A DNA stretch of 64,000 bases from Chamaesiphon sp. (GTDB lineage: Bacteria; Cyanobacteriota; Cyanobacteriia; Cyanobacteriales; Chamaesiphonaceae). The DNA is taken from the NCBI GenBank assembly GCA_965246715.1, contig CBDFFH010000027.1, positions 96,001-160,000 of the forward strand. The letters run 5' to 3'. A model generated the notes under the pieces. It saw only the letters and a program-made list of their open reading frames with translations, did not search any database and was not told where the DNA came from. Position 1 is the first letter of the stretch, and the number at the start of each line of letters is the position of its first letter. The position numbers and the translations under genes are program-made. Positions 1-64,000 of the stretch are shown here, one piece after another.

Positions 1-223
1 TTTGGAATAGAGTTTCAATATCAGTTAATTTGGACGTATCGCTTTGAATTGCGAGAACTTCTCCTAATTCAGAAATTTCCTGTTCTGCCTTAGTAAGCGA
101 TTCCGGCGATCGCCCTGAGATTACAACTTTGGCACCTTCTTGAGCAAAGAGTTTCGCTGTTGCTAGACCCATGCCACTACTGCCACCTGTAATCAGAGCA
201 ACCTTATTTTCTAGTCGAGCCAT
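1..223 (-). CDS. SDR family oxidoreductase (5' part; runs off the window edge)
   Basis: Manual translation from ATG at 223 gives MARLENKVALITGGSSGMGLATAKLFAQEGAKVVISGR, with the TGxxxGxG Rossmann motif. Confidence 0.85.
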   Translation of the reverse strand, partial: MARLENKVALITGGSSGMGLATAKLFAQEGAKVVISGRSPESLTKAEQEISELGEVLAIQSDTSKLTDIETLFQ

Positions 224-284
224 TTTATGTAGTCTCCGGTTTTATAGTTAAATTCGTTTTCGAGATCGGTTGGCAATCAAACAC

Positions 285-971
285 TCAACTGAGGTTTGAG
301 GCTTGTCGTCCGCCTAAACGTTGGGTTTGAGCGGGTGGTAAGGACTGGATAGAGATGGTTGCAGACGATCCCATCTGTTGCTGAATCATCAATAGGCGGA
401 TTAAGTCTCCCGTACCCTCGATTAACCGAGCGTGGCGCAACTCGCCACAATCGATCGGTTGGAAGCCAATCTCAGTCGCAAGCTGCATCACTGCTTGTTT
501 TGCCGATCCATCATCACCTGCCACAAACACCGAGACATTGTAATTTTTGAGCGGGTCTGGAGCCAGCTCGAACAATTCTTGTGCCATCGTGTTGAAGGCT
601 TTAACCACCCGTGCCTTGGGCACTTCAGCAGCAAGTTTCTCAGCTAGCGATCGCGTAATTGCCGGATACGCGAAGTTCTCTGGAATTTCCTGGTTATTAC
701 AATCGATGATAATTTTGCCATCGAGAATGTCGATCGACGAAAATACTTCAGCAGGGTTCACACCCCGCACCGCATACAATAACACCGCTCCAAACGCCGC
801 CGCTTCGTCATTTGAACCGCCTTGAGTCTGAGTCTTGTGACCTGCGCTCGCGGCTACTTCCTGACCTTTTTCAGGAGTGCGGGCACCAAAAAACACCTCA
901 TGTCCCTGCTCTGCCCAGAGAATGCCGAGCGAGCGTCCCATGTTGCCACTGCCAATAATGCCAATTTTCAT
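285..971 (-). CDS. NADPH-dependent F420 reductase-like / dinucleotide-binding oxidoreductase
   Basis: 228 aa; MKIGIIGSGNMG, DCNN and VVKAFNT motifs. Confidence 0.85.
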   Translation of the reverse strand: MKIGIIGSGNMGRSLGILWAEQGHEVFFGARTPEKGQEVAASAGHKTQTQGGSNDEAAAFGAVLLYAVRGVNPAEVFSSIDILDGKIIIDCNNQEIPENFAYPAITRSLAEKLAAEVPKARVVKAFNTMAQELFELAPDPLKNYNVSVFVAGDDGSAKQAVMQLATEIGFQPIDCGELRHARLIEGTGDLIRLLMIQQQMGSSATISIQSLPPAQTQRLGGRQASNLS

Positions 972-1026
972 TGTTTAATGCTCATAGTTTTGGTTATTAG
1001 CGTTATGTTCACTTTCACAACTTCTC

Positions 1027-1737
1027 TCAATAAGAAATCTCTTGGCGATCGCGGAAAAACTTCCCACTCAAGTCAGGCGAAGCCTCCGTTGCCAGCCAGA
1101 TCGCCGTATCGGCTCCCTGCTCTGGCGATCGATCCGCCGACGCACCACCCATATCCGTCCGCACCCAGCCAGGGCACATCGCATACACGGCAATGCCTTG
1201 GGTTTTTAGGGCTGTTGCTAGCATGATGGTTGCGCCATTGAGCGCGAGTTTTGATAAGCAATAGCTGGGGACATCGGCTGATAATCCATCTAGTGCTCCA
1301 TAGCCGCTAGAAACATTGATTACCCGACTAGCCGCAGCTTTTGCTAAGAGTGGCGAGAATGCTTGGGTCGTCCGAATCGCCCCAAAAGCATTAGTATTCA
1401 TTGCCTGAGCTAACAAATCGCGATCGATGTTCAGGATATTTACACCCTTGTCGGGGTAGATACCTGCGTTGTTGATTAAGACATCGAGCTGCTCGAATTC
1501 TTGGCGATAAGCAGTGACAGCGCGATCGATCGAGTCGTCATCAGCTACGTCTAAAATCAGGGGATGTACCCGATCGGATTTTAGTTGAGCGATGGCAAAG
1601 TTGGCTTTGTCAAGCGATCTGGCTGCCAAAGTCACCTCAAATCCAGCTTTGAGTAAACCTTGACAAATTGCAAACCCGATTCCCTTATTGCCGCCTGTGA
1701 CTAAAGCGCGTTTATTGCGCTGAGGATTCACGTTCAT
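1027..1737 (-). CDS. SDR family (carbonyl reductase-like) oxidoreductase
   Basis: TGGNKGIG, NNAG, YCLSK and CPGWVRTDMGG motifs. Confidence 0.9.
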   Translation of the reverse strand: MNVNPQRNKRALVTGGNKGIGFAICQGLLKAGFEVTLAARSLDKANFAIAQLKSDRVHPLILDVADDDSIDRAVTAYRQEFEQLDVLINNAGIYPDKGVNILNIDRDLLAQAMNTNAFGAIRTTQAFSPLLAKAAASRVINVSSGYGALDGLSADVPSYCLSKLALNGATIMLATALKTQGIAVYAMCPGWVRTDMGGASADRSPEQGADTAIWLATEASPDLSGKFFRDRQEISY

Positions 1738-1862
1738 TTAGCAAGCCTCCTATGGTGGAACGGAGTGGACCGATTATTCCGCGTAGCGATTATGTATTAT
1801 TAGCAGCGATTTCAACCGCTAACTATTCACAAGGTGCGGAATGTAGATGTGAAGTTTGTAAC

Positions 1863-2270
1863 TTAACTCAAAAATTGTTCGAGTTCGATGAGATTGCCAT
1901 CTGGATCGCGAAAACAGGCAGTAATGAACCCGCCTGCTAGCCCTTCCTCTGGGTGTTGCCAAGGACTACTGACGATCGCCACTCCTTTGGCTTTCAACTG
2001 AGAGATTGCTTCATCCAGATCGGGCACGGCAAAAGTCAAAACGATCTTGGCATCATGAGGATCGTAAGTTACGGTCTCAATCGAGTCCATAAAGTCTTTC
2101 AACCGCGCTCGATTGAGAATCGTAATTTTAATTGCGCCGACATCAAATTCGGTATATTCTTCGGCATCGTTAGCTGAGGAAATCTTTAAGCCTAAAACGT
2201 TTTGGTAGAACAGCTTGCAGGCTGCATAGTCTCGAACATTCAAGCGAGTGTAAACATAGTCAAGATTCAT
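1863..2270 (-). CDS. VOC/glyoxalase family protein
   Basis: 135 aa ending FRDPDGNLIELEQ; paralog of 38250-38657. Confidence 0.85.
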   Translation of the reverse strand: MNLDYVYTRLNVRDYAACKLFYQNVLGLKISSANDAEEYTEFDVGAIKITILNRARLKDFMDSIETVTYDPHDAKIVLTFAVPDLDEAISQLKAKGVAIVSSPWQHPEEGLAGGFITACFRDPDGNLIELEQFLS

Positions 2271-2369
2271 CTGTTTCCTCTAAATTGAGTGGATTGAGAC
2301 TGGCTGCTAGCGATCGCGAGTCTTTGTGACAAGGCGGGGATTGTGTTCTCATCAATGACATTCGGAGAG

Positions 2370-2579
2370 CTATGTAGGATCTACTAGTTGTTTGAGGTGT
2401 AAATAAGCCTCTTCAGGCGAGAGTGAATTCGTGGTTTCATCGGGGATATAAAACTCCCAGCTATCTCGAAAGTGCCGCACGACAAAGCTAGGAATCAATC
2501 CCAGCGTCAGTGCCATGCGTCCCAAGTTTTCGGCTTGGGTTGCTAAGGTAATTTCATCAGTGAAATGTGGATGATTCAT
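2370..2579 (-). CDS. small hypothetical protein
   Basis: 69-aa ORF co-oriented with its neighbours. Confidence 0.55.
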   Translation of the reverse strand: MNHPHFTDEITLATQAENLGRMALTLGLIPSFVVRHFRDSWEFYIPDETTNSLSPEEAYLHLKQLVDPT

Positions 2580-2711
2580 TTAGATTTTCTGTGCATAATT
2601 CTGTTTTCTTTCCGAGCAACCGAACCGACATATCTGTCGTCTCATCAATGAATGAAACTCCGGTTAAGGCTGCTCTAGTTTCGCCGCGATCGACCCAATC
2701 TATATATCTGT

Positions 2712-3341
2712 TTACACAAGCTGCTTCAGTAGAGCTTCCGCTGCGGCGATCGGCAGGTTCTGGTTATAAAGTGGCGCACCTGGCTCAAAGATCTTGCCAC
2801 TGCTCAGATCGCCAAGATCTTGAGGCACAAAGCCAATGTCTTCGATTAGTTGTTTAACCGTTTGTTTTGCCTGCACATCATCGCCACATACCTGTACCGC
2901 GATGCGTCGATCGCCGTCACGAAACGCCTTCTCTGCCAATACTTTGTAGTAGATAGAATTGAATGCCTTAATCGTGTGAGTGCCTGGAAACTGACTGGCA
3001 ACATAGCCCGTCGCTGTTTGCGATTTATCCTCGATCGCCTGTTGAGCCACAGCCCCATCTCGCTGCAGATAGGGATTTGTCGCATCAATCAAAATCTTGT
3101 TGTCCAATCGTCCGATCTGCTGCGCTAAGTCAGGAATTTTGCCAAACGGAATGGCTAGTAAAATCACTTCGCCAAAGGTAGCCGCTTCCCGAACAGATCC
3201 CGTCCGAGCACCCACCGCTGCTGCCATCGGCTTTAGCTCTTCCGGGTTTCTAGAGCTAAACATTACCTCGTGTCCCGCTTTCATCCAGTGTTGCCCTAGC
3301 GTTCCCCCAATGTTGCCCGATCCGATTATTCCAATTTTCAT
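2712..3341 (-). CDS. NADPH-dependent F420 reductase-like oxidoreductase
   Basis: MKIGIIGSGNIG, DATNP and IKAFNS motifs. Confidence 0.85.
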   Translation of the reverse strand: MKIGIIGSGNIGGTLGQHWMKAGHEVMFSSRNPEELKPMAAAVGARTGSVREAATFGEVILLAIPFGKIPDLAQQIGRLDNKILIDATNPYLQRDGAVAQQAIEDKSQTATGYVASQFPGTHTIKAFNSIYYKVLAEKAFRDGDRRIAVQVCGDDVQAKQTVKQLIEDIGFVPQDLGDLSSGKIFEPGAPLYNQNLPIAAAEALLKQLV

Positions 3342-3394
3342 AGAACCTGCTTCCTTTAATTGACTTGAAGTGCGATCTTAGTTCCGGCAATGAG

Positions 3395-3940
3395 TTAAGT
3401 TGACCGATCGTTGCTAACCTGTAACAGAGCCATCGTCAACGCCTTCAGGTTTTGGGTTCCCTGATGACGAACGCTTATGAAAGAGGTAGGTGTCTCCTCT
3501 ACCCCACAACGATGACCACTTTCAATATCTACCTGTATCCGATCGACATAAACCCGTGTCGCCAACGCTCGCAGAAAGCGCGGCATATCGAGGTGGATGG
3601 CATCTGCATACTCCACCAAATCGGCATCCTCCAATGCCTGTTGATGGGCAAATAGAATGTCGTGCATCAACCAAAACTTCCCCTGGGCGTTGGCAGCTTC
3701 GGCGGCTTCGGCGGCTCTGTGCGCTTGAGGATGTTGAGGCGATGGAAAGTGGCGAAACACGAAGCACAACTGTGCTCCTAGTTGGTGCTGAAGCTCTCGC
3801 ACGATCGGATGTGCCTGACCGCACTGAGGACAGTGATAATCACAGTATTCCGTGAGCACGATCGACGCATCCGTCGAACCTTGAATACGATCGTCTTCTC
3901 CCAGTGGGGGAGTGAAAGCCTGACCGTCTTCTGGATACAT
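3395..3940 (-). CDS. DsbA/thioredoxin-fold protein
   Basis: EYCDYHCPQC (CxxC), FVFRHFP and QGKFWLMHD motifs. Confidence 0.85.
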   Translation of the reverse strand: MYPEDGQAFTPPLGEDDRIQGSTDASIVLTEYCDYHCPQCGQAHPIVRELQHQLGAQLCFVFRHFPSPQHPQAHRAAEAAEAANAQGKFWLMHDILFAHQQALEDADLVEYADAIHLDMPRFLRALATRVYVDRIQVDIESGHRCGVEETPTSFISVRHQGTQNLKALTMALLQVSNDRST

Positions 3941-4239
3941 GAGCGACCTATAATGGTACCGATCTCACTATATGATGCCGAAGGCTGGCTGTCGCCCCCT
4001 TTAAGCTCAGTAAAATTTCGCAAAATCGCCAGCGAATTACTGTCGCACGGACAGGAAAAGACCCGAACTTTTGGCTAGGTTTAAGACCGATTAAAGCCAG
4101 CCTGAATTATTCAATAACTAATGAAATGTAGATCCTAACTGCACCTTGCAAACACAGACTATTTTTAACGTCGATGCTCTAACTCTTTTCCTGCAAGGAT
4201 TTTGGCGATTTCTAGCAATCTTCATGAACAATGTAGAAG

Positions 4240-4352
4240 ATAATATATAGAGTGTATTGATGACACATCGGGCTTTGGGCCGATATTTTTGGCGGAGATC
4301 GCCCTCTATTTCAGGGATAGACGGAAATCCATATAATAAACAGTTAGCTGGA
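4240..4352 (+). other. attI-like integron site, copy A
   Basis: Homologous to 5614-5730; ends GACGGAAATCCATATAATAAACA-GTTAGCTGGA with the core at 4343. Confidence 0.6.
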
Positions 4353-4405
4353 AAAACTCGGTGCTGCATCATGGATGCAAACCTTTATCCAAGTCGCAAC
4401 AATCT

Positions 4406-5275
4406 ATGACTGACCGAAATCAATATTTGTTGGAATTAGCCAAACGCAATGCCGTAGCTTACATTGCTAATCCGAAAGCGAAAGCTGCAATGGTTACGGG
4501 TTCAGTTGCAGAAGGGCTATGCGATGAATATTCCGATTGCGAGATAATCTTTTCCTACGACGAGTTACCGTCTGAAGAAGAGTTGCGCCTAGCGCGGCAG
4601 CAAAATCAGGGTTCAGAGCCTCTCTGGAGTTTAGGCAATTTACAAGAGGGTTCATTTGGTGAAAGTTACCTTGTGAACGGGGTTGAATTTCAGATCGGTC
4701 ACGAGACGATCGCCAACTGGGAAAAGGAGATTGCGACTATTTTGGAGGAGTTCGACCTTTCTCCAATGATGAAAGCGATGACCGGAACCCTAATCGGTGT
4801 TCCCTTGTACGGCGAGCCGCTAATTCAGCAGTGGAAAGCTAAAATTGCAAATTATCCAGATGGACTCGCACAAAAAATGGTCGAGCATTATCTCAAATTT
4901 GTCCCAATTTGGGGAATGCAGGAGAAGCTGGCTAGACGAGATACAACGCTGTGGTATCATCAAATTCTGGTTGAGTCCGCTCAAAACATTCTAGGTGTAT
5001 TATCTGGTCTGAATCACTTATATTATTCAACGTTTCAATTCAAGCGAATGAGCAGATTTATCGAACAGATGGAGGTTGCGCCTGAATATCTCGATGAACG
5101 TCTCGAAAGTTTGTTTCATGATGAAGCCCCTGTCGCTGTCGATCGGCTTGAAGTGTTAGTTCGAGAAACTATCAAGCTCGTCGAGATTGAGATGCCTCAA
5201 GTAGATACTTCCTCAGCAAAACGGAAAATAGGATGGAGGCAGCAGCCGTGGAAACTCAGCGAGTCGAATTGGTGA
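4406..5275 (+). CDS. nucleotidyltransferase-fold protein (DUF4037-like), putative gene cassette
   Basis: GSVAEGLCDEYSDCE resembles the NTase GS..DxD motif; flanked by GTTAGCTGGA (4343) and its exact complement TCCAGCTAAC (5281). Confidence 0.7.
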   Translation: MTDRNQYLLELAKRNAVAYIANPKAKAAMVTGSVAEGLCDEYSDCEIIFSYDELPSEEELRLARQQNQGSEPLWSLGNLQEGSFGESYLVNGVEFQIGHETIANWEKEIATILEEFDLSPMMKAMTGTLIGVPLYGEPLIQQWKAKIANYPDGLAQKMVEHYLKFVPIWGMQEKLARRDTTLWYHQILVESAQNILGVLSGLNHLYYSTFQFKRMSRFIEQMEVAPEYLDERLESLFHDEAPVAVDRLEVLVRETIKLVEIEMPQVDTSSAKRKIGWRQQPWKLSESNW

Positions 5276-5359
5276 GGCATTCCAGCTAACCGTTATAACG
5301 CCTCACCCCAGAATATTTGCTAACCTTAATAGAGAATGTCAAAACAGGAGAGTGGTAAG

Positions 5360-5545
5360 GAGTAATAAATTCTTCTATCTCCTTGCTACCAATCTGTTGG
5401 GGATGTCGCTTGTTACGATCGAGGATATATCTGATAATCCAATTTACATAACTTTGCTCGGTCTTGGATAAGTATTGCTTGACTCGGATCGCGTCTCTAA
5501 CTCTGTCCACGAGCTTTTTTAGTGAGGGCTTCTGTCGCCACAATT
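5360..5545 (-). pseudogene. intI: integron integrase N-terminal (SAM-like) fragment
   Basis: KKLVDRVRDAIRVKQYLSKTEQSYVNWIIRYILDRNKRHPQQIGSKEIEEFIT matches the IntI N-terminus; no catalytic domain follows; divergent from the attI-like site. Confidence 0.8.
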
Positions 5546-5730
5546 TTAGTTCCAGATAATATCCTGATTTGGGGGGATATCTAGAAAGTTTCTGAATATC
5601 GCGCTGATTTAGGATAATATACAGAATGTATTGATGACGCATGGGGCTTTCAGCCGACATTTTTCTGTATATCAACCCAATTTCTAGAGAGTAGACGGAA
5701 AGTTTCCGTATAATAAATAGTTAGGCAGCT
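5546..5730 (+). other. attI-like integron site, copy B
   Basis: Lies directly upstream of the intI fragment; ends GACGGAAAGTTTCCGTATAATAAATA-GTTAGGC with GTTRRRY at 5720-5726. Confidence 0.7.
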
Positions 5731-5852
5731 TAATTTTTCGGTGAGGACATCGTTGAGAGATTGCCTGTTAGCATTTGAAACGAAAGCCGTCTTGAGAAAA
5801 TCGGTAAAGCCGTAAAATTGAGGTTAAGCGTTACAAGTTTGGCAAAGTCCAG

Positions 5853-6683
5853 ATGAATACCGAGCAACTACAAGATCGATATGTCAAAGTCGGTTCAATT
5901 AATACCCGATATTGGCAAGCTGGTGATTCAGGCAACACGGTCATCTTGCTTCATGGGGGTGGCGGCTACATTGAGTTGTGGAAGCACAACATCTTTGAAT
6001 TAGCCAAGCATCACCGCATTTATGCGTTTGATATGGTGGGTGCAGGTCGATCCGATAAACCGGATGCTGATTACACCTTTGACTTTATGGCGCAGTTCAC
6101 GCGGGATTTCATGAAGGCTTTAGATATCTCTAAAGCGAGTTTGATTGGAACTTCTGCGGGTGGTGGGGTGGCACTCACCGTTGCGCTGAACTTTCCAAAG
6201 TTAGTCGATCGCCTTGTTCTGGTTGGCAGTGCTGGTTTAGGTAAAGAAATCAATTTTCTGCTGCGGGTCACAACGCTTCCGGGTTTAGGCAAATTATTTA
6301 GTTCACCAAGTAAATCGGGTGTGGCAATGTTGTGTAAACAGGCAGTCTACGACCCAGCTCTCATTACTGACGAGATCGTCGAGGAATTCTATCAAATGGC
6401 GACGCTTCTTGGCTCGTCAGAAGCAACATTAAACGTCGGTCGTTCCAATTTCAATATCTGGGGACAATTTCACCAGTCGATTACTGAAAGATTAGGGACT
6501 ATTGCGGCTCCGACCCTAATTGTTTGGGGTAGACAAGATCCGATGGTTCCTGTAACCCATGCTCAGAGTGCTACTAAAATCATTCCGAATGCTCGGTTGG
6601 AAATTATTGAAGAGTGTGGTCACTGGAGTTCGATCGAGCATCCTCAAAAATTCAATCAGTTAGTTTTAGAGTTTATGTCATGA
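5853..6683 (+). CDS. alpha/beta fold hydrolase, putative gene cassette
   Basis: LLHGGGG, GTSAGG nucleophile elbow and CGHW motifs; followed by an attC site. Confidence 0.9.
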   Translation: MNTEQLQDRYVKVGSINTRYWQAGDSGNTVILLHGGGGYIELWKHNIFELAKHHRIYAFDMVGAGRSDKPDADYTFDFMAQFTRDFMKALDISKASLIGTSAGGGVALTVALNFPKLVDRLVLVGSAGLGKEINFLLRVTTLPGLGKLFSSPSKSGVAMLCKQAVYDPALITDEIVEEFYQMATLLGSSEATLNVGRSNFNIWGQFHQSITERLGTIAAPTLIVWGRQDPMVPVTHAQSATKIIPNARLEIIEECGHWSSIEHPQKFNQLVLEFMS

Positions 6684-6710
6684 TTTTGGGTTGGTCGCTA
6701 GTTGCCAGCC

Positions 6711-6796
6711 ACCTAACACGTCATGGCAGCGGACGGACGACAGCCGCTGGTGATGATTTCAAGGTTACTTGCCGCCGCTGCATTTTGCCGTTATTT
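6711..6796 (+). other. attC recombination site (86 bp)
   Basis: R'' ACCTAAC, inner arms ATGgCAGCGGaCGG / CCGCCGCTGCAT with two unpaired bases, R' GTTATTT. Confidence 0.75.
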
Positions 6797-6833
6797 CGAT
6801 CGAACCCGATCGGTTCAAAACATTGGGCTGGGT

Positions 6834-7475
6834 TTAAGACCGATCGCTCAGGTGAACCAACCCGCGTCGCAAGGCTGTGACTACAGCTTGAGTCCGATCG
6901 CTCGCGTTCAACTTGCTCAAAATATTGTTGATATGAAACTTGACGGTGCTGGCGGTAATCCCCGACTCAGTACCAATTTCCTGATTGCTTTTGCCGACTG
7001 CCAGCAATTGCAACACCTGCCGTTCGCGATCGGTCAGTTCTGAGGTATTCAAACGCTCGAACAGCTTCACGCCCACAGCCGAGGGCAGGCGTTGCTCTCC
7101 CGCATGAACGGCGCGGATCGTAGCGATAATTTCATCACAGTCCGTATCTTTGAGCAGATAAGCCATCGCTCCGGCTCGGAGTCCTTGATAGATGTCTTCG
7201 TCGCCGTCGTAGGTGGTGAGTACGATTAGACGAGCATCGACAAACTCGGCACGAATGGCAGCAATTGTCTTTGCTCCATTTAACTGGGGCATCTGCAAAT
7301 CGATCAGCGCGACATCGGGTTGATGTTGCCGAAATAAGGCGACCGCTTCATTCCCATTGCCTGCTTCGGCAATGACTGTCATATCGTCCTCGTTATCCAA
7401 AATCAGTGCCAGCCCTTTCCGTAAGGGTGGATGGTCGTCAGCTAGCAGGATGCGAATCGGTTGAGTGGCAGTCAT
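6834..7475 (-). CDS. NarL/LuxR family response regulator
   Basis: LLADDH and IDLQMP receiver motifs; LTDRERQVL...SNQEI HTH. Confidence 0.95.
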   Translation of the reverse strand: MTATQPIRILLADDHPPLRKGLALILDNEDDMTVIAEAGNGNEAVALFRQHQPDVALIDLQMPQLNGAKTIAAIRAEFVDARLIVLTTYDGDEDIYQGLRAGAMAYLLKDTDCDEIIATIRAVHAGEQRLPSAVGVKLFERLNTSELTDRERQVLQLLAVGKSNQEIGTESGITASTVKFHINNILSKLNASDRTQAVVTALRRGLVHLSDRS

Positions 7476-7502
7476 GATAGAATCTCTTGCTGAAAAATTA
7501 GC

Positions 7503-10500
7503 TTAATCCCTTTCCTGTTCTGGCTGAATTGGCACCGTCACCTTTACCTCAGTGCCATGTCCGATCTGGCTATCGATCGCGAATTTGCCGCCGAGTCGAT
7601 CGCTGCGCTGCTGCATTCCAATCAAACCAAAACCACTACTGAGTTGTTGGGGGTCAAATCCCGCTCCATTATCCTGAATTTGCAGTTGAATCCGATCGGG
7701 CGCGTAGGTGAGAGTCAGGATTGTTTGGGCAGAAGCGTGGCGAAGGGCGTTGGTGAGTGCCTCTTGTCCGATTCGGAGCAGATTCATCCCGACATCGGGT
7801 GGCAGGGTGTAAGGCGTACCGACAATTACCACCTCCACTTGAATCGAGGTTTCGATCGTCTGCTGGGCGGCCAGACGCTGGAGAGTCGTCGCGAGCTGGC
7901 GGTAGTCTTCGGCTTCGGGCTGCAATGCCCAGACCGATCGTCGGGCTTCTGCCAGACCTGTTTTTGCTAGATCTTGGGCAAGCGTAATGCAGGCTTGAGC
8001 TTGCTCTGGATTGCGGGCGAGCAGACGGAGCGCGGCTTCTAGCTGCATCTGAATACTGGTAAAGGATTGGGCAAGAGTGTCATGAATCTCGCGGGCCATG
8101 CGGTTGCGTTCTTCACCGATCGCGGCTTGTTTACCCTGCTCGGCTAGGCGGGTGAGTTGGATCGCCAGTGCTGCCTGATGGGTGAGGACTCGGACTAACG
8201 TCAAATCTTCGGACTTATATTCTTGGTGTTGGGTGCAGCGGAGGATAATGCTGCCCAGCAAGGTTTCCCCAAAAAACAGGGCAGCTACCAGGATCGTTTT
8301 GATGCCGTGCTGCTGGTTATGGGTGTAGTAAGCTTCATAAGCTGGATTGTTGGCAAACTGCTGGAGATCCTGAATCAGCATCTTTTGTTGCCGCAGCACT
8401 TGCAGATACTCGGTATTCCACTGCCGCAGAAAGTTACGATCCCTGCCCAAATGAGGGATTTGGCTCCCCTGCTGAATCTGTCCATCCTCATAGTTGAGGT
8501 GCAACAGAGTCGTGTTTTGAGATTCGTCATACAGCCAAATGCTGCCAGCGTGTCCGCCCAACTGCTCGACGATCTCTCGTAGCACGATGCCTAGAAAGTT
8601 GTCTAAGACAGGAGCGGCAGCTAAGGCAGTTAACATGCCGACTAATGCCTCAGCTTGTCCTTGCATCGAGCGTTCGGCGCGCTGACGTTCCATTGCTTCT
8701 ACGTGTAAGGAATCATTCACCGTTGACAGTTCTGCGGCGCGTTCTAGTGCAACTTCTTCCCGCTCTAACAACACTTGTCGCTCTGCTTCCTCATGCTCTC
8801 GGTTGCGACGTTGACGCTCGATCGCACTGCCAAGACAGTTAGCCACTGTCCGTAATCCCGCCATTTCTGCTGGCGTGCGGTGCTTGGCCTCTCGACAGTC
8901 ATCAAACGCCAGAATCCCCCACCACTGCTCATTCACCCAAATCGGCACGACATACAGGGACTTCACTCCCAGAGCTTGGAACGCCGCATGTAGCGATCGA
9001 TCCCACTCTTCTAGCAATCCGCCGAATCCATTTGTTTGCAGAAATCCCTCGAAGAAGCCTTCCATCTGTCCGCGCGTATCGACTTGTCGAGTGTGCGAGA
9101 GTTGCCTAACCGTGCCAGGACTCGTCCATTCGTAGAGCAGGTTGTGATAGCGCGAGAATGGGCGAGAGGCATCATCAAATAGGCTTTCTAGCACTTTCGT
9201 CCGATCGGTCTCCAGACTCTCACCCAGAATTTGTAGTGCGGTGTTAACGGCGCGATCGAAATTCTCGATCGTTAGCAAGGCATCTGTAGCTTGAGCCGTC
9301 GCTTCTAGAATGCGGTAGCTGCGCTGCAATTCGTAACTGCGCTCTCTCAATACTTCATTCACTCGTTCCAATTCGGCGGCGCGTTCTTGTTCGGCCCCAC
9401 GTTCTACAATCAATAGATCGACTAATTGCTGACGGTGCAGTGCTGCCCCAATACTCTCAGCCGCCGTAGTCAGGACATCGATCTCCTGCTGGCTCCAGTG
9501 ACGAGCACTCACACAATCATCAAAACTGACACAGCCAACGTAACGTCCTTCAATGAAGATCGGTACCACACCCGTTGATTGAATGTCCAGCTTTTCAAAC
9601 TGAGAGCGTGTCACCGCTGGCAACTCGTCGATCGTATACCAGATGGAACGACCCGTATGAAGGGGTTGAATCAAGACCTGAAAACCCTCGTTGTCTATCG
9701 CCATCATGCCAACCGCTGCATGATCCGAAATCTCTGGAGCCGTCCACTCCTGCTCGACGTAGTGGGTTAGTCGTTGCGTTCCTGGAGCTTGACGTTCGAG
9801 AATCAGCATTACCCGGCTCATGTTTGCCACGTTCCCAACTGCCTGTAAAGCGGCGAGAATCGCAGTATTGACATCCTCAGCTTCTAACAGATCTTTGGCG
9901 ATTTGAGCAACGACTGAGAGTAAGCGGTAGCTTTGCTGCCCATCATGGGTAAGCTGTTGCAATTCCTCAACAAATTCCTGTTCGGCGCGGTGAGTCGCTT
10001 GCTGGGCGCGTTGACGCTCAATCTCACTGCCAATACAATCAGCCGCAATCTTCAACACCGCTAGTTCTGCCAGACTGCGATGTTTTGCCGCTCGACAGTC
10101 ATCGAACCCAATCGCGCCCCAATACTGACGCTCCACAAAAATGGGAACAAAGTGTAGTGCTTTCAAACCGAGTGCTGCCTGTCCACTCCGAAACGGCTCT
10201 GGCATATTTTCCAGCAGACAGCTAACGCCTTGCCCTTGACTCAAACCTGCATACCACTCCTCAATTCCCTCATAACTCCCCTGAGCTAGATCGGGATGCG
10301 CGATCTGTGGGATCGCATGAGGCGAAGTCCATTCGTAGAGCAGTCGCCACCAGACGGATGAGGAGTCAGAAGGGTTGTCAAAATTCTCGATTACTCCCAC
10401 GCGATCGGTATCTAATGCTTCCCCCATGACTTGTAGCGCGGCATTCACTGCCACATCTAGCGGCGCGATCGTCAGCAAGGCATTGGCAACCCTTGCGGTA

Positions 10501-10688
10501 GCTTCTAACAGACGATGCTCCACAGCGGGATCGTTGGTGGGGTGCGCTAGATCTTGGGTAGCTCCGACCGATCGCAGGTCTTCAGGCAAACGCGATCGTA
10601 GATTAGCGTTCTCTTGCTCCAGAGCTGCAAGTTGTTCTTGTAGTTGGGCAATTTCCTCGTGGAGTGGATCGATCGATGGTTCTAGTAT
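7503..10688 (-). CDS. multi-GAF sensor histidine kinase (HisKA_3 type)
   Basis: Repeated GAF-like segments (..FDDC..); ERNRMAREIHDTLAQ H-box, QEALTNA and DNGAGFD. The reading frame is open upstream of the TTG at 10589 to an ATA at 10688, so the start is uncertain. Confidence 0.9.
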   Translation of the reverse strand: MLEPSIDPLHEEIAQLQEQLAALEQENANLRSRLPEDLRSVGATQDLAHPTNDPAVEHRLLEATARVANALLTIAPLDVAVNAALQVMGEALDTDRVGVIENFDNPSDSSSVWWRLLYEWTSPHAIPQIAHPDLAQGSYEGIEEWYAGLSQGQGVSCLLENMPEPFRSGQAALGLKALHFVPIFVERQYWGAIGFDDCRAAKHRSLAELAVLKIAADCIGSEIERQRAQQATHRAEQEFVEELQQLTHDGQQSYRLLSVVAQIAKDLLEAEDVNTAILAALQAVGNVANMSRVMLILERQAPGTQRLTHYVEQEWTAPEISDHAAVGMMAIDNEGFQVLIQPLHTGRSIWYTIDELPAVTRSQFEKLDIQSTGVVPIFIEGRYVGCVSFDDCVSARHWSQQEIDVLTTAAESIGAALHRQQLVDLLIVERGAEQERAAELERVNEVLRERSYELQRSYRILEATAQATDALLTIENFDRAVNTALQILGESLETDRTKVLESLFDDASRPFSRYHNLLYEWTSPGTVRQLSHTRQVDTRGQMEGFFEGFLQTNGFGGLLEEWDRSLHAAFQALGVKSLYVVPIWVNEQWWGILAFDDCREAKHRTPAEMAGLRTVANCLGSAIERQRRNREHEEAERQVLLEREEVALERAAELSTVNDSLHVEAMERQRAERSMQGQAEALVGMLTALAAAPVLDNFLGIVLREIVEQLGGHAGSIWLYDESQNTTLLHLNYEDGQIQQGSQIPHLGRDRNFLRQWNTEYLQVLRQQKMLIQDLQQFANNPAYEAYYTHNQQHGIKTILVAALFFGETLLGSIILRCTQHQEYKSEDLTLVRVLTHQAALAIQLTRLAEQGKQAAIGEERNRMAREIHDTLAQSFTSIQMQLEAALRLLARNPEQAQACITLAQDLAKTGLAEARRSVWALQPEAEDYRQLATTLQRLAAQQTIETSIQVEVVIVGTPYTLPPDVGMNLLRIGQEALTNALRHASAQTILTLTYAPDRIQLQIQDNGAGFDPQQLSSGFGLIGMQQRSDRLGGKFAIDSQIGHGTEVKVTVPIQPEQERD

Positions 10689-11005
10689 CCTCTTTTTCTC
10701 CTGCTTTCAGAAGCTAAGCTGACTTACAGACTTACGGTTCGCGATCGGGAACCCTTTGCCACCAATTCAGAAATGTTATCTACCATATTAGTCTCAATTG
10801 AGCGATCGAGTTCTCAGCGAATGTAACAAAGTGTGGCACCCCAAGTCCGTCGATGTCTTTGGTCGTAATCTCTAGTTAATCTAATAGGGTTTGGAACAGC
10901 GTGCCTATCCTATTACAGCTCCTAAAGCTCGCGATGTCCATGTCTTTTAACAAAATATTAGTATTTTTGTTCTATAATAAACTTGAAATCTAATTTCTTG
11001 CGCTC

Positions 11006-11227
11006 GTGATGAATACATTTACGATCTATAACGCTAAATCCCAGTTCTCCAAATTATTATCCCGCGTGGAACTGGGGGAAGAAATAATCATTGCCAATCG
11101 AGGGATTGCAGTTGCTAGGTTAGTTCCTGTGGAAAATAAGCGATCGCGTAGTCGCAGCATGGGTGTCGATCGCGGATTGTATTACATCTCCTCCAGTTTC
11201 AACAATCCGCTGCCTCCTTATTTATAA
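11006..11227 (+). CDS. Phd/YefM family antitoxin
   Basis: TIYNAKSQFSKLLSRVELGEEIIIANRGIAVARLVP. Confidence 0.85.
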   Translation: MMNTFTIYNAKSQFSKLLSRVELGEEIIIANRGIAVARLVPVENKRSRSRSMGVDRGLYYISSSFNNPLPPYL

Positions 11228-11278
11228 GCACTACTATCCTCGTATTTCAACTAAACAAGAGTAAGGAATCGATCGCGA

Positions 11279-11765
11279 GTGAAAATACTAATCGATGCTC
11301 AGTGTTTTTTGTGGTGGTTTGTCGAACCCGATCGCTTGAGTGCGGAAACGATCGCCGCCATCTCTGACGAAACTAACTCCCTCTGGTTTTCAGTCGCCAG
11401 CGCGTGCGAGCTGACAATGAAGGTGTCACTGGGAACGTTATCGCTGCCCGAACCGTTGGTGTAGCCTACCGTAGGTAATCGATTCGTATCTTGCCAGCCG
11501 GATGAAAAAGTTGAGGGCACAATTTTTGGATATTCGAGCAGATCAGGTATTAAAGATAGCAACGTTGCCGCTAGATCGATTCGATCTGATCCTCCTCGCC
11601 CAAGCACGAGTCGAGGGGATGACCCTTGTTACTGCGAACCCAGATCTGGCTAATAACGATGTGGAAATCCTCCTCAACGACTCGGACGAATGCAACACCA
11701 ATAGAATGTCCGGGAGTCAAAGAGCCAGAACCGAATTAGCGTCAGGCAAAAGTCTAAATCGATAG
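11279..11765 (+). pseudogene. vapC: PIN-domain VapC toxin disrupted by a 22-bp insertion
   Basis: Two ORF halves equal the intact copy at 27100-27564 once 11456-11477 is removed. Confidence 0.9.
11456..11477 (+). mobile_element. 22-bp double-hairpin micro-element in CG^ATCG
   Basis: TTGGTGTAGCCTACCGTAGGTA; the empty site is visible in the paralog near 27385. Confidence 0.9.
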
Positions 11766-11870
11766 TCGCCAAGTTCGGGAACCGTCGCTATTAATTCAAG
11801 GAAACTCAACGGAGATTGCAAGATCCGAAAATCGAACTCAACATCGACCGTAAATTCGCACACATTGAAA

Positions 11871-11907
11871 GAGTAGTTAGTTAGCTATGTGGCTGACTAA
11901 CTACTCC
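11871..11907. terminator. hairpin downstream of vapC (possible terminator)
   Basis: GAGTAGTTAGTTAGC-tatgtg-GCTGACTAACTACTC followed by a T-run; mirrored near 26960-26995. Confidence 0.55.
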
Positions 11908-12206
11908 ATTTTTTTCATTAATTGTAAAGTTTTATTTGCTATTCGATCTGACCTTGCTTATTTTTGTCAATCGTCTATAATCTCATGCGAATAAAAGAGG
12001 GGTTGAATTTAACTTAACCAACTAATTAAGTCAAGTTTATACTGCTTTGAGCACGGCTGTTATTGCTTAATTCCCGATCGACTGAATCTTGGATTAAAGG
12101 CAATTGCAGCCTAGATTTTTATATCTAAACCGTTCGTAGTTTGACGTGCAATTGCTCGAATAAATCGAGTCAAAACTTATCTTCCTTGAAAACATAGAGT
12201 GTCATC

Positions 12207-12632
12207 ATGAACTACACCACTTCACTAAGCAAACCTAGAAATAAAATTTCTTGGAAATATATTCAGTATGCCTTGATTTCCTGTTTCTCCCCAATTATTT
12301 GGGGATGGAACTTAGCTCCTAGAGCTGATGCCGCTCCAATCTACGATGCTTTCGTAACAGTATCGACTACTAAGATTGCAACGATAATGGCTGGCTTCCC
12401 AGTCGCAGGGCCGCTATTTACGACTCTGTTTACTGCGATTGTCAATCTGATCCCTTGGTCTGTATTGCTGATAGTCGGTGGTATTGTCATCTGGCAAGCT
12501 TATCTGGGATATCAGGAATACGATCGAGAAAACTTTTCTGGGATAGTTAAACCGATGTTAAATATCATCGTCCTGGTAATTCTCGTCATTGCCACAGATA
12601 GAATTATCAACTTTATATTTACTGGTGCTTAA
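12207..12632 (+). CDS. membrane protein, TrbC/VirB2 pilin-like (copy 1)
   Basis: Signal-like N-terminus (RADA) and hydrophobic helices; first gene before virB3/virB4-like genes. Confidence 0.55.
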   Translation: MNYTTSLSKPRNKISWKYIQYALISCFSPIIWGWNLAPRADAAPIYDAFVTVSTTKIATIMAGFPVAGPLFTTLFTAIVNLIPWSVLLIVGGIVIWQAYLGYQEYDRENFSGIVKPMLNIIVLVILVIATDRIINFIFTGA

Positions 12633-12676
12633 TTCAATTAAATGTCTAATAGCTGTGACAGCTTTTACCTAATTAT

Positions 12677-12970
12677 ATGGAAAGAAAAACGCGAATCGAA
12701 GTCAATAGAGCATTGAGACGGAGAGCGAAGATGATGGGTATCCCTCGCGATGTCGCGATCGTTTTGGCACTAATCGTGGTTTTCTGTCTATTTCTAGGAT
12801 ATTTGAAAGTTCCTGGTAACATCGTTACAGCTATTTTTGTCACTTTATTTTTCACTGCCATACTCTCTCTCAAGGATGTCCTAGCAAGAAACAGGGAACC
12901 AAAAAATTACACCAGAGGATGTCTAAATTATCGTTCGCCTAGCGCTCCCTTGGGGAAATCGCCGCTTTAA
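12677..12970 (+). CDS. VirB3-like membrane protein (copy 1, altered)
   Basis: Two TM segments; 9-bp deletion and altered C-terminus relative to 25887-26216. Confidence 0.55.
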   Translation: MERKTRIEVNRALRRRAKMMGIPRDVAIVLALIVVFCLFLGYLKVPGNIVTAIFVTLFFTAILSLKDVLARNREPKNYTRGCLNYRSPSAPLGKSPL

Positions 12971-13040
12971 GAAAAATTAGTTTGCCACCGCTTCAGTGAA
13001 TTAATTACTTGGTTTAAATCCTTTAATTTGTTTATCGGTT

Positions 13041-13108
13041 ATGAAAAATAAAGAAGGCAAAAAATCTCAAAAGCCACAACGACAGCTCAGAAAAATAAAG
13101 CATGAAGG
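13041..13108 (+). pseudogene. first ~22 codons of a VirB4-like ATPase, cut by ISKra4
   Basis: MKNKEGKKSQKPQRQLRKIKHEG versus MKNKESNKPLSQKLKLRKIRHKG of 23049-25838. Confidence 0.7.
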
Positions 13109-14122
13109 GGGAGCATCCCACTTTTTATTCGATCGACAGAGGTAAATCTTATGTACTATTATGATGGTTGAGGAATTTGCCTCTAAATGGAAGCAGATTG
13201 ACAATAATTTTGAGATAATGAAGTCAAGCCAAGTACATTAAAGTAGTGTGATGAGTCCAGAAGAACGAGAAGAGATTGCAGCATATACTGAAGCAATTGC
13301 TAAAATCCTGTATAAAAATACGCCGATAGAACAACTAACTAGCTTAGGGAAAATAGAAGAGGTGGTGCGAGATAGAATGCAAGAATATGTGATGCCGTCA
13401 GTCGGAATTTTTTTATCAAAAATGTCACCGGAGAAAGCGGTGGATACGAAAGACATATTAAAAGCATCATCGGAGAGCTAGTGATTACAAGTAATCAGGC
13501 CAACAAGCTGGAAGTAAAAAGTCATTCACAAATTAGCCCTTACTTAGAAGCATGTTGTTTGAGGATAAGTGCATCAGTTTCTTATGAAAGGACGACTGAA
13601 GAAATTAAATATTTAACGGGAATAGAAATATCGAAAAGTACTCAACAGAGATTGATTCATCGACAAGAATTTGAATTGCCACAAGCTGAATCAATTGTCG
13701 CAGAATTAAGTGTAGATGGCGGCAATATCCGAGTCCGAACATTAGAAGGAGAGCCATCTAGCTGGAAAGGGTATAAAGCAACAGTATTGCATGGACACCA
13801 GGTAATTGCAGGTTCATTCCAAGAAAATGATGTGCTTATTAGCTGGGTAAATAGTCAAGAGTTAGCACCGATTGTTACTTGCTTGGGTGATGGACATGAT
13901 GGCGTATGGAATATTATTCAAGAATTTGCACCGACTGGAGAAAGAAGAGAAATTCTTGATTGGTTCTGGAGCGATTGAATCTACGATTAAGCAGATAGAT
14001 CGTCGCACAAAAATCTCTGGAGCGCAGTGGAAGGCTGAAAACGTCCCTCAAGTACTAGCCCATCGCTGCGCTTACCTTAATGGGTTAATTTGCGATCGCT
14101 AAATAAAAAGTGGGATGCTCCC
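13109..14122 (+). mobile_element. ISKra4-family insertion sequence, internally deleted
   Basis: 21-bp TIR GGGAGCATCCCACTTTTTATT at both ends; transposase pieces with ELSVDGG, GDGHDGVW, EILDW and IGSGAIES; no target duplication. Confidence 0.8.
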
Positions 14123-14814
14123 AAACATATCTTGCTATTCATTTGACCGATCGACCGATCTATTTCCATGATTTGGTTGCCAATCGCACTTTAATAGAAT
14201 GTCCGATCGGTATGGCTATTTATCATAGTCATCTTGAATCGATTAAGAACATCGGTGAAGAAAATGAGTTTGACGAGCGATGTCAGATATTTGTTGGGTG
14301 GTTATACGATCTCGCTGGACAAAAGGAATTATACGATGGCGAGTATGTCGGCCAACCTTTATATATTAAAGGACAATATATACTCGATATCGTCGAAAAA
14401 GCCGGATACTCTGATTTTTATTCCTGTTCTCTGGAAGAATATTTAGGTCTGCCGTTCGATCCCGAAAGACTATATTTCGTGCCACCACATTTTGTCAAAG
14501 ATGAAATTCTCAATCTGTCGCGATTGGGGATAGATCGCATTGTTGAGTGGAATAGTCCAGTGGATATTTGCAATGTATTTACCGAACAAGATCGATCGAC
14601 TGGCTCTAGTTCTCTATGTGTTATTGGTGGCGATCTCGAACAATCTTTAGATACGGCAGGCTTTAAAAGAGAATTCTTTATCGACAGCAATAAAAAGTAT
14701 TATATCCCTGCCAATTTAACGATCGATGGGCAATTCAGATCGCTAACTTCTGATGATATTTGCGATCTGGTTGCATACAACGAGAAAAATATTAAACATT
14801 GCGCTCCTTTCTGA
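14123..14814 (+). CDS. hypothetical protein, probably 5'-truncated by the IS
   Basis: The ORF track start (14110) lies inside the IS TIR. Confidence 0.5.
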
Positions 14815-14838
14815 ATTTTTAATTAGGAAAAATAGATG

Positions 14839-15786
14839 CAGGAAATTAACATCATCAGGTACGGCAAAGAGCACACTTTTTAATTTTAGCTTCGCAGCAA
14901 ACTAAAGTCAATCAGTTGATGGACATATTTGATATTAGTTATAAAACGGTTTATAACTGGATAAATCGATGGGAGTCGGAAGGAATGGTCGGGCTATATA
15001 ATCAACCAGGCAGAGGCAGGAAAAAGACATTTAATTCTGATCAATCAAAAAAAATTAAAGACTGGGCAAAGCAGGAGCCAAGACAGTTGAAACAAGTGGT
15101 ACAAAAAGTCAAAGCGGAATGGGATATTGACATTAGTACTAAAACCATCAAGAGAATACTTAAATCATTGTCAATGAGTTGGCATCGGATGCGCCGAGGT
15201 GTTAGGGGAGAGCCAGATCCAGCGGAATACATCCAAAAGCAAGCAGAGCTAGCCAAATTAAAACAATTAGAAGATGCTGGAGAAATTAGTTTGTATTATT
15301 TAGATGAAACTGGTTTTTGCTTGATTCCTGTGGTACCTTATGGCTGGCAAAATATTGGTGAATATTTATCAATAGATAGTAGTCGGAGTAAGCGATTAAA
15401 CGTTTTAGGAATTATCAGCCGAAAGAATCATCTTGAAGCCTATATCTCAACTCAAACTATTAACTCTGACGTGATTGCTACCTGTATAGATACTTTTTTC
15501 CCAGTTGTCAATCTACCTACTTATATTGTGGTAGATCGAGCGAGTATTCATACTAGTGGGGCGATTTTTGAACGCCTTGAAGAATGGAAAGAGAGAGGTA
15601 TAACTATCTTTGAATTGCCTGCTTATTCTCCTGAATTAAATTTAATTGAGATCTTATGGCGATTTATTAAATATGAATGGCTGACAATAGATGCGTACTC
15701 TAGCTGGCAATCATTGGTATTGTCTGTTGAAAAGATCCTCAAAGAATTTGGTAAAAACTATGTAATTAATTTTGTCTAGCTACTTA
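14839..15786 (+). mobile_element. IS630-family transposase, left end missing (ORF 14916-15779)
   Basis: YLDETGF, VVDRASIH and LPAYSPELNLIEILW DDE motifs; HHQVRQRAH N-terminal remnant upstream. Confidence 0.85.
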
Positions 15787-17343
15787 ACTCGCGAAAATCC
15801 CTCTGAAACACCTTCTGTCAAATCGGCTACAGTATCTCGTACAAATTCATCAGAAGCAGCTATAGATTCTGGATTTAAAGTTACTCAAAAAGATTCAAGT
15901 AACCCCGACCTCAGCCCTAAGCAACAGGCGGAGCAATCGATCGCACAATTAAATAGCCTCTTGGTAAATCAGAAGCACTTTAAGCGCGATCTAGATGTTA
16001 ACGGGACTAAATATAGTTTTGAGAAATATCGAGGTGGTGCGATAAATATTGAATCCTTAGATTCTAAGTTATTTGCAAAGCAAAGGAGAATTACATTTGG
16101 AGGAGATGAATCAAAAATAATTCGAGATTTACCAGAAATCGTTGCGCGGGTAGATCGAGAGTTAGATCTGGAACGACCGAAGCAGATAAATAATCGAACT
16201 GAAGTTTTATACGGCTACGACTCAAGTAATAATTTCATTGAAAAGACCCTCTCCCAAAAAGATGCCCAAGCTATCCTCGATCTGATGGATGGAAAAGAAG
16301 GAACTACTATCGCAGGGGGAGAGAATCTGCTAATCGAATATGATGGTAAAAAGCTATTTGAAACCGACGCTCAAGGGGTGGTAACTTACAGTGCTTACGA
16401 TCGCGATCCCGAACTTCTGAGCAGTGTCAAACTCAAGGATGAGCAGGGATTGACCGACCTCAAGAATTACGCTAAACGCATGGCTGCGTCTCCCGATCGT
16501 GAGGCTAAAGTCACTAAAACTGCCGATGTAGTAGTACCAGATCCACCTCAAGAAGTTAGTAAAGTAGCACCCCAATCCCCGCTCGGAAAAACGCTCGACC
16601 GCCTCGGCGCGCTTCGCGATCGCGCCGAATCTACAACAGATGTAGATCCCCAGCAAGCATCTAGTGTCGTTTACGATCGAGTCCTCAAGTCAGAATTTGC
16701 TAAAGCTAAATCCGTCAACCGCGCTGAAAAGACGATCGAGGCGGTGAAATTCAAACTAAACCCTCAAACTCGCAAAGGAACGCGCTCCATCTCCGTTAAG
16801 CCAAGTAAAGATGCCGATTTTGTCAAAATTGGCGAAGTCGATAAAGAGGGTAAATTTAATCCAGATCCCAAACTTAACGATCCCAATGTTACTAAAGCAC
16901 TCGATCGAGTCTTGGCGGCACGAGGCATCGATCCTCAACTAGTTAAAGAAGCCCAACAAGTTGAAGTAGCCGCTCGATCCAAAGATCCTCAATACCTCCC
17001 ACTCACTCAGGAAAACGCGCCCAAACCCACGCAGAATATTGTCAAATCCCCTGAATTAGCCACTGCTGGTAACGCTTCAGGTGTTAATACACCCAAACCC
17101 AAGCCAAAGACTAAAAATAACACCCCTGAATTATCTACCACGGCTAGTAACGCTCCGAGCGTTACTAGCCCTAATACCACTCTGAATATCGGTAATGATT
17201 CGCCTGAGTTAGCTTCTGCCCCTACCAACTCTCCAGGCGTTAGCGTTCCGACTCGTGGCGAAAAAGAAGCTGTGCAAGTCCCATCAAGCGGCGGCACTCC
17301 CGAAAGATCGCTCCCAGAACCCGAAGTATCCCAGAACCGATAA
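15787..17343 (+). CDS. plasmid-type hypothetical protein, N-terminus likely lost; low-complexity repeat tail
   Basis: The 523-aa frame begins inside the IS630 end; three PEL(A/S)..N.P/S.V..P repeats near the C-terminus. Confidence 0.6.
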   Translation, partial: TRENPSETPSVKSATVSRTNSSEAAIDSGFKVTQKDSSNPDLSPKQQAEQSIAQLNSLLVNQKHFKRDLDVNGTKYSFEKYRGGAINIESLDSKLFAKQRRITFGGDESKIIRDLPEIVARVDRELDLERPKQINNRTEVLYGYDSSNNFIEKTLSQKDAQAILDLMDGKEGTTIAGGENLLIEYDGKKLFETDAQGVVTYSAYDRDPELLSSVKLKDEQGLTDLKNYAKRMAASPDREAKVTKTADVVVPDPPQEVSKVAPQSPLGKTLDRLGALRDRAESTTDVDPQQASSVVYDRVLKSEFAKAKSVNRAEKTIEAVKFKLNPQTRKGTRSISVKPSKDADFVKIGEVDKEGKFNPDPKLNDPNVTKALDRVLAARGIDPQLVKEAQQVEVAARSKDPQYLPLTQENAPKPTQNIVKSPELATAGNASGVNTPKPKPKTKNNTPELSTTASNAPSVTSPNTTLNIGNDSPELASAPTNSPGVSVPTRGEKEAVQVPSSGGTPERSLPEPEVSQNR

Positions 17344-18613
17344 TGTCACAACCAGACCTTACCCAACTAATGACTCAGCACCGGATAATCTTGGTGCGCT
17401 GTAATCCACTCGATCGCGAATGGATCGTCAGTACTCACTTGAGCGATTGCCAGCGGTGGCGATTGAATGTTGCGATTCTCCAAGGGAGAGGCTACGCCAA
17501 CGCCAACGATGCGATCGCTTCGCTCGATTTATCTACGAATATAATTGGAAGCTGCCGACTGCTGCGGAAATTACCGAGTTATTTGGCGAATACCACTTCG
17601 AGCCAAGCGAGCGCAATCTCAGGCTGGCATCGGGGCTAGCTTACCAAGATCTCAAGCTCGCACTGCAACAATCGATCGACCATCCAGAGCCAGAACTATA
17701 TTTAGAAACTTATCGCAACGCACGACTTTCCCTGCTAGGTGTTAAATACGATCCGCCCCCAGCATTCAAAGAAATCGCTGGATTAGATGAATTGGTGCTG
17801 GCAATCGATAAGCTGAAATTTAGATTCAGCCAACGTGCGATCGATATTGGACTACCTTACCCGAAAGGCTGGCTGCTAGTCGGGATACCAGGAACGGGAA
17901 AAACATATTCTGCGCGATCGATCGCCTCAGCACTGGGCTACCCCATGTTATCGCTAGAGATCGACAAAATTAAGGTCGGTGGTTTGACGGCAATGGCAAG
18001 GGTTTTAGAAATCGCTCGCGTTTGTGCCCCATGTATTTTCTACATGGACGAGATCGAGAAGCTATTTACCAGGGACGATAAGCCACTTCTATCCCTACTA
18101 TTAACTTGGCTGCAAGATAAAACATTCCCAGTTTTTGTTATCGGTACTCTCAATCGGATTGAAGATTTACCCGTTGAGGCTACTCGTGCTGGTCGATTTG
18201 ATTGTGTTTGGGAAGTCGATTCTCCCGATGCCGAATCTCGTCTGAATTTATTCATACTATTTCTCAACCGATTTGACTCTAGATTTAAAGACGATCTAGT
18301 TTTTGATAAATACGAGTGGCAAAGCATTCTCGATGAAACGATTGAGTATGTCGGTGCAGAAATCGAGCAAATTGTCATCGATACAATTGCAAGAATTAAA
18401 GAGGGCGATCCTGATGGAGAAGTTACAGCAAGAGATTTACTTGAGGAAGCAATGCAATTTAATTGTCTGTTCGAGCGCAATTCCAAACAAATTGTCACAA
18501 TCAGAAACTCAATCCGCGAATTAGCAAAGCCCTCTCATTCAAAAAAACAGAGTATTCTGGCACCTCGGAATTTCGATCCTTACCGACCTGCAAAAGTAAC
18601 ATCATCAAATTAA
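17343..18613 (+). CDS. AAA+ ATPase; 5' region split across two frames
   Basis: Walker A GIPGTGKT, Walker B IFYMDE and SRH TRAGRFD; the plausible start at 17343 is in a different frame from the ATPase domain. Confidence 0.75.
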
Positions 18614-18640
18614 AAACCGATCTAATATATTAATACCAAA

Positions 18641-19288
18641 ATGTTTAAAGTTACTAATAAAAATAGTGGCGATACCAGTAAGTCTCCACTTACTAGTTAT
18701 CTGGATGCTATCGATCGAACAGAAGCATTAGCTAATATCGACAAGCTCGTTAACAGCCGCGAATTATCTACCGATGATGAGATCTATCATATAACTGGGA
18801 CGGTCGCCCAAATTGAGAAAATTAGCGAGTATCTACATGTGGTTACTTCTGCTGTGCCTCAAGCAATTCAAATGTTACTCGAAGAAGAACGTCAACAACG
18901 TCAAACCGAATCTTCAACAATCGATACTCGACAAGAACAACTACTTACAAAACTCGATCGAGATCGCGAAACTTATCGCGACTTAACCAAACAAGCGATC
19001 GATCGTAGCGGTAGGAATATTAACAATAGACTCATGAGTTTATCTTGGAGTCTAGGCGGTTTCTCGATCGGCATGGTAGCTACATCATTACTGGCATATT
19101 TTGTAGTCTTTCCTCAACAATTAAGATTAGCCAGAGGTTCTGATGGAGCGATGCTGGAATGGTTGAGTACGTCCGATGGCAAGATTCTTCGTCGTGCATT
19201 TGTGTCTGGGAATAGATCGGTAGAAGCATGTATTCATAAAGGAATTAAAAAAACTGGTAAAACTGTATGTATGTTGGAGATCCGTTGA
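18641..19288 (+). CDS. coiled-coil protein with one TM helix (plasmid-associated hypothetical)
   Basis: 215 aa with a hydrophobic stretch LSWSLGGFSIGMVATSLLAYFVVF. Confidence 0.65.
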   Translation: MFKVTNKNSGDTSKSPLTSYLDAIDRTEALANIDKLVNSRELSTDDEIYHITGTVAQIEKISEYLHVVTSAVPQAIQMLLEEERQQRQTESSTIDTRQEQLLTKLDRDRETYRDLTKQAIDRSGRNINNRLMSLSWSLGGFSIGMVATSLLAYFVVFPQQLRLARGSDGAMLEWLSTSDGKILRRAFVSGNRSVEACIHKGIKKTGKTVCMLEIR

Positions 19289-19376
19289 TATGGCAAACAA
19301 TAAAAAAGAAGAGCATTCCGAACAAATAATTAATGAGCATTTCACTTCCACATTACATCTCTGTAATGGATTCTTA

Positions 19377-20293
19377 GAACCTGTTTGAAAAGTTTGAGGA
19401 TAGCTTACCCAGCATGAGTTTTAGGCTCTAATCGACGAACCATCAAATGAACCATAGCAGCAAACAGCATCATTTCGCTGGTAGTGGGCAAAAATTCATA
19501 GTCTTTACTTAAACGCCGATAATGTCCAAACCAGGAGTAAGTCCGCTCCACCACCCAACGTTTAGGAATAACCTGAAAACCAGGTTTCTCATCAGTACGC
19601 TTGAGATGTTCCAACTTCCAGCCAAACTGTCGTTCGATCTTTGCCACAAATTCCTTACCAGCAAAGGTGCTGTCGATCCAAATCACTTGCAGGCACTGCC
19701 ATAACCAAGCCCAGAACGTGGCTAGTAAAATCATCCCCGCATGGTCGGAGCGTCCAGCACTATGCACACAGACACCCAGCAGCAGACCCATTGTATCGAC
19801 CAAGATGGTTCGTTTACGTCCTTTAACCTTCTTGCCACCATCAAATCCGATCTCCTCACCCCCACTGGCTGTTTTCACCGATTGACTATCCACGCTCCCT
19901 GCACTCGGTTGGGCATTTCTTCCGGCTGCTAGTCGCACCTTTACTCGTAATTCATGATTGAGTTTCTGCCATGTCCCATCTGCCTCCCATGCGCGGAAAT
20001 AGGTGTAAACACTCGGCCATTTTGGTAGGTCATGGGGCATTGCTCGCCATTTAATCCCGTTAGCCAGCAGATAGAAGATTGCATTGAGCACTTCTCTCAT
20101 CTCTAAGCTCCGAGGACGACCTCCTTGTTTGGCCGCCGGAATATACGGTTCTAAAATTTGCCACTGGTCATCTGTGAGGTCTGTGTCGTATGCTAGTCGT
20201 GTCATTATAAGGGTCTGTTTTTAGACCCTTTTACTTTACAATTGCCTTGTCACAGAGGCTCAGAGGCGTTCTCAATACTTTTCAAACAGCTTC
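19377..20293 (-). mobile_element. IS5-family IS (IS1031-like); transposase 19405-20205
   Basis: YDTDLTDDQW, VDSQSVK, KRWVVERTYSW and RRLSKDYE motifs; TIR GAA(C/G)CTGTTTGAAAAGT; flanks TTA and TCA differ. Confidence 0.9.
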
Positions 20294-20779
20294 TCAGGCA
20301 AGAGTGTAGCGATATGCAGTTGTCGGAATTTTTCTTCCGCCTTCGACAGCGATACCAGGATCGGGAATATTTCCCTTTTCTGGTAGCGTGTTTCGCCAAG
20401 TATAAATACCACTCATGGTTTTTTGAGCGAAGAACTTAATCAGCGTTGGCGACCGATCGGTTCCTGTGAAAAATTCGAGATTTTCGGTTTCACCATTACC
20501 ACGAGTAATGAAAGTTGGCATCGATCGCGAGATGGCAGCAAATAACATGCCGATAATAGCTACTCCAAAAAAAACATTAATAACCAGCAACCCGAAGGTG
20601 GCGATTTTCCAACCAGTAATGATATTTTTCGAGCGGATTGTTTCGGAACTATCTACGATATATTCATCTTGCGTATCATCTCTCGAATCGTGGAGAACTA
20701 TTACCGATGAATGTTCATCTTGTTGTGGAACAAAGTTTGATATTTGTCTGACTTTCATTGTTTTACAATAGAGTGACAA
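20294..20779 (-). pseudogene. conjugation membrane protein (VirB8-position), truncated by IS5
   Basis: Single TM then a periplasmic-type segment; the ORF stops exactly at the IS end. Confidence 0.55.
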
Positions 20780-20799
20780 TCCGATAGTAGAAACTATAA

Positions 20800-21915
20800 T
20801 TATTTTTTAGGAATCATCTTGGATGGTGCTACAAGTCCGATGAGATCGGTTGTAAGTTGAGCCATTAGTGCGTAGATACCAGCTCCGCCACCTTTGGCAA
20901 TTACTCCAGCAATTATCGGTGCGCCGATAGCATAGCCTAGTTGTAAGCTATAGGCTGGCTGGCTTCCTGATGTATTTGCGTTGATAAAACCCATCATTGC
21001 ACCCAAGATAGTTAATGAGAACTTGAAAATACCTAATCCCCATAATGAAGCAAACCAAATTTCAAGTGGTTTGGTATTTAAAAATGAGAAGGCAAGTGGA
21101 ATCGGCAGAGCCAAAATTGACAGGATGAAACCTTCATCAGCTATTTCACCAATCATCACAGACCAGCCATCTAAGATGGCACCAACCAACCAATCGCGCA
21201 ACCATTTATCTGGGTCATTTGCAAATTTGACAAATTGATTCCAGACGCTGTTATAGTCATACGAATCGACGAGACTATTCATTTTGGCTTCTGTATCGGC
21301 TAATTCTGTGACAAGTTCGGGATTCGCTACCGATAGTTTAGCTGCGACAACCATCGTCTTTACATCTTTAGTACACTGGACGTATGCTGGATTTGGAATG
21401 ACATTCCCTGGCTTGGCGGGATCGGGATCGGCGATCGTCTTCGGTAACTTGATGCAGACTTGCATTTGATTACTAATCGCCTTAACAGTTTCATTGTCGG
21501 TTTTTATCCCCGCAAGTTCGGCATTGACACTTCCTAACAATTTTGTATTGGTGGCGATCGAACTATCGATACCTCTAATCAGAGCATAGTTACCGATCGC
21601 AAATACACGCGCTCCATAAGCATTCCCCACGAACATAAATGTGATCAGCAGGAGCGTTAAAATCCTCAGCAGATGATTTTTAAGGTTGTCGAAAGATAGA
21701 TCTGGGATAATTGGCACTAGCCAAAACAATACCCCAACTCCGGCAATAACCTTGCATGGTTCGACTATTGCCATCCAAAAAGTATCTGTAAAAGATGCTG
21801 CGTTACCAGTAATTAGAATACTAATTATCTTAAATAGTGCCTGTTCGTACTCACTCGCAATTACAGCAGGATCGGTTGAGGCGAGGATTGTAGTGTGAAT
21901 AATATCGGCAAACAA
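20800..21915 (-). CDS. polytopic membrane protein, VirB6/TrbL-like
   Basis: Several TM segments around a soluble loop; lies downstream of the virB4-like gene. Confidence 0.55.
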   Translation of the reverse strand: MFADIIHTTILASTDPAVIASEYEQALFKIISILITGNAASFTDTFWMAIVEPCKVIAGVGVLFWLVPIIPDLSFDNLKNHLLRILTLLLITFMFVGNAYGARVFAIGNYALIRGIDSSIATNTKLLGSVNAELAGIKTDNETVKAISNQMQVCIKLPKTIADPDPAKPGNVIPNPAYVQCTKDVKTMVVAAKLSVANPELVTELADTEAKMNSLVDSYDYNSVWNQFVKFANDPDKWLRDWLVGAILDGWSVMIGEIADEGFILSILALPIPLAFSFLNTKPLEIWFASLWGLGIFKFSLTILGAMMGFINANTSGSQPAYSLQLGYAIGAPIIAGVIAKGGGAGIYALMAQLTTDLIGLVAPSKMIPKK

Positions 21916-21952
21916 AATAGCTCTGCTCCTGTAATAAACGACTGTCTATCGA

Positions 21953-21991
21953 TTTAAGATATTTGCATTTGCTAAGTGCAAATATCTTAAA
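21953..21991. terminator. perfect 15-bp inverted repeat
   Basis: TTTAAGATATTTGCA...TGCAAATATCTTAAA between two T4SS-like genes. Confidence 0.45.
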
Positions 21992-22042
21992 GGACGTTCG
22001 ATTCGTTCGCGTAGCGTACCGTAGGTAATCGAACACTATGAA

Positions 22043-23038
22043 TTAAATCCAGCAAATATTACTTGAAGCGCACAATCGAGCGCGAGCTTTGATTTTGTTA
22101 GCGTCAAGATAAGTGGTTCTCAGCGAATCCATGTCTGCTTCAACTCGTTTTTGCTCGTCCTCGGCGATACTCCGCTGTTGTACCAGAGCGTTGTGCTTGG
22201 CTTGATTTTCTCCTTGAGATAAATTAGCCAGCCCGATGGTATTGGCAGTGGCACTCATAATCAGATTTTGTGAGAGCATATTGTTCATCGCTCCCATGCG
22301 GTTAAAACTGCTACCCGCTTTGGCACTGAGATCGGCTTGAGCGGCACCAGTCGCCAATGTGGAATTATTAGCATCGCCAGTCGCACTCATAATCGAGGAA
22401 ACTGCTTTGTTGGTGTTTTGGCGATTGGCTTCGGCAACACTGGCTCCAGACTTAGATTTGGCTAAATCTATTTGAGCGATAACAGCTTTGGTATCGAGTC
22501 CTTTTCCGTTGAGGATGTTAGAAGCCTGATAAGCAATCATTTTGCCTGTAGGGTCGTCGGTTTTGACGCTACCATCTGGATTCAAAGGTTGGATATTACC
22601 CGCTGCATCGAGTCCGTAACTGCCGAAGTTAATTCCTACACCAGTACCGCCGTTCATCCCTGCCGTAGCTTGTCCGATTTGTGCCAAGGTAGGTTGCTGA
22701 CCTGCTAATACGCTTTGTGCGATCGGTGCGTATTTCGACGCAGTTGTCAGAGCTGAGGCGATATTTGGATCTAGCCCTGGAAAGGCACTGACGATCCCAC
22801 TAAAGACGTTAGAAAGATTGCCAGGATTGGATAAGATCGACTGAATGCCTTGGGGATTGAATGTGGGATTTGCTGTTGGGTCGGTGGGATTTGCCGTGGG
22901 TGTGTCGCCTGGAGCGACCGAGGATGGAAGTGGATTGGCTGTTCCACCAAGAGTTGCTGCCTCAGCTCCGAGTGGGAGTAAGCTCATCACAAAGCCGGAC
23001 ATGAATGCGATCGTCAGTAATAATGGATATTTTTTCAT
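22043..23038 (-). CDS. secreted protein in the conjugation cluster (VirB5/TrbJ position)
   Basis: Signal peptide ending AEA; Ala/Asn/Gln-rich helical C-terminus. Confidence 0.55.
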   Translation of the reverse strand: MKKYPLLLTIAFMSGFVMSLLPLGAEAATLGGTANPLPSSVAPGDTPTANPTDPTANPTFNPQGIQSILSNPGNLSNVFSGIVSAFPGLDPNIASALTTASKYAPIAQSVLAGQQPTLAQIGQATAGMNGGTGVGINFGSYGLDAAGNIQPLNPDGSVKTDDPTGKMIAYQASNILNGKGLDTKAVIAQIDLAKSKSGASVAEANRQNTNKAVSSIMSATGDANNSTLATGAAQADLSAKAGSSFNRMGAMNNMLSQNLIMSATANTIGLANLSQGENQAKHNALVQQRSIAEDEQKRVEADMDSLRTTYLDANKIKARARLCASSNICWI

Positions 23039-23048
23039 AATTTTTCTC

Positions 23049-25838
23049 TCAATGAGTAATAAGGGTTAGTTCGTCGATCCGACCGTTGGTGGCTGCCGCG
23101 CGAGCTTTGCGCTCTTGCTGCTCGTCGATATTGTTAGCTGTGAGAGCCACCAACGAGGGCGGGAGATAAATTCGCGCGGGAGTGAAACGATCGTCTATTT
23201 TGAGCAACCATTGGCTAGAGCAAGTGGCTTTATCTGGCTCAAAATCTTTTCTGGCATTGTTCGATGCCAATGCTTCGGGGACTCCCAGCAATTCGGGATT
23301 GCAATACTCAGCCAGAGAGTCGCCAATTCTGCCGATGAGGTGATACGAGAGCGCGTCCTTGATTTTTTTCCCACCCGCACTCTCGAACACGCTACTCGGC
23401 TCCTGTGCCGCAATCATCAGGCGCATTCCAGCCTTGAGTCCGTTTGCTGCGACCCGCCCGACGCAGAGTGAGAGCGGATCGAGATCGAAGGTAATCGAGG
23501 CTTCGTCGATAAATAATAGAGAACCTTTTCCACTTGCGGCGGCAATCGCTCGCCGCATTGCCGCTGCGTACATAATCGTGCCGAATACCGCAGCATCATC
23601 GTTGTTGCTGACTCCCCGCATGGCGATGGTCATGAGGGGACTATCGAGTTTGACGGAACTCGGAGAATTTATAGTCTTACCGTAGGAGCCATCGATCCAC
23701 CGTTGGAGTTGCAATTGAATCGTACCAAGAGTCTCGATATCGTCAGCGGTTGCCTCTGGAAGATTTATTCGTTCGATCGTGCAAAACCGCTTGAAGTCTG
23801 AGAGGGTGGGATAATCTTGCCAAGCTCTAGAGCCAATCCCCCCATTAATCGCGCGTTCGTACCGGATTAAAATCCGCTCGTCTTTGAAGAAGTTTTTCAG
23901 AGCGGTGGTTAGCATCGAAATGACCTTGCTGCTACTGGTACCCTTGAGTTCGCCTTTCCAGCCCAAAACCATTGCAGTCAGAATTTGAAGGATAAACTCT
24001 TCATTCTGTCTTTTCATGTCCTCGCGCGTCTCTGGATCGATATCTTCAACAATTAGCGGAGTCTCAAAGAAGTTAATGGAGTCGTTAAAGACATCGATAT
24101 AAGCCCCATCCATGTATTCGGTAAAAGCCTTGAACGAACTCGCCTCTTTTGTCGGCGGCTGATCGAGAATCGTCACTGGAATTGCTTGACTCAGTGCTTT
24201 GTGAATGTTAAATGCGGCATATAAAGTCTTACCAGAGCGAGTTTTACCCCAAATAGCGGTGTGTCCCATGTGTGTGAAAGGGTCGAAATAGACGGGCGAA
24301 CCGCCCTTATTCGCAATAAATTCGATTCCAGATTTATGCGCGTTAACCGTCGTTACCATTGGGAAGTAAGCAGCGACGATTTCGGGGCGTTCGCGATCGC
24401 GTCTGTCGCGGACATCCACCAGCATCGACTTACCGTAAAATGGTAAAGATGATACCCACAGCGAATCAGAAGTATCTACTTCCAGTAGTACAATTGCTGG
24501 CGATCGAAAATGCGAGCAGAAGTCACGAGCGGCAAAGTGCATCTGCTCTAGAGTTTCTCTGTAGACAAACATACAGAGCGAAAATTCGACACTCGTATCG
24601 CCACCGATTAACATCCGCTCGGTTTCGAGGGCTTCTTTCAGCTCCTCGTCTGCCAAAACGTCAACTTGTCCTTTTTCCTCTGTTTCTTTCTTGCGGTAAT
24701 GATTTTGGCGGATGAGTTGTTGGTTGTTGTAACGAACGCCGAACTGTTCGGGACGCGATAGCTCTAGCACGATTCGATAATCGTAAGCCGAGCCGATTGC
24801 CATCAAATTCGAGAGATAATGCAGTTGAACTTCCTGGTACGACTCATTACCCGCTTCTTCAAAGACTTTGGGTTGAAGTTTCAGCAGCAGACTGCCGACG
24901 TATCGACGATCGACTTTTACATGGTCGCGGTTGGAAGAGGGAACGGCAGAAGGATAGCGCATCATTACTGTAGTTGGATGCAGTTGCGATCGCACGTTTT
25001 CGCCAATCGTGCCTTTTTGGAGATTAAATTCGACGATCTGTGGTGCTGGTTCTGGTTTGAGTCCTTCTACCCGATCGTTAAACCGATTTAGTTCCTGCCA
25101 GCAATGCTGCCAAACTTCCTCACCAGACAGGGGAGTGGCTTTGAGTTGAAGTTTATCTCTAAATAAATTCGACCACTCAAAAAAGCCCTGCTCGTAGGCA
25201 TTTAGGAGAATTGCATCGATCGTTTGTTGGCGAACTTCCTCGATCGAACCCGATAGCCTTTGATACCAAAGGGTACTGAATTTGATGACTTTCTCAATTA
25301 ACTTTTGCTCTCGCGCTCCTAAGTTAGGGGTAAAAGTGCCCATCAAAAATACTTGGTGAGGGCGACGTTGACCGCTAATGTCGAGATTCTGTAAAATCAA
25401 CATTTCCTCAGCGATTAAGGGCTGAGATTGGGCTGATGCTGTTTCAAATTGAGCGATCAATTCATTCAGGCGAACATTACGATCGCCGAATGATTGAAAT
25501 TCAACGCGCAACTTCTCACCGATCGGTAATTCGTGTCCCAGAGATGAAATTGAGTTAATAATCGATCTAGCCGCTACTTCGCCAAAATCATCGTGAATGC
25601 CTGGGCATTCCCAAATAAATCGCAATTTGTATTCTGGCTTGTCAATTTCATGACTGGTATTTAGCAATAAAGCACCAACTTGAATACCATTTGGCAAGGT
25701 ATAGTTGATGATACTTTGCAAATGAGTTGAGGTTTCCAGAGGATAGAGCAGTTTCTTTTTGTCGCTTAAACCTTTATGTCTGATTTTTCTTAGTTTTAGC
25801 TTTTGGCTCAGAGGTTTATTGCTTTCCTTGTTTTTCAT
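23049..25838 (-). CDS. VirB4-like type IV secretion/conjugation ATPase
   Basis: 929 aa; C-terminal Walker A GKTRSGKT, Walker B LLFIDEA and AAQ motif; preceded by two small membrane genes. Confidence 0.8.
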   Translation of the reverse strand: MKNKESNKPLSQKLKLRKIRHKGLSDKKKLLYPLETSTHLQSIINYTLPNGIQVGALLLNTSHEIDKPEYKLRFIWECPGIHDDFGEVAARSIINSISSLGHELPIGEKLRVEFQSFGDRNVRLNELIAQFETASAQSQPLIAEEMLILQNLDISGQRRPHQVFLMGTFTPNLGAREQKLIEKVIKFSTLWYQRLSGSIEEVRQQTIDAILLNAYEQGFFEWSNLFRDKLQLKATPLSGEEVWQHCWQELNRFNDRVEGLKPEPAPQIVEFNLQKGTIGENVRSQLHPTTVMMRYPSAVPSSNRDHVKVDRRYVGSLLLKLQPKVFEEAGNESYQEVQLHYLSNLMAIGSAYDYRIVLELSRPEQFGVRYNNQQLIRQNHYRKKETEEKGQVDVLADEELKEALETERMLIGGDTSVEFSLCMFVYRETLEQMHFAARDFCSHFRSPAIVLLEVDTSDSLWVSSLPFYGKSMLVDVRDRRDRERPEIVAAYFPMVTTVNAHKSGIEFIANKGGSPVYFDPFTHMGHTAIWGKTRSGKTLYAAFNIHKALSQAIPVTILDQPPTKEASSFKAFTEYMDGAYIDVFNDSINFFETPLIVEDIDPETREDMKRQNEEFILQILTAMVLGWKGELKGTSSSKVISMLTTALKNFFKDERILIRYERAINGGIGSRAWQDYPTLSDFKRFCTIERINLPEATADDIETLGTIQLQLQRWIDGSYGKTINSPSSVKLDSPLMTIAMRGVSNNDDAAVFGTIMYAAAMRRAIAAASGKGSLLFIDEASITFDLDPLSLCVGRVAANGLKAGMRLMIAAQEPSSVFESAGGKKIKDALSYHLIGRIGDSLAEYCNPELLGVPEALASNNARKDFEPDKATCSSQWLLKIDDRFTPARIYLPPSLVALTANNIDEQQERKARAAATNGRIDELTLITH

Positions 25839-25886
25839 GACGCTAAATAAACTAAAGGATTCAAGCCAATCGATCGAAAATAAGGT

Positions 25887-26216
25887 CTAGGGTCTTTTCT
25901 TGGAGTGAAGGTCGATCGATCGCGGAGTTAAATCTGGAATTGGCGAACGATAATTCAAGCATCCTCTGGTGTAATTCTTTGGCTTTCTATTTCTTGCCAG
26001 TACATCTGCCATGCCATCTTTTAGGGAAAGTATGGCTGTGAAAAATAAAGTCACAAAAATAGCTGTAACGATGTTAGCCGGAACCTTCAAATATCCTAGA
26101 ACTAGACAGAAAACTACAATTAGAGCCAAAACGATCGCGACATCGCGAGGGATACCCATCATCTTCGCTCTGCGTCTTAATGCTCGATTAACCTCGATTC
26201 GTGTCTTTCTTTCCAT
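25887..26216 (-). CDS. VirB3-like membrane protein (copy 2)
   Basis: 109 aa, two TM segments, directly upstream of the virB4-like gene. Confidence 0.6.
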   Translation of the reverse strand: MERKTRIEVNRALRRRAKMMGIPRDVAIVLALIVVFCLVLGYLKVPANIVTAIFVTLFFTAILSLKDGMADVLARNRKPKNYTRGCLNYRSPIPDLTPRSIDLHSKKRP

Positions 26217-26234
26217 TAATAGATACCGCTTGAA

Positions 26235-26660
26235 TTATGCACCTGTGAACATAAAGGTGACGATCCGATCTGTTGCAATTACGAGAATTACGAGGACGAT
26301 AATATTTAACATTGGCTTGACTACACCAGAAAAATTTTCTCGATCGTATTCTTGGTATCCCAGGTAAGCTTGCCAGATGGCAATACCACCGACTATTAGC
26401 AATACAGACCAAGGGATCAGATTGACAATGGCAGTAAACAGAGTAGTAAATAGCGGCCCTGCGACTGGGAATCCAGCCATAATCGTTGCAATCTTAGTAG
26501 TCGATACTGTTACAAAAGCATCGTAGATTGGAGCGGCATCAGCTCTAGGAGCTAAGTTCCATCCCCAAATAATTGGGGAGAAACAGGAAATCAAGGCATA
26601 CTGAATATATTTCCAAGAAATTCTATTTCTAGGTTTGCTTAGTGAAGTGGCGTGGTTCAT
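26235..26660 (-). CDS. membrane protein, TrbC/VirB2 pilin-like (copy 2)
   Basis: Near-identical to 12207-12632. Confidence 0.55.
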   Translation of the reverse strand: MNHATSLSKPRNRISWKYIQYALISCFSPIIWGWNLAPRADAAPIYDAFVTVSTTKIATIMAGFPVAGPLFTTLFTAIVNLIPWSVLLIVGGIAIWQAYLGYQEYDRENFSGVVKPMLNIIVLVILVIATDRIVTFMFTGA

Positions 26661-27099
26661 GATGACACTCTATGTTTTTAAAGAATATAAGTTTCGACTC
26701 GATTCGTTCGAGCAATTACCGATCGAACGATAATAGCTTTTACATGAAAATTTCAGATCGCGCTCGCCATTAATCTAAGATTTAGTTGACGACAATCGAA
26801 CGATAACAGCCATATTTCGAGTAGAATAAACCTGACTTAATTAGCTGGTCAGGTTAAATTCATCCCCTCTTTTATCCGCATGAGATTATAGACGATCGAC
26901 AAAAATAAGCAAGGTCAGCTCGAACAGTAAATAAAACTTTACAATTAATAAAAAAATGGAGTAGTTAGTCAGCCGCATAGCTAACTAACTACTCTTTCAA
27001 GGTGTGCGAATTTACTGTCGATGTTGAGTTCGATCGTCGGATCTTGCAATCTCCGTCAAGTTTCCTTGAATTAATAGCGACGGTATCCGAACTTGGCGA

Positions 27100-27564
27100 C
27101 TATCGATTTAGACTTTTGCCTGTTGCTAATTCGGCTCTAGCTCTTTGACTCACGGATATTCTATTTGTGTTGCCTTCGTCCGAGTCGTTGAGAAGGACTT
27201 CTACATCACAATTAGCCAGATCTGGGTTAGCCGTAATCAGGGTCATCCCCTCGACTCGTGCTTGAGCCAGCAAAATCAGATCGAATCGATCTAGCGGCAA
27301 TGTTGCCAGCTTCAACACTTGATCCGCTCGAATGTCTAAAAATTGTGCCCGCAACTTTTTCATTCGACTGGCAAGATACGAATCGATCGGTTCGGGCAGC
27401 GATAAAGTTCCCAGTGACACCTTCATCGTCAGCTCGCACGCGCTGGCAACCGAAAACCAGATCGAATTAGTTTCGTCAGAGATGGCGGCGATCGTTGGAG
27501 CACTCAAGCGATCGGGTTCGACAAACCACCACAAAAAACACTGGGCATCAATTAGTATTTTCAC
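27100..27564 (-). CDS. vapC: PIN-domain VapC toxin
   Basis: MKILIDAQCFLWW, SVASACEL and DRFDLILLAQA motifs. Confidence 0.85.
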   Translation of the reverse strand: MKILIDAQCFLWWFVEPDRLSAPTIAAISDETNSIWFSVASACELTMKVSLGTLSLPEPIDSYLASRMKKLRAQFLDIRADQVLKLATLPLDRFDLILLAQARVEGMTLITANPDLANCDVEVLLNDSDEGNTNRISVSQRARAELATGKSLNR

Positions 27565-27614
27565 TCGCGATCGCTCCTTACTTTTGTTTGGCTGAAAGAT
27601 CGGGAAAATAGGGT

Positions 27615-27836
27615 TTATAGATGAGGGGGCAGCGGGTTGTTAAAACTGGAGGAAATGTAGTACAATCCGCGATCGACACCCATACTGCGACTGCGCGATC
27701 GCTTATTTTCCACCGGAACTAACCTAGCCACCGCGATCCCTCGATTGGCGATGATTATCTCTTCCCCTAGTTCCACGCGGGATAATAATTTGGAGAACTG
27801 GGATTTAGCGTTATAGATAGTAAATGTATTCATCAC
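27615..27836 (-). CDS. Phd/YefM family antitoxin
   Basis: Identical to 11006-11227 except one C-terminal residue. Confidence 0.85.
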   Translation of the reverse strand: MMNTFTIYNAKSQFSKLLSRVELGEEIIIANRGIAVARLVPVENKRSRSRSMGVDRGLYYISSSFNNPLPPHL

Positions 27837-28264
27837 GATCGTAAGAAATTAGATTTCCAACTTATTATAGAACAAAAATACTAGTATTTTCTTAAAAGAC
27901 ATGGACATCGCGAGCGTTAGGAGCTGCAATCGGATACGCACGTTGTTCCATCCCCTATTAGATCCCACATTCCGCTGTTTCGACGGTTAAACTAAGCGAT
28001 TCTCTCAAGGGAACGGCTCATCTTCAAAACTGGACTTTAAACTTTAGGTTCGTCCTGCTCCTCAATGTTTAGGTGCTAGTCATGTATACCACTATGTTTT
28101 TTGTCTAACCCATTAAAGCTAAAGTACTCGATCGACCCCCCAATCAGCCCGTTTAAATTTCGCTGTAAAAAGTTCATCCGAATTGCTGGTGCGCCCTGGG
28201 GATCGGCAGATGGCAGGCGATCTGCATCTCGATGTTGCAGGTCTAGAATATCAGCCGATTCAAT

Positions 28265-28401
28265 AGACCTCCTGCGAAAGTATTTTAGCTATCCTTTGAT
28301 ACCAATCATTTCGAGCATTATTAACTAATCATAAAAGATTAACTAAATATGGTGACAGTTATAGGTTCTGTCGATCTTTCCAGGACTTTCGCAGGAGGTC
28401 T
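28265..28401. mobile_element. 137-bp MITE, copy 1
   Basis: 17-bp perfect TIR AGACCTCCTGCGAAAGT, AAT on both flanks, no ORF. Confidence 0.85.
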
Positions 28402-28935
28402 AATTTGTCACCGATGGAGATTCGGCAGCCACCTCAACTGGTACGACATCATGGAAATGTTTGTAGTCCAAATATTGATCGCCATTATCAGCTTTAGACA
28501 CCAAATCGACAAAGCGGTAATTCCAGAAAATGTCTTGGGGCGCATAGGTATGAGGGGCATACATCATCTGGGTAACGGTTTCATCTACGCCACTGAGCGT
28601 CACCACGATCGTACTATTGGTGTTCTGTAAATCTGTGGGTGTCACTCCATACAGTGGGCTAGCTGTATCGATCGGGTGCAGTGCCAGCCACGATAGTACA
28701 AAACTTAGCGATTGGTTGCGAACCAACCGCAAGTCATGAATCCGACGAATATATTGCCCTTCGGCAGTCAGCTCATCTCGCAGTAAATACACCTTGAGCT
28801 GTGCTTCTAAAATTTGATTGCTGCGCTGATTTGCCGTCCGAAAACTTAAAGTGGGCACTGCTTCGTGCGGTGAGATCGTGGCAACGTCGCTAAACGCCAC
28901 GCGCGCAGTCGGGTGGGAAAATCGCGCAAATGATA
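28400..28935 (-). pseudogene. inward-rectifier K+ channel (KirBac-like) cytoplasmic domain only
   Basis: FARFSHPTARVAFS, RTANQRSNQILEA and HPIDTASPLYG motifs; TM/pore region absent. Confidence 0.75.
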
Positions 28936-29503
28936 AGGATCGCGCCAATAGGAATACCACTCAATCGTTATCCAAAATTACGAACAATTAATCTGTAGAA
29001 ACTATCTTTATCTTTATCAATCGATCGATCATAATCAAAAGTAAGTTCGACATCAAGAACCAATAATTCTTGAAAAAATGTTGAAGCTAATGGGCATAGT
29101 CCGATCGTCTTAGTAGAAACAGGGCTTACCTGGGTTAAATAATAAAGGAGTTGTGAATGGTAACGATCTAAGTGTTATGGTTAGCAAGTTACAGCTAATA
29201 TTATTACTATTAATAGGTAATGATGTTAGTGGGTAATCAAGCGATATTGTTAGATCTGGACAACTATACATATTAAAAATACATCCAATGGTACTAACAA
29301 AGTCTGTCTAAAGAGAGATGTAATTTTAGTTAAGTAGACATCATCTTAATTGCAATGAGATTCCAGCCAATAATCCTAAATAATGGATTGTGTAATGAAG
29401 CGTTAATCCTCACAGTTTCCTCATCTTTGGATAGTAATGTACAAGATAGGTAATTCCTTGACTATCTTGTACATGACATCATCCACTTACTAGGAGATAA
29501 AAG

Positions 29504-30448
29504 ATGCCAAAAGCAGTACGCTTGGATCGCTATGGACATATTGATGTGCTAGAGGTCAAAGAGGTCGAACGACCATCACTCAGTCCCGGTCGGATTCTAG
29601 TTCGGACGATCGCGGCAGGAATCAATCCTGGTGAGATCGCCATTCGCGAAGGTTTACTCGATAAGCAATTTCCAGCCACGTTCCCGTCAGGTCAGGGGGC
29701 GGATTTTGCTGGGGTGGTCGCCGAGCTGGGAGCGGATGTAACCAGCCCTAGTGTGGGCACACCAGTCATCGGTTGGTCGAACGAACGCTCCGCCCAGTCT
29801 GAGTTTGTTGCCGTTCCTGCCGACCAACTTGTCACCAAACCCGAAGCCCTCGATTGGGATGTGGCAGGTGGTCTCTACGTCGTCGCAACGACAGCGACAG
29901 CCGCCGTCGCCGCCGTTGCCCCTCAACGCGGCGAAACTATCCTGTTGTCTGGTGCCTCCGGCGGGGTCGGTTCGCTAGCTGCTCAGTTAGTGCTGCGGAC
30001 TGGAGCCACTGTCGTCGGCATTGCTGGAAAGTCACATCACGACTGGTTGAAATCGATCGGCGTTACACCAGTAGACTACGAAACTGACTTGAAAGAGAGC
30101 CTAAATCGCTTGGCTCCATGCGGCTTCGACGCAGCAATCGATACTGTCGGTCATGGCTATGTAGACTTGGCGATCGATCTGGGGATCCCACCCGATCGCA
30201 TCAACACGATTATTGATTTCGCAGCAGCAGCTCGACACAAAGTTCATACCGATGGCAGCTCTGCGGCTGAATCTAGTGCCGTGCTCGCCGAGGTGGCTGG
30301 TTTAGTTGCCAACGGTGAGTTACAGGTTCCAGTAGCCGCCGTTTACGATCTCAAAGATGTCAAACAAGCTTACACCAAGCTAGCCGAGGGACACATGGGC
30401 GGCAAAATTGTCCTGCGAGTCGCCGACCCTGATTTAGTTGTTGCGTAA
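29504..30448 (+). CDS. MDR family NADP-dependent oxidoreductase
   Basis: AAGINP, GASGGVG and GKIVL motifs. Confidence 0.9.
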   Translation: MPKAVRLDRYGHIDVLEVKEVERPSLSPGRILVRTIAAGINPGEIAIREGLLDKQFPATFPSGQGADFAGVVAELGADVTSPSVGTPVIGWSNERSAQSEFVAVPADQLVTKPEALDWDVAGGLYVVATTATAAVAAVAPQRGETILLSGASGGVGSLAAQLVLRTGATVVGIAGKSHHDWLKSIGVTPVDYETDLKESLNRLAPCGFDAAIDTVGHGYVDLAIDLGIPPDRINTIIDFAAAARHKVHTDGSSAAESSAVLAEVAGLVANGELQVPVAAVYDLKDVKQAYTKLAEGHMGGKIVLRVADPDLVVA

Positions 30449-30492
30449 CGTTGGCGTAGCCGCGCTCGAAGTAGGTAATCGCGATGTAAATC

Positions 30493-30534
30493 TTAACTTC
30501 GACGAGCTGGCTAGCCGCCCAGTCGAAGTTAAGA
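30493..30534. terminator. hairpin between the oxidoreductase and araC
   Basis: CTTAACTTCGAC...GTCGAAGTTAAG inverted repeat. Confidence 0.45.
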
Positions 30535-30562
30535 ATTTGCAGCCCAAGTAGAAAAGCAACCT

Positions 30563-31411
30563 ATGAAAGCAAATCTCTCACGCATTAGAATTTGGCGACC
30601 GCAGCACCTCCCATCGATCGAGTTGATACATGGTGTTTCTAAAAGTCATTCAGTGCCCCGCAATTTTCATGAAGAACTAGAGCTTGGCATCCGGCAAGGT
30701 GATGGCTGGCAGTTTAAATACCGAGGTGCAACGCACCATGTGCCGTCAGATACTGTGGTAGTGACCCAACCTGGAGAAGCGCATCAGGCTGATTGTACGA
30801 GCGACCGAGACTGCACTTATCGCGGGCTACATATCGGTCTAGATTTACTTCAACAAGTGGCAAACGAAGTTACTGGACGCGACACAGAATTACCATTTTT
30901 TCCGATATCGCTAGTCCACGATCGCAACTTTAATACCCAATTCATTCAAGTTCATCAAGCCTTAGAACGATCCAATTCTCAGCTCGAACAACAGACATTA
31001 GTCTTAGATTTGCTGGCACAATTAATTCTGCGGTATGCGGATAGTACGCATTGCCCGATCGAATTAGGAGCAGAAATTCAGCCTGTCAATCGTGTTCGGA
31101 CATACATAGAAGCACATTCTGAGCAAGAGATATCGTTAGAGAAATTAGCTATAGTTGCAAGTTTAAGTTCCTTCCATCTCAATCGATCGTTTAGCAAAAC
31201 ATTTGGAATACCGCCGCACGCTTATCAGATTCAAGTACGAATAATGAGGGCAAAACGCTTACTCCGAAAAGAACACTCGATCGAGCAAGTCGCTATTGAA
31301 ACTGGATTTGTGAGTCAAAGCCACTTTGGATCGCACTTCAAGCGGCTGGTTAGCATTACTCCCAGGCAATACATTCAAGACAGCAAGAACGTGATAGATT
31401 TCGCTAATTAA
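30563..31411 (+). CDS. AraC family transcriptional regulator
   Basis: Cupin-type ligand domain (FHEELE, PGEAH) and HTH ending GFVSQSHFGSHFKR. Confidence 0.95.
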   Translation: MKANLSRIRIWRPQHLPSIELIHGVSKSHSVPRNFHEELELGIRQGDGWQFKYRGATHHVPSDTVVVTQPGEAHQADCTSDRDCTYRGLHIGLDLLQQVANEVTGRDTELPFFPISLVHDRNFNTQFIQVHQALERSNSQLEQQTLVLDLLAQLILRYADSTHCPIELGAEIQPVNRVRTYIEAHSEQEISLEKLAIVASLSSFHLNRSFSKTFGIPPHAYQIQVRIMRAKRLLRKEHSIEQVAIETGFVSQSHFGSHFKRLVSITPRQYIQDSKNVIDFAN

Positions 31412-31653
31412 GTTGATTGCGCTAGAGACAGATGGATTCTCAATCGAGTTGGCATTGCTTTAGCAACGCAGGCTCGAAAAAATTGACATCTTTAAAACAA
31501 TAGATTCGGTTCGCACCAAACTCAAGTCGAACCCGCTCGTGTTGGCGAATGCCTGTCGTTAGGTACAGTGTGAGCGTTGCTTGTTGACGGAGCCGCGCCG
31601 CGAGGTAATCGATCGAGTTAATTGGCGATCCTTGTCCTCACCAAGTGAACTAA

Positions 31654-32052
31654 ATGAACGCACAAAATCAGCCACAAGCTTTTGAAATCAATAATAGCAA
31701 AGGTCGTGCCTACTGGGGGATGGGTATTCTCTGGACGATGCTGGCAACTGCTGAAGATACGGATGGCAAGTATTCCTGTATCGAAGATCGTGCGGGATCG
31801 TTTGTGTCAGTTCCACGCGGCACAAAGCACGCTTTTCAAATTGATTCGGAAACGGTACGACTCATCAATACCTATGTGCCCGCAGGGTTTAAGCACATAA
31901 TTATGGCAACGACTGTGCCCGCCCAGGCGCGGACATTGCCTCCAGCTTCGATGCCGTTGCCTGAGTTGGAACAAACCAATGAAGCGATGGCGGAAGTCAT
32001 CAAAAAATATCCGGCGGCTAAAACTAATTTCTTACAAGGTTACGACGGCTAA
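31654..32052 (+). pseudogene. cupin protein with an internal deletion
   Basis: Paralog of 46389-46898 that lacks the PHIHE..DETFYILEG metal-binding segment. Confidence 0.8.
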
Positions 32053-32214
32053 ATTACCCGATCCCGGACGATCTGAGTTGTGCTTCGGTAGCTCGTTGGC
32101 GTAGCCTCCGCTTCGCGGAATCTCTGGTGTGGGATCGCTCTTTAACTAACGAATTTGCCTCATCGTTGGCGGTAGCGGAGCGTTTGCCTTAGCAATAGCC
32201 TGCTACGCGGAATC

Positions 32215-32590
32215 GATAGTAGCAAACGACAACTTCTATACTGGGGCGATGGTGAAACGCCGATGGATCTGACGACCACTGATGATATCGCCAAGTATGT
32301 CGCCGAAGCCGCGAGCGACCCCAGTTTAGCCAACACCGCCTTAGAAGTCGCTGGTGATACGCTGACTGCCAAGCAATTAAAAGCCAGTTATGAAGTGGCA
32401 ACGGGTCAGCACTTAGTGGAAAAACAATTGGGCAGTATCGCCGAGATGCAAGCTGAGATCGCGACCAAAAAAGCGTCAGCGAGTACAGTGGAAGAGTACG
32501 TTTACGACCAGTATATGTACGGGATGCTATCGGGTAAAGGCAAGCTCGATTACCTCCGGTACACGCTGCTAACGGATTGAGGACGATTAC
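32215..32590 (+). pseudogene. NmrA-family C-terminal fragment
   Basis: YWGDGETPMDLTTTDDIAKYVAEAA...GKGKLD matches 43562-44470; interrupted by micro-elements. Confidence 0.8.
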
Positions 32591-32609
32591 CTACGGTAGG
32601 CTACGCCAA
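32551..32609 (-). mobile_element. two 22-bp micro-elements (32551-32572 and 32588-32609)
   Basis: Removing both restores CTCGATCGGATTGAGGACGATCG (LDRIEDDR, versus LDRIENDR in the paralog). Confidence 0.8.
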
Positions 32610-35507
32610 CGATGGGATGGGTTTTACTAAAGCTAGTTTTAATTGGCTTTGGAGATCGATCGAGTGAACGCCAATCAAGTTTGGTAACACGATGTCAGCG
32701 GCTCCAACGCGAGTAGCAGGGCCGATGCCGATCGATCGCATCCCACCCGCGATCGCCGCTGCAATCCCCACGGTGGCATCTTCTACCACCACACAGTGGG
32801 AGGGTTCGAGTCCTAACTGTTTCGCAGCGTATAGAAACACGTCCGGGGCTGGCTTGGGGCGTTCGACGCTATTCCCATCGGCGATCGCATCCACCAGATT
32901 TCCAATCCCTAATTTCTCGATCACAGTGCGAGCATTTTTACTCGCAGAACCGATCGCGATTTTGAGTCCTGCTTGTCGGAGTTCTGTTAATAACTCAACT
33001 GCTCCTGGAAACATATCCTCAGGTGTAATGCTTTGAATCGATTCCTGGTAGTAGCGATTTTTACGCTCCATCATTTCCTGAAGTGCAGCTTCTGAGTACT
33101 GTCTGTCGCCGACGATGTGCATCAGCGATTCTCGCCGAGCTACGCCGCGCAGGGCTTCATTTGCCTGTCTATCGAAGGGCAGTTTTTCTTCATCAGCCAG
33201 TCGTTGCCAAGCGCGATAGTGATATTCGGCAGTATCGGTCAACACCCCATCGACATCAAAGATATAGCCTTCAATTGCCGGAGCTGGAGCCGAGGCAGGC
33301 GATAAATCGAAGTCGTGCCAAGTGCCGCGCCAGTTCAGTTTGAATTTGATCCGAGTCCAAGTGGGCGGGAGCTGGGGATTCGCGACGGGGCCGTTTTCTG
33401 TCAATTGAATCCCTGCAAAGCCGAATACCACTGCTTGCCAGACACCGCCAGCAGAAGCCGCATGAATGCCGTCGGCGGTATTATCGCGACTATCTTCGAG
33501 ATCGACTAGGGCTGACTGCATAAAATTTCGATAAGCATCTACAGATTTACCCAAACGGCTGGCGAGGATCGCGTGAATGGACGGACAGAGGGATGAGCCG
33601 TATGTGCTATCGGTGCGTGGCGCGTAGTAGTCCCAATTGGTTTGGAGGATTTCAGTTGTGACTTCTGGTGTGTCTCGCAGCAAGTAGAGCAGCATCAACA
33701 CGTCGGGCTGCTTGAGTACCTGCGTCTGATTCGTTGCGTCCATGCCGAGGACAGCTTGAATCGATCGAGTACGTGGTTCGTAGTCGCTCAAATTAATATC
33801 CTTGAGTTTGAAAAAACCCTCAAATTGCTCGATTAGTCCGGTCTTGGTATCCTTGGGGATGTACATTTGGGTAGTGGTTGCCTCAATCCGCAACCCTCTT
33901 GCTGGAGTGGGATGTAGGCTACCATCCAATTCGCCGATCCGCCCTGGAAAGTGCTGCTGCAACCAGGCATAGACAGCGATCGCCTTTTCTAGATGCCACT
34001 GCACCAGCCGATTGGTGTAGGCATTATTATTCACCTGCTCGTGATATTCATCGGCTCCAATGACTCCGCAGATTTCATACCGTTCGCGTTTAGCATTCCA
34101 GTCCACTCGACTCATCCAGAACCGAGCAGTATCGAGGATGATTTCGGCTCCATAGTCGCGCATCCAGGTGTCATCGCCTGTTGCTTGCCAGTATTGCCAG
34201 ACAGCATAGGCAATGTCCGAGCTGATATGAACTTCCAGATCGCGGCTCAATAGTCGTACAGCTTCGGCATAGGGATCTTCTAAAATCGACCAGCGGGGGG
34301 TCATCTCGTCGCCAGTGGCGGCACTTTCCCAGGCAAACATCGCCCCTTGATACCCACTATTTGCTGCTTTGCGCCGCGCTCCATCCAGAGTGTGATAACG
34401 GTAGTTCAACAAGCTACGGGCGATATCGGGTTGAGTCAGGGTGAAAAAAGGCAAGATAAATATTTCGGTATCCCAAAAGACGTGCCCCCGATAGCCCAAG
34501 CCTGACAGTGTTTTGGCGGGAACGCTGACTCGACTGTTATCTGAGCAGTCACCAGTGATGTGGGGGCAGGCACTAATTAAGAGTTGAAACAGGTTGTAGC
34601 GAACTGCCAACTGAGCCTGAGTATCTCCCTCGATCTCGACATCGCTATCCTGCCAAACTTCCTTCCACGCCTGCTGATGTGCGGCGAGTAAGATCGCTTG
34701 TGATGGCAGACTCGCCAATTTAGCCTGAGCCGCTCGCACGGGTTGTTCTACATCCTGGGATGTAAATAAGGTCACAACCTTGTCCACGCCTACGGTTTGC
34801 CCTGCTGTAGCAAGAAACGTAGTCGTCAAGGTGGGATAGTCGAGCGGGTTCGTTACCTGCAACGCCGCATCGGAGCCAATCGCTGTCATTTTAGCCGCCA
34901 TGCCCAGTTCGATTTGGGTAGTGCGGGTGCGAAGCTGGAGCCAAATTCCCCGATCGATCTTGCCGCGATCTAGTTGCTCCCAATGGTCGAAGCCTTGACT
35001 GTCGGGATAGCCATTGATACTAGATTGAATCTCGATGGTGCCATCAAAATCGATCGGTGTAATCTGGCACCGCAGCCCCAATACCTCCCGATCTGCCAAA
35101 CTAACAAATCGCTCGAACTTTAAATCTACGGTATTGCCAATCGGACTCCGCCAGCGGATCGATCGACTCAGGATACCGTGCTGTAAGTCCAACTGCCGCT
35201 CGTAATGGAGGATTTCGCCTCGATCTAATCGAAACCGCTCTCCGTTGACCACGATCGTTAAGGACAGCCAATCAGGACAATTTGCTAGCTCTGTATAAAC
35301 CCCAGGCACATCGTCATATACGCCATGCACTAAGGTGGCTGGCAAGGCATGAGGATAGCCTTCCTCAAAGCTGCCCCGCGTCCCTAAGTAACCATTACCG
35401 ATCGTAAATACGGTTTCTCTGGCACGTAATTTTGCTGGGTCGAATTCAGGTTCGGTTAGTGTCCAGTCTGTGTAAATTAGGTCGAGAGGGCGGGTGAGAG
35501 TGTTCAT
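32601..35507 (-). CDS. GH65 disaccharide phosphorylase fused to beta-phosphoglucomutase (HAD)
   Basis: GNGYLGTRG, GHVFWDTE, GADEYHE and KQPDV (GH65); FDVDGVLTDTAEYHYRAW and KPAPD (beta-PGM). Start at ATG 35507 is inferred. Confidence 0.9.
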   Translation of the reverse strand: MNTLTRPLDLIYTDWTLTEPEFDPAKLRARETVFTIGNGYLGTRGSFEEGYPHALPATLVHGVYDDVPGVYTELANCPDWLSLTIVVNGERFRLDRGEILHYERQLDLQHGILSRSIRWRSPIGNTVDLKFERFVSLADREVLGLRCQITPIDFDGTIEIQSSINGYPDSQGFDHWEQLDRGKIDRGIWLQLRTRTTQIELGMAAKMTAIGSDAALQVTNPLDYPTLTTTFLATAGQTVGVDKVVTLFTSQDVEQPVRAAQAKLASLPSQAILLAAHQQAWKEVWQDSDVEIEGDTQAQLAVRYNLFQLLISACPHITGDCSDNSRVSVPAKTLSGLGYRGHVFWDTEIFILPFFTLTQPDIARSLLNYRYHTLDGARRKAANSGYQGAMFAWESAATGDEMTPRWSILEDPYAEAVRLLSRDLEVHISSDIAYAVWQYWQATGDDTWMRDYGAEIILDTARFWMSRVDWNAKRERYEICGVIGADEYHEQVNNNAYTNRLVQWHLEKAIAVYAWLQQHFPGRIGELDGSLHPTPARGLRIEATTTQMYIPKDTKTGLIEQFEGFFKLKDINLSDYEPRTRSIQAVLGMDATNQTQVLKQPDVLMLLYLLRDTPEVTTEILQTNWDYYAPRTDSTYGSSLCPSIHAILASRLGKSVDAYRNFMQSALVDLEDSRDNTADGIHAASAGGVWQAVVFGFAGIQLTENGPVANPQLPPTWTRIKFKLNWRGTWHDFDLSPASAPAPAIEGYIFDVDGVLTDTAEYHYRAWQRLADEEKLPFDRQANEALRGVARRESLMHIVGDRQYSEAALQEMMERKNRYYQESIQSITPEDMFPGAVELLTELRQAGLKIAIGSASKNARTVIEKLGIGNLVDAIADGNSVERPKPAPDVFLYAAKQLGLEPSHCVVVEDATVGIAAAIAGGMRSIGIGPATRVGAADIVLPNLIGVHSIDLQSQLKLALVKPIPSLA

Positions 35508-35572
35508 GATGTTGAAATAATGGGACTGGAGAATAGTCGTATTTCGCAATTTGTCAAATCTGTCACGATTTT

Positions 35573-35806
35573 CTATTGACCGTTTAGGTGTTTTCGTGGT
35601 GCTAGACCGGGATTTATCGTCATCGCCAACTCTTCTAGGGATCGTTGACTTAACTCTGAATGAAATTCTTCAGGTGTAAAATCATAACCATGTGCTTTGG
35701 CGATTTGATGGTAAGACTCGATATCTACGGCTGCTTTGAGTTCCGCTATCAAAGTTGGATCTTGTTTGACTGCTTGGATGAATTCAGCTACTGTTATCTG
35801 AGCCAT
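35573..35806 (-). CDS. Nif11-like leader peptide protein
   Basis: FIQAVKQDPTLIAELKAA...IAKAHGYDFTPEE...SLEEL pattern. Confidence 0.75.
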   Translation of the reverse strand: MAQITVAEFIQAVKQDPTLIAELKAAVDIESYHQIAKAHGYDFTPEEFHSELSQRSLEELAMTINPGLAPRKHLNGQ

Positions 35807-36022
35807 GATGTCTCCTGTTGTGTTTTGGTTGAGTTTGTGTAATTTGCGATTACCTCGCGGCGCGGCTACGCCAACGCGTTGGCGGAAGCCTGCCGTTAAG
35901 CACAGCGTGGGTTCTACCCAATCGCTTATACGGATCGTTCGATCTAGTGATGGCGATCTAAAATCTCAACGACTGTCGATCTCCACAGCCAAAGTCACTA
36001 TTTGACGACTTTGGACGATTGC

Positions 36023-36835
36023 TTAGAGTTGCGTATCCGAATCGGTAGGGCGAATTATCAATTGATTGACATTCACTCGTGGTGGTTGAGTCACTGCATA
36101 AACAACTGCTGCGGCTACATCTTCGGGCTGCAACTGTTCGATCGAGGCGACCGAATCCAGAAAGCCTTGACGCAAGCTGGGATCGCTAATGTGTGTCGCC
36201 AAATCGGTCTCAACCAGTCCCGGTTCGACAACGGTAATCCGAATCCGATCGGCTTTACTGACTTCTAGGCGTAACGCATTGCTGAAGGCTTCGACGGCAA
36301 ACTTAGAAGCGCAGTAGCCAGATGTACCAGCACCTACGAATAAACCTGCTGTTGAGGAAATGTTGACAATATGACCGCCTCCCTGCGCTTTCATCAATGG
36401 GATCGCTGCCTTACAAGCAATCATTAAGCCCAAAGTGTTAACCTCAAACATTCGCCGCCAACTGCTCACTTCTGCGGTTTCAACAGAACCCGCATCCGCA
36501 ATACCCGCACTATTGATTAAAATGTCGAGCCGTCCCCAGTGAGTGTAAGCTCGATCGATAAGTTCAAAGGTAGCTCGTTCGTCAGACAGATCGACAGGCA
36601 ACACCAATACCTCGCCGCCAGCATGAGTGATGTCATCGGAGATCGCCTGGAGACGGTCTTCTCGTCGAGCAGCAAGGACGAGTTTGGCTCCTTCTGCGGC
36701 TAGTGCTTTAGCAGTGGCACTGCCAATTCCCGATGATGCACCTGTAACTAGTGCGACCTTGCCATTGAGTTTACCGGATGTCGTTTGGGCGATTCTCCGG
36801 TGGAGAGGCTCCGCCAACGATTGAGTTGCAGTCAT
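36023..36835 (-). CDS. SDR family oxidoreductase
   Basis: TGASSGIG, YCASK and VVEPGLVET motifs; in-frame 24-bp micro-element at 36794-36817. Confidence 0.9.
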   Translation of the reverse strand: MTATQSLAEPLHRRIAQTTSGKLNGKVALVTGASSGIGSATAKALAAEGAKLVLAARREDRLQAISDDITHAGGEVLVLPVDLSDERATFELIDRAYTHWGRLDILINSAGIADAGSVETAEVSSWRRMFEVNTLGLMIACKAAIPLMKAQGGGHIVNISSTAGLFVGAGTSGYCASKFAVEAFSNALRLEVSKADRIRITVVEPGLVETDLATHISDPSLRQGFLDSVASIEQLQPEDVAAAVVYAVTQPPRVNVNQLIIRPTDSDTQL

Positions 36836-37782
36836 ATTAAATTACTTCCTTTAATGTTTGGGTTTAGTTTGGCCGTCATGGTCAATACGTGGCGCACAAC
36901 CTCCTCTGGGCATTCTTCAGGCACGAAGTGTCCGCAATTGGGAATGACATACCGATCGACATTCTTGGCAATTGTCTTCACCATCTCGCCGACTTTGCCA
37001 CCCAATCCCTTTTCGCCGCCGAGTGCCACAACGGGCACTGTCACCTGATGACCGATTCCAGCTAGGGGTGCTGTTTGTTCGATCGTGATGAATGCCGCTC
37101 GATAGACACCCATCGCGCCGAGCACGCCCTCACGACCAGAGAAGGTACGCAGAACTTCATCTACCGTCTCTGGATCGATCGAGTTAGGATCGAAGGTGAA
37201 TCGCTCGTAAAACCAAGTTAGAAATGCCCGTTCGTGACCCACAACCAGACGTTCCGGCACATCGGGTGCAAGTGGGAGAATCCACCACCACATCGAGCCT
37301 TCTTTCATCGCTTCCGGCGTGTAGGCGATAATCTTGGTGAGGATCTCGGATAGCATTACGGGTGCCTCGACGTACAGCAGCCCTGCGATCTCCTCTGGAT
37401 GGTCGGCAGCCCAGATCAGAGCTGGCGGCGCGCCCATATCGTAAGCAACCAGCGTCAGTGGCTGCCCCGCCCCAAAGCCAATCTTCGAGACGAGGACGCG
37501 GAACTCCTCGGCGAGAGCGCGGGCATCATAACCCTCGATTCCGGCTGGCTTGTCGGAGTCCCCATAGCCACGCATATCTGGTACGAGTACTGCATATCCA
37601 TGTGCTGCTAGGAGTGGCATCACTTTCCGCCATGCGTAGCTAGTGCTCAGAAAGCCGTGCCAGAGCAGAACGGGCTGACCGTTAGGATCGCCGCCGATCT
37701 GGTAGTGAATATTGACCCCATCAATATCGATCGTCTCACTGATAAAATCTGGCATTAGAACATTCGATCGGTTGGATATCAT
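36832..37782 (-). CDS. alpha/beta hydrolase (epoxide hydrolase-like)
   Basis: LWHGF, DMRGYGDS, YDMGA and CGHFVPEE motifs. Confidence 0.9.
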   Translation of the reverse strand: MISNRSNVLMPDFISETIDIDGVNIHYQIGGDPNGQPVLLWHGFLSTSYAWRKVMPLLAAHGYAVLVPDMRGYGDSDKPAGIEGYDARALAEEFRVLVSKIGFGAGQPLTLVAYDMGAPPALIWAADHPEEIAGLLYVEAPVMLSEILTKIIAYTPEAMKEGSMWWWILPLAPDVPERLVVGHERAFLTWFYERFTFDPNSIDPETVDEVLRTFSGREGVLGAMGVYRAAFITIEQTAPLAGIGHQVTVPVVALGGEKGLGGKVGEMVKTIAKNVDRYVIPNCGHFVPEECPEEVVRHVLTMTAKLNPNIKGSNLI

Positions 37783-38249
37783 AAAACTCCTGTGCTGAAT
37801 TCACACGTTACCGTGTGGAAAGAATATGTAATTCTGAATCTAAAAGTTGAGTTTGGCATCGAGCGATCGACCGTCAACTGATGTGAACTTGCCCTTTGCG
37901 GCATCGCCAGACAGCCATCCGCGCCGCCCACCCTCGAATACCAGTGCGGCGGGAGCAGCACTGTGTACCCGCTTCATGTCTTCGATCGCCGCTGGCCCGA
38001 CTGGATCTTTCTCGTCAACAATTGCGCCGAGCCTGATGGAGCGGACACTCTCGAAGCCTTTGGCACCGTTGAGTGCCAGCAATGTGGCCGCACCAGCCAT
38101 CCAATGACTGGCGAGCACGACGGGTAGTGTAATGACTTCCAACACTCAACTTCTTTCAGATTCTGATGGTGCTTCTTTGGGCGATAGTGAACCTGTTTCG
38201 ATGTCATTCCAGAAAATTGTTGCTTGGCATATTCAAGAGCATGGGTTAC

Positions 38250-38657
38250 TTAGCTGAGGACTTGTTCGAGTTCGATCGTATTACCGTCTGGGTCGCGAAT
38301 ACAGGCACTAAGAACCCCGCCCGCTAGCCCATCATCTGAGAATTGCCAAGGACTACTGAAGATGGGAACACCTTTGGCTTTCAACTGGGCGATCGCGTCA
38401 TCGAGATCGGGCACGGCAAAGGTTAAAATCATCTTGGCATCGCGACGATCGTAAGTTGCTGTTTCAATCGAGTCGATGTAATCTTTCAAGCGGGATCGAT
38501 TGAGAATTGTAATTTTAGTTTCGCCTGCATCAAGCTCGGCATATTCCTCAGCATCATCAGCCAAGGAGACCTTAAAGCCTAAAATATTTTGGTAGAAAAG
38601 CTTGCAATCTGTATAGTTTTCGACATTCAATCTAGTGCAGATATATTTAAGATTCAT
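38250..38657 (-). CDS. VOC/glyoxalase family protein
   Basis: Paralog of 1863-2270. Confidence 0.85.
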   Translation of the reverse strand: MNLKYICTRLNVENYTDCKLFYQNILGFKVSLADDAEEYAELDAGETKITILNRSRLKDYIDSIETATYDRRDAKMILTFAVPDLDDAIAQLKAKGVPIFSSPWQFSDDGLAGGVLSACIRDPDGNTIELEQVLS

Positions 38658-38759
38658 GTGTTTCCTCTGGATTTAATCGGTTAATACTAGCGATGGAAAT
38701 TATCGAGTAAGCTACTTAAATACCTTGATTAAAGTCTCGAACTCCGCATTGCCAGAAAG

Positions 38760-38987
38760 TCAATTCTTTATCTGAAAGTTTGACCAACTCCACACTTCAA
38801 TCTGAGGATAGTCTGTTTCAGCGATCGGGGTATCAACTGCTGCTGTGACTCTGGACAGATCTCGACTAGCGATCGTAATGTGCCAATCTTGTCCAGATCG
38901 GGCGATCGCTTCTGCACAGGCATAGCCTAGTCCACTGTTTCCGCCTGTAATAATGACCGATTTATGTGGTTTAGTTGCAGCTTGCAT
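38760..38987 (-). pseudogene. truncated SDR (N-terminus only)
   Basis: SVIITGGNSGLGYACA, then a stop after about 75 aa. Confidence 0.7.
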
Positions 38988-39045
38988 AATATTTATCCTG
39001 TGAGTTGAGTTGGCGATCGGGAAGCGGAGATTTGAGCATTGAGGA

Positions 39046-40065
39046 TTACAGGTGTTCATCTGTAATGACAACCTTGCCCAAATGAGCACCCCCAGCTAGA
39101 TATTCAAAAGCCGCCTGCGTTCGATCGAATGAGAATTTTTTATCGATAACTGGATGAATATTATTGACAACGATCGCTCGATTCATTGCCTTAAAATCTC
39201 GCGTGCTACCCACTTCCATTGCCTTAATCGTGGCTTGTTTGGTCAAAAACTCTAGCGTATGCAGCTCGCTGGACTCACTCATCACCGCCATGATCGAGAT
39301 GTGTCCGCCCATCCGTAGGGCATTAATCGATTTTTTTAAGTTTTCACCACCGACTGTTTCCACGACCAGATCGGCTCCACCGTCGGTTAATGCTTGCACC
39401 TTGGCTGCCCAATCTGGCGTAGTTTTGTAATTAATAGTAAGGTCTGCACCCAACTGGCGAGTTCGCTCCAATTTCGTGTCGCTGCTCGACGTAATAATTA
39501 CCCGCGCACCGTGAGCTTTGGCAAATTGGAGGGCAAAAATTGATACGCCACCCGTACCATGTAGCAACACCGTATCACCTGCTTGGATATTGCCATAGTG
39601 CAGTGCATTCCAAGCGGTTAGTCCCGCGACTGGTAATGTCGCAGCTTCGATCGCCGATAGATTGGTAGGACTTTTTATCAGTTGATGAGGGCGGAAAATT
39701 TTGTACTCACTGAGCTGTCCGGGAATAGTGCCCAGCCCTGGACGAGTCGAGTCATCTGTCGTCTCAGGTGTCGGATCGCCATTTACCCATTCGGAGACAA
39801 ATGTTGTCGCAACTCGATCGCCAGCCGCAAACTCAGTCACGCCCTCACCCACGCTGTCGATCGTGCCTGCGCCATCAGCAACTGGAATATAGGGTAGCCG
39901 CAGATAAGGATTGAGTTGACCTTTGACCACGAGCAGATCTACGTAATTGAGCGCAGCAGCTTCCATACGGACGCGGATTTCGCCTGGAGCTGGACTAGGT
40001 TGAGGCTCTTCTACTAGGTGCAAGTTGTCGATTCCAAAGCGATCGCGCAGTTGAATTGTCTTCAT
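39046..40065 (-). CDS. MDR / alcohol dehydrogenase-like oxidoreductase
   Basis: AAALNYVD, AGLTAW, HGTGGVS and HLGKVVI motifs. Confidence 0.9.
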   Translation of the reverse strand: MKTIQLRDRFGIDNLHLVEEPQPSPAPGEIRVRMEAAALNYVDLLVVKGQLNPYLRLPYIPVADGAGTIDSVGEGVTEFAAGDRVATTFVSEWVNGDPTPETTDDSTRPGLGTIPGQLSEYKIFRPHQLIKSPTNLSAIEAATLPVAGLTAWNALHYGNIQAGDTVLLHGTGGVSIFALQFAKAHGARVIITSSSDTKLERTRQLGADLTINYKTTPDWAAKVQALTDGGADLVVETVGGENLKKSINALRMGGHISIMAVMSESSELHTLEFLTKQATIKAMEVGSTRDFKAMNRAIVVNNIHPVIDKKFSFDRTQAAFEYLAGGAHLGKVVITDEHL

Positions 40066-40171
40066 CTCGAATATCCTCTTTCGTGAATGTTTTATCAGAT
40101 TGCGTTGTGGATCGAGAGCTAATCATGCTCTAAGTGAGGCTGAACAAAATTTGCGGCACTGATTTACAGAA

Positions 40172-40352
40172 TCTCAATGATGATTTTACCGATCGTCTGT
40201 CCGCTGTCTGAGTCTGCACGAGCATTAGCCACTTGTGGTAGTGAAAATGTTTTGGCAAGCTGGAAATGTAAGATTCCAGCTTCGATCGATGTTGCTTTGC
40301 TAATTCCCGAAGTTCCGCTCGTCAAGGCAACTTTATTTTCAAGCGTCTACAT
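40172..40352 (-). pseudogene. chimeric fragment: SDR N-terminus joined to a quinone-reductase C-terminus
   Basis: TLENKVALTSGTSGISKA joined at TCGATCGA to EAGILHFQLAKTFSL...GQTIGKIIIE (compare the end of 42433-43437). Confidence 0.7.
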
Positions 40353-40435
40353 AGCTGTCTCCTGTGCAGAGGTTTCAAATCATCATTGACCCGATAAACG
40401 AAAAGCTGCATTACGCTTTGGTTTACGCAGCATAG

Positions 40436-40840
40436 TCAGGCGGACACTGCTGCCGCTTCGATGACCTTCGAGACTAATGCCGAGTCCAAGTAGGCGCGAA
40501 CTGCTACAATCTGCCCTGCTTGGAATTGGCAGATCCAGCAGTAGTCATTATTGAACTGAATACCGCTCTTGGTCGTGGCTTGAGTATAAAGTTCGACTAT
40601 CGCAGTATCTCCATCTACAAACACCTTGCGTATAAACAGCTTCAACCCGCCATCGAACAGGGGAGTAAGCCGATCGAAAGTGGCTTGCTGGAAATCGCGT
40701 TTCGACGGGTAGTTGCCTGCCAGTGGCTGTGTGCCAAGCACAGTCCACTTCACATCATCTGCAACGTAGTCAAAAAATCGCCCAGGTGTGTCGCTTGATA
40801 AGTAAGCGAAGATGCTGTGGACATTTTCATGTGTAATCAA
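40436..40840 (-). CDS. SnoaL/NTF2-like protein
   Basis: VADDVKWTV, FNNDYCW and VRAYLDS motifs; TTG start with a GAGGAG RBS. Confidence 0.8.
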   Translation of the reverse strand: MITHENVHSIFAYLSSDTPGRFFDYVADDVKWTVLGTQPLAGNYPSKRDFQQATFDRLTPLFDGGLKLFIRKVFVDGDTAIVELYTQATTKSGIQFNNDYCWICQFQAGQIVAVRAYLDSALVSKVIEAAAVSA

Positions 40841-41160
40841 AATTTGTGCTCCTCGATCGTAAATATTGCTAGAACTAGTGAAGGAAAAACGATTCTCCGT
40901 AGAAGAGGCTCCCGCCAACGACTCGATCTGTCATGCTCTGTTTGGATGCTTATACCCAACCCCGATCGCGCCGATAAGATTCAAAGTCGCTCAGTGCAGA
41001 AAAGTCGCGTTTCAGCACCATAAACGCATTACATAGCGCGATCGATCGTGCCTGCGCCATCAGCCTTAATGTTTTACGGAAAACCACGCTGTGGCATCGA
41101 TTTGTTCCAAATCGATCGCTATGTATTGAAGATAACTATTGCCACAAAATCAATAATCGG

Positions 41161-42138
41161 TCATTCGATCGACTCTTCTTTGCCGCTCACGCGCAACACG
41201 ATTTTGCCCAGATAATGATGTTTCATCGCGTCTTGTGCTTGTGCCGCCTCTTCCAGCGCAAATGTCTGGGCAATGTGAACTTGAAACTCACCGATGCCCA
41301 CCAATCGGTTGAGTCGATCGAGCAACATCGGGTTGGCGAATCCATTTGCCTTCTTGAGTTCCACCCCTTCTGACACTTTGGGTTCGGGCATCACGCCATC
41401 AGGAAAGGCGACGATCCCGCCCTGACGAACCAAACTCAGCGTGGATTGAACTTTGTCGCCGCCCACCAGCACCAGCGCGGTATCGAAACCATCAGGCGCA
41501 AAGGCGCGGGCGCGTTCTATAACGTCGTCGCTGTGTCCGTCCACCGCTGCATCAGCACCTAACTGCTCGACCAACTCCACGCCGTCTGTGCCCGATGCAA
41601 TGGCGAAAACATGTGCCCCCATGCGCTTGGCGAGTTGAAGCGCGGCGTGACCGACACTACCGCTCGCGCCCCACAGCATCAATTTAGTTCCATTGCCCAT
41701 CTCTAATGCCTCTAAATTACTCAGTGCCGTCGCACCAGCGCACGGCAGTCCGCCTGCCATCAGCATATCGAGACCATCGGGCAGCGGCGCGACCGTCTGT
41801 TCGGATACGACGACATATTGTGCGTAGGAACCGCCCTTGTCGTTCATGTAGCTTTGGGCGTATACACGATCGCCGACGGCAAACCGCTCGACACCGTTGC
41901 CGACAGCGGCGATGGTGCCCGCACATTCGCTGCCCAGCACTCGCGGAAAGTGGACTTCGTTAGACACCACGCCTTCGCGCTCTAGCTCGTCCCAGATGTT
42001 ACCTCCAGCGATCTCGATCCGAATCAAAACTTCGCCCGCGTCCACCGTAGGCACGGGTAAGGTGTGCAACGTCAGCTTGTCAGAGCCGCCGAACTCGTCA
42101 ACAGCCATTGCTGTCATTTGTTGGGGAATGTTTGGCAT
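41161..42138 (-). CDS. MDR family NADP-dependent oxidoreductase
   Basis: GSECAG, GASGSVG and GKIVL motifs. Confidence 0.9.
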   Translation of the reverse strand: MPNIPQQMTAMAVDEFGGSDKLTLHTLPVPTVDAGEVLIRIEIAGGNIWDELEREGVVSNEVHFPRVLGSECAGTIAAVGNGVERFAVGDRVYAQSYMNDKGGSYAQYVVVSEQTVAPLPDGLDMLMAGGLPCAGATALSNLEALEMGNGTKLMLWGASGSVGHAALQLAKRMGAHVFAIASGTDGVELVEQLGADAAVDGHSDDVIERARAFAPDGFDTALVLVGGDKVQSTLSLVRQGGIVAFPDGVMPEPKVSEGVELKKANGFANPMLLDRLNRLVGIGEFQVHIAQTFALEEAAQAQDAMKHHYLGKIVLRVSGKEESIE

Positions 42139-42432
42139 ATTTTTTGTACTCTCCGAAAGTTTAAGAAAAACGCTATGTGTTGATAACTATTGCCACAAAA
42201 TCAATAATCTGTCGTTTGGAGCATAGGTAAAGAAGCTGCAATATACCGCCGCCCACCATCTAGGCTCCAGCCAAAGTCAAATCGAGAAAAGTAGGGTGGG
42301 CACTGCCGATCTGTAAGCTGAACACGATTTATTTGGATTTTTCTCTAATAATCTTGGTTGTTATAATTATTTGTCAAATAGATAATGTCTGAAATCTAGA
42401 TGGTGGGCACTGCTACAAAGCTGCAAACTGAT

Positions 42433-43437
42433 TCACGCCATCTCAATGATGATTTTACCGATCGTCTGTCCGCTGTCCTGGGCTTCATGAGCATCAGCCA
42501 CTTGCTGTAGCGAAAATGTTTTGGCAATCTGGAAGTGCAAGATTCCAGCTTCGAGAGCAGTGGTAATGTCACGAATTGCGGCATCTTTGGCAGCCTGGGG
42601 CACTGTATAGACCCGAATCATCCGAATTGTAATGTTGCGGAACTCCCACGGGACGATTGGGATATTTAGCAGCTCGCCAGGATTTCCGGCATAAAGTACC
42701 ACCACACCATTAGTATTTAGAGTGGCATCAGCAATCGCCACATTTGCCGCAAAGTTGACATCGACAAGGCGATCGACTCCACATTCTTTGCCAGTTAGCT
42801 CCCGAATTCGGGCGACGACATCCTCATGCTTGTAATTGATGATGTCATCAGCACCAGCAACCTTGGCAATTTCTGCCTGTTCGGGACGGCTGACTGTCGC
42901 GATAACAGTCGCACCACCCCATTTCGACCATTGCACCGCGTAGCTACCGACCGATCCGCCGCCCCCTGTAACGAGCACGAGCCGATCTTGGACATCGCCA
43001 TCAGCAAATACCGCCCGATGAGCCGTCATCGCTGAGACACCCAAACAAGCCCCCTCGGCATAGCTAATTCGATCGGGGAGATGCACCGCTTTTCGTTCGG
43101 GCACAACGACATATTCTGCCGCTGTCCCAAACGGTTGTTCAAATTGCCCTTCATAAATCCAAACTCGTTCGCCAATTCGATTTGGATTTACGCCTTCCCC
43201 AATGCTCTCGATCGTGCCTGCGCCATCCTGGTGGGGGATAACCCGATCGAGAGATGCCGCGACTCCACCCCAGCCACTCCGCCGTTTGGTATCCGATGGA
43301 TTTACGCCAGAAGCATAAACTCTAATCCTCACCTCCCCCACACCTGGCTCTGGGACTGGGATTTGTCCAAATTGAATCACCTCATGTGCTTTACCCGGTC
43401 GATCGTACCAAGCTGCTTGCATTGTTTGTTGATTCAT
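42433..43437 (-). CDS. NADPH:quinone reductase (MDR)
   Basis: SGVNPSD, PHQDGAG and TGGGGSVG motifs. Confidence 0.9.
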   Translation of the reverse strand: MNQQTMQAAWYDRPGKAHEVIQFGQIPVPEPGVGEVRIRVYASGVNPSDTKRRSGWGGVAASLDRVIPHQDGAGTIESIGEGVNPNRIGERVWIYEGQFEQPFGTAAEYVVVPERKAVHLPDRISYAEGACLGVSAMTAHRAVFADGDVQDRLVLVTGGGGSVGSYAVQWSKWGGATVIATVSRPEQAEIAKVAGADDIINYKHEDVVARIRELTGKECGVDRLVDVNFAANVAIADATLNTNGVVVLYAGNPGELLNIPIVPWEFRNITIRMIRVYTVPQAAKDAAIRDITTALEAGILHFQIAKTFSLQQVADAHEAQDSGQTIGKIIIEMA

Positions 43438-43561
43438 CGATAGTTAATCCCTTTGCTGCTATTGGTTTGCCGGATCGTTGAAATCGATAAGTCTTAGGAT
43501 CTAGGTTTCAGACACCCGATTGCGCGTGAGTGTCCAAAACATCATTTTTGGGTGGGGCTTT

Positions 43562-44470
43562 TCATGCAGCTTCTTTACTGATGAGAAATTGCTTAACTGT
43601 CATCGGGTGAATTTGGGGATAGCGGTCATTTTCAATCCGATCGAGTTTGCCCTTGCCCGATACCATCGCGTAAATATATTGGTGGTAAACGTACTCTTCG
43701 AGTTTACTGGCTGCCGCTTTTTTGGCAGCAATCCAGGTTTTAAATTCGGTCACACTGCCCAATAGTTTTTCAGTTAATTTGGTACCTGTCGCCTCTTCAT
43801 AAGTGGCTTTCAACTGCTTGGCAGTCAGAGTATCACCCGCGACTTCCAGTGCCTTATTTGCCAAGCTAGGATCGATCGCAGCTTCGGCGACATACTTGGC
43901 GGTATCATCAGTAGTGGTGAAATTCATCGGCATTTCACCATCACCCCAGTATTGAAATGTCTGATGTTCCAGATCGAACAGCGGCATATAAGTGATGCTG
44001 TCCATAAATGCCCCATTGAGCACTAAGGTATATTCCAAACCGCTCTGCTGAAGATACTCAAGTACTTCCTTACGCTTGTCCAGATTATCATTGTCGCCGT
44101 AGTCCAACCCGCGATAGTCCGCCGAATAATCGGAGGGAATGAACCGCTTCACGCCCTGCTGTTTGGCAGCATCGATTAAGTTTTTCTGCCCTGGCACGGT
44201 TGCGTCACTATTCCCGATCGCCGATACGACCACATCGACTCCCGTACAAGGGGAGAGTAGAGTTTCAGGTTGCATCACGTCGCCTTCGACGATCGTTGCG
44301 CCCTTAACTTTCATTGCGTCGATCTTTTGGCGATTTTTTTCATTACTGTCATTAATCGAGCGTACCATTGCTCGAACATCAATGTTGCCTTTGTCGAGTA
44401 GAGCCGAAACAATCTTAGTACCCAGCATTCCTGTTGCACCAGCAACCAAAACCGTCGATTTTGTAGTCAT
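43562..44470 (-). CDS. NmrA/isoflavone reductase-like NAD(P)-binding protein
   Basis: AGATGMLG and KRFIPSDY motifs. Confidence 0.9.
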   Translation of the reverse strand: MTTKSTVLVAGATGMLGTKIVSALLDKGNIDVRAMVRSINDSNEKNRQKIDAMKVKGATIVEGDVMQPETLLSPCTGVDVVVSAIGNSDATVPGQKNLIDAAKQQGVKRFIPSDYSADYRGLDYGDNDNLDKRKEVLEYLQQSGLEYTLVLNGAFMDSITYMPLFDLEHQTFQYWGDGEMPMNFTTTDDTAKYVAEAAIDPSLANKALEVAGDTLTAKQLKATYEEATGTKLTEKLLGSVTEFKTWIAAKKAAASKLEEYVYHQYIYAMVSGKGKLDRIENDRYPQIHPMTVKQFLISKEAA

Positions 44471-44512
44471 GATTCATTCTCCTGATAAATTTTTAGGTTA
44501 TAACTAGCGACA

Positions 44513-45382
44513 CTAGATTGATGCACCAGCAAAAAAAGCGAGAAGATGTCTCGAAAGGCTATCGGGTTGTTCTTCGGCAAGCCAATGTCCAGAGTTTTCG
44601 ATGATTTGACTTTGCACATTGGCTGCGACTGCTTGCACTCCTTCAAGCAGTCCCTCGATCGGACTATTGCTTCCGGTCAAAATCAGGACTGGCATTAGCA
44701 GCTTGCTTTTTGCCAGTTCGCGGTTTTGCTGCCCATCTTTGAGCAAGGTGCGATAATACTCAAATCCGTTGTGCATTCCGTTTGGTGCGGCGTAGTGACG
44801 GACATATTCCTCAATTGCATCCGCTTCGACTCCAGTTCGATAGACGAGTGCACAGAGATACTCTCGCTCTCTTCCGGCTGTCAGCAGTTCTGGAATCTCA
44901 GGAGCCATGTGGAAGCCAAAGTGCCAAAAGCCGCCTTTAGCAACATCCATTTTATCTTCTAGCCCAAAACCAGGCAGCAAAGATTCTGCCAGTACCAATC
45001 GCTGTATAGTTTCTGGATGAATAGTCGCGTAGGCATAGGCAACCATTGCGCCAATGTCATGACCGACGAGGTGGATGTGTTCAAACCCCAAATGAGTGAC
45101 GAGCTGATGGATGACTTTGGCGATCGATCGTTTGTCATAGCCTGTTGTTGGCTCAGAAGAGTCTCCCAGTCCAGGTAAGTCAGGAGCAATAACAGTGTAA
45201 TGCTGGGCAAGTATTGGCATAATCTTGCGCCACTCATACCAGGTTTCTGGCCAGCCATGCAACAACACAATTGGCTCACCCTGTCCGCCAATAACGTAAT
45301 GTAAACGCACACCATCAAGGTTTACTGTATTGTGCGTAAATGTTTGCTCGAAATCTTCAGAGAGAGAATTCATTTTAAGCAT
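44513..45382 (-). CDS. alpha/beta hydrolase (epoxide hydrolase-like)
   Basis: LLHGWPE, GHDIGA and SGHWLAEE motifs. Confidence 0.9.
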   Translation of the reverse strand: MLKMNSLSEDFEQTFTHNTVNLDGVRLHYVIGGQGEPIVLLHGWPETWYEWRKIMPILAQHYTVIAPDLPGLGDSSEPTTGYDKRSIAKVIHQLVTHLGFEHIHLVGHDIGAMVAYAYATIHPETIQRLVLAESLLPGFGLEDKMDVAKGGFWHFGFHMAPEIPELLTAGREREYLCALVYRTGVEADAIEEYVRHYAAPNGMHNGFEYYRTLLKDGQQNRELAKSKLLMPVLILTGSNSPIEGLLEGVQAVAANVQSQIIENSGHWLAEEQPDSLSRHLLAFFAGASI

Positions 45383-46280
45383 TTCCTTGGTTCATAAATT
45401 GCTTAACGCTCATGGGTTTGATGTGGGGATAGCGATCGTTCTGAAGGCGATCGAGCTTGCCTTTACCCGATACCATCGCATAATCATACTGATCCGATAT
45501 ATACTCAGCGAGTGAGCTGACGGACGCTTTTTTGGTAGCAATCCAAGCTTGCATTTCTGGGATACTGCCCAACCGTTTTTCGGCTAATTGGGTGCCCGTT
45601 GCCGCTTCATAAGTGGCTTTCAACTGCTTGGCGGTCAGAGTATCACCCGCGACTTCTAATGCTGTGTTTGCCAAGCCTGTTTCGCTCACGGCTTCGGCTA
45701 CATACTTGGCAGTATCATCAGGAGCCGTAAAATCCATCGGCATTTCACCATCGCCCCAGTATTGAAATGTCTGATGTTCTAGGTCAAACTCAGGCATATA
45801 GGGGATAAACTCCATAAACGCCCCGTTCAACACTAGGGTATATTCCAAACCACTCTGCTGGAGATGCTCAAGCACTTCTTTACGCTTGTCCAAGTTGTCG
45901 TTGTCCCCATAGTCCAGCTTGCGATAGTCCACCGAATAATCTGAAGGAATGAAGCGTTTCACCCCCTGTTGTTTGGCAGCATCAATCAAGTTTTTCTGCC
46001 CTGGAACTGTCACTTCATTGTTACCGACTGCCGATACGACTACATCGACTCCCGTACAAGGGTTCAGCAAGGTCTCAGGTTGCATCATGTCGCCTTCGAC
46101 GATCGTCGCGCCCTTGGCTTTCAATGCGTCGATCTTTTGGCGATTTTCTGGCTTGCTGTCATTAATCGAGCGTACCATTGCCCGAACATCAATGTTACCT
46201 TTGTCGAGGAGAGCCGAAACAATCTTAGTACCCAGCATTCCTGTAGCACCAGCAACTAGAACCGTCAGTTTGCTAGTCAT
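45375..46280 (-). CDS. NmrA/isoflavone reductase-like protein
   Basis: Close paralog of 43562-44470; start at ATG 46280. Confidence 0.9.
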   Translation of the reverse strand: MTSKLTVLVAGATGMLGTKIVSALLDKGNIDVRAMVRSINDSKPENRQKIDALKAKGATIVEGDMMQPETLLNPCTGVDVVVSAVGNNEVTVPGQKNLIDAAKQQGVKRFIPSDYSVDYRKLDYGDNDNLDKRKEVLEHLQQSGLEYTLVLNGAFMEFIPYMPEFDLEHQTFQYWGDGEMPMDFTAPDDTAKYVAEAVSETGLANTALEVAGDTLTAKQLKATYEAATGTQLAEKRLGSIPEMQAWIATKKASVSSLAEYISDQYDYAMVSGKGKLDRLQNDRYPHIKPMSVKQFMNQGNA

Positions 46281-46388
46281 GATTTTCCTTGTAAATTTTA
46301 CAGAATTTGTCATTTGTCGCGATTGGTCGCAGCGGAGGCTACGCCAACGATTCGTCGGAGCTAAACTCAAATCACCTAATGTTAGGTT

Positions 46389-46898
46389 TTAGTCTTCGTA
46401 ACCTTGTAAGAAATTAGTTTTAGCCGCAGGGTACTTTTGAATGACTTGCGCCATCGCCCGATTAGCTTGTTCTCGGTCGGGAAAAGGCATCGAAGGCGGC
46501 AATGTCCGCGCCTGGGCGGGCACAGTTGTCGCCATAATCATGTGCTCAAAACCTGCGGGTACATAGGTATTGAGTAGTCGTACCGTTTCTGAGTCGATTT
46601 GAAAAGCGTGTTTTGTGCCCCGTGGAATTGATACCAACGATCCGGCGGTGGCCTTAATCGGCTGGTCTTCAACAAAGAAGGTAGCTTCACCTTCGAGGAT
46701 ATAGAAGGTTTCATCTGCCGCCTCATGAATGTGCGGCGGTGCTGCTGGCCCCTGCGGGATCAGCTCTTCGATGCAGGAATACTCTCCGTTGGTGTCTTCA
46801 GCAGTTGCCAGCATAATCCAGAGAATGCCCTGACCCCAGTAAGCGCGACCTTGGGTATGATTGACTTCAAAAGCTTGTGGCTGATTTTGTACGTTCAT
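46389..46898 (-). CDS. cupin domain protein (quercetin dioxygenase-like)
   Basis: PPHIHEAADETFYILEG and IPRGTKHAF motifs. Confidence 0.85.
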   Translation of the reverse strand: MNVQNQPQAFEVNHTQGRAYWGQGILWIMLATAEDTNGEYSCIEELIPQGPAAPPHIHEAADETFYILEGEATFFVEDQPIKATAGSLVSIPRGTKHAFQIDSETVRLLNTYVPAGFEHMIMATTVPAQARTLPPSMPFPDREQANRAMAQVIQKYPAAKTNFLQGYED

Positions 46899-46962
46899 GG
46901 ATGGCTCTTTTTATGTACATTGGCGATCGAAACTAGACTTCGATCGTCCGGTGGCGGGTAGT

Positions 46963-47475
46963 TTATCCGGCGAAACCTTCCAAGTAAGTAGTTTTAGCCG
47001 CAGGATAATTCTCAACGGCTTTATCTAGTGCTCGAACAGCTTCTGTTTGGTCGGGAAAAGTCACCCCACCAGGTGGCAATGTGCGGGCTTGAGCGGGTAC
47101 CGACGTTGCCATAATCGCGTGCTCAAACCCTGCGGGTACATAGGTATTGAGTAGCCGTACCGTGTCCGAATCGATTTGAAAAGCGTGTTTTGTGCCGCGT
47201 GGAATTGCCACAAACGATCCGGCGGTGCCTTTAATCGGCTTGTCTTCTACCATGAAGGTCATTTCGCCTTCGAGGATGTAGAAGGTTTCATCTGCCAGCT
47301 CATGGATGTGAGGGCCAGGTCCCGCACCGCGTGGGATCAACTGTTCGATACAGGAATACTCTCCATTCGTATCTTCGGCAGTCGCCAGCATAATCCAGAG
47401 AATACCTACACCCCAGTAAGCGGGTGCTTCAGTCTGATTGACTTCAAAAGCTTGTGGCTGATTTTGTGCGTTCAT
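46963..47475 (-). CDS. cupin domain protein, tandem paralog
   Basis: GPHIHELADETFYILEG motif; start at ATG 47475. Confidence 0.85.
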   Translation of the reverse strand: MNAQNQPQAFEVNQTEAPAYWGVGILWIMLATAEDTNGEYSCIEQLIPRGAGPGPHIHELADETFYILEGEMTFMVEDKPIKGTAGSFVAIPRGTKHAFQIDSDTVRLLNTYVPAGFEHAIMATSVPAQARTLPPGGVTFPDQTEAVRALDKAVENYPAAKTTYLEGFAG

Positions 47476-47731
47476 TGATAAATCCTTGTAATTTACGCGG
47501 TTATTAAAACGATCGCCGACTAGTTCTCGATTACCTCTCGGCGCGGCTCCGCCAACGAGCAAAGTTTACCCTGTGCCTAACGGCAGACATCCGCCACCGC
47601 GAAAGACTTGGGCTTGAGTTTGGTGCGAACCAAATAAATCTATTGTTGTAAAGATGCCAATTTGTTCGAGTCTGTGGTGCTAAAGCAATGTCAACTCGAT
47701 TTAGAACCCATCTGTCTCTATCGTAATGAAC

Positions 47732-47773
47732 TTAATTAGCGAAATTTATCACGTTCTTGCTCTCTTGAATATT
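47732..47773 (-). promoter_or_regulatory. isolated araC 3' tail (putative operator)
   Basis: TATTCAAGAGAGCAAGAACGTGATAAATTTCGCTAATTAA matches 31370-31411 with no araC body upstream. Confidence 0.55.
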
Positions 47774-47778
47774 TGGAA

Positions 47779-48546
47779 TTAGATCGACTGACCGCCAGAA
47801 ACTTCAATTCGCTGGGCATTCACCCAACGGTTTTCTTCCGAAAGCAAGGATGCGATCGCACCGCCGATATCATCAGGAACACCAACACGACCCAAAGCAG
47901 TTTGTGACGCGATGAATTTGTTGATTTCTGGATTGTCGCGGACTGAGCCGCCTGCAAAGTCCGTTTCAATCGCGCCAGGAGCAACAACGTTCACGGTGAT
48001 TTGTCTGGAGCCTAATTCCTTTGCCAGGTATCGGGTTAATACCTCAATTGCCCCCTTCGTGCTGGCATAGGCGGCATAACCAGGTAGTGTAAAGCGCGCC
48101 AGACCTGACGAAATATTGACGATCCGCCCGCCATCGGCGATTGTCGATAGTAATTTCTGGGTCAAAAAGAAAACGCCCTTAACCTGAATATTCATCAATC
48201 GGTCGAAGTCTTCCTCGGTTGTCTCGGCGAACGGTGCATAAACACCAATCCCGGCATTATTCACCAGAAAATCAAACCGATCGGTCTGCCATTTGTCTTG
48301 AAGCGACTGCTTGAGTTGCGCTACAAAACCATCAAAGGTTTTAGTGTCTGAACTATCTAGCTGTAGTGCAACGGCTTGACCACCCATTTCTTCAATGGTA
48401 GAGACGACGTTCTTTGCTTCGTCGAGACTGCTATTGTAAGTGACAATGATGCCAACTCCTTTTTTAGCAAGTGCTAAAGCAGTATTTTTGCCCAATCCTC
48501 GGCTCGATCCTGTGACCAATGCAATCTTCATCTTATCGTTAGTCAT
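47779..48546 (-). CDS. SDR family oxidoreductase
   Basis: TGSSRGLG, NNAG and YASTK motifs. Confidence 0.9.
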   Translation of the reverse strand: MTNDKMKIALVTGSSRGLGKNTALALAKKGVGIIVTYNSSLDEAKNVVSTIEEMGGQAVALQLDSSDTKTFDGFVAQLKQSLQDKWQTDRFDFLVNNAGIGVYAPFAETTEEDFDRLMNIQVKGVFFLTQKLLSTIADGGRIVNISSGLARFTLPGYAAYASTKGAIEVLTRYLAKELGSRQITVNVVAPGAIETDFAGGSVRDNPEINKFIASQTALGRVGVPDDIGGAIASLLSEENRWVNAQRIEVSGGQSI

Positions 48547-48625
48547 TGCCGTCTCCTTTGGCGATTGTATTTAGATATATCGATTGTTCGTGTGCGTGCA
48601 GTAACCGTTTTAAACCGATTTGACA

Positions 48626-49519
48626 TTAAATTTTTGAAATCACATCAAATGCACTCGTCCACTGGACATCGGGGTATCGGTCATTATCCAGCGGTTGATT
48701 TTGGACACTGAACATACTGTATAGATATTGCATTCCTTGCCAACCTGGAAACAATTCTTTTTCTCCTTCTGGGTGTGCCGCCCGCTCTTTTTTATTTGAG
48801 GCGGAAAAATCTTCCATACTGCCCATTGGGATGAGTTTAAATTCTGTCTGTTTAACTTCTTTGCCGATTGCCACCAATTCGTTCGGGCTAATTTGGAAAC
48901 TGGCAATTCGCAGAATTTTTGGAGTTGAGACATCGATCGCGGCAGCGGCAGTATAATCGGCCGTATCGTCCATCGTTGTAAAGTCGATTTTCCAATCTTG
49001 TTTATCGCCCCAATAGCCGACGCTATAATTTTTCACATCATACAGCGGCGTGTTATAGCTCAAGATTTCATTAGCAAAAGCTCCGTTTAAGATCGAAGTG
49101 ACGGCGATCGAGGATTTATCTAGATATTGATGAAACTCTTTTCTGAGATCGAAATTTCGGTTTTCACCTGTGGGAAGTTTGGTAAAGTCGGAAGAAAAAT
49201 CCGAAGGAATAAAGCGTGGGACACCTGCGGCGATCGCTGCCTCAAGCAGTTTGATTTGCGAGTCAACGATCGCATCATGCAGTCCTGATAAGGCCGAAAC
49301 TACGCACGATGCGCCTTGACAGGCTTGTTTAAGTTCCTCGGCATTCGACAGATCGATCGTCATTACTTTCGCGCCGAGTTCGGTTAGTTTAGCGATTTTT
49401 TCGGGTTCGGTACCGTTGCGGACAATGGCGCGAACTTCTGCACCCCTTTTTATCAAGGCTTTGATGATTCGTCCGCCGAGATTACCCGTTCCGCCTGCTA
49501 CTAAAATTGGTTGGTTCAT
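48626..49519 (-). CDS. NmrA family NAD(P)-binding protein
   Basis: AGGTGNLG and RFIPSDF motifs; paralog of 61079-61984. Confidence 0.9.
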   Translation of the reverse strand: MNQPILVAGGTGNLGGRIIKALIKRGAEVRAIVRNGTEPEKIAKLTELGAKVMTIDLSNAEELKQACQGASCVVSALSGLHDAIVDSQIKLLEAAIAAGVPRFIPSDFSSDFTKLPTGENRNFDLRKEFHQYLDKSSIAVTSILNGAFANEILSYNTPLYDVKNYSVGYWGDKQDWKIDFTTMDDTADYTAAAAIDVSTPKILRIASFQISPNELVAIGKEVKQTEFKLIPMGSMEDFSASNKKERAAHPEGEKELFPGWQGMQYLYSMFSVQNQPLDNDRYPDVQWTSAFDVISKI

Positions 49520-49833
49520 GATATTTTAGATATTTAAGTTTGATGCTGTGTAAACCTAGATCTCTCGCCAGCTAATCTCACGAGAAATCCAGGGTTTCAG
49601 TGTTTGCTCGGAAAATTGTCCAGACTATTGTGTCAACACTACTGTCTTAAAAATCTTGTCGTGCCAAGTCTCCTGTTGTTTATCCACGAATATTTTCTAC
49701 GATGGAGACACAGTGGTAAATACTGCCACCAAAGAGATCGATCTGCCGATCTTCCACTTCGATCGTTTCGTTGAAGTCATAGTTATCGCTGGCGATGTTG
49801 GCTGAAAGCGAATATATCTACACCCTAACGAAT

Positions 49834-49889
49834 TTAAACACCGAAACTTATCACGTTCTTGCTGTCTTGGATGTATTGCTCAGAGTAAT
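49834..49889 (-). promoter_or_regulatory. isolated araC 3' tail (putative operator)
   Basis: CAATACATCCAAGACAGCAAGAACGTGATAAGTTTCGGTGTTTAA with no araC body upstream. Confidence 0.55.
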
Positions 49890-50190
49890 TATTTTCGGGG
49901 GAGCAAGAGCACGCTAATTCAGATTTCTGGTTGGGACAATTTGATAATAATCGGCAGGTCTGTTCCAGGATGATAGTTTTCTGCTTCAGACTCCGGTAGA
50001 TCCCAAGGCACTACTAGTCGATTACTGGCTAACATAGTTATATATGAACTAGAAAATGTCGGTATGCTTTCTGCCCTGACGATCGACCTTGTTTTTGCGA
50101 CAAAACCATGTTGTCTAGGCTGTACTCGACCCAAAATATAATTTCTTTAGATCGATCGCGGAACTCGACATCACCTTTTTATCACCTCAG

Positions 50191-51405
50191 ATGCAGTTAT
50201 CTCAAAAGCCCGGATTCCGATGGCTAGTGCTGGGTGTGGCAACGATCGCGCAAGCAACTGCCTGCTTTTTGGTGCAAGGATTGGGGGCATTATCCAGTCA
50301 TCTGCAAACCGCGCTCGAACTCAATGCTTTCGAGATTGGATTGCTGGTTTCGGCGGCCCAGATCGTTCCGGTACTGGGGTTGCTAGTTGCAGGCGAACTG
50401 CTCGATCGGTTTAACGAACGCCAGATCGTTGGCATCGGAACATTACTGGTGGCGGTGTCCCTCTGGATGGCATCGCTGGCAACCAGCTATGGCAACTTGT
50501 TAGTTTGGCTGACGCTAACTGGACTGGGTTACAGCACCGCACAGCCTGGAGGTAGTAAGTCAGTGTCAGGGTGGTTCTCAAAGCCGCAGCGGGGATTTGC
50601 AATGGGAATTCGTCAGGCTGGACTACCATTGGGAGGGTCGATCGCGGCGGCAAGCTTGCCGCTCATTGCGACAAATTATGGTTGGCAGGCAGCGTTTAAA
50701 GTCGGAGCAGGAGTCGCCTTGGCAGGGGCAGTAGTGTTTATTCTGGTTTACCGATCTCCGCCGGAGAATGCAGTTTCGGCTTCTACCTCTCAACCAAATG
50801 TGCGATCAACTTGGCGCGATCGTTTGGCACTGTTGAGATTGCCTCAGATGAGAAATATTATTTGCTCCGGTGTCTCACTGATAGCAGCTCAGTATGGAAT
50901 CGTCATTTTTCTGGCATTGTACTTGCATGAGCGATTCAGGATCTCGATCGAGACCAGCATTGTGATGCTATTTATCGCTCAAGGTGCGGGAGTAGTCGGA
51001 CGAATTGCCCTGGCCAGGTGGAGCGATCGCAGCCAACAGGGACGGTTTTTTCCAGTCTTAGTGAGCATTGTCGCGGTACTTCTAGGCTTGATGCTGCTGT
51101 TAATACCACTGACAAACTCTGTCATCGGATTGGCGGTGCTGTCGATCTGGCTGGGTTTTTTTGGGTTTGGCTGGTATGGCCCGTGGGTGACTTACGTGAG
51201 CGAATCAGCACCACCGTTGCGGGAAGGGTTTACGCTGGGTCTAGCAATGGCAATCAATCAAGTCGCAGTAATCGGCAGTCCGCCATTGCTAGGGTGGTTA
51301 CGGGATGCTACGGGCAGTTATACAGCCAGTTGGTTACTCCTTATCGTCATGCTGCTAGCTTCGTTGTTAATGGTAACGCGGCAGCATGTTCGTTACCGTC
51401 ATTAG
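50191..51405 (+). CDS. MFS transporter
   Basis: 404 aa, about 12 hydrophobic segments; GELLDRFNER and RGFAMG motifs. Confidence 0.9.
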   Translation: MQLSQKPGFRWLVLGVATIAQATACFLVQGLGALSSHLQTALELNAFEIGLLVSAAQIVPVLGLLVAGELLDRFNERQIVGIGTLLVAVSLWMASLATSYGNLLVWLTLTGLGYSTAQPGGSKSVSGWFSKPQRGFAMGIRQAGLPLGGSIAAASLPLIATNYGWQAAFKVGAGVALAGAVVFILVYRSPPENAVSASTSQPNVRSTWRDRLALLRLPQMRNIICSGVSLIAAQYGIVIFLALYLHERFRISIETSIVMLFIAQGAGVVGRIALARWSDRSQQGRFFPVLVSIVAVLLGLMLLLIPLTNSVIGLAVLSIWLGFFGFGWYGPWVTYVSESAPPLREGFTLGLAMAINQVAVIGSPPLLGWLRDATGSYTASWLLLIVMLLASLLMVTRQHVRYRH

Positions 51406-51539
51406 TTCTATGCTTGACCTCGCCAGCCAGTAGGGTGGGCAGTGCCCACGAGCAAATTCTGACGGAGCAATGATTTCAGATTGTTATTGCGATCGCTATT
51501 CATTCACTCGTTGGCATCGCCTACCGAAGGTAATCGCAA

Positions 51540-51870
51540 TAGCTGAGATTGATACTCGCTCGATGCTCTATTGAGAAGATTCTCTAACTGTTTTAATACT
51601 TCAATAACATCGTCAAAATTAGGTGCGGTGCCAAGCATTATCCCTTGCATCGATCGATAATCTCGCTCCAATAGACCTCCTGCGAAAGTCCGAGTTCGAT
51701 CGGCACAACCTATAATTATCAACACGTTTAGCTAATCTTCTATTGTTAGCTAACAATGCTCGAAATGCTTGGTATTAAAGGATAGTTAAAACACTTTCGC
51801 AGGAGGTCTAATGATTTTAATAAATCATCATATGACACGATGTAGTAGCTGGAAAGTCATCGATAAGGTT
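51540..51870 (-). pseudogene. AbiEii/AbiGii-like nucleotidyltransferase C-terminal remnant
   Basis: After removing the MITE: DDLLKSLERDYRSMQGIMLGTAPNFDDVIEVLKQLENLLN, resembling AbiEii C-termini. Confidence 0.5.
51673..51809. mobile_element. 137-bp MITE, copy 2 (inverted relative to copy 1)
   Basis: Same TIR and AAT flanks; interior alignable to 28265-28401. Confidence 0.85.
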
Positions 51871-51919
51871 TGGTCAGATAACTTTGCCATCGATTTAAAA
51901 TGAGTATTCTGGAATACCT

Positions 51920-52969
51920 TTAAGTATTCGGAGCAGTTAACCAGTTGTGTTGATAAAGATGGTTCCAAGCAGTGCGAAGGTGGCTAACCTTGAAGATATT
52001 CCGTTTGCGTTCGCTCCACTCTTGAACTAACTCGATCGCTCGATCGCAGTCAATTGCCGCTTGCGGATCTTCTTTTGCGACCCAGTGGACTGTTGCCAGC
52101 ATTTCCATTCCGTAGGGCGTTTCAAAGCCAACAATCAGGTTACTAACACGCTCTAAATGTGAATGAGATTCTTCACAACCCAAGAGAAATGCCTGCGCTT
52201 CTTCTCTTCCTGCGGGTAAAACAGCGATTTGAGAGTTTTGGGATCGATCTCCGTAACCTTTGATAAAATGTCCTTCAATTGCTTGCAGTACATGATTCAG
52301 GTTGTCAGCATAAGGCCCATACCGATCTTTTTGATAACGTAGTTTTAAGGGTTCACCTGCTTCTTGTAGGAAGTAAGCAAGTTTCTGAATCTCTAATTTG
52401 GAGAGACTGTAACCTGGAACACCGTATAAATCCAATAATCGAACGAATAAAGCACGAGGGCGGGTCATATTCGCCTTTTTAGTGCCAGCTTTCATCTTGT
52501 CCGCAGGTACGCCGCTAGGCTCGAAAATGATTACTTTAACTTCTGGTAAATTCTCAAACGCTTTGACGATCAGTGGCTTAACATCATTCCAATCCAGTCC
52601 ACCGTTACCACAACCAAGAGGTGGAATGGCGATAGATTCTATGCCCAGCCGTTGAACATCTGTTGCTAATGCTTCCAGTCCAGACTGAATATCATCAATT
52701 CTCGATTTTTCTTTCCAGTGACGTTTGGTAGGGAAGTTGATCGCATAGCGGGGGAAAAGCTTACCCGTTGAGACGATGAACATCTCTCCTGGCTTGACTT
52801 CCTTTGCTGTGCAAGCCTTTTTGTACTCTTTGAAAACTTCAGGAAAGACCTGTTTGAACTGCAAAGCAATACCTTTACCCATTACGCCAACACAATTAAC
52901 CGTGTTAACAAGGGCTACAGCATTCTCATCAAGGATGTTGCCTTGCTTAAATTCAATCATGATTATCAC
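51920..52969 (-). CDS. darG: DarG macrodomain antitoxin (DNA ADP-ribosyl glycohydrolase)
   Basis: NTVNCVGVMGKGIALQFK, NFPTKRHW, IPPLGCGNGGL and a DarG-type C-terminus (QKLAYFLQ, YGPYA, GFETPYGMEMLATVHW). Confidence 0.9.
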   Translation of the reverse strand: MIIMIEFKQGNILDENAVALVNTVNCVGVMGKGIALQFKQVFPEVFKEYKKACTAKEVKPGEMFIVSTGKLFPRYAINFPTKRHWKEKSRIDDIQSGLEALATDVQRLGIESIAIPPLGCGNGGLDWNDVKPLIVKAFENLPEVKVIIFEPSGVPADKMKAGTKKANMTRPRALFVRLLDLYGVPGYSLSKLEIQKLAYFLQEAGEPLKLRYQKDRYGPYADNLNHVLQAIEGHFIKGYGDRSQNSQIAVLPAGREEAQAFLLGCEESHSHLERVSNLIVGFETPYGMEMLATVHWVAKEDPQAAIDCDRAIELVQEWSERKRNIFKVSHLRTAWNHLYQHNWLTAPNT

Positions 52970-53011
52970 CTTGTTCGTACAAAAGTACTAATACAAATAT
53001 TTTATCAATTA

Positions 53012-53641
53012 TTAGTAATACCAACTAGAGTAAACCTTCACAGGGGGGCAGTAGTTAACATTTTGCAACAATTCTTCAACTTTTCCTTTCATTTGGGGGT
53101 TGATTACACCAATCTCTCGAATCAGATGCCACGGACAAATTTGATGAACCAGAAATTCAGCTTGTCTCCTACACTTACGGTTAGGGTCATCTTCTGTATC
53201 AAACCAGTACCTCGATTGCATCAAGTTCCAGTCAATTACATCATCTAAGGCATTCAGATCGTTGTAAAAAGAGGAGTATCCCATAATGGCATGACCATCG
53301 GTAAATGCAAACTCGATCTCTGTCAATGAGATGGATTCAGCCTCACAAACAAAATAGATGACTGGATTTTGACCGTCTTGATAACCTGCAACATTGCCCA
53401 TTTTAATGGTGTAGAGCATTGGAGATCGTGGGGCAAAGTAGAAAGGTACATAGTCGTGCAACACTCCCTTTGCACCGCAGGGAACCTGAATAGTAGCTCT
53501 TCTATCTTGAATGCTTTGATGGGCTATATCTGCATAATTAATCTGTTGCCGATCGAGTGTATTCTTAGCCATCAACCCCCCCGCATCAATAATCGATTGT
53601 AGGTTTCGGAGATGCGTTATGTGATAGATAGAGGTAGGCAT
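53012..53641 (-). CDS. darT: DarT DNA ADP-ribosyltransferase toxin (DUF4433)
   Basis: IYHITH, LHDYVPFYFAPRSPMLY, FTDGHA and RQAEFLV motifs; lies upstream of darG. Confidence 0.9.
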   Translation of the reverse strand: MPTSIYHITHLRNLQSIIDAGGLMAKNTLDRQQINYADIAHQSIQDRRATIQVPCGAKGVLHDYVPFYFAPRSPMLYTIKMGNVAGYQDGQNPVIYFVCEAESISLTEIEFAFTDGHAIMGYSSFYNDLNALDDVIDWNLMQSRYWFDTEDDPNRKCRRQAEFLVHQICPWHLIREIGVINPQMKGKVEELLQNVNYCPPVKVYSSWYY

Positions 53642-54110
53642 CAGAATTTTGGCTACTATGACAGGTTTTAGATTAGCAACTTATAAATGTTGAGTTTCGC
53701 TAATGCTCTACCCAACCTACAACTTTTTTGTCCTGATTCACCGCTTAGCAACTCCCCGTGAGTAGTCGCCAGAGCTAACTCTCCTTGCACCAAATCGGCC
53801 TCTAAAGCTGATAATTCTTCAGCTTTGCGCTATAACTCCTCTAGCTCTGGGCTAAGTGAGATGACTAATCGATCGCTCATAACTAGATCCAAGACTCCGA
53901 AACATAGAATTAAGGTATGTGCGATATACCCAAACTTAGTATGCCCAAAATCTAGATCTGTAGTTCAATTAAGATGAATCCCGACAATCTACAAATATTG
54001 CAATCGGGAGCCTTTTGCCCACTTATTGCCGATCGACAGTTTACGCTCGATTACCTCCAGTACGCTACGCGAACGCATATATGGTGCTTAATCTAAGGCT
54101 GAAGCATGGC

Positions 54111-54160
54111 TTGACAATTAAGCAAATGCTAAAGTATCCTTTAGTTAAGCATTTGCTTAA
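54111..54160 (+). promoter_or_regulatory. sigma70-like promoter with two ArsR-type palindromic operators
   Basis: TTGACA-18 bp-TATCCT; TTAAGCAAATGCTAAA (54118) and TTAAGCATTTGCTTAA (54145). Confidence 0.7.
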
Positions 54161-54168
54161 TTATCTCT

Positions 54169-54492
54169 ATGAGTCGATCGACTGCCAGTACCGACATTTT
54201 TCAAGCGATCGCCGATCCCACTCGGCGGGCGATTCTGGATCGTTTGCAGTGTGGCGAGCAGCCTGTCAAGCACCTTGCGGAACCCTTCGCAATGTCTTTA
54301 CCTGCCATTTCGCAACACTTGCAAGTCTTATCCGCAGCGGGATTAGTCATCCAGCACCGCCGGGGACGACAGCGCATCTACCGACTCAATCCAGCATCCC
54401 TCAAGCCAGTATCAGACTGGTTAAGTCAGTACGAACAGTTTTGGACGGCAAAACTGGATGCTTTAGGAGAGTATCTGGAGGAACAACTATGA
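54169..54492 (+). CDS. ArsR/SmtB family regulator
   Basis: FQAIADPTRRAIL, SLPAISQHLQVL and GRQRIYRL motifs. Confidence 0.9.
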   Translation: MSRSTASTDIFQAIADPTRRAILDRLQCGEQPVKHLAEPFAMSLPAISQHLQVLSAAGLVIQHRRGRQRIYRLNPASLKPVSDWLSQYEQFWTAKLDALGEYLEEQL

Positions 54493-55442
54493 ACCAGGAG
54501 ATGGAGCTGGAAACATTTTATCCCCATCCACCGGAGCGCGTGTGGCAGGCATTGACCGATCGCCGTGCTTTGAGTGTCTGGATGATGAACAACGATTTTG
54601 AAGCTTGCTTGGGGCATCAGTTTCGGTTTGAAAGTTGTCCGCTACCAGGTTTAAAAGTCACAATTTACTGCCAAGTGTTAGAAGTGGAAGCACCAAAACG
54701 CCTAGTTTATAGCTGGAAAGAGCATCCCTCGGATATAGCGTCACGAGTAATCTGGACATTATTTCCAGTCGAAGGCGGCACCCAAGTCCGACTTCAGCAT
54801 CGAGGTACAGGTGCTGTGTCAATTCCTGTATTTGGGCGGCCAATCGCCGATCGATCTCGTAGGGAGATTGACTCTCAATTCACATCTGGGACAGCGATCG
54901 CACATCCCTTCCAGACAGCCGCTTCTACCTCAAAAGACGGCTTACATCGATATTCGGGATTCCCGAACTACCAAATCAACTGGCATTACTGGTTGCACCA
55001 AAAATTACCTGGAGTATTAACTATGAGTTCAAATCAACAGCTTCTGCAAAGTTTATACGCAGCCTTCAATAACCGCGAGCTGGAAACAATCATCTCGGTG
55101 ATGCACCCAGAGGTGAAATGGGCGAACGGGGTAGAAGGCGGTTTCGTCTATGGACGCGACGCGGTGCGCGAATACTGGACTAATCAATATAAAGTTATTC
55201 AAGTGCAGCTTGAAACCTTAAAGTTTGAGACGGATGAAAAGAATCGCAATGTCGTTACCGTTCATCAAATCGTCAGAGATTTACAAGGCAATCTGCTTGC
55301 GGATATGACAGTTAAGCAAATCTTTACCATTGAGAATGATGCGTTGGCACAGCCCCTCTGCAAGAGGATCGTGCTTTATGAAATTGGCGAAACTGAAACC
55401 ATCCAAGAGATGATTCAACAGACGAAAGCTGCCAACGATTGA
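54489..55442 (+). CDS. SRPBCC (AHSA1-like) protein in frame with a SnoaL-like domain (second ATG at 55023)
   Basis: HPPERVWQALTD and PKRLVYSW, then LYAAFNNR and HPEVKWANG; no stop between the two. Confidence 0.75.
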   Translation: MNQEMELETFYPHPPERVWQALTDRRALSVWMMNNDFEACLGHQFRFESCPLPGLKVTIYCQVLEVEAPKRLVYSWKEHPSDIASRVIWTLFPVEGGTQVRLQHRGTGAVSIPVFGRPIADRSRREIDSQFTSGTAIAHPFQTAASTSKDGLHRYSGFPNYQINWHYWLHQKLPGVLTMSSNQQLLQSLYAAFNNRELETIISVMHPEVKWANGVEGGFVYGRDAVREYWTNQYKVIQVQLETLKFETDEKNRNVVTVHQIVRDLQGNLLADMTVKQIFTIENDALAQPLCKRIVLYEIGETETIQEMIQQTKAAND

Positions 55443-55614
55443 GCAAAGCCCACACTTCGCGAACGATGATGTTTCGGCGATTACCTCCGGTAGGCTTCGC
55501 CAACGATCGAGCAGGGATCGATCGAAGCCATAGAAGTCTGTCCACTTCCAGCGTCCGGCTCTGGTGCCTAAAGTCCGCGCTCCAGCGATCAAAGGCACGA
55601 CAACATCTATAGAA

Positions 55615-55770
55615 CCCATTTAAGATCTTTTTAGGCGAGGGCTGTTGTCGTTACAATTTTATTTACAGATAATATCCCGATTTAGGGTGATATCAAGAAA
55701 CTTTCTGGATATCATCCCGATTTCCAGGAAATAGGCGGAAAGTTTCCATATAATAAGTAGTCAGGCTAAC
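55615..55770 (+). other. attI-like site copy C with a ~10-codon intI stub
   Basis: Aligns to 5515-5730 with an internal deletion; minus strand reads QQPSPKKIL; core GTCAGGC at 55760. Confidence 0.65.
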
Positions 55771-55816
55771 AAAAACACCCGTCCGCGCGACTACCTACTG
55801 ATAATGGAGCCAAGAA

Positions 55817-56029
55817 ATGACGACTGAGCCAAATGTGAAGGGGCCTGCTGCTTATTTTCCGTCAATTGAGAAGAAATACGAAAAGCCAATGAGCTACTGG
55901 TTCGCGCTCGTAGATGAACAGAGCGGTCTAAAACACATGGAAATCGTGAACTGGCTAAAGTCCGAGCATGGAATGGGGCATGGCTACGCAAACGCAGTAG
56001 TTGCTTACCACCTTGCCAAGAAGTCATAA
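55817..56029 (+). CDS. DUF4287-like small protein, putative gene cassette
   Basis: KGPAAYFPSIEKKY...KHMEIVNWLKSEHGMGHGYANA; GGAG RBS. Confidence 0.8.
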   Translation: MTTEPNVKGPAAYFPSIEKKYEKPMSYWFALVDEQSGLKHMEIVNWLKSEHGMGHGYANAVVAYHLAKKS

Positions 56030-56043
56030 CATGGTGCGGATTT

Positions 56044-56101
56044 GCCTAACTCTTCTTTGCCGCCGAACGCTTTCGACGGCGGCTGACCTCTGACGTTAGA
56101 C
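56044..56101 (+). other. attC recombination site (58 bp)
   Basis: R'' GCCTAAC, arms GCCGCCG / CGGCGGC, R' GTTAGAC. Confidence 0.8.
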
Positions 56102-56341
56102 AGACAGATGTTCAGTAGCTTTTAACTTTCACTGTTTGTTCCTATAACTAATTCAAGTTTGAGATCGCGCATTGCTCAAGAGATCTCAAATAGGTTCTAT
56201 ATATTTAGCTTTGTCAGATGAGGGTGGGCAAATTACTGGTAAGTACTGGTCTAATTCCAAAATCGATCGACCTTCAGAACTTTCAACAGATATGGATTTG
56301 GCCGAACAATTAGTAGCTAAGTGTCATGAGCCAACCAAAAT

Positions 56342-57277
56342 CTAAACACCAAAACCGATCGCGTTCTTGCTGTCTTGGATGTATTGCTTCGGAGTAATGG
56401 ACACCAGCCGCTTGAAGTGCGAACCAAAGTGGCTTTGACTCACAAATCCAGTTTCAATAGCTACACTCTCGTTGGCGAAGCCTCTCCTTCAGGAGAATCG
56501 ATTTCTTTTTTCTAAGTAGACGTTTTGCCTGTAAAATTCGCAATTGAATTTGATAAGCGTGCGGCGGCATTCCAAAAGTTCTGCTAAAAGATTACCTCCG
56601 GTAGGCTATGCCAACGGTTGAGATGAAAGGAACTCAAATTCGCCACCTGTGCCAATTGCTCTAACGATATTTCTCGATTGTAATTATCTTCTAGATAGTC
56701 ACGAACGTGATGGACAGGCTGAATTTCCGTTTCTAAATTGGCGAGATCCGGTGGTTTTTCTGAATAGCGGAGAATTAATTGTGCTAACAAATCTAGGGTC
56801 AATGTTTGTTGTTCGAGACCAGAGGTAGATCGTTCGATGGCTTGATGAACTCGAACGAATTGGGTATTAAAGTCGCCGTCATGGACTAATGGCAGTGGGA
56901 AAAGTGGCAGATCTGTCTCGCGTCCCGCAACTTCTGTCGCCACTTGTTGAAGTAAATCTATACCCACCCGTAGCCCGCGAAAAGTGCCGCTCCGCTCGCT
57001 AGGAGCATCGACTTGATGCAATTCACCTGGCTGTGTCACAACTAAGGTTTCTGAGGACACGCTGTGGATCGTGCCTCGGTAGTTTAACTGCCAGCCGTTA
57101 CCCTGTCTAAGGTTAAGCTCCAGTTCTTCATGAAAATGGCGGGGCAATGAAAAGCTTTTACAAGTATTCTGAAAGAATTCGATTACCTCCGGTAGGCTAC
57201 GCCAACGATGGCAGGTATCGCGATCGCCAAAGTTTAGGACGTAATAGATCTTCTTTCATCGGCAGATTTGCTTTCAT
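56342..57277 (-). pseudogene. AraC regulator disrupted by three micro-elements
   Basis: Insertions at 57184-57205, 56593-56614 and 56472-56496; removal restores YLPSIEF, HLNRSFS and KSIESVAIET. Confidence 0.9.
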
Positions 57278-57294
57278 AAATAGATTTAAGGAAC

Positions 57295-57669
57295 TCAAGT
57301 TTGTGCCAGCACAAGTGACTTGTTAAACTGCCGCAGGGGTTCAATTTTGACTGGCAGTTTCTCTCCTAACCACAGAGCATAATCTGTATGGTCTGCCACT
57401 GCATCTCCCGTATTAGGGTGAATGAGAATATCTAAGTTTTCGCGGTGCAGCATTAGCCAAGGCACGACCTTATCGAACTGATCTAAGGCAAAAGCAGCCT
57501 GGTACATCGACTTTGGATGAGGGCCGATCGGTCGATCGTGCCAGCTTCCCAACTGCACTTCAAAGCGATCGCCTAATCCATACCGCACACGCTCTGCCAT
57601 CTCGCGGGTCGTGAGGTCGTAATAAATATGGGCATGAAAGCTGGTAATTTCAGCGGTGTGTTCCAGCAT
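57295..57669 (-). CDS. DOPA 4,5-dioxygenase family protein
   Basis: FHAHIYY, PIGPHP, ILIHPNTG and DHT..ALWLG motifs. Confidence 0.85.
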   Translation of the reverse strand: MLEHTAEITSFHAHIYYDLTTREMAERVRYGLGDRFEVQLGSWHDRPIGPHPKSMYQAAFALDQFDKVVPWLMLHRENLDILIHPNTGDAVADHTDYALWLGEKLPVKIEPLRQFNKSLVLAQT

Positions 57670-57742
57670 GTATTTTAATTTTGCCGATTTTGGATGTTAT
57701 GACTTTCTGGTTAAGAACGAACGTGCCTATAACCTAACAAAT

Positions 57743-58591
57743 CTAAACACTGAAACTTATCATGTTCTTGCTGTCTCGAACGTATTGCATCGGCGTAACG
57801 AAAACGAGCCGCTTGAAGTGCGTTCCAAAGTGGCTTTGACTCGCAAATCCGGTGGCAATGGCTACTTTTTCGATCGATAGCTCCTGTCTGAGTAGCCTTT
57901 TTGCTTGCAATATTCGCACTTGAATTTGATAAGCGTGCGGTGGCATTCCAAATATTTGGCGAAACGAGCGATTGAGATGAAACGAACTCAAATCGGCAAT
58001 CTGTGCTAGTTGCTCTAGCGAGATCTCTCGACTGTAATGGTCTTCGAGATACGATCGAACGCGCTCGATGGGCTGACGTTCTTGTCCTAATCTAACCAGA
58101 CAAGGTGGATTGTCAGCACAGCGCAGAATCAATCGTGCTACCAAATCCTGGATCGTAGTTTGTTGTTCGAGTTGAGAACCCGATTGCGATATGGATTGAT
58201 GAACTCGCACGATTTGGTGAGTGAGATCGCGGTCGTGGACTAACGGCTTCGGAAAAAATGGCACCGCTGTTTTGTGTCCAGCAATTTCTAGAGCAACTTG
58301 TTGAAGTAAATCTAGATCGATCCGTAGCCCTCGAAATGTACAGTCTCGCTCGCTCATCCAATTAGCATGATGGACTTCGCCAGGTTGTGTCACTACTAAG
58401 GTATCTGACGGAACGCTATACATCGCGCCGCGATAGTTAAACTGCCACCCGTCACCTTGTCTAATGACAAGCTCCAGTTCCTCATGAAAATGGCGGGGCA
58501 ATGAAGCGGCTTTAGAAACACTATGCACCAACTCGATCGATGGCAGGTAGTGCGATCTCCAAACTCTAATGTGTGAGTGATTTACTTTCAT
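57743..58591 (-). CDS. AraC family transcriptional regulator
   Basis: Intact paralog of 30563-31411. Confidence 0.95.
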   Translation of the reverse strand: MKVNHSHIRVWRSHYLPSIELVHSVSKAASLPRHFHEELELVIRQGDGWQFNYRGAMYSVPSDTLVVTQPGEVHHANWMSERDCTFRGLRIDLDLLQQVALEIAGHKTAVPFFPKPLVHDRDLTHQIVRVHQSISQSGSQLEQQTTIQDLVARLILRCADNPPCLVRLGQERQPIERVRSYLEDHYSREISLEQLAQIADLSSFHLNRSFRQIFGMPPHAYQIQVRILQAKRLLRQELSIEKVAIATGFASQSHFGTHFKRLVFVTPMQYVRDSKNMISFSV

Positions 58592-58696
58592 AGGTGATGT
58601 TTCTAGTCGGATCGCTCGTCAGTGCCAGGGCGGACTGCTGCGACATCGCGGTAATTTACAGAGGATGCTGTCGCTGGCTTGGAGTAGGGCAGGGTT

Positions 58697-60142
58697 TTAC
58701 TCGACAATTTGAGCTTTTGCCCCTCGGCAGTCTGTTTCCCTCACTACAAATAAGGCAACCAGTAGTCCGACGATCGCGAAACCAACACTACCGATCTCTG
58801 CGGCTCCAAATCCTGCGGTCAATGCGATTCGCCCCGCATCTGCCACTCCATCCAACTGAGCGAGCCTTGCCTGCGTTCGAGCCGTTGAGACGGCAATCAG
58901 GATGGCGAGTCCCAACGCCGCTCCAATCTGCTGTGAGGTGTTGAGTAATCCAGATGCCATCCCTTGTTCGCGATCGCTAATGCCCGCCGTCGCCGCGATC
59001 GTCACCGAAACCAGAGTCATCACGAAGCCCAAGCCAATGATGACCGTACCGGGCAACAAATCCCGCACGAAGTTGCCCTGCACCGGAATGCGGCTCAGGT
59101 GTAAGAGTCCGACTACTACCAGCGTTATGCTGCCTGTCAGCGTCGTTTTGATGCCAAATCGGGTCGCACTTTGGGACGCGATCGGGGCAGCAACCATCGA
59201 GGCGATCGCATGGGGCAAAAATGCCAGTCCGGTTTGCAGAGCCGAATAGTGCAGCACCTGCTGCATGTACAGGGTCAAAATGAAAATCGTCGAGCCGATT
59301 GCGGCGTTCATGAGTAGTCCAATCAGATTTGCCCCAGTTAATGTTTGCAAGCGAAAGATATCCAGTGACACGAGCGGATCTTGAGCATGTGCCTCAATCC
59401 AAACAAATGCTGCCAGTAGTACCAGCGCGATCGCAAATAAAATCAACGTTGGCGCAGAACTCCAGCCCGATCCACTCGCTTGCTCTAACGCGTAAACCAG
59501 CACCACCAGTCCAGATGTCACCGTCACTGCCCCCAGGAGATCGATTTTATGGCCGCTCGATCGCGCTTGGCTTTCTGGCAGCAGGATTGGTGTGAAGAAA
59601 AGGGTCAACAAGCCGAGTGGCACATTCACAAACATCACCCATCGCCAGCTCAAGGCATCCGTAAGAATGCCACCGAGTAATACACCCACCGCAAACCCAC
59701 CCGCCGAGATCGCCCCCCAAACACTCAAAGCACGATTCCGAGCTGCTCCCTCAGCAAAAGTGGTAGTCAGAATCGAGAGGGCTGCTGGAGAAACGATCGC
59801 CGCTCCCAGTCCTTGCACGGCACGAGCCACAACCAGGATCGCTTGAGACTGAGCTAGACCCCCGATTAAAGAAGCGATTGTAAACAGTCCCAACCCGATC
59901 GTCAAGACGCGTCGCCGCCCAAACAAATCTGCCGCTCTACCGCCCAGCAGCAAAAAGCCGCCAAACGCGAGTGAATAAGCACTGACTATCCACTGTAAAT
60001 TTTGCTGCGAGAAGCCCAAATCACGCTGGATGGAGTGGAGTGCCACGTTGACGATCGAGAAGTCGAGTACCATCATGAACCGAGCCGCACAGAGCAGCAG
60101 CAGGATCGGCCACGAGCGAGAGTTCGGTGTAGTTTGAGTCAT
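58697..60142 (-). CDS. DHA2 (EmrB/QacA) MFS efflux transporter
   Basis: LDFSIVNVAL, GGRAADLFGRRR and WRWVMFVNVP motifs. Confidence 0.9.
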   Translation of the reverse strand: MTQTTPNSRSWPILLLLCAARFMMVLDFSIVNVALHSIQRDLGFSQQNLQWIVSAYSLAFGGFLLLGGRAADLFGRRRVLTIGLGLFTIASLIGGLAQSQAILVVARAVQGLGAAIVSPAALSILTTTFAEGAARNRALSVWGAISAGGFAVGVLLGGILTDALSWRWVMFVNVPLGLLTLFFTPILLPESQARSSGHKIDLLGAVTVTSGLVVLVYALEQASGSGWSSAPTLILFAIALVLLAAFVWIEAHAQDPLVSLDIFRLQTLTGANLIGLLMNAAIGSTIFILTLYMQQVLHYSALQTGLAFLPHAIASMVAAPIASQSATRFGIKTTLTGSITLVVVGLLHLSRIPVQGNFVRDLLPGTVIIGLGFVMTLVSVTIAATAGISDREQGMASGLLNTSQQIGAALGLAILIAVSTARTQARLAQLDGVADAGRIALTAGFGAAEIGSVGFAIVGLLVALFVVRETDCRGAKAQIVE

Positions 60143-60256
60143 TTGAGATTACTAATTTGGCAACTCCTCGGAACGTTGATTTACAAAGCATGAACGGTCG
60201 AATTTAGAACTCGAAATCTCAAGCCTGGTTGGAGGTTCGGGCGATCGAAATCTCAG

Positions 60257-60997
60257 TTACATGTTTGCGCCGCCATTGGCACAAATATCTTGTCCGGTTA
60301 ACCACCGCCCTTCTTCGCTTACCAAAAATGCCACCACGGCTGCGATGTCTTGGGGCGTTCCGACGCGATTGAAGGGAGAACTGGCAGCGGCTCGCTGCTG
60401 CACTTCTGGCGGCAAATTGCCAAACATTCCAGGAATTGTGGGACCAGGCGTGACGGTATTGACGGTAATGCCGCGAGATCCAACTTCCTTTGCCATCACG
60501 ACGGTAAACAGCTTGATGGCTGCCTTACTCGCTGTATAAAGTGCCATCCCCGATTCAGGATAAAAGGTGGTCGAAGAGGAAATATTAACGATTCTGCCAC
60601 CGTCATTCATGTGTTTAGAGGCTTCCTGCAACGCAAACAAAACGCCGCGAACATTCAGGTCAAATACTTTGTCGTACTCGTCTTCAGTCACATCCGAGAT
60701 CGCGCCCATAAAACTCATGCCAGCATTGTTAACCAGAATATCGATGCGACCAAAGTGCTGCATCGTCTCAGCGAACAGACGGCGAATATCCGCCACCTGA
60801 CTCAGACTGGCTTGGATTGCCACGCTCTTACTACCCGCTGCGGCAATCGCCTCTACAACTTCATTGGCTTCCCGTTCACTGCCAGAATAGTTGATGACCA
60901 CCGTTGCCCCGTCGCGTCCCAACTGTTCCGCAATGCCTCGCCCGATGCCGCGCGACGAGCCAGTCACGATCGCCACTTTTCCAGTTAAAGGTGCCAT
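60257..60997 (-). CDS. SDR family oxidoreductase
   Basis: TGSSRGIG, NNAG and YTASK motifs. Confidence 0.9.
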   Translation of the reverse strand: MAPLTGKVAIVTGSSRGIGRGIAEQLGRDGATVVINYSGSEREANEVVEAIAAAGSKSVAIQASLSQVADIRRLFAETMQHFGRIDILVNNAGMSFMGAISDVTEDEYDKVFDLNVRGVLFALQEASKHMNDGGRIVNISSSTTFYPESGMALYTASKAAIKLFTVVMAKEVGSRGITVNTVTPGPTIPGMFGNLPPEVQQRAAASSPFNRVGTPQDIAAVVAFLVSEEGRWLTGQDICANGGANM

Positions 60998-61078
60998 AAA
61001 TGATTGTCCTCTATGTTAATTATTCAGCCGCTTGCACGAACGGCGATCGATCGGATGATTGACAAAGATCGCCAGAAA

Positions 61079-61984
61079 TTAAATTTTTGAAAGCACATCA
61101 ATCGCGCTCGTCCACCGGACATCGGGATAGCGGTCATTATCCAGGGGTGTATTCTGGACGCTGAACATACTGTATAAATACTGCTTGAGTTGCCAGCTAG
61201 AATATACTTCTTTTTCTCCTTCTGGGTGAGCAGCGCGATCTTGTTTATTTAAGGTAGAGAAATCTACCAGACTGCCCATTGGAATGAGCTTGAATTCTGT
61301 CTTTTTAACTTCTTTGCCGATTGCCACCAATTCGTTCGGGCTAATTTGGAAACTGGCAATTCGCAGAATTTTTGGAGTTGAGACATCGATCGCGGCAGCG
61401 GCAGTATAATCTGCCGTATTATCCATCGTTGTAAAGTCGATTTTCCAGTCGGGATTATCGCCCCAATAGCCGACGCTGTGATTTTTTACATCATAAAGCG
61501 GCGTGTTAGAGTTCAAAATTTCATTGGCAAAAGCTCCGTTCAAGATCGAAGTGGCTGCGATCGAGGATTTGTCTAGATATTGATGAAACTCTTTTCGGAG
61601 ATCGAAATTTCGATTTTCACCTGTGGGCAGTTTGGTAAAGTCAGAAGCAAAATCCGAGGGAATAAAGCGCGGTACACCTGCTGAGATTGCTGCATCCAGC
61701 AGTTTGATTTGCGAGTCAACAATTGTCTCGTGCAGTCCTGCCAAAGCCGAAACCACACACGATGTGCCTTGACAGGCTTGTTTGAGTTCCTCGACATCCG
61801 ACAGATCGACAGTAATTACTTTCGCACCGAGTGCGGTTAGTTTGGGGATTTTTTCCGGTTCGCTACCGTTGCGGACGATGGCGCGAACTTCTGCCCCTCT
61901 GGCTATCAATGCTTTAATGATTCGTCCGCCGAGATTACCCGTTCCACCTGCTACTAAAATTGGCTGATTCATGATGTTTTGCAC
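61079..61984 (-). CDS. NmrA family NAD(P)-binding protein
   Basis: Paralog of 48626-49519. Confidence 0.9.
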   Translation of the reverse strand: MQNIMNQPILVAGGTGNLGGRIIKALIARGAEVRAIVRNGSEPEKIPKLTALGAKVITVDLSDVEELKQACQGTSCVVSALAGLHETIVDSQIKLLDAAISAGVPRFIPSDFASDFTKLPTGENRNFDLRKEFHQYLDKSSIAATSILNGAFANEILNSNTPLYDVKNHSVGYWGDNPDWKIDFTTMDNTADYTAAAAIDVSTPKILRIASFQISPNELVAIGKEVKKTEFKLIPMGSLVDFSTLNKQDRAAHPEGEKEVYSSWQLKQYLYSMFSVQNTPLDNDRYPDVRWTSAIDVLSKI

Positions 61985-62032
61985 GTTTAAGTTTAAGGCT
62001 ATATAATCGAACCTGTCTTCAGCTTAATGAAC

Positions 62033-62617
62033 TTAATCGGCGAAATCTATCACGTTCTTGCTGTCTTGAATATATTGCTTAGGAGTGATACAAATCAGTC
62101 GCTTGAAATGTAAACCAAAGTGGCTTTGCGAGTCAAAGCCAGTTTCTGAGACGACTCGATCGATCGACCAGTCTTGACTGAGGAAACGTTTTGGTCGGTG
62201 AGATCGCGATCGTGGACTAACGGCAGCGGGAAAAATGGCAGATCTGTTTCGCGTCCAGCAACTTCGATCGCCACTTGTTGAAGTAAATCTAAACCGATCC
62301 GCAGTCCTCTAAAAGTGTAATCTCGTTGGCGGAGGCTCTTGCCTGAAGAGTTATCAGTCGAATCCGCCTGATGTGCTTCGCCCTGTTGTGTTATCACTAA
62401 TGTATTTGCTGGCACGTTGTGAGTCGTGCCTCTGTAATTAAACTGCCAGCCGTTACCCTGCTTGATATTTAGCTCCAGTTCTTCGTGAAAATGACGGGGC
62501 AATGAATGAGCACTTTGACCAGCACTATGCAATAACTCGATTACCTCCGGTAGGCTACGCCAACGAGGGTAGATAATGCGATCGCCAGATTCGAGTACGT
62601 GACTGCTGTGCTTTCAT
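62033..62617 (-). pseudogene. AraC regulator with micro-element insertions and an internal deletion
   Basis: 22-bp insertion at 62542-62563 in the PS^IE codons, another near 62326-62352; central part missing; 3' tail intact. Confidence 0.85.
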
Positions 62618-62983
62618 CGGTTATTTTAGGTACTAGTGGGAGGGCAAGGGGAACGCATCAAAATGGGATCTATTTCGATCGAATTTACCCATAAAGATTT
62701 ACCTGCTTTTCGATCTCGATCGCAAATTTAATTAGGGTACTGCGAATTGCAATATGATAATTAGCTATATTTGTGCGTATCTTGTGTCATTAAAACTCTT
62801 GATACTTATCTGTAATTTGTAAAACTACAATCTAACTGTAAACCAAGTTAGATCTAAAATCACTCTGTCGAAAGTACTGGTTTTATATTTACAAGCAAAC
62901 ATAAAACTAAACACACAAATTATTGCAGATGGCCAAAAATATTTATTGAAACCCCGCCAAAAATTTAGGAAACTCCTGTCGTG

Positions 62984-63706
62984 TTATCCGCGAGATTGAG
63001 GAATAGGATTGCGTCTGGTGTACCAAGCGTGCATCAGCAGATTTTGAAAGAATAGTACAGGTGAGTCGAATCCTCCTACTGCAATAATTGAGGCAACTTC
63101 TGACGGTGGTAGCACAGCCACATCGCGACCATAGGCGGCACTAATTTTAGCCCGAACCATTTCAATTGGCATCCCAGCAGATGCCATTATCCGCAGCCAA
63201 ATATCCAGAAGTTCTGGATAGGTTAAAGCAGATCGATCGTAAGCAAGATCGGCATTAATCATATACCCCTGAGAGCGCAGTCTTACAGCAATCTGATGAA
63301 AAAAGTTGCGCCGTTCCTCTGGTTGTAATAAGAACTGAGACACAAACAGGCAAGTTGCTGCATCAAATGTGTCCGATCCAGGTAGTGAATCAAGATAACC
63401 TTCGTAAAAAGTACAGCGGGAAGTGATGCCAATATCTTCGACCCGCTGGCGACAAATATCCAGCATCGGTGCCGCAGGCTCTACCAATGTGAACCGCCAT
63501 TGAGGAAAGGCTTGGGCAAGATCGATTACTTCTGAACCAGTGCCGACACCAACGCAGAGGATCTGGGCATCGCTTGGAAGTTCGGACAATATCCTACGCA
63601 TGAGAAAATTCAGTGCATCGCGTGTCGGCGCAAACACGGCATTCCCTTTGTCATAGGAAGAAGCCATTTGCCGATCGAACACAATAGCTGATTCTTGATT
63701 TGTCAT
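62984..63706 (-). CDS. class I SAM-dependent methyltransferase
   Basis: ILCVGVGTG, VEPAAPML and FDAATC motifs; start at ATG 63706. Confidence 0.85.
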   Translation of the reverse strand: MTNQESAIVFDRQMASSYDKGNAVFAPTRDALNFLMRRILSELPSDAQILCVGVGTGSEVIDLAQAFPQWRFTLVEPAAPMLDICRQRVEDIGITSRCTFYEGYLDSLPGSDTFDAATCLFVSQFLLQPEERRNFFHQIAVRLRSQGYMINADLAYDRSALTYPELLDIWLRIMASAGMPIEMVRAKISAAYGRDVAVLPPSEVASIIAVGGFDSPVLFFQNLLMHAWYTRRNPIPQSRG

Positions 63707-63797
63707 AATAAAACTAATAGTCAATCTAGTTTTACCATAGCGACTAGATCGACTATGGGCTACCAAATTATTGCTCAGTTTGTCAAAAACTTGCCCA

Positions 63798-63915
63798 TCA
63801 ACCTTTCCGATACATGTTAGGTGTGCCTGTAGTAAATCGACAAAACGTGGCGGCAAAGTGGCTTTGACTCGCAAATCCAAGCTGATAACTAATATCGCTA
63901 ATGGGTAATTGCGTC
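63798..63915 (-). pseudogene. C-terminal fragment of another AraC gene
   Basis: QLPISDISYQLGFASQSHFAATFCRFTTGTPNMYRKG followed by a stop. Confidence 0.65.
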
Positions 63916-64000
63916 ATAGGGCACTGGTCTGTTAAAGAGGGAGAGATGAAAAGCTGCGCTGAGTCAAGAGTTCATGGATAGAAAATGGGCGAAGAGAGTA

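Follow-up and report, generated by a model that had tools for sequence, protein, structure and literature searches.

Short elements made of two small hairpins are dispersed over both strands of the window, the whole 64,000-nt stretch of DNA analysed, and some of them lie within genes (Table 1). A sequence-only reading had listed about 20 dispersed copies at 23 coordinates; a recognisable copy was found at all 23, together with one that had not been listed. The strict descriptor (CG, then an element that begins with TT and has a 3-bp stem and a second stem, then ATC) gave 16 matches in the window, compared with a mean of 0.13 and a maximum of 1 in 30 dinucleotide shuffles. Fourteen of these 16 were listed copies, and the remaining two (24390 and 57823) were chance-like. 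A relaxed search recovered 21 of the 23 listed copies and added the one at 55440-55463; copy 40894 was found by the strict search alone, and 32551 and 62326 are degenerate. The 55344 site is filled in genomes G004 and G013 and empty in G003, G009, G012 and G017. The 56472 site has a paralogue on G000:C20 that carries another copy, a 22-mer, so exchange between copies, or repeat insertion, happens.

Table 1 Copies of the element in the window, with strand and condition
Position	Strand	Copy
11456..11477	+	22-mer in CG^ATCG; stem 1 with one G-T pair
12934..12957	+	24-mer, loop 1 decayed
17477..17506	-	24-mer (17477-17500), its first six bases repeated ahead of the copy
22006..22027	+	22-mer, CGC-type stem 1
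30451..30477	+	27-nt copy, second hairpin irregular
31584..31607	+	decayed 24-mer, left CG now TG
32096..32119	+	24-mer in CG^ATCT
32551..32572	-	degenerate 22-mer; hairpin 2 intact, hairpin 1 broken
32588..32609	-	22-mer
35851..35874	-	24-mer, weak second hairpin; adjoined by an opposite-strand head-only remnant
36794..36817	-	24-mer
40894..40918	-	25-mer, loop 1 of 4 nt
46324..46347	-	24-mer, second hairpin decayed
47532..47555	-	24-mer, second hairpin weak
51511..51532	+	22-mer, loop 1 decayed
54052..54073	-	22-mer, CGC-type
55344..55367	+	24-mer, in frame in SnoaL-like domain gene (54015-55442), adding 8 residues
55440..55463	-	24-mer, missed by the earlier reading
55482..55503	-	22-mer
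56472..56496	+	25-mer inside broken AraC-type gene
56593..56614	-	22-mer; frameshift in AraC-type gene, stop after; missing from C20 paralogue
57184..57205	-	22-mer; C20 paralogue empty
62326..62350	+	degenerate old copy, common to window and C20 paralogue
62542..62563	-	22-mer; exact empty CGATCG in C20 paralogue

Structure and abundance of the element

Copies and folds were called from descriptor scans, shuffles, and pair counts. The unit consists of TT, a 3-bp hairpin with a GNA loop, a 4-5-bp hairpin, and two more bases. Loop 1 was 3 nt long in 236 copies versus 4 nt in 16, and 196 of the 236 triloops were GNA. Loop 2 was GNA in 64/66 of the 22-mers, and about half of the 24-mer loops 2 were non-GNA. 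The outer pair of stem 1 was G-C in 136 copies, C-G in 39, and another combination in 8. Covariation was counted on 91 distinct 24-mers, since the 22-mers were too uniform for testing: pairs 2-5 of stem 2 were above all 1000 shuffles, and pair 1 showed no excess (81 versus a maximum of 83). In 20 hand-picked 24-mers, 97.5% of the cells were paired, which was equalled by 0/500 shuffles. The compensatory changes described earlier were thus borne out in both stems.

No Rfam family matched the window at the gathering score. With ViennaRNA, the GNA strand was not favoured over its complement (16/60 with DNA and 4/60 with RNA parameters), and the tables appear to contain no GNA term. The mini-hairpin passages of PMC13037366 report that GNA, alone among the 64 triloops, gives an exonuclease-resistant DNA mini-hairpin whose RNA counterparts are far less stable. 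Hairpin 1 of the element equals that motif, GCGNAGC, plus one extra closing pair; the same passages place the motif in phage origins, promoters, and oligonucleotide engineering, not in mobile elements.

The whole genome contained 247 strict matches, mostly of 24 nt (144) or 22 nt (62), with 14 of 23 nt, 17 of 25 nt, and none of 21 nt; in 1.15 Mb scanned, 53 strict matches were found in the real and 6 in the shuffled sequence. Heads consisting of CG, TT, and hairpin 1 numbered 365, of which 256 were followed by a perfect second stem of at least 4 bp. All 24 congeners (24/24) carried hundreds of copies, and elements of the same type were also present in Moorena, Okeania, and one Microcoleaceae genome. 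Self-nesting was seen as 11 heads placed after TTSGCG. Some copies have clearly been amplified with their surroundings, 25 within the larger repeat family A and others in a cassette array at G000:C2:236-245 kb, as would be expected if the copies were passengers of larger repeats or products of local mutation with no mobility of their own. The 256 copies fall into 172 distinct flank clusters, however, and exact filled and empty orthologues exist in unique genes, which refutes this explanation and leaves it almost no probability.

Neighbours less than 10 kb apart at first matched in hairpin 2 and strand, and local hopping or same-strand bursts were considered. This signal was lost once each flank-homology cluster was represented by a single copy (3.2 versus 2.9 expected; 48.6/101 on the same strand), and it was due to the cassette array. 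Orientation showed no preference relative to genes (47 sense and 48 antisense between co-directional genes) and a slight signal relative to local GC skew. Within ORFs lay 43/118 of the 24-mers versus 2/89 of the copies of other lengths; in our best explanation, tentative as a whole, frame-keeping 24-nt copies would survive within genes and other lengths would break them.

Filled and empty sites and the right junction

Comparison of filled with empty sites, a check suggested by the sequence-only reading, revealed exact empty orthologues in unique genes. Among 67 non-redundant filled/empty pairs, drawn from paralogues within G000 and from 1.2 Mb of G020, the net gain was 22 nt in 21 pairs, 23 nt in 4, 24 nt in 41, and 25 nt in 1, and no target duplication was found, in agreement with that reading. 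The copies are truly mobile elements of the SDR5 (small dispersed repeat 5) type, as the pairs show, and their description as non-coding, structure-selected, and mobile is upheld. A two-base AT target duplication was considered for copies that start with CG-AT; these were almost all CGC-type and more decayed, and later mutation was preferred. Among the joints listed for four contig sets, none skipped exactly one copy. The first six bases are stuttered at 17477 and at G000:C36:74172, which fits polymerase slippage.

The sequence comparisons show that, in some events, the two bases following hairpin 2 move along with the element and take the place of the pair that stood after CG in the target. 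In the informative cases, the target's NN is missing and its position is occupied by two bases belonging to the element; in CGATCG, both pairs are AT, and the event therefore looks like a clean insertion. This was so in 39/59 pairs whose empty site keeps CG, where swap and insertion are indistinguishable. The Nostoc-like genomes were informative, with a hairpin-2 variant, TCTCYAAGAG, followed by TTG in 36/39 listed copies, which are spread over many host repeats. In two of these hosts, empty copies had AA in 15/15 and NA in 113/113 cases (NA in 128/128 together) and never TT, whereas TT is present in 8 and 5 of their listed filled copies, respectively (13 listed). In a third host repeat, N was A in 3/113 empty copies, yet the filled copies had AA. 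In the window's own genome, empty copies of repeat family A had AA and filled ones CA or TA, and empty copies of family D had AG and filled ones AG or TA.

When the first base after the element was compared with the empty site, it mismatched in 11/43 strict pairs versus 12/172 for positions -2, -1, +3, and +4 combined (p=0.0013), the individual values being 0/43, 3/43, 5/43, and 4/43; apart from the first base, the boundaries are thus fixed. In orthologue pairs, it mismatched in 6/21, against a background of 3.9% at the A of CGATCG (p=1e-4). The second base mismatched in 5/43 strict pairs from the own genome, no more than the flanks. Some of the first- and second-base differences may reflect later mutation or a wrong paralogue, and conversion between filled copies could have carried the TT variant from host to host.

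Target choice and HIP sites

CG^ATCG held 172/256 copies, although it makes up 7.5% of all CG sites, and only 11 of the 172 lay in the full octamer GCG^ATCGC, below its 9.9% background share; this supports the earlier view that the core rather than the octamer is used. The same head was also inserted after CG in other, non-HIP repeats. Non-AT pairs were followed by CG in 9/17 cases, compared with a 13% background, and the targets in families A, B, and C and in GNA loops showed no CG-NN-CG palindrome. The target is CG-NN-S (S being C or G) and not HIP as such. The earlier formula of precise insertion at CG^ATC(G) is not upheld in that form: other repeats are used as well, and one or two bases after CG are sometimes replaced.

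The concentration of copies in CG^ATCG, together with AT in 33/42 empty CG-NN-CG sites versus a 58% background (p=0.005), might instead indicate a HIP- or methylation-directed host nuclease that opens CGATCG, where the element is then captured; directed cutting is proposed in the HIP passages of PMC4390886. We regard this as very unlikely, because in Nostoc-like genomes the head lies mostly outside HIP (5/348 copies in HIP in G181, 45/267 in G276, and 18/188 in G197), most copies there being in GNA hairpin loops. Copy number also barely tracked the CGATCG count (rho 0.23, p=0.06, 70 genomes), and G213, with 27,679 CGATCG sites, had zero copies in ATCG.

In the host genome, TCGATCGA is commoner than GCGATCGC, which makes Chamaesiphon the likely host. 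A T-to-A change was seen in copies only where CGATCG results (9/46 versus 0/130). The state from which each copy started is known, and the change therefore directly records the gain of HIP sites, a process that PMC5861425 and PMC4390886 treat as a long-open question.

Relation to known systems and a possible mechanism

The element appears to be a variant of the known SDR5 family. Nostoc records contain 21-nt inserts at GCG^ATCGC; their length and site lead us to regard them as SDR5. Their head, TT + GGC-GNA-GCC, is that of the present element, and their second hairpin, of 3 bp with a GNA loop, is nearly so. Between them and the window's 22-mer there is one base change, besides one terminal base, a closer relation than the earlier reading, which had pointed to SDR5, supposed. 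To our knowledge, SDR5, at 21 nt, is found only within the full GCGATCGC octamer, whereas the present elements measure 22-27 nt (mostly 22 and 24), are rarely in the octamer, and also occupy non-HIP repeats. The SDR4, SDR5, and SDR6 repeats are dispersed, 21-27 nt long, and nested in themselves and in other repeats; the same size, dispersal, nesting, and compensated fold were found here. The Elhai 2008 abstract is said to describe SDR4 and SDR6 as sharing the SDR5 fold with compensatory changes, and SDR4 as nesting in itself. Compared by description only, the common traits of SDR4 and SDR6 with our element are a covarying shared fold, self-nesting, and insertion into other small repeats.

The SDR5 passages of PMC5861425, PMC4390886, and PMC13756078 attribute this Nostocaceae family to Elhai et al. 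2008 (Genome Res 18:1484). They place its insertion between nt 3 and 4 of HIP1 (PMC4390886), the cut position also used here, state that it is confined to Nostocaceae (PMC5861425), to which our host does not belong, and still call its function unknown in 2026 (PMC13756078). The swap is unmentioned in these passages, and the text or supplements of Elhai 2008 may already describe the junctions. The literature covered, mostly papers outside subscription, held no account of a target swap or of the element outside Nostocaceae. New here are the two-base swap, the CG-NN-S target, and the T-to-A trace of HIP gain.

Non-autonomous IS200/IS605 elements, which neither duplicate nor lose target bases, and attC cassettes resemble the element in having a folded single strand, no duplication, and a short target motif. 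The element is about ten times smaller, leaving no room for a guide and subterminal hairpins; it lacks an attC core at its right end, and two target bases are lost. No autonomous partner was seen at the six Y1 loci of G000 or among the 45 of 69 long-repeat families listed, of which families 16-27 were covered in part. Integron cassettes begin with TT and finish in G, and their inverse core has AAC at its end. The left junction of the element, G^TT, is alike, but its stem 2 ends in A in 85/91 distinct 24-mers. REP-Mb of Marinomonas (REP/RAYT group 3), as outlined in PMC8266576, shares a tetranucleotide ending in AG, two bases, a perfect 5-bp hairpin, strand specificity, and absence of duplication. 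In our element, however, the tag lies within a covarying hairpin with N free, the junctions are not CT/CA, and there is no REPtron layout.

A single-strand recombinase, either HUH/Y1 such as RAYT or an integron-like integrase, could excise the folded element as a dumbbell circle or linear head and join it to the target strand. Fixed ends and absent duplication would fit, and the G^TT and G^AT junctions resemble the integron crossover. The order GNAG, two bases, 5-bp hairpin matches REP-Mb geometry (as given in PMC8266576), and 17/37 RAYT-type loci have elements within 1.3 kb, compared with 3/27 IS200-type rows. There is also a hairpin-swapped family whose 24-mers consist of TT and a circularly permuted form of (G + Nostoc 21-mer). 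We nevertheless find this reading doubtful, as a circle entering one cut cannot delete two target bases, the final G expected of an integron cassette is absent from the element, GNAG is locked within a covarying hairpin, and the junctions are G^T and N^S rather than the CT/CA that PMC8266576 describes as cut by RAYTs. Copies near RAYT genes had no fixed position or orientation, and some lay inside the gene. A gene tracking element abundance had been sought as mobiliser, and RAYT was rejected in this role: with two queries, matches were obtained in 21/28 genomes rich in the element and in 15/20 poor in it (p=1.0), and 7 element-rich genomes matched neither. Mobilisation in trans by an enzyme, as the earlier reading proposed, thus stays an inference.

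Alternatively, an element transcript might be reverse-transcribed from a target nick, a few target bases being deleted. When reverse transcription is primed by the target, as in R2 retroelements, bases of the target can be lost, and Elhai 2008 reportedly discusses an RNA route. This seems improbable to us, since the loops are DNA-type GNA triloops and not GNRA tetraloops (236 versus 16) and there is no transcribed-strand bias.

Our tentative preference, held short of confidence, is that the element is copied from its GNA-hairpin (single) strand into a two-base staggered cut. A putative enzyme would nick one strand of the target after CG and the other strand two bases beyond. Each of the two free 3' ends would anneal over 1-2 bases (CG, or G) to a flank of a filled copy and be extended across it, the two-base overhangs being lost. 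Owing to its GNA mini-hairpins, the donor or new strand would stay folded and nuclease-resistant, and the donor's right flank would bias which sites can be filled, ATCG donors leading to HIP cores and NAG donors to GNA loops. Counted against copying are that no enzyme and no intermediate were found, that 1-2 bases are very little for priming, that the targets in families A, B, and C and in GNA loops are not CG-NN-CG palindromes, and that about half of the 24-mer loops 2 are non-GNA. The hairpin-swapped family (13 copies, Nostoc-like genomes), likewise counted against it, would arise more easily from a circle.

With somewhat greater reserve, we suggest that these copies may form a widespread family of DNA parasites of 21-27 bases, in which an undescribed reaction exchanges the two bases that follow CG for the complete folded element and target choice comes from the donor's flank, not from a transposase. 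The HIP1 link of SDR5 would then be a special case, and the copies would report the making of HIP sites.

The elements rank with the smallest known mobile DNAs. Their chemistry is narrowed by the CG-NN-S target and by the swap of two bases, and the swap is a clue to a copying mechanism, likely on single-stranded DNA. Their range beyond Nostocaceae contradicts the SDR5 passage of PMC5861425. With hundreds of sites per genome, in-frame copies add 8 residues to proteins and others break genes, and the T-to-A changes at CGATCG-creating positions provide direct evidence, in the sequence, on the gain of HIP sites.

Distribution and fold of the elements

A recognizable copy was present at all 23 positions listed in the sequence-only reading, two of them degenerate, and one unlisted copy was added. 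A strict descriptor matched 16 times in the window, compared with 0.13 in shuffles, and 247 times across the window's own genome (G000, in which the window is C27:96001-160000; 6.12 Mb, 45.8% GC). The layout was CG, TT, hairpin 1, hairpin 2, then mostly ATCG. Hairpin 1 was GGC-GNA-GCC (GGC-type) or CGC-GNA-GCG (CGC-type), hairpin 2 had a stem of 4 or 5 bp and a loop of 3-4 nt, and lengths peaked at 22 and 24. Compensatory changes had been said to keep the fold, and covariation indeed exceeded shuffles in both stems, except at the first pair of stem 2 and in the near-uniform 22-mers.

The abundance of GNA loops was likewise confirmed. Of the first loops, 236 were three bases long and 16 were four. 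GNA made up 196 of the 236 three-base loops, where G and A did not vary but N did, and 64 of 66 second loops in 22-mers; among the second loops of 24-mers, roughly one in two was not GNA. According to the available text of PMC13037366, GNA alone among 64 triloops gives an exonuclease-resistant DNA mini-hairpin, and RNA versions are much weaker. Because the loops are GNA and this mini-hairpin is stable as DNA and weak as RNA, the data point to single-stranded DNA, in the TT-first orientation, as the active form. Folding with ViennaRNA did not show a strand asymmetry.

Copy density was 5-14 per 100 kb on contigs C2, C5, C9, C20, C27, C36, and C37 and mostly 1-3 on other large contigs. The window is an accessory-gene region, and C20 carries its 88%-identical paralogues.

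Table. Individual copies and neighboring features (contigs belong to G000; L numbers are fetched DNA stretches)
Location	Feature	Observation
Window 55344	Copy	In-frame insert of 8 residues; present in two relatives, absent from four
Window 55440	Copy	Unlisted in the sequence-only reading
Window 56472; C20:84234	25-mer; different copy, a 22-mer, at the paralogous site	May reflect repeat insertion or exchange between filled copies
Window 56593	Copy	Disrupts AraC-type gene
Window 57184; 62542	Copies	Sites empty in the C20 paralogous region
Window 17501-17506; C36:74172	Doubled first six bases of element	As if copying had restarted at CG
C9:52995; L287:15280	Copies with first T changed to A	
C2:236000-245500 (L151)	Repeated intergenic unit	Bears the element 15 times, all on one strand; units separate an array of small genes resembling toxin-antitoxin pairs (by eye); cassette-array-like
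C36:50777-51025	Family A/B repeat (example)	About 250 bp; terminal inverted repeats identical to those of a 972-bp transposase-coding element; two internal palindromes differ in orientation and order between copies
Window 51920-53641	DarG-like macro-domain gene and DarT gene	Bacterial toxin-antitoxin pair
Window 14916-15779; 19405-20205	DDE transposase genes	IS630-like and IS4/5-like Pfam matches; no visible link to the element

Mobility, targets and the two-base swap

The element is mobile. Empty orthologous sites in relatives had been named as the check on the reading. Filled and empty sites were compared in G000 paralogues and in 1.2 Mb of a congener, G020, sampled as 60 stretches of 20 kb picked for element density; this gave 67 non-redundant pairs, 43 of which passed a strict cut-off on flank identity. 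The net gain was 22-25 bases, and the proposed lack of target duplication held across these pairs. With a simple ORF caller, 43 of 118 24-mers lay inside predicted ORFs, compared with 2 of 89 copies of other lengths.

The target is wider than HIP. G000 has 28,367 CGATCG sites, and TCGATCGA (4,633) outnumbers GCGATCGC (2,803), a type of octamer profile that the accessible part of PMC4390886 assigns to Chamaesiphon and Geminocystis; taken with the GC content, it suggests Chamaesiphon. The suggestion of a CG^ATC(G) core rather than the full octamer stood in that 172 of 256 copies lay in CG^ATCG (137 of them after a pyrimidine) and just 11 in the octamer, but copies also followed CG in four other repeats, empty forms of which exist in the genome, and were nested in the element's own first loop. 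In Nostoc-like genomes, most copies were housed by GNA loops of other small repeats; heads (CG, TT, and hairpin 1) lay in ATCG in 5/348 (G181), 45/267 (G276), and 18/188 (G197) cases. Across genomes, the number of CGATCG sites barely predicted copy number.

One hairpin-2 variant in Nostoc-like genomes was followed by TTG across many hosts, in 36 of 39 listed copies found with a search pattern limited to some flanks. At this position, the empty forms of two such hosts had AA (15/15) and NA (113/113), never TT; their filled copies had TT (8 and 5 listed), directly after which the host sequence continued. For a third host, N was A in 3/113 empty copies, and the filled copies had AA. In the larger G000 repeats hosting elements, empty family A sites had AA and filled ones CA or TA; in family D, AG stood at empty sites and AG or TA at filled ones. 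The first base past the element was unlike the empty site in 11/43 strict pairs compared with 12/172 at neighboring positions, and in 6/21 orthologue pairs compared with a 3.9% background; the second base showed no raised difference in G000 (5/43). CG came after non-AT pairs in 9/17 cases, against a 13% background. Because filled and empty bases differ at these positions, the pair of bases that follows hairpin 2 belongs to the mobile unit, and the target gives up the two bases after CG. Part of this signal could come from wrong paralogues, later mutation, or conversion among filled copies. In 39 of the 59 pairs whose empty site keeps CG, AT stands on both sides, and a swap looks the same as a precise split between CG and ATC, since the element's pair and the target's pair in CGATCG are both AT; in informative cases the two bases were replaced.

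Candidate mechanism, kinship and host range

We tentatively propose target-primed copying, a reading we hold to be somewhat short of probable and for which we infer every enzymatic step. One target strand would be nicked directly after CG and the opposite strand two bases further along. Each 3' end would then anneal to a flank of a filled copy through one or two base pairs and be extended across that copy, with loss of the two-base overhangs. Such copying would explain why the ends are fixed, nothing is duplicated, both ends carry donor-type bases, and copy number rises, and it would link the right flank of a variant to its targets. The main rival is movement by a single-strand recombinase. 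The element's geometry resembles that of REP-Mb as described in the available text of PMC8266576, but its junctions are not CT/CA, and one cut cannot delete two bases. Copies lay near 17/37 RAYT-type loci compared with 3/27 IS200-type rows (protein obtained from 65 of 76 fetched loci), yet their layout around RAYT genes was inconsistent, and two RAYT queries matched 21/28 element-rich and 15/20 element-poor genomes. A hairpin-swapped family in four Nostoc-like genomes resembles a circular permutation, a point in favor of the recombinase. Less likely than either of these readings are an RNA template and HIP-directed capture.

Copies were about four times commoner near RAYT-type than IS200-type Y1 genes, some inside a RAYT gene (L154, L155, L157, L188-L227). 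The hairpin-swapped 24-nt family (L258-L268; G197, G276) occupies GCG^ATCGC as TT, a 4-bp hairpin, TT, and hairpin 1, that is, TT plus a circular permutation of (G + Nostoc 21-mer); it had 13 copies, none in G020.

The suggested relation to SDR5 was upheld through Nostoc-titled records, which contain 21-nt inserts at exactly the HIP1 position of SDR5, with the identical head and a second hairpin of 3 bp closed by a GNA loop. One base change and the final base set one such 21-mer apart from the 22-mer common in the window. Across 180 kb of a Nostoc-like genome, these inserts were the sole family to recur among the 21-nt spacings in GCG..ATCGC. In the portions available of the respective sources, SDR5 is 21 nt long (PMC13756078), inserts into HIP1 directly after its third base (PMC4390886), and is confined to Nostocaceae (PMC5861425). 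Because the window copies fall outside this narrow definition on length, octamer, and range, we class them, by sequence comparison, as a probable variant in the SDR4/5/6 structural group. The elements are real and mobile, and probably a variant of a known family.

Every one of 24 congeners had the head pattern, with 57-537 occurrences per genome (0-1 for the reversed control). Within a 301-genome phylum sample, two families had it in abundance, the window's own and f7, the latter presumably Nostocaceae as its 21-mers match named Nostoc records. It was present in a few other families of the same order and at about control level elsewhere. Moorena, Okeania, Dapis, Tolypothrix, Scytonema, and a Microcoleaceae genome also had it, in a named-record scan covering 1 of 64 parts of the collection, with many chance matches in high-GC bacteria. 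The Moorena record G336 (source of L083) had 278 pattern matches, nearly all CGC-type among the 100 listed, with second hairpins of their own, a large independent expansion.

A probable trace of HIP gain in CGC-type copies

The element's first T was A in 9/46 CGC-type G000 copies, where the change makes a new CGATCG, and in 0/130 GGC-type copies, where none would form (p=3e-6); the G020 stretches gave 4/27 and 0/73. Changed copies were more decayed in G000 (6/9 imperfect versus 6/37), as expected for later mutation, and not in G020 (1/4 imperfect). The difference appears to record a bias in how HIP sites are gained, although it may instead stem from selection or from an artefact at the junction. 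Elhai's ratchet model, in the accessible part of PMC4390886, concerns the outer bases of HIP1, whereas here the hexamer itself is created. The literature searched, with Elhai 2008 outside its reach, yielded no description of this trace, the two-base swap, or the wider target. CGC-type copies would serve as a natural reporter of HIP gain.
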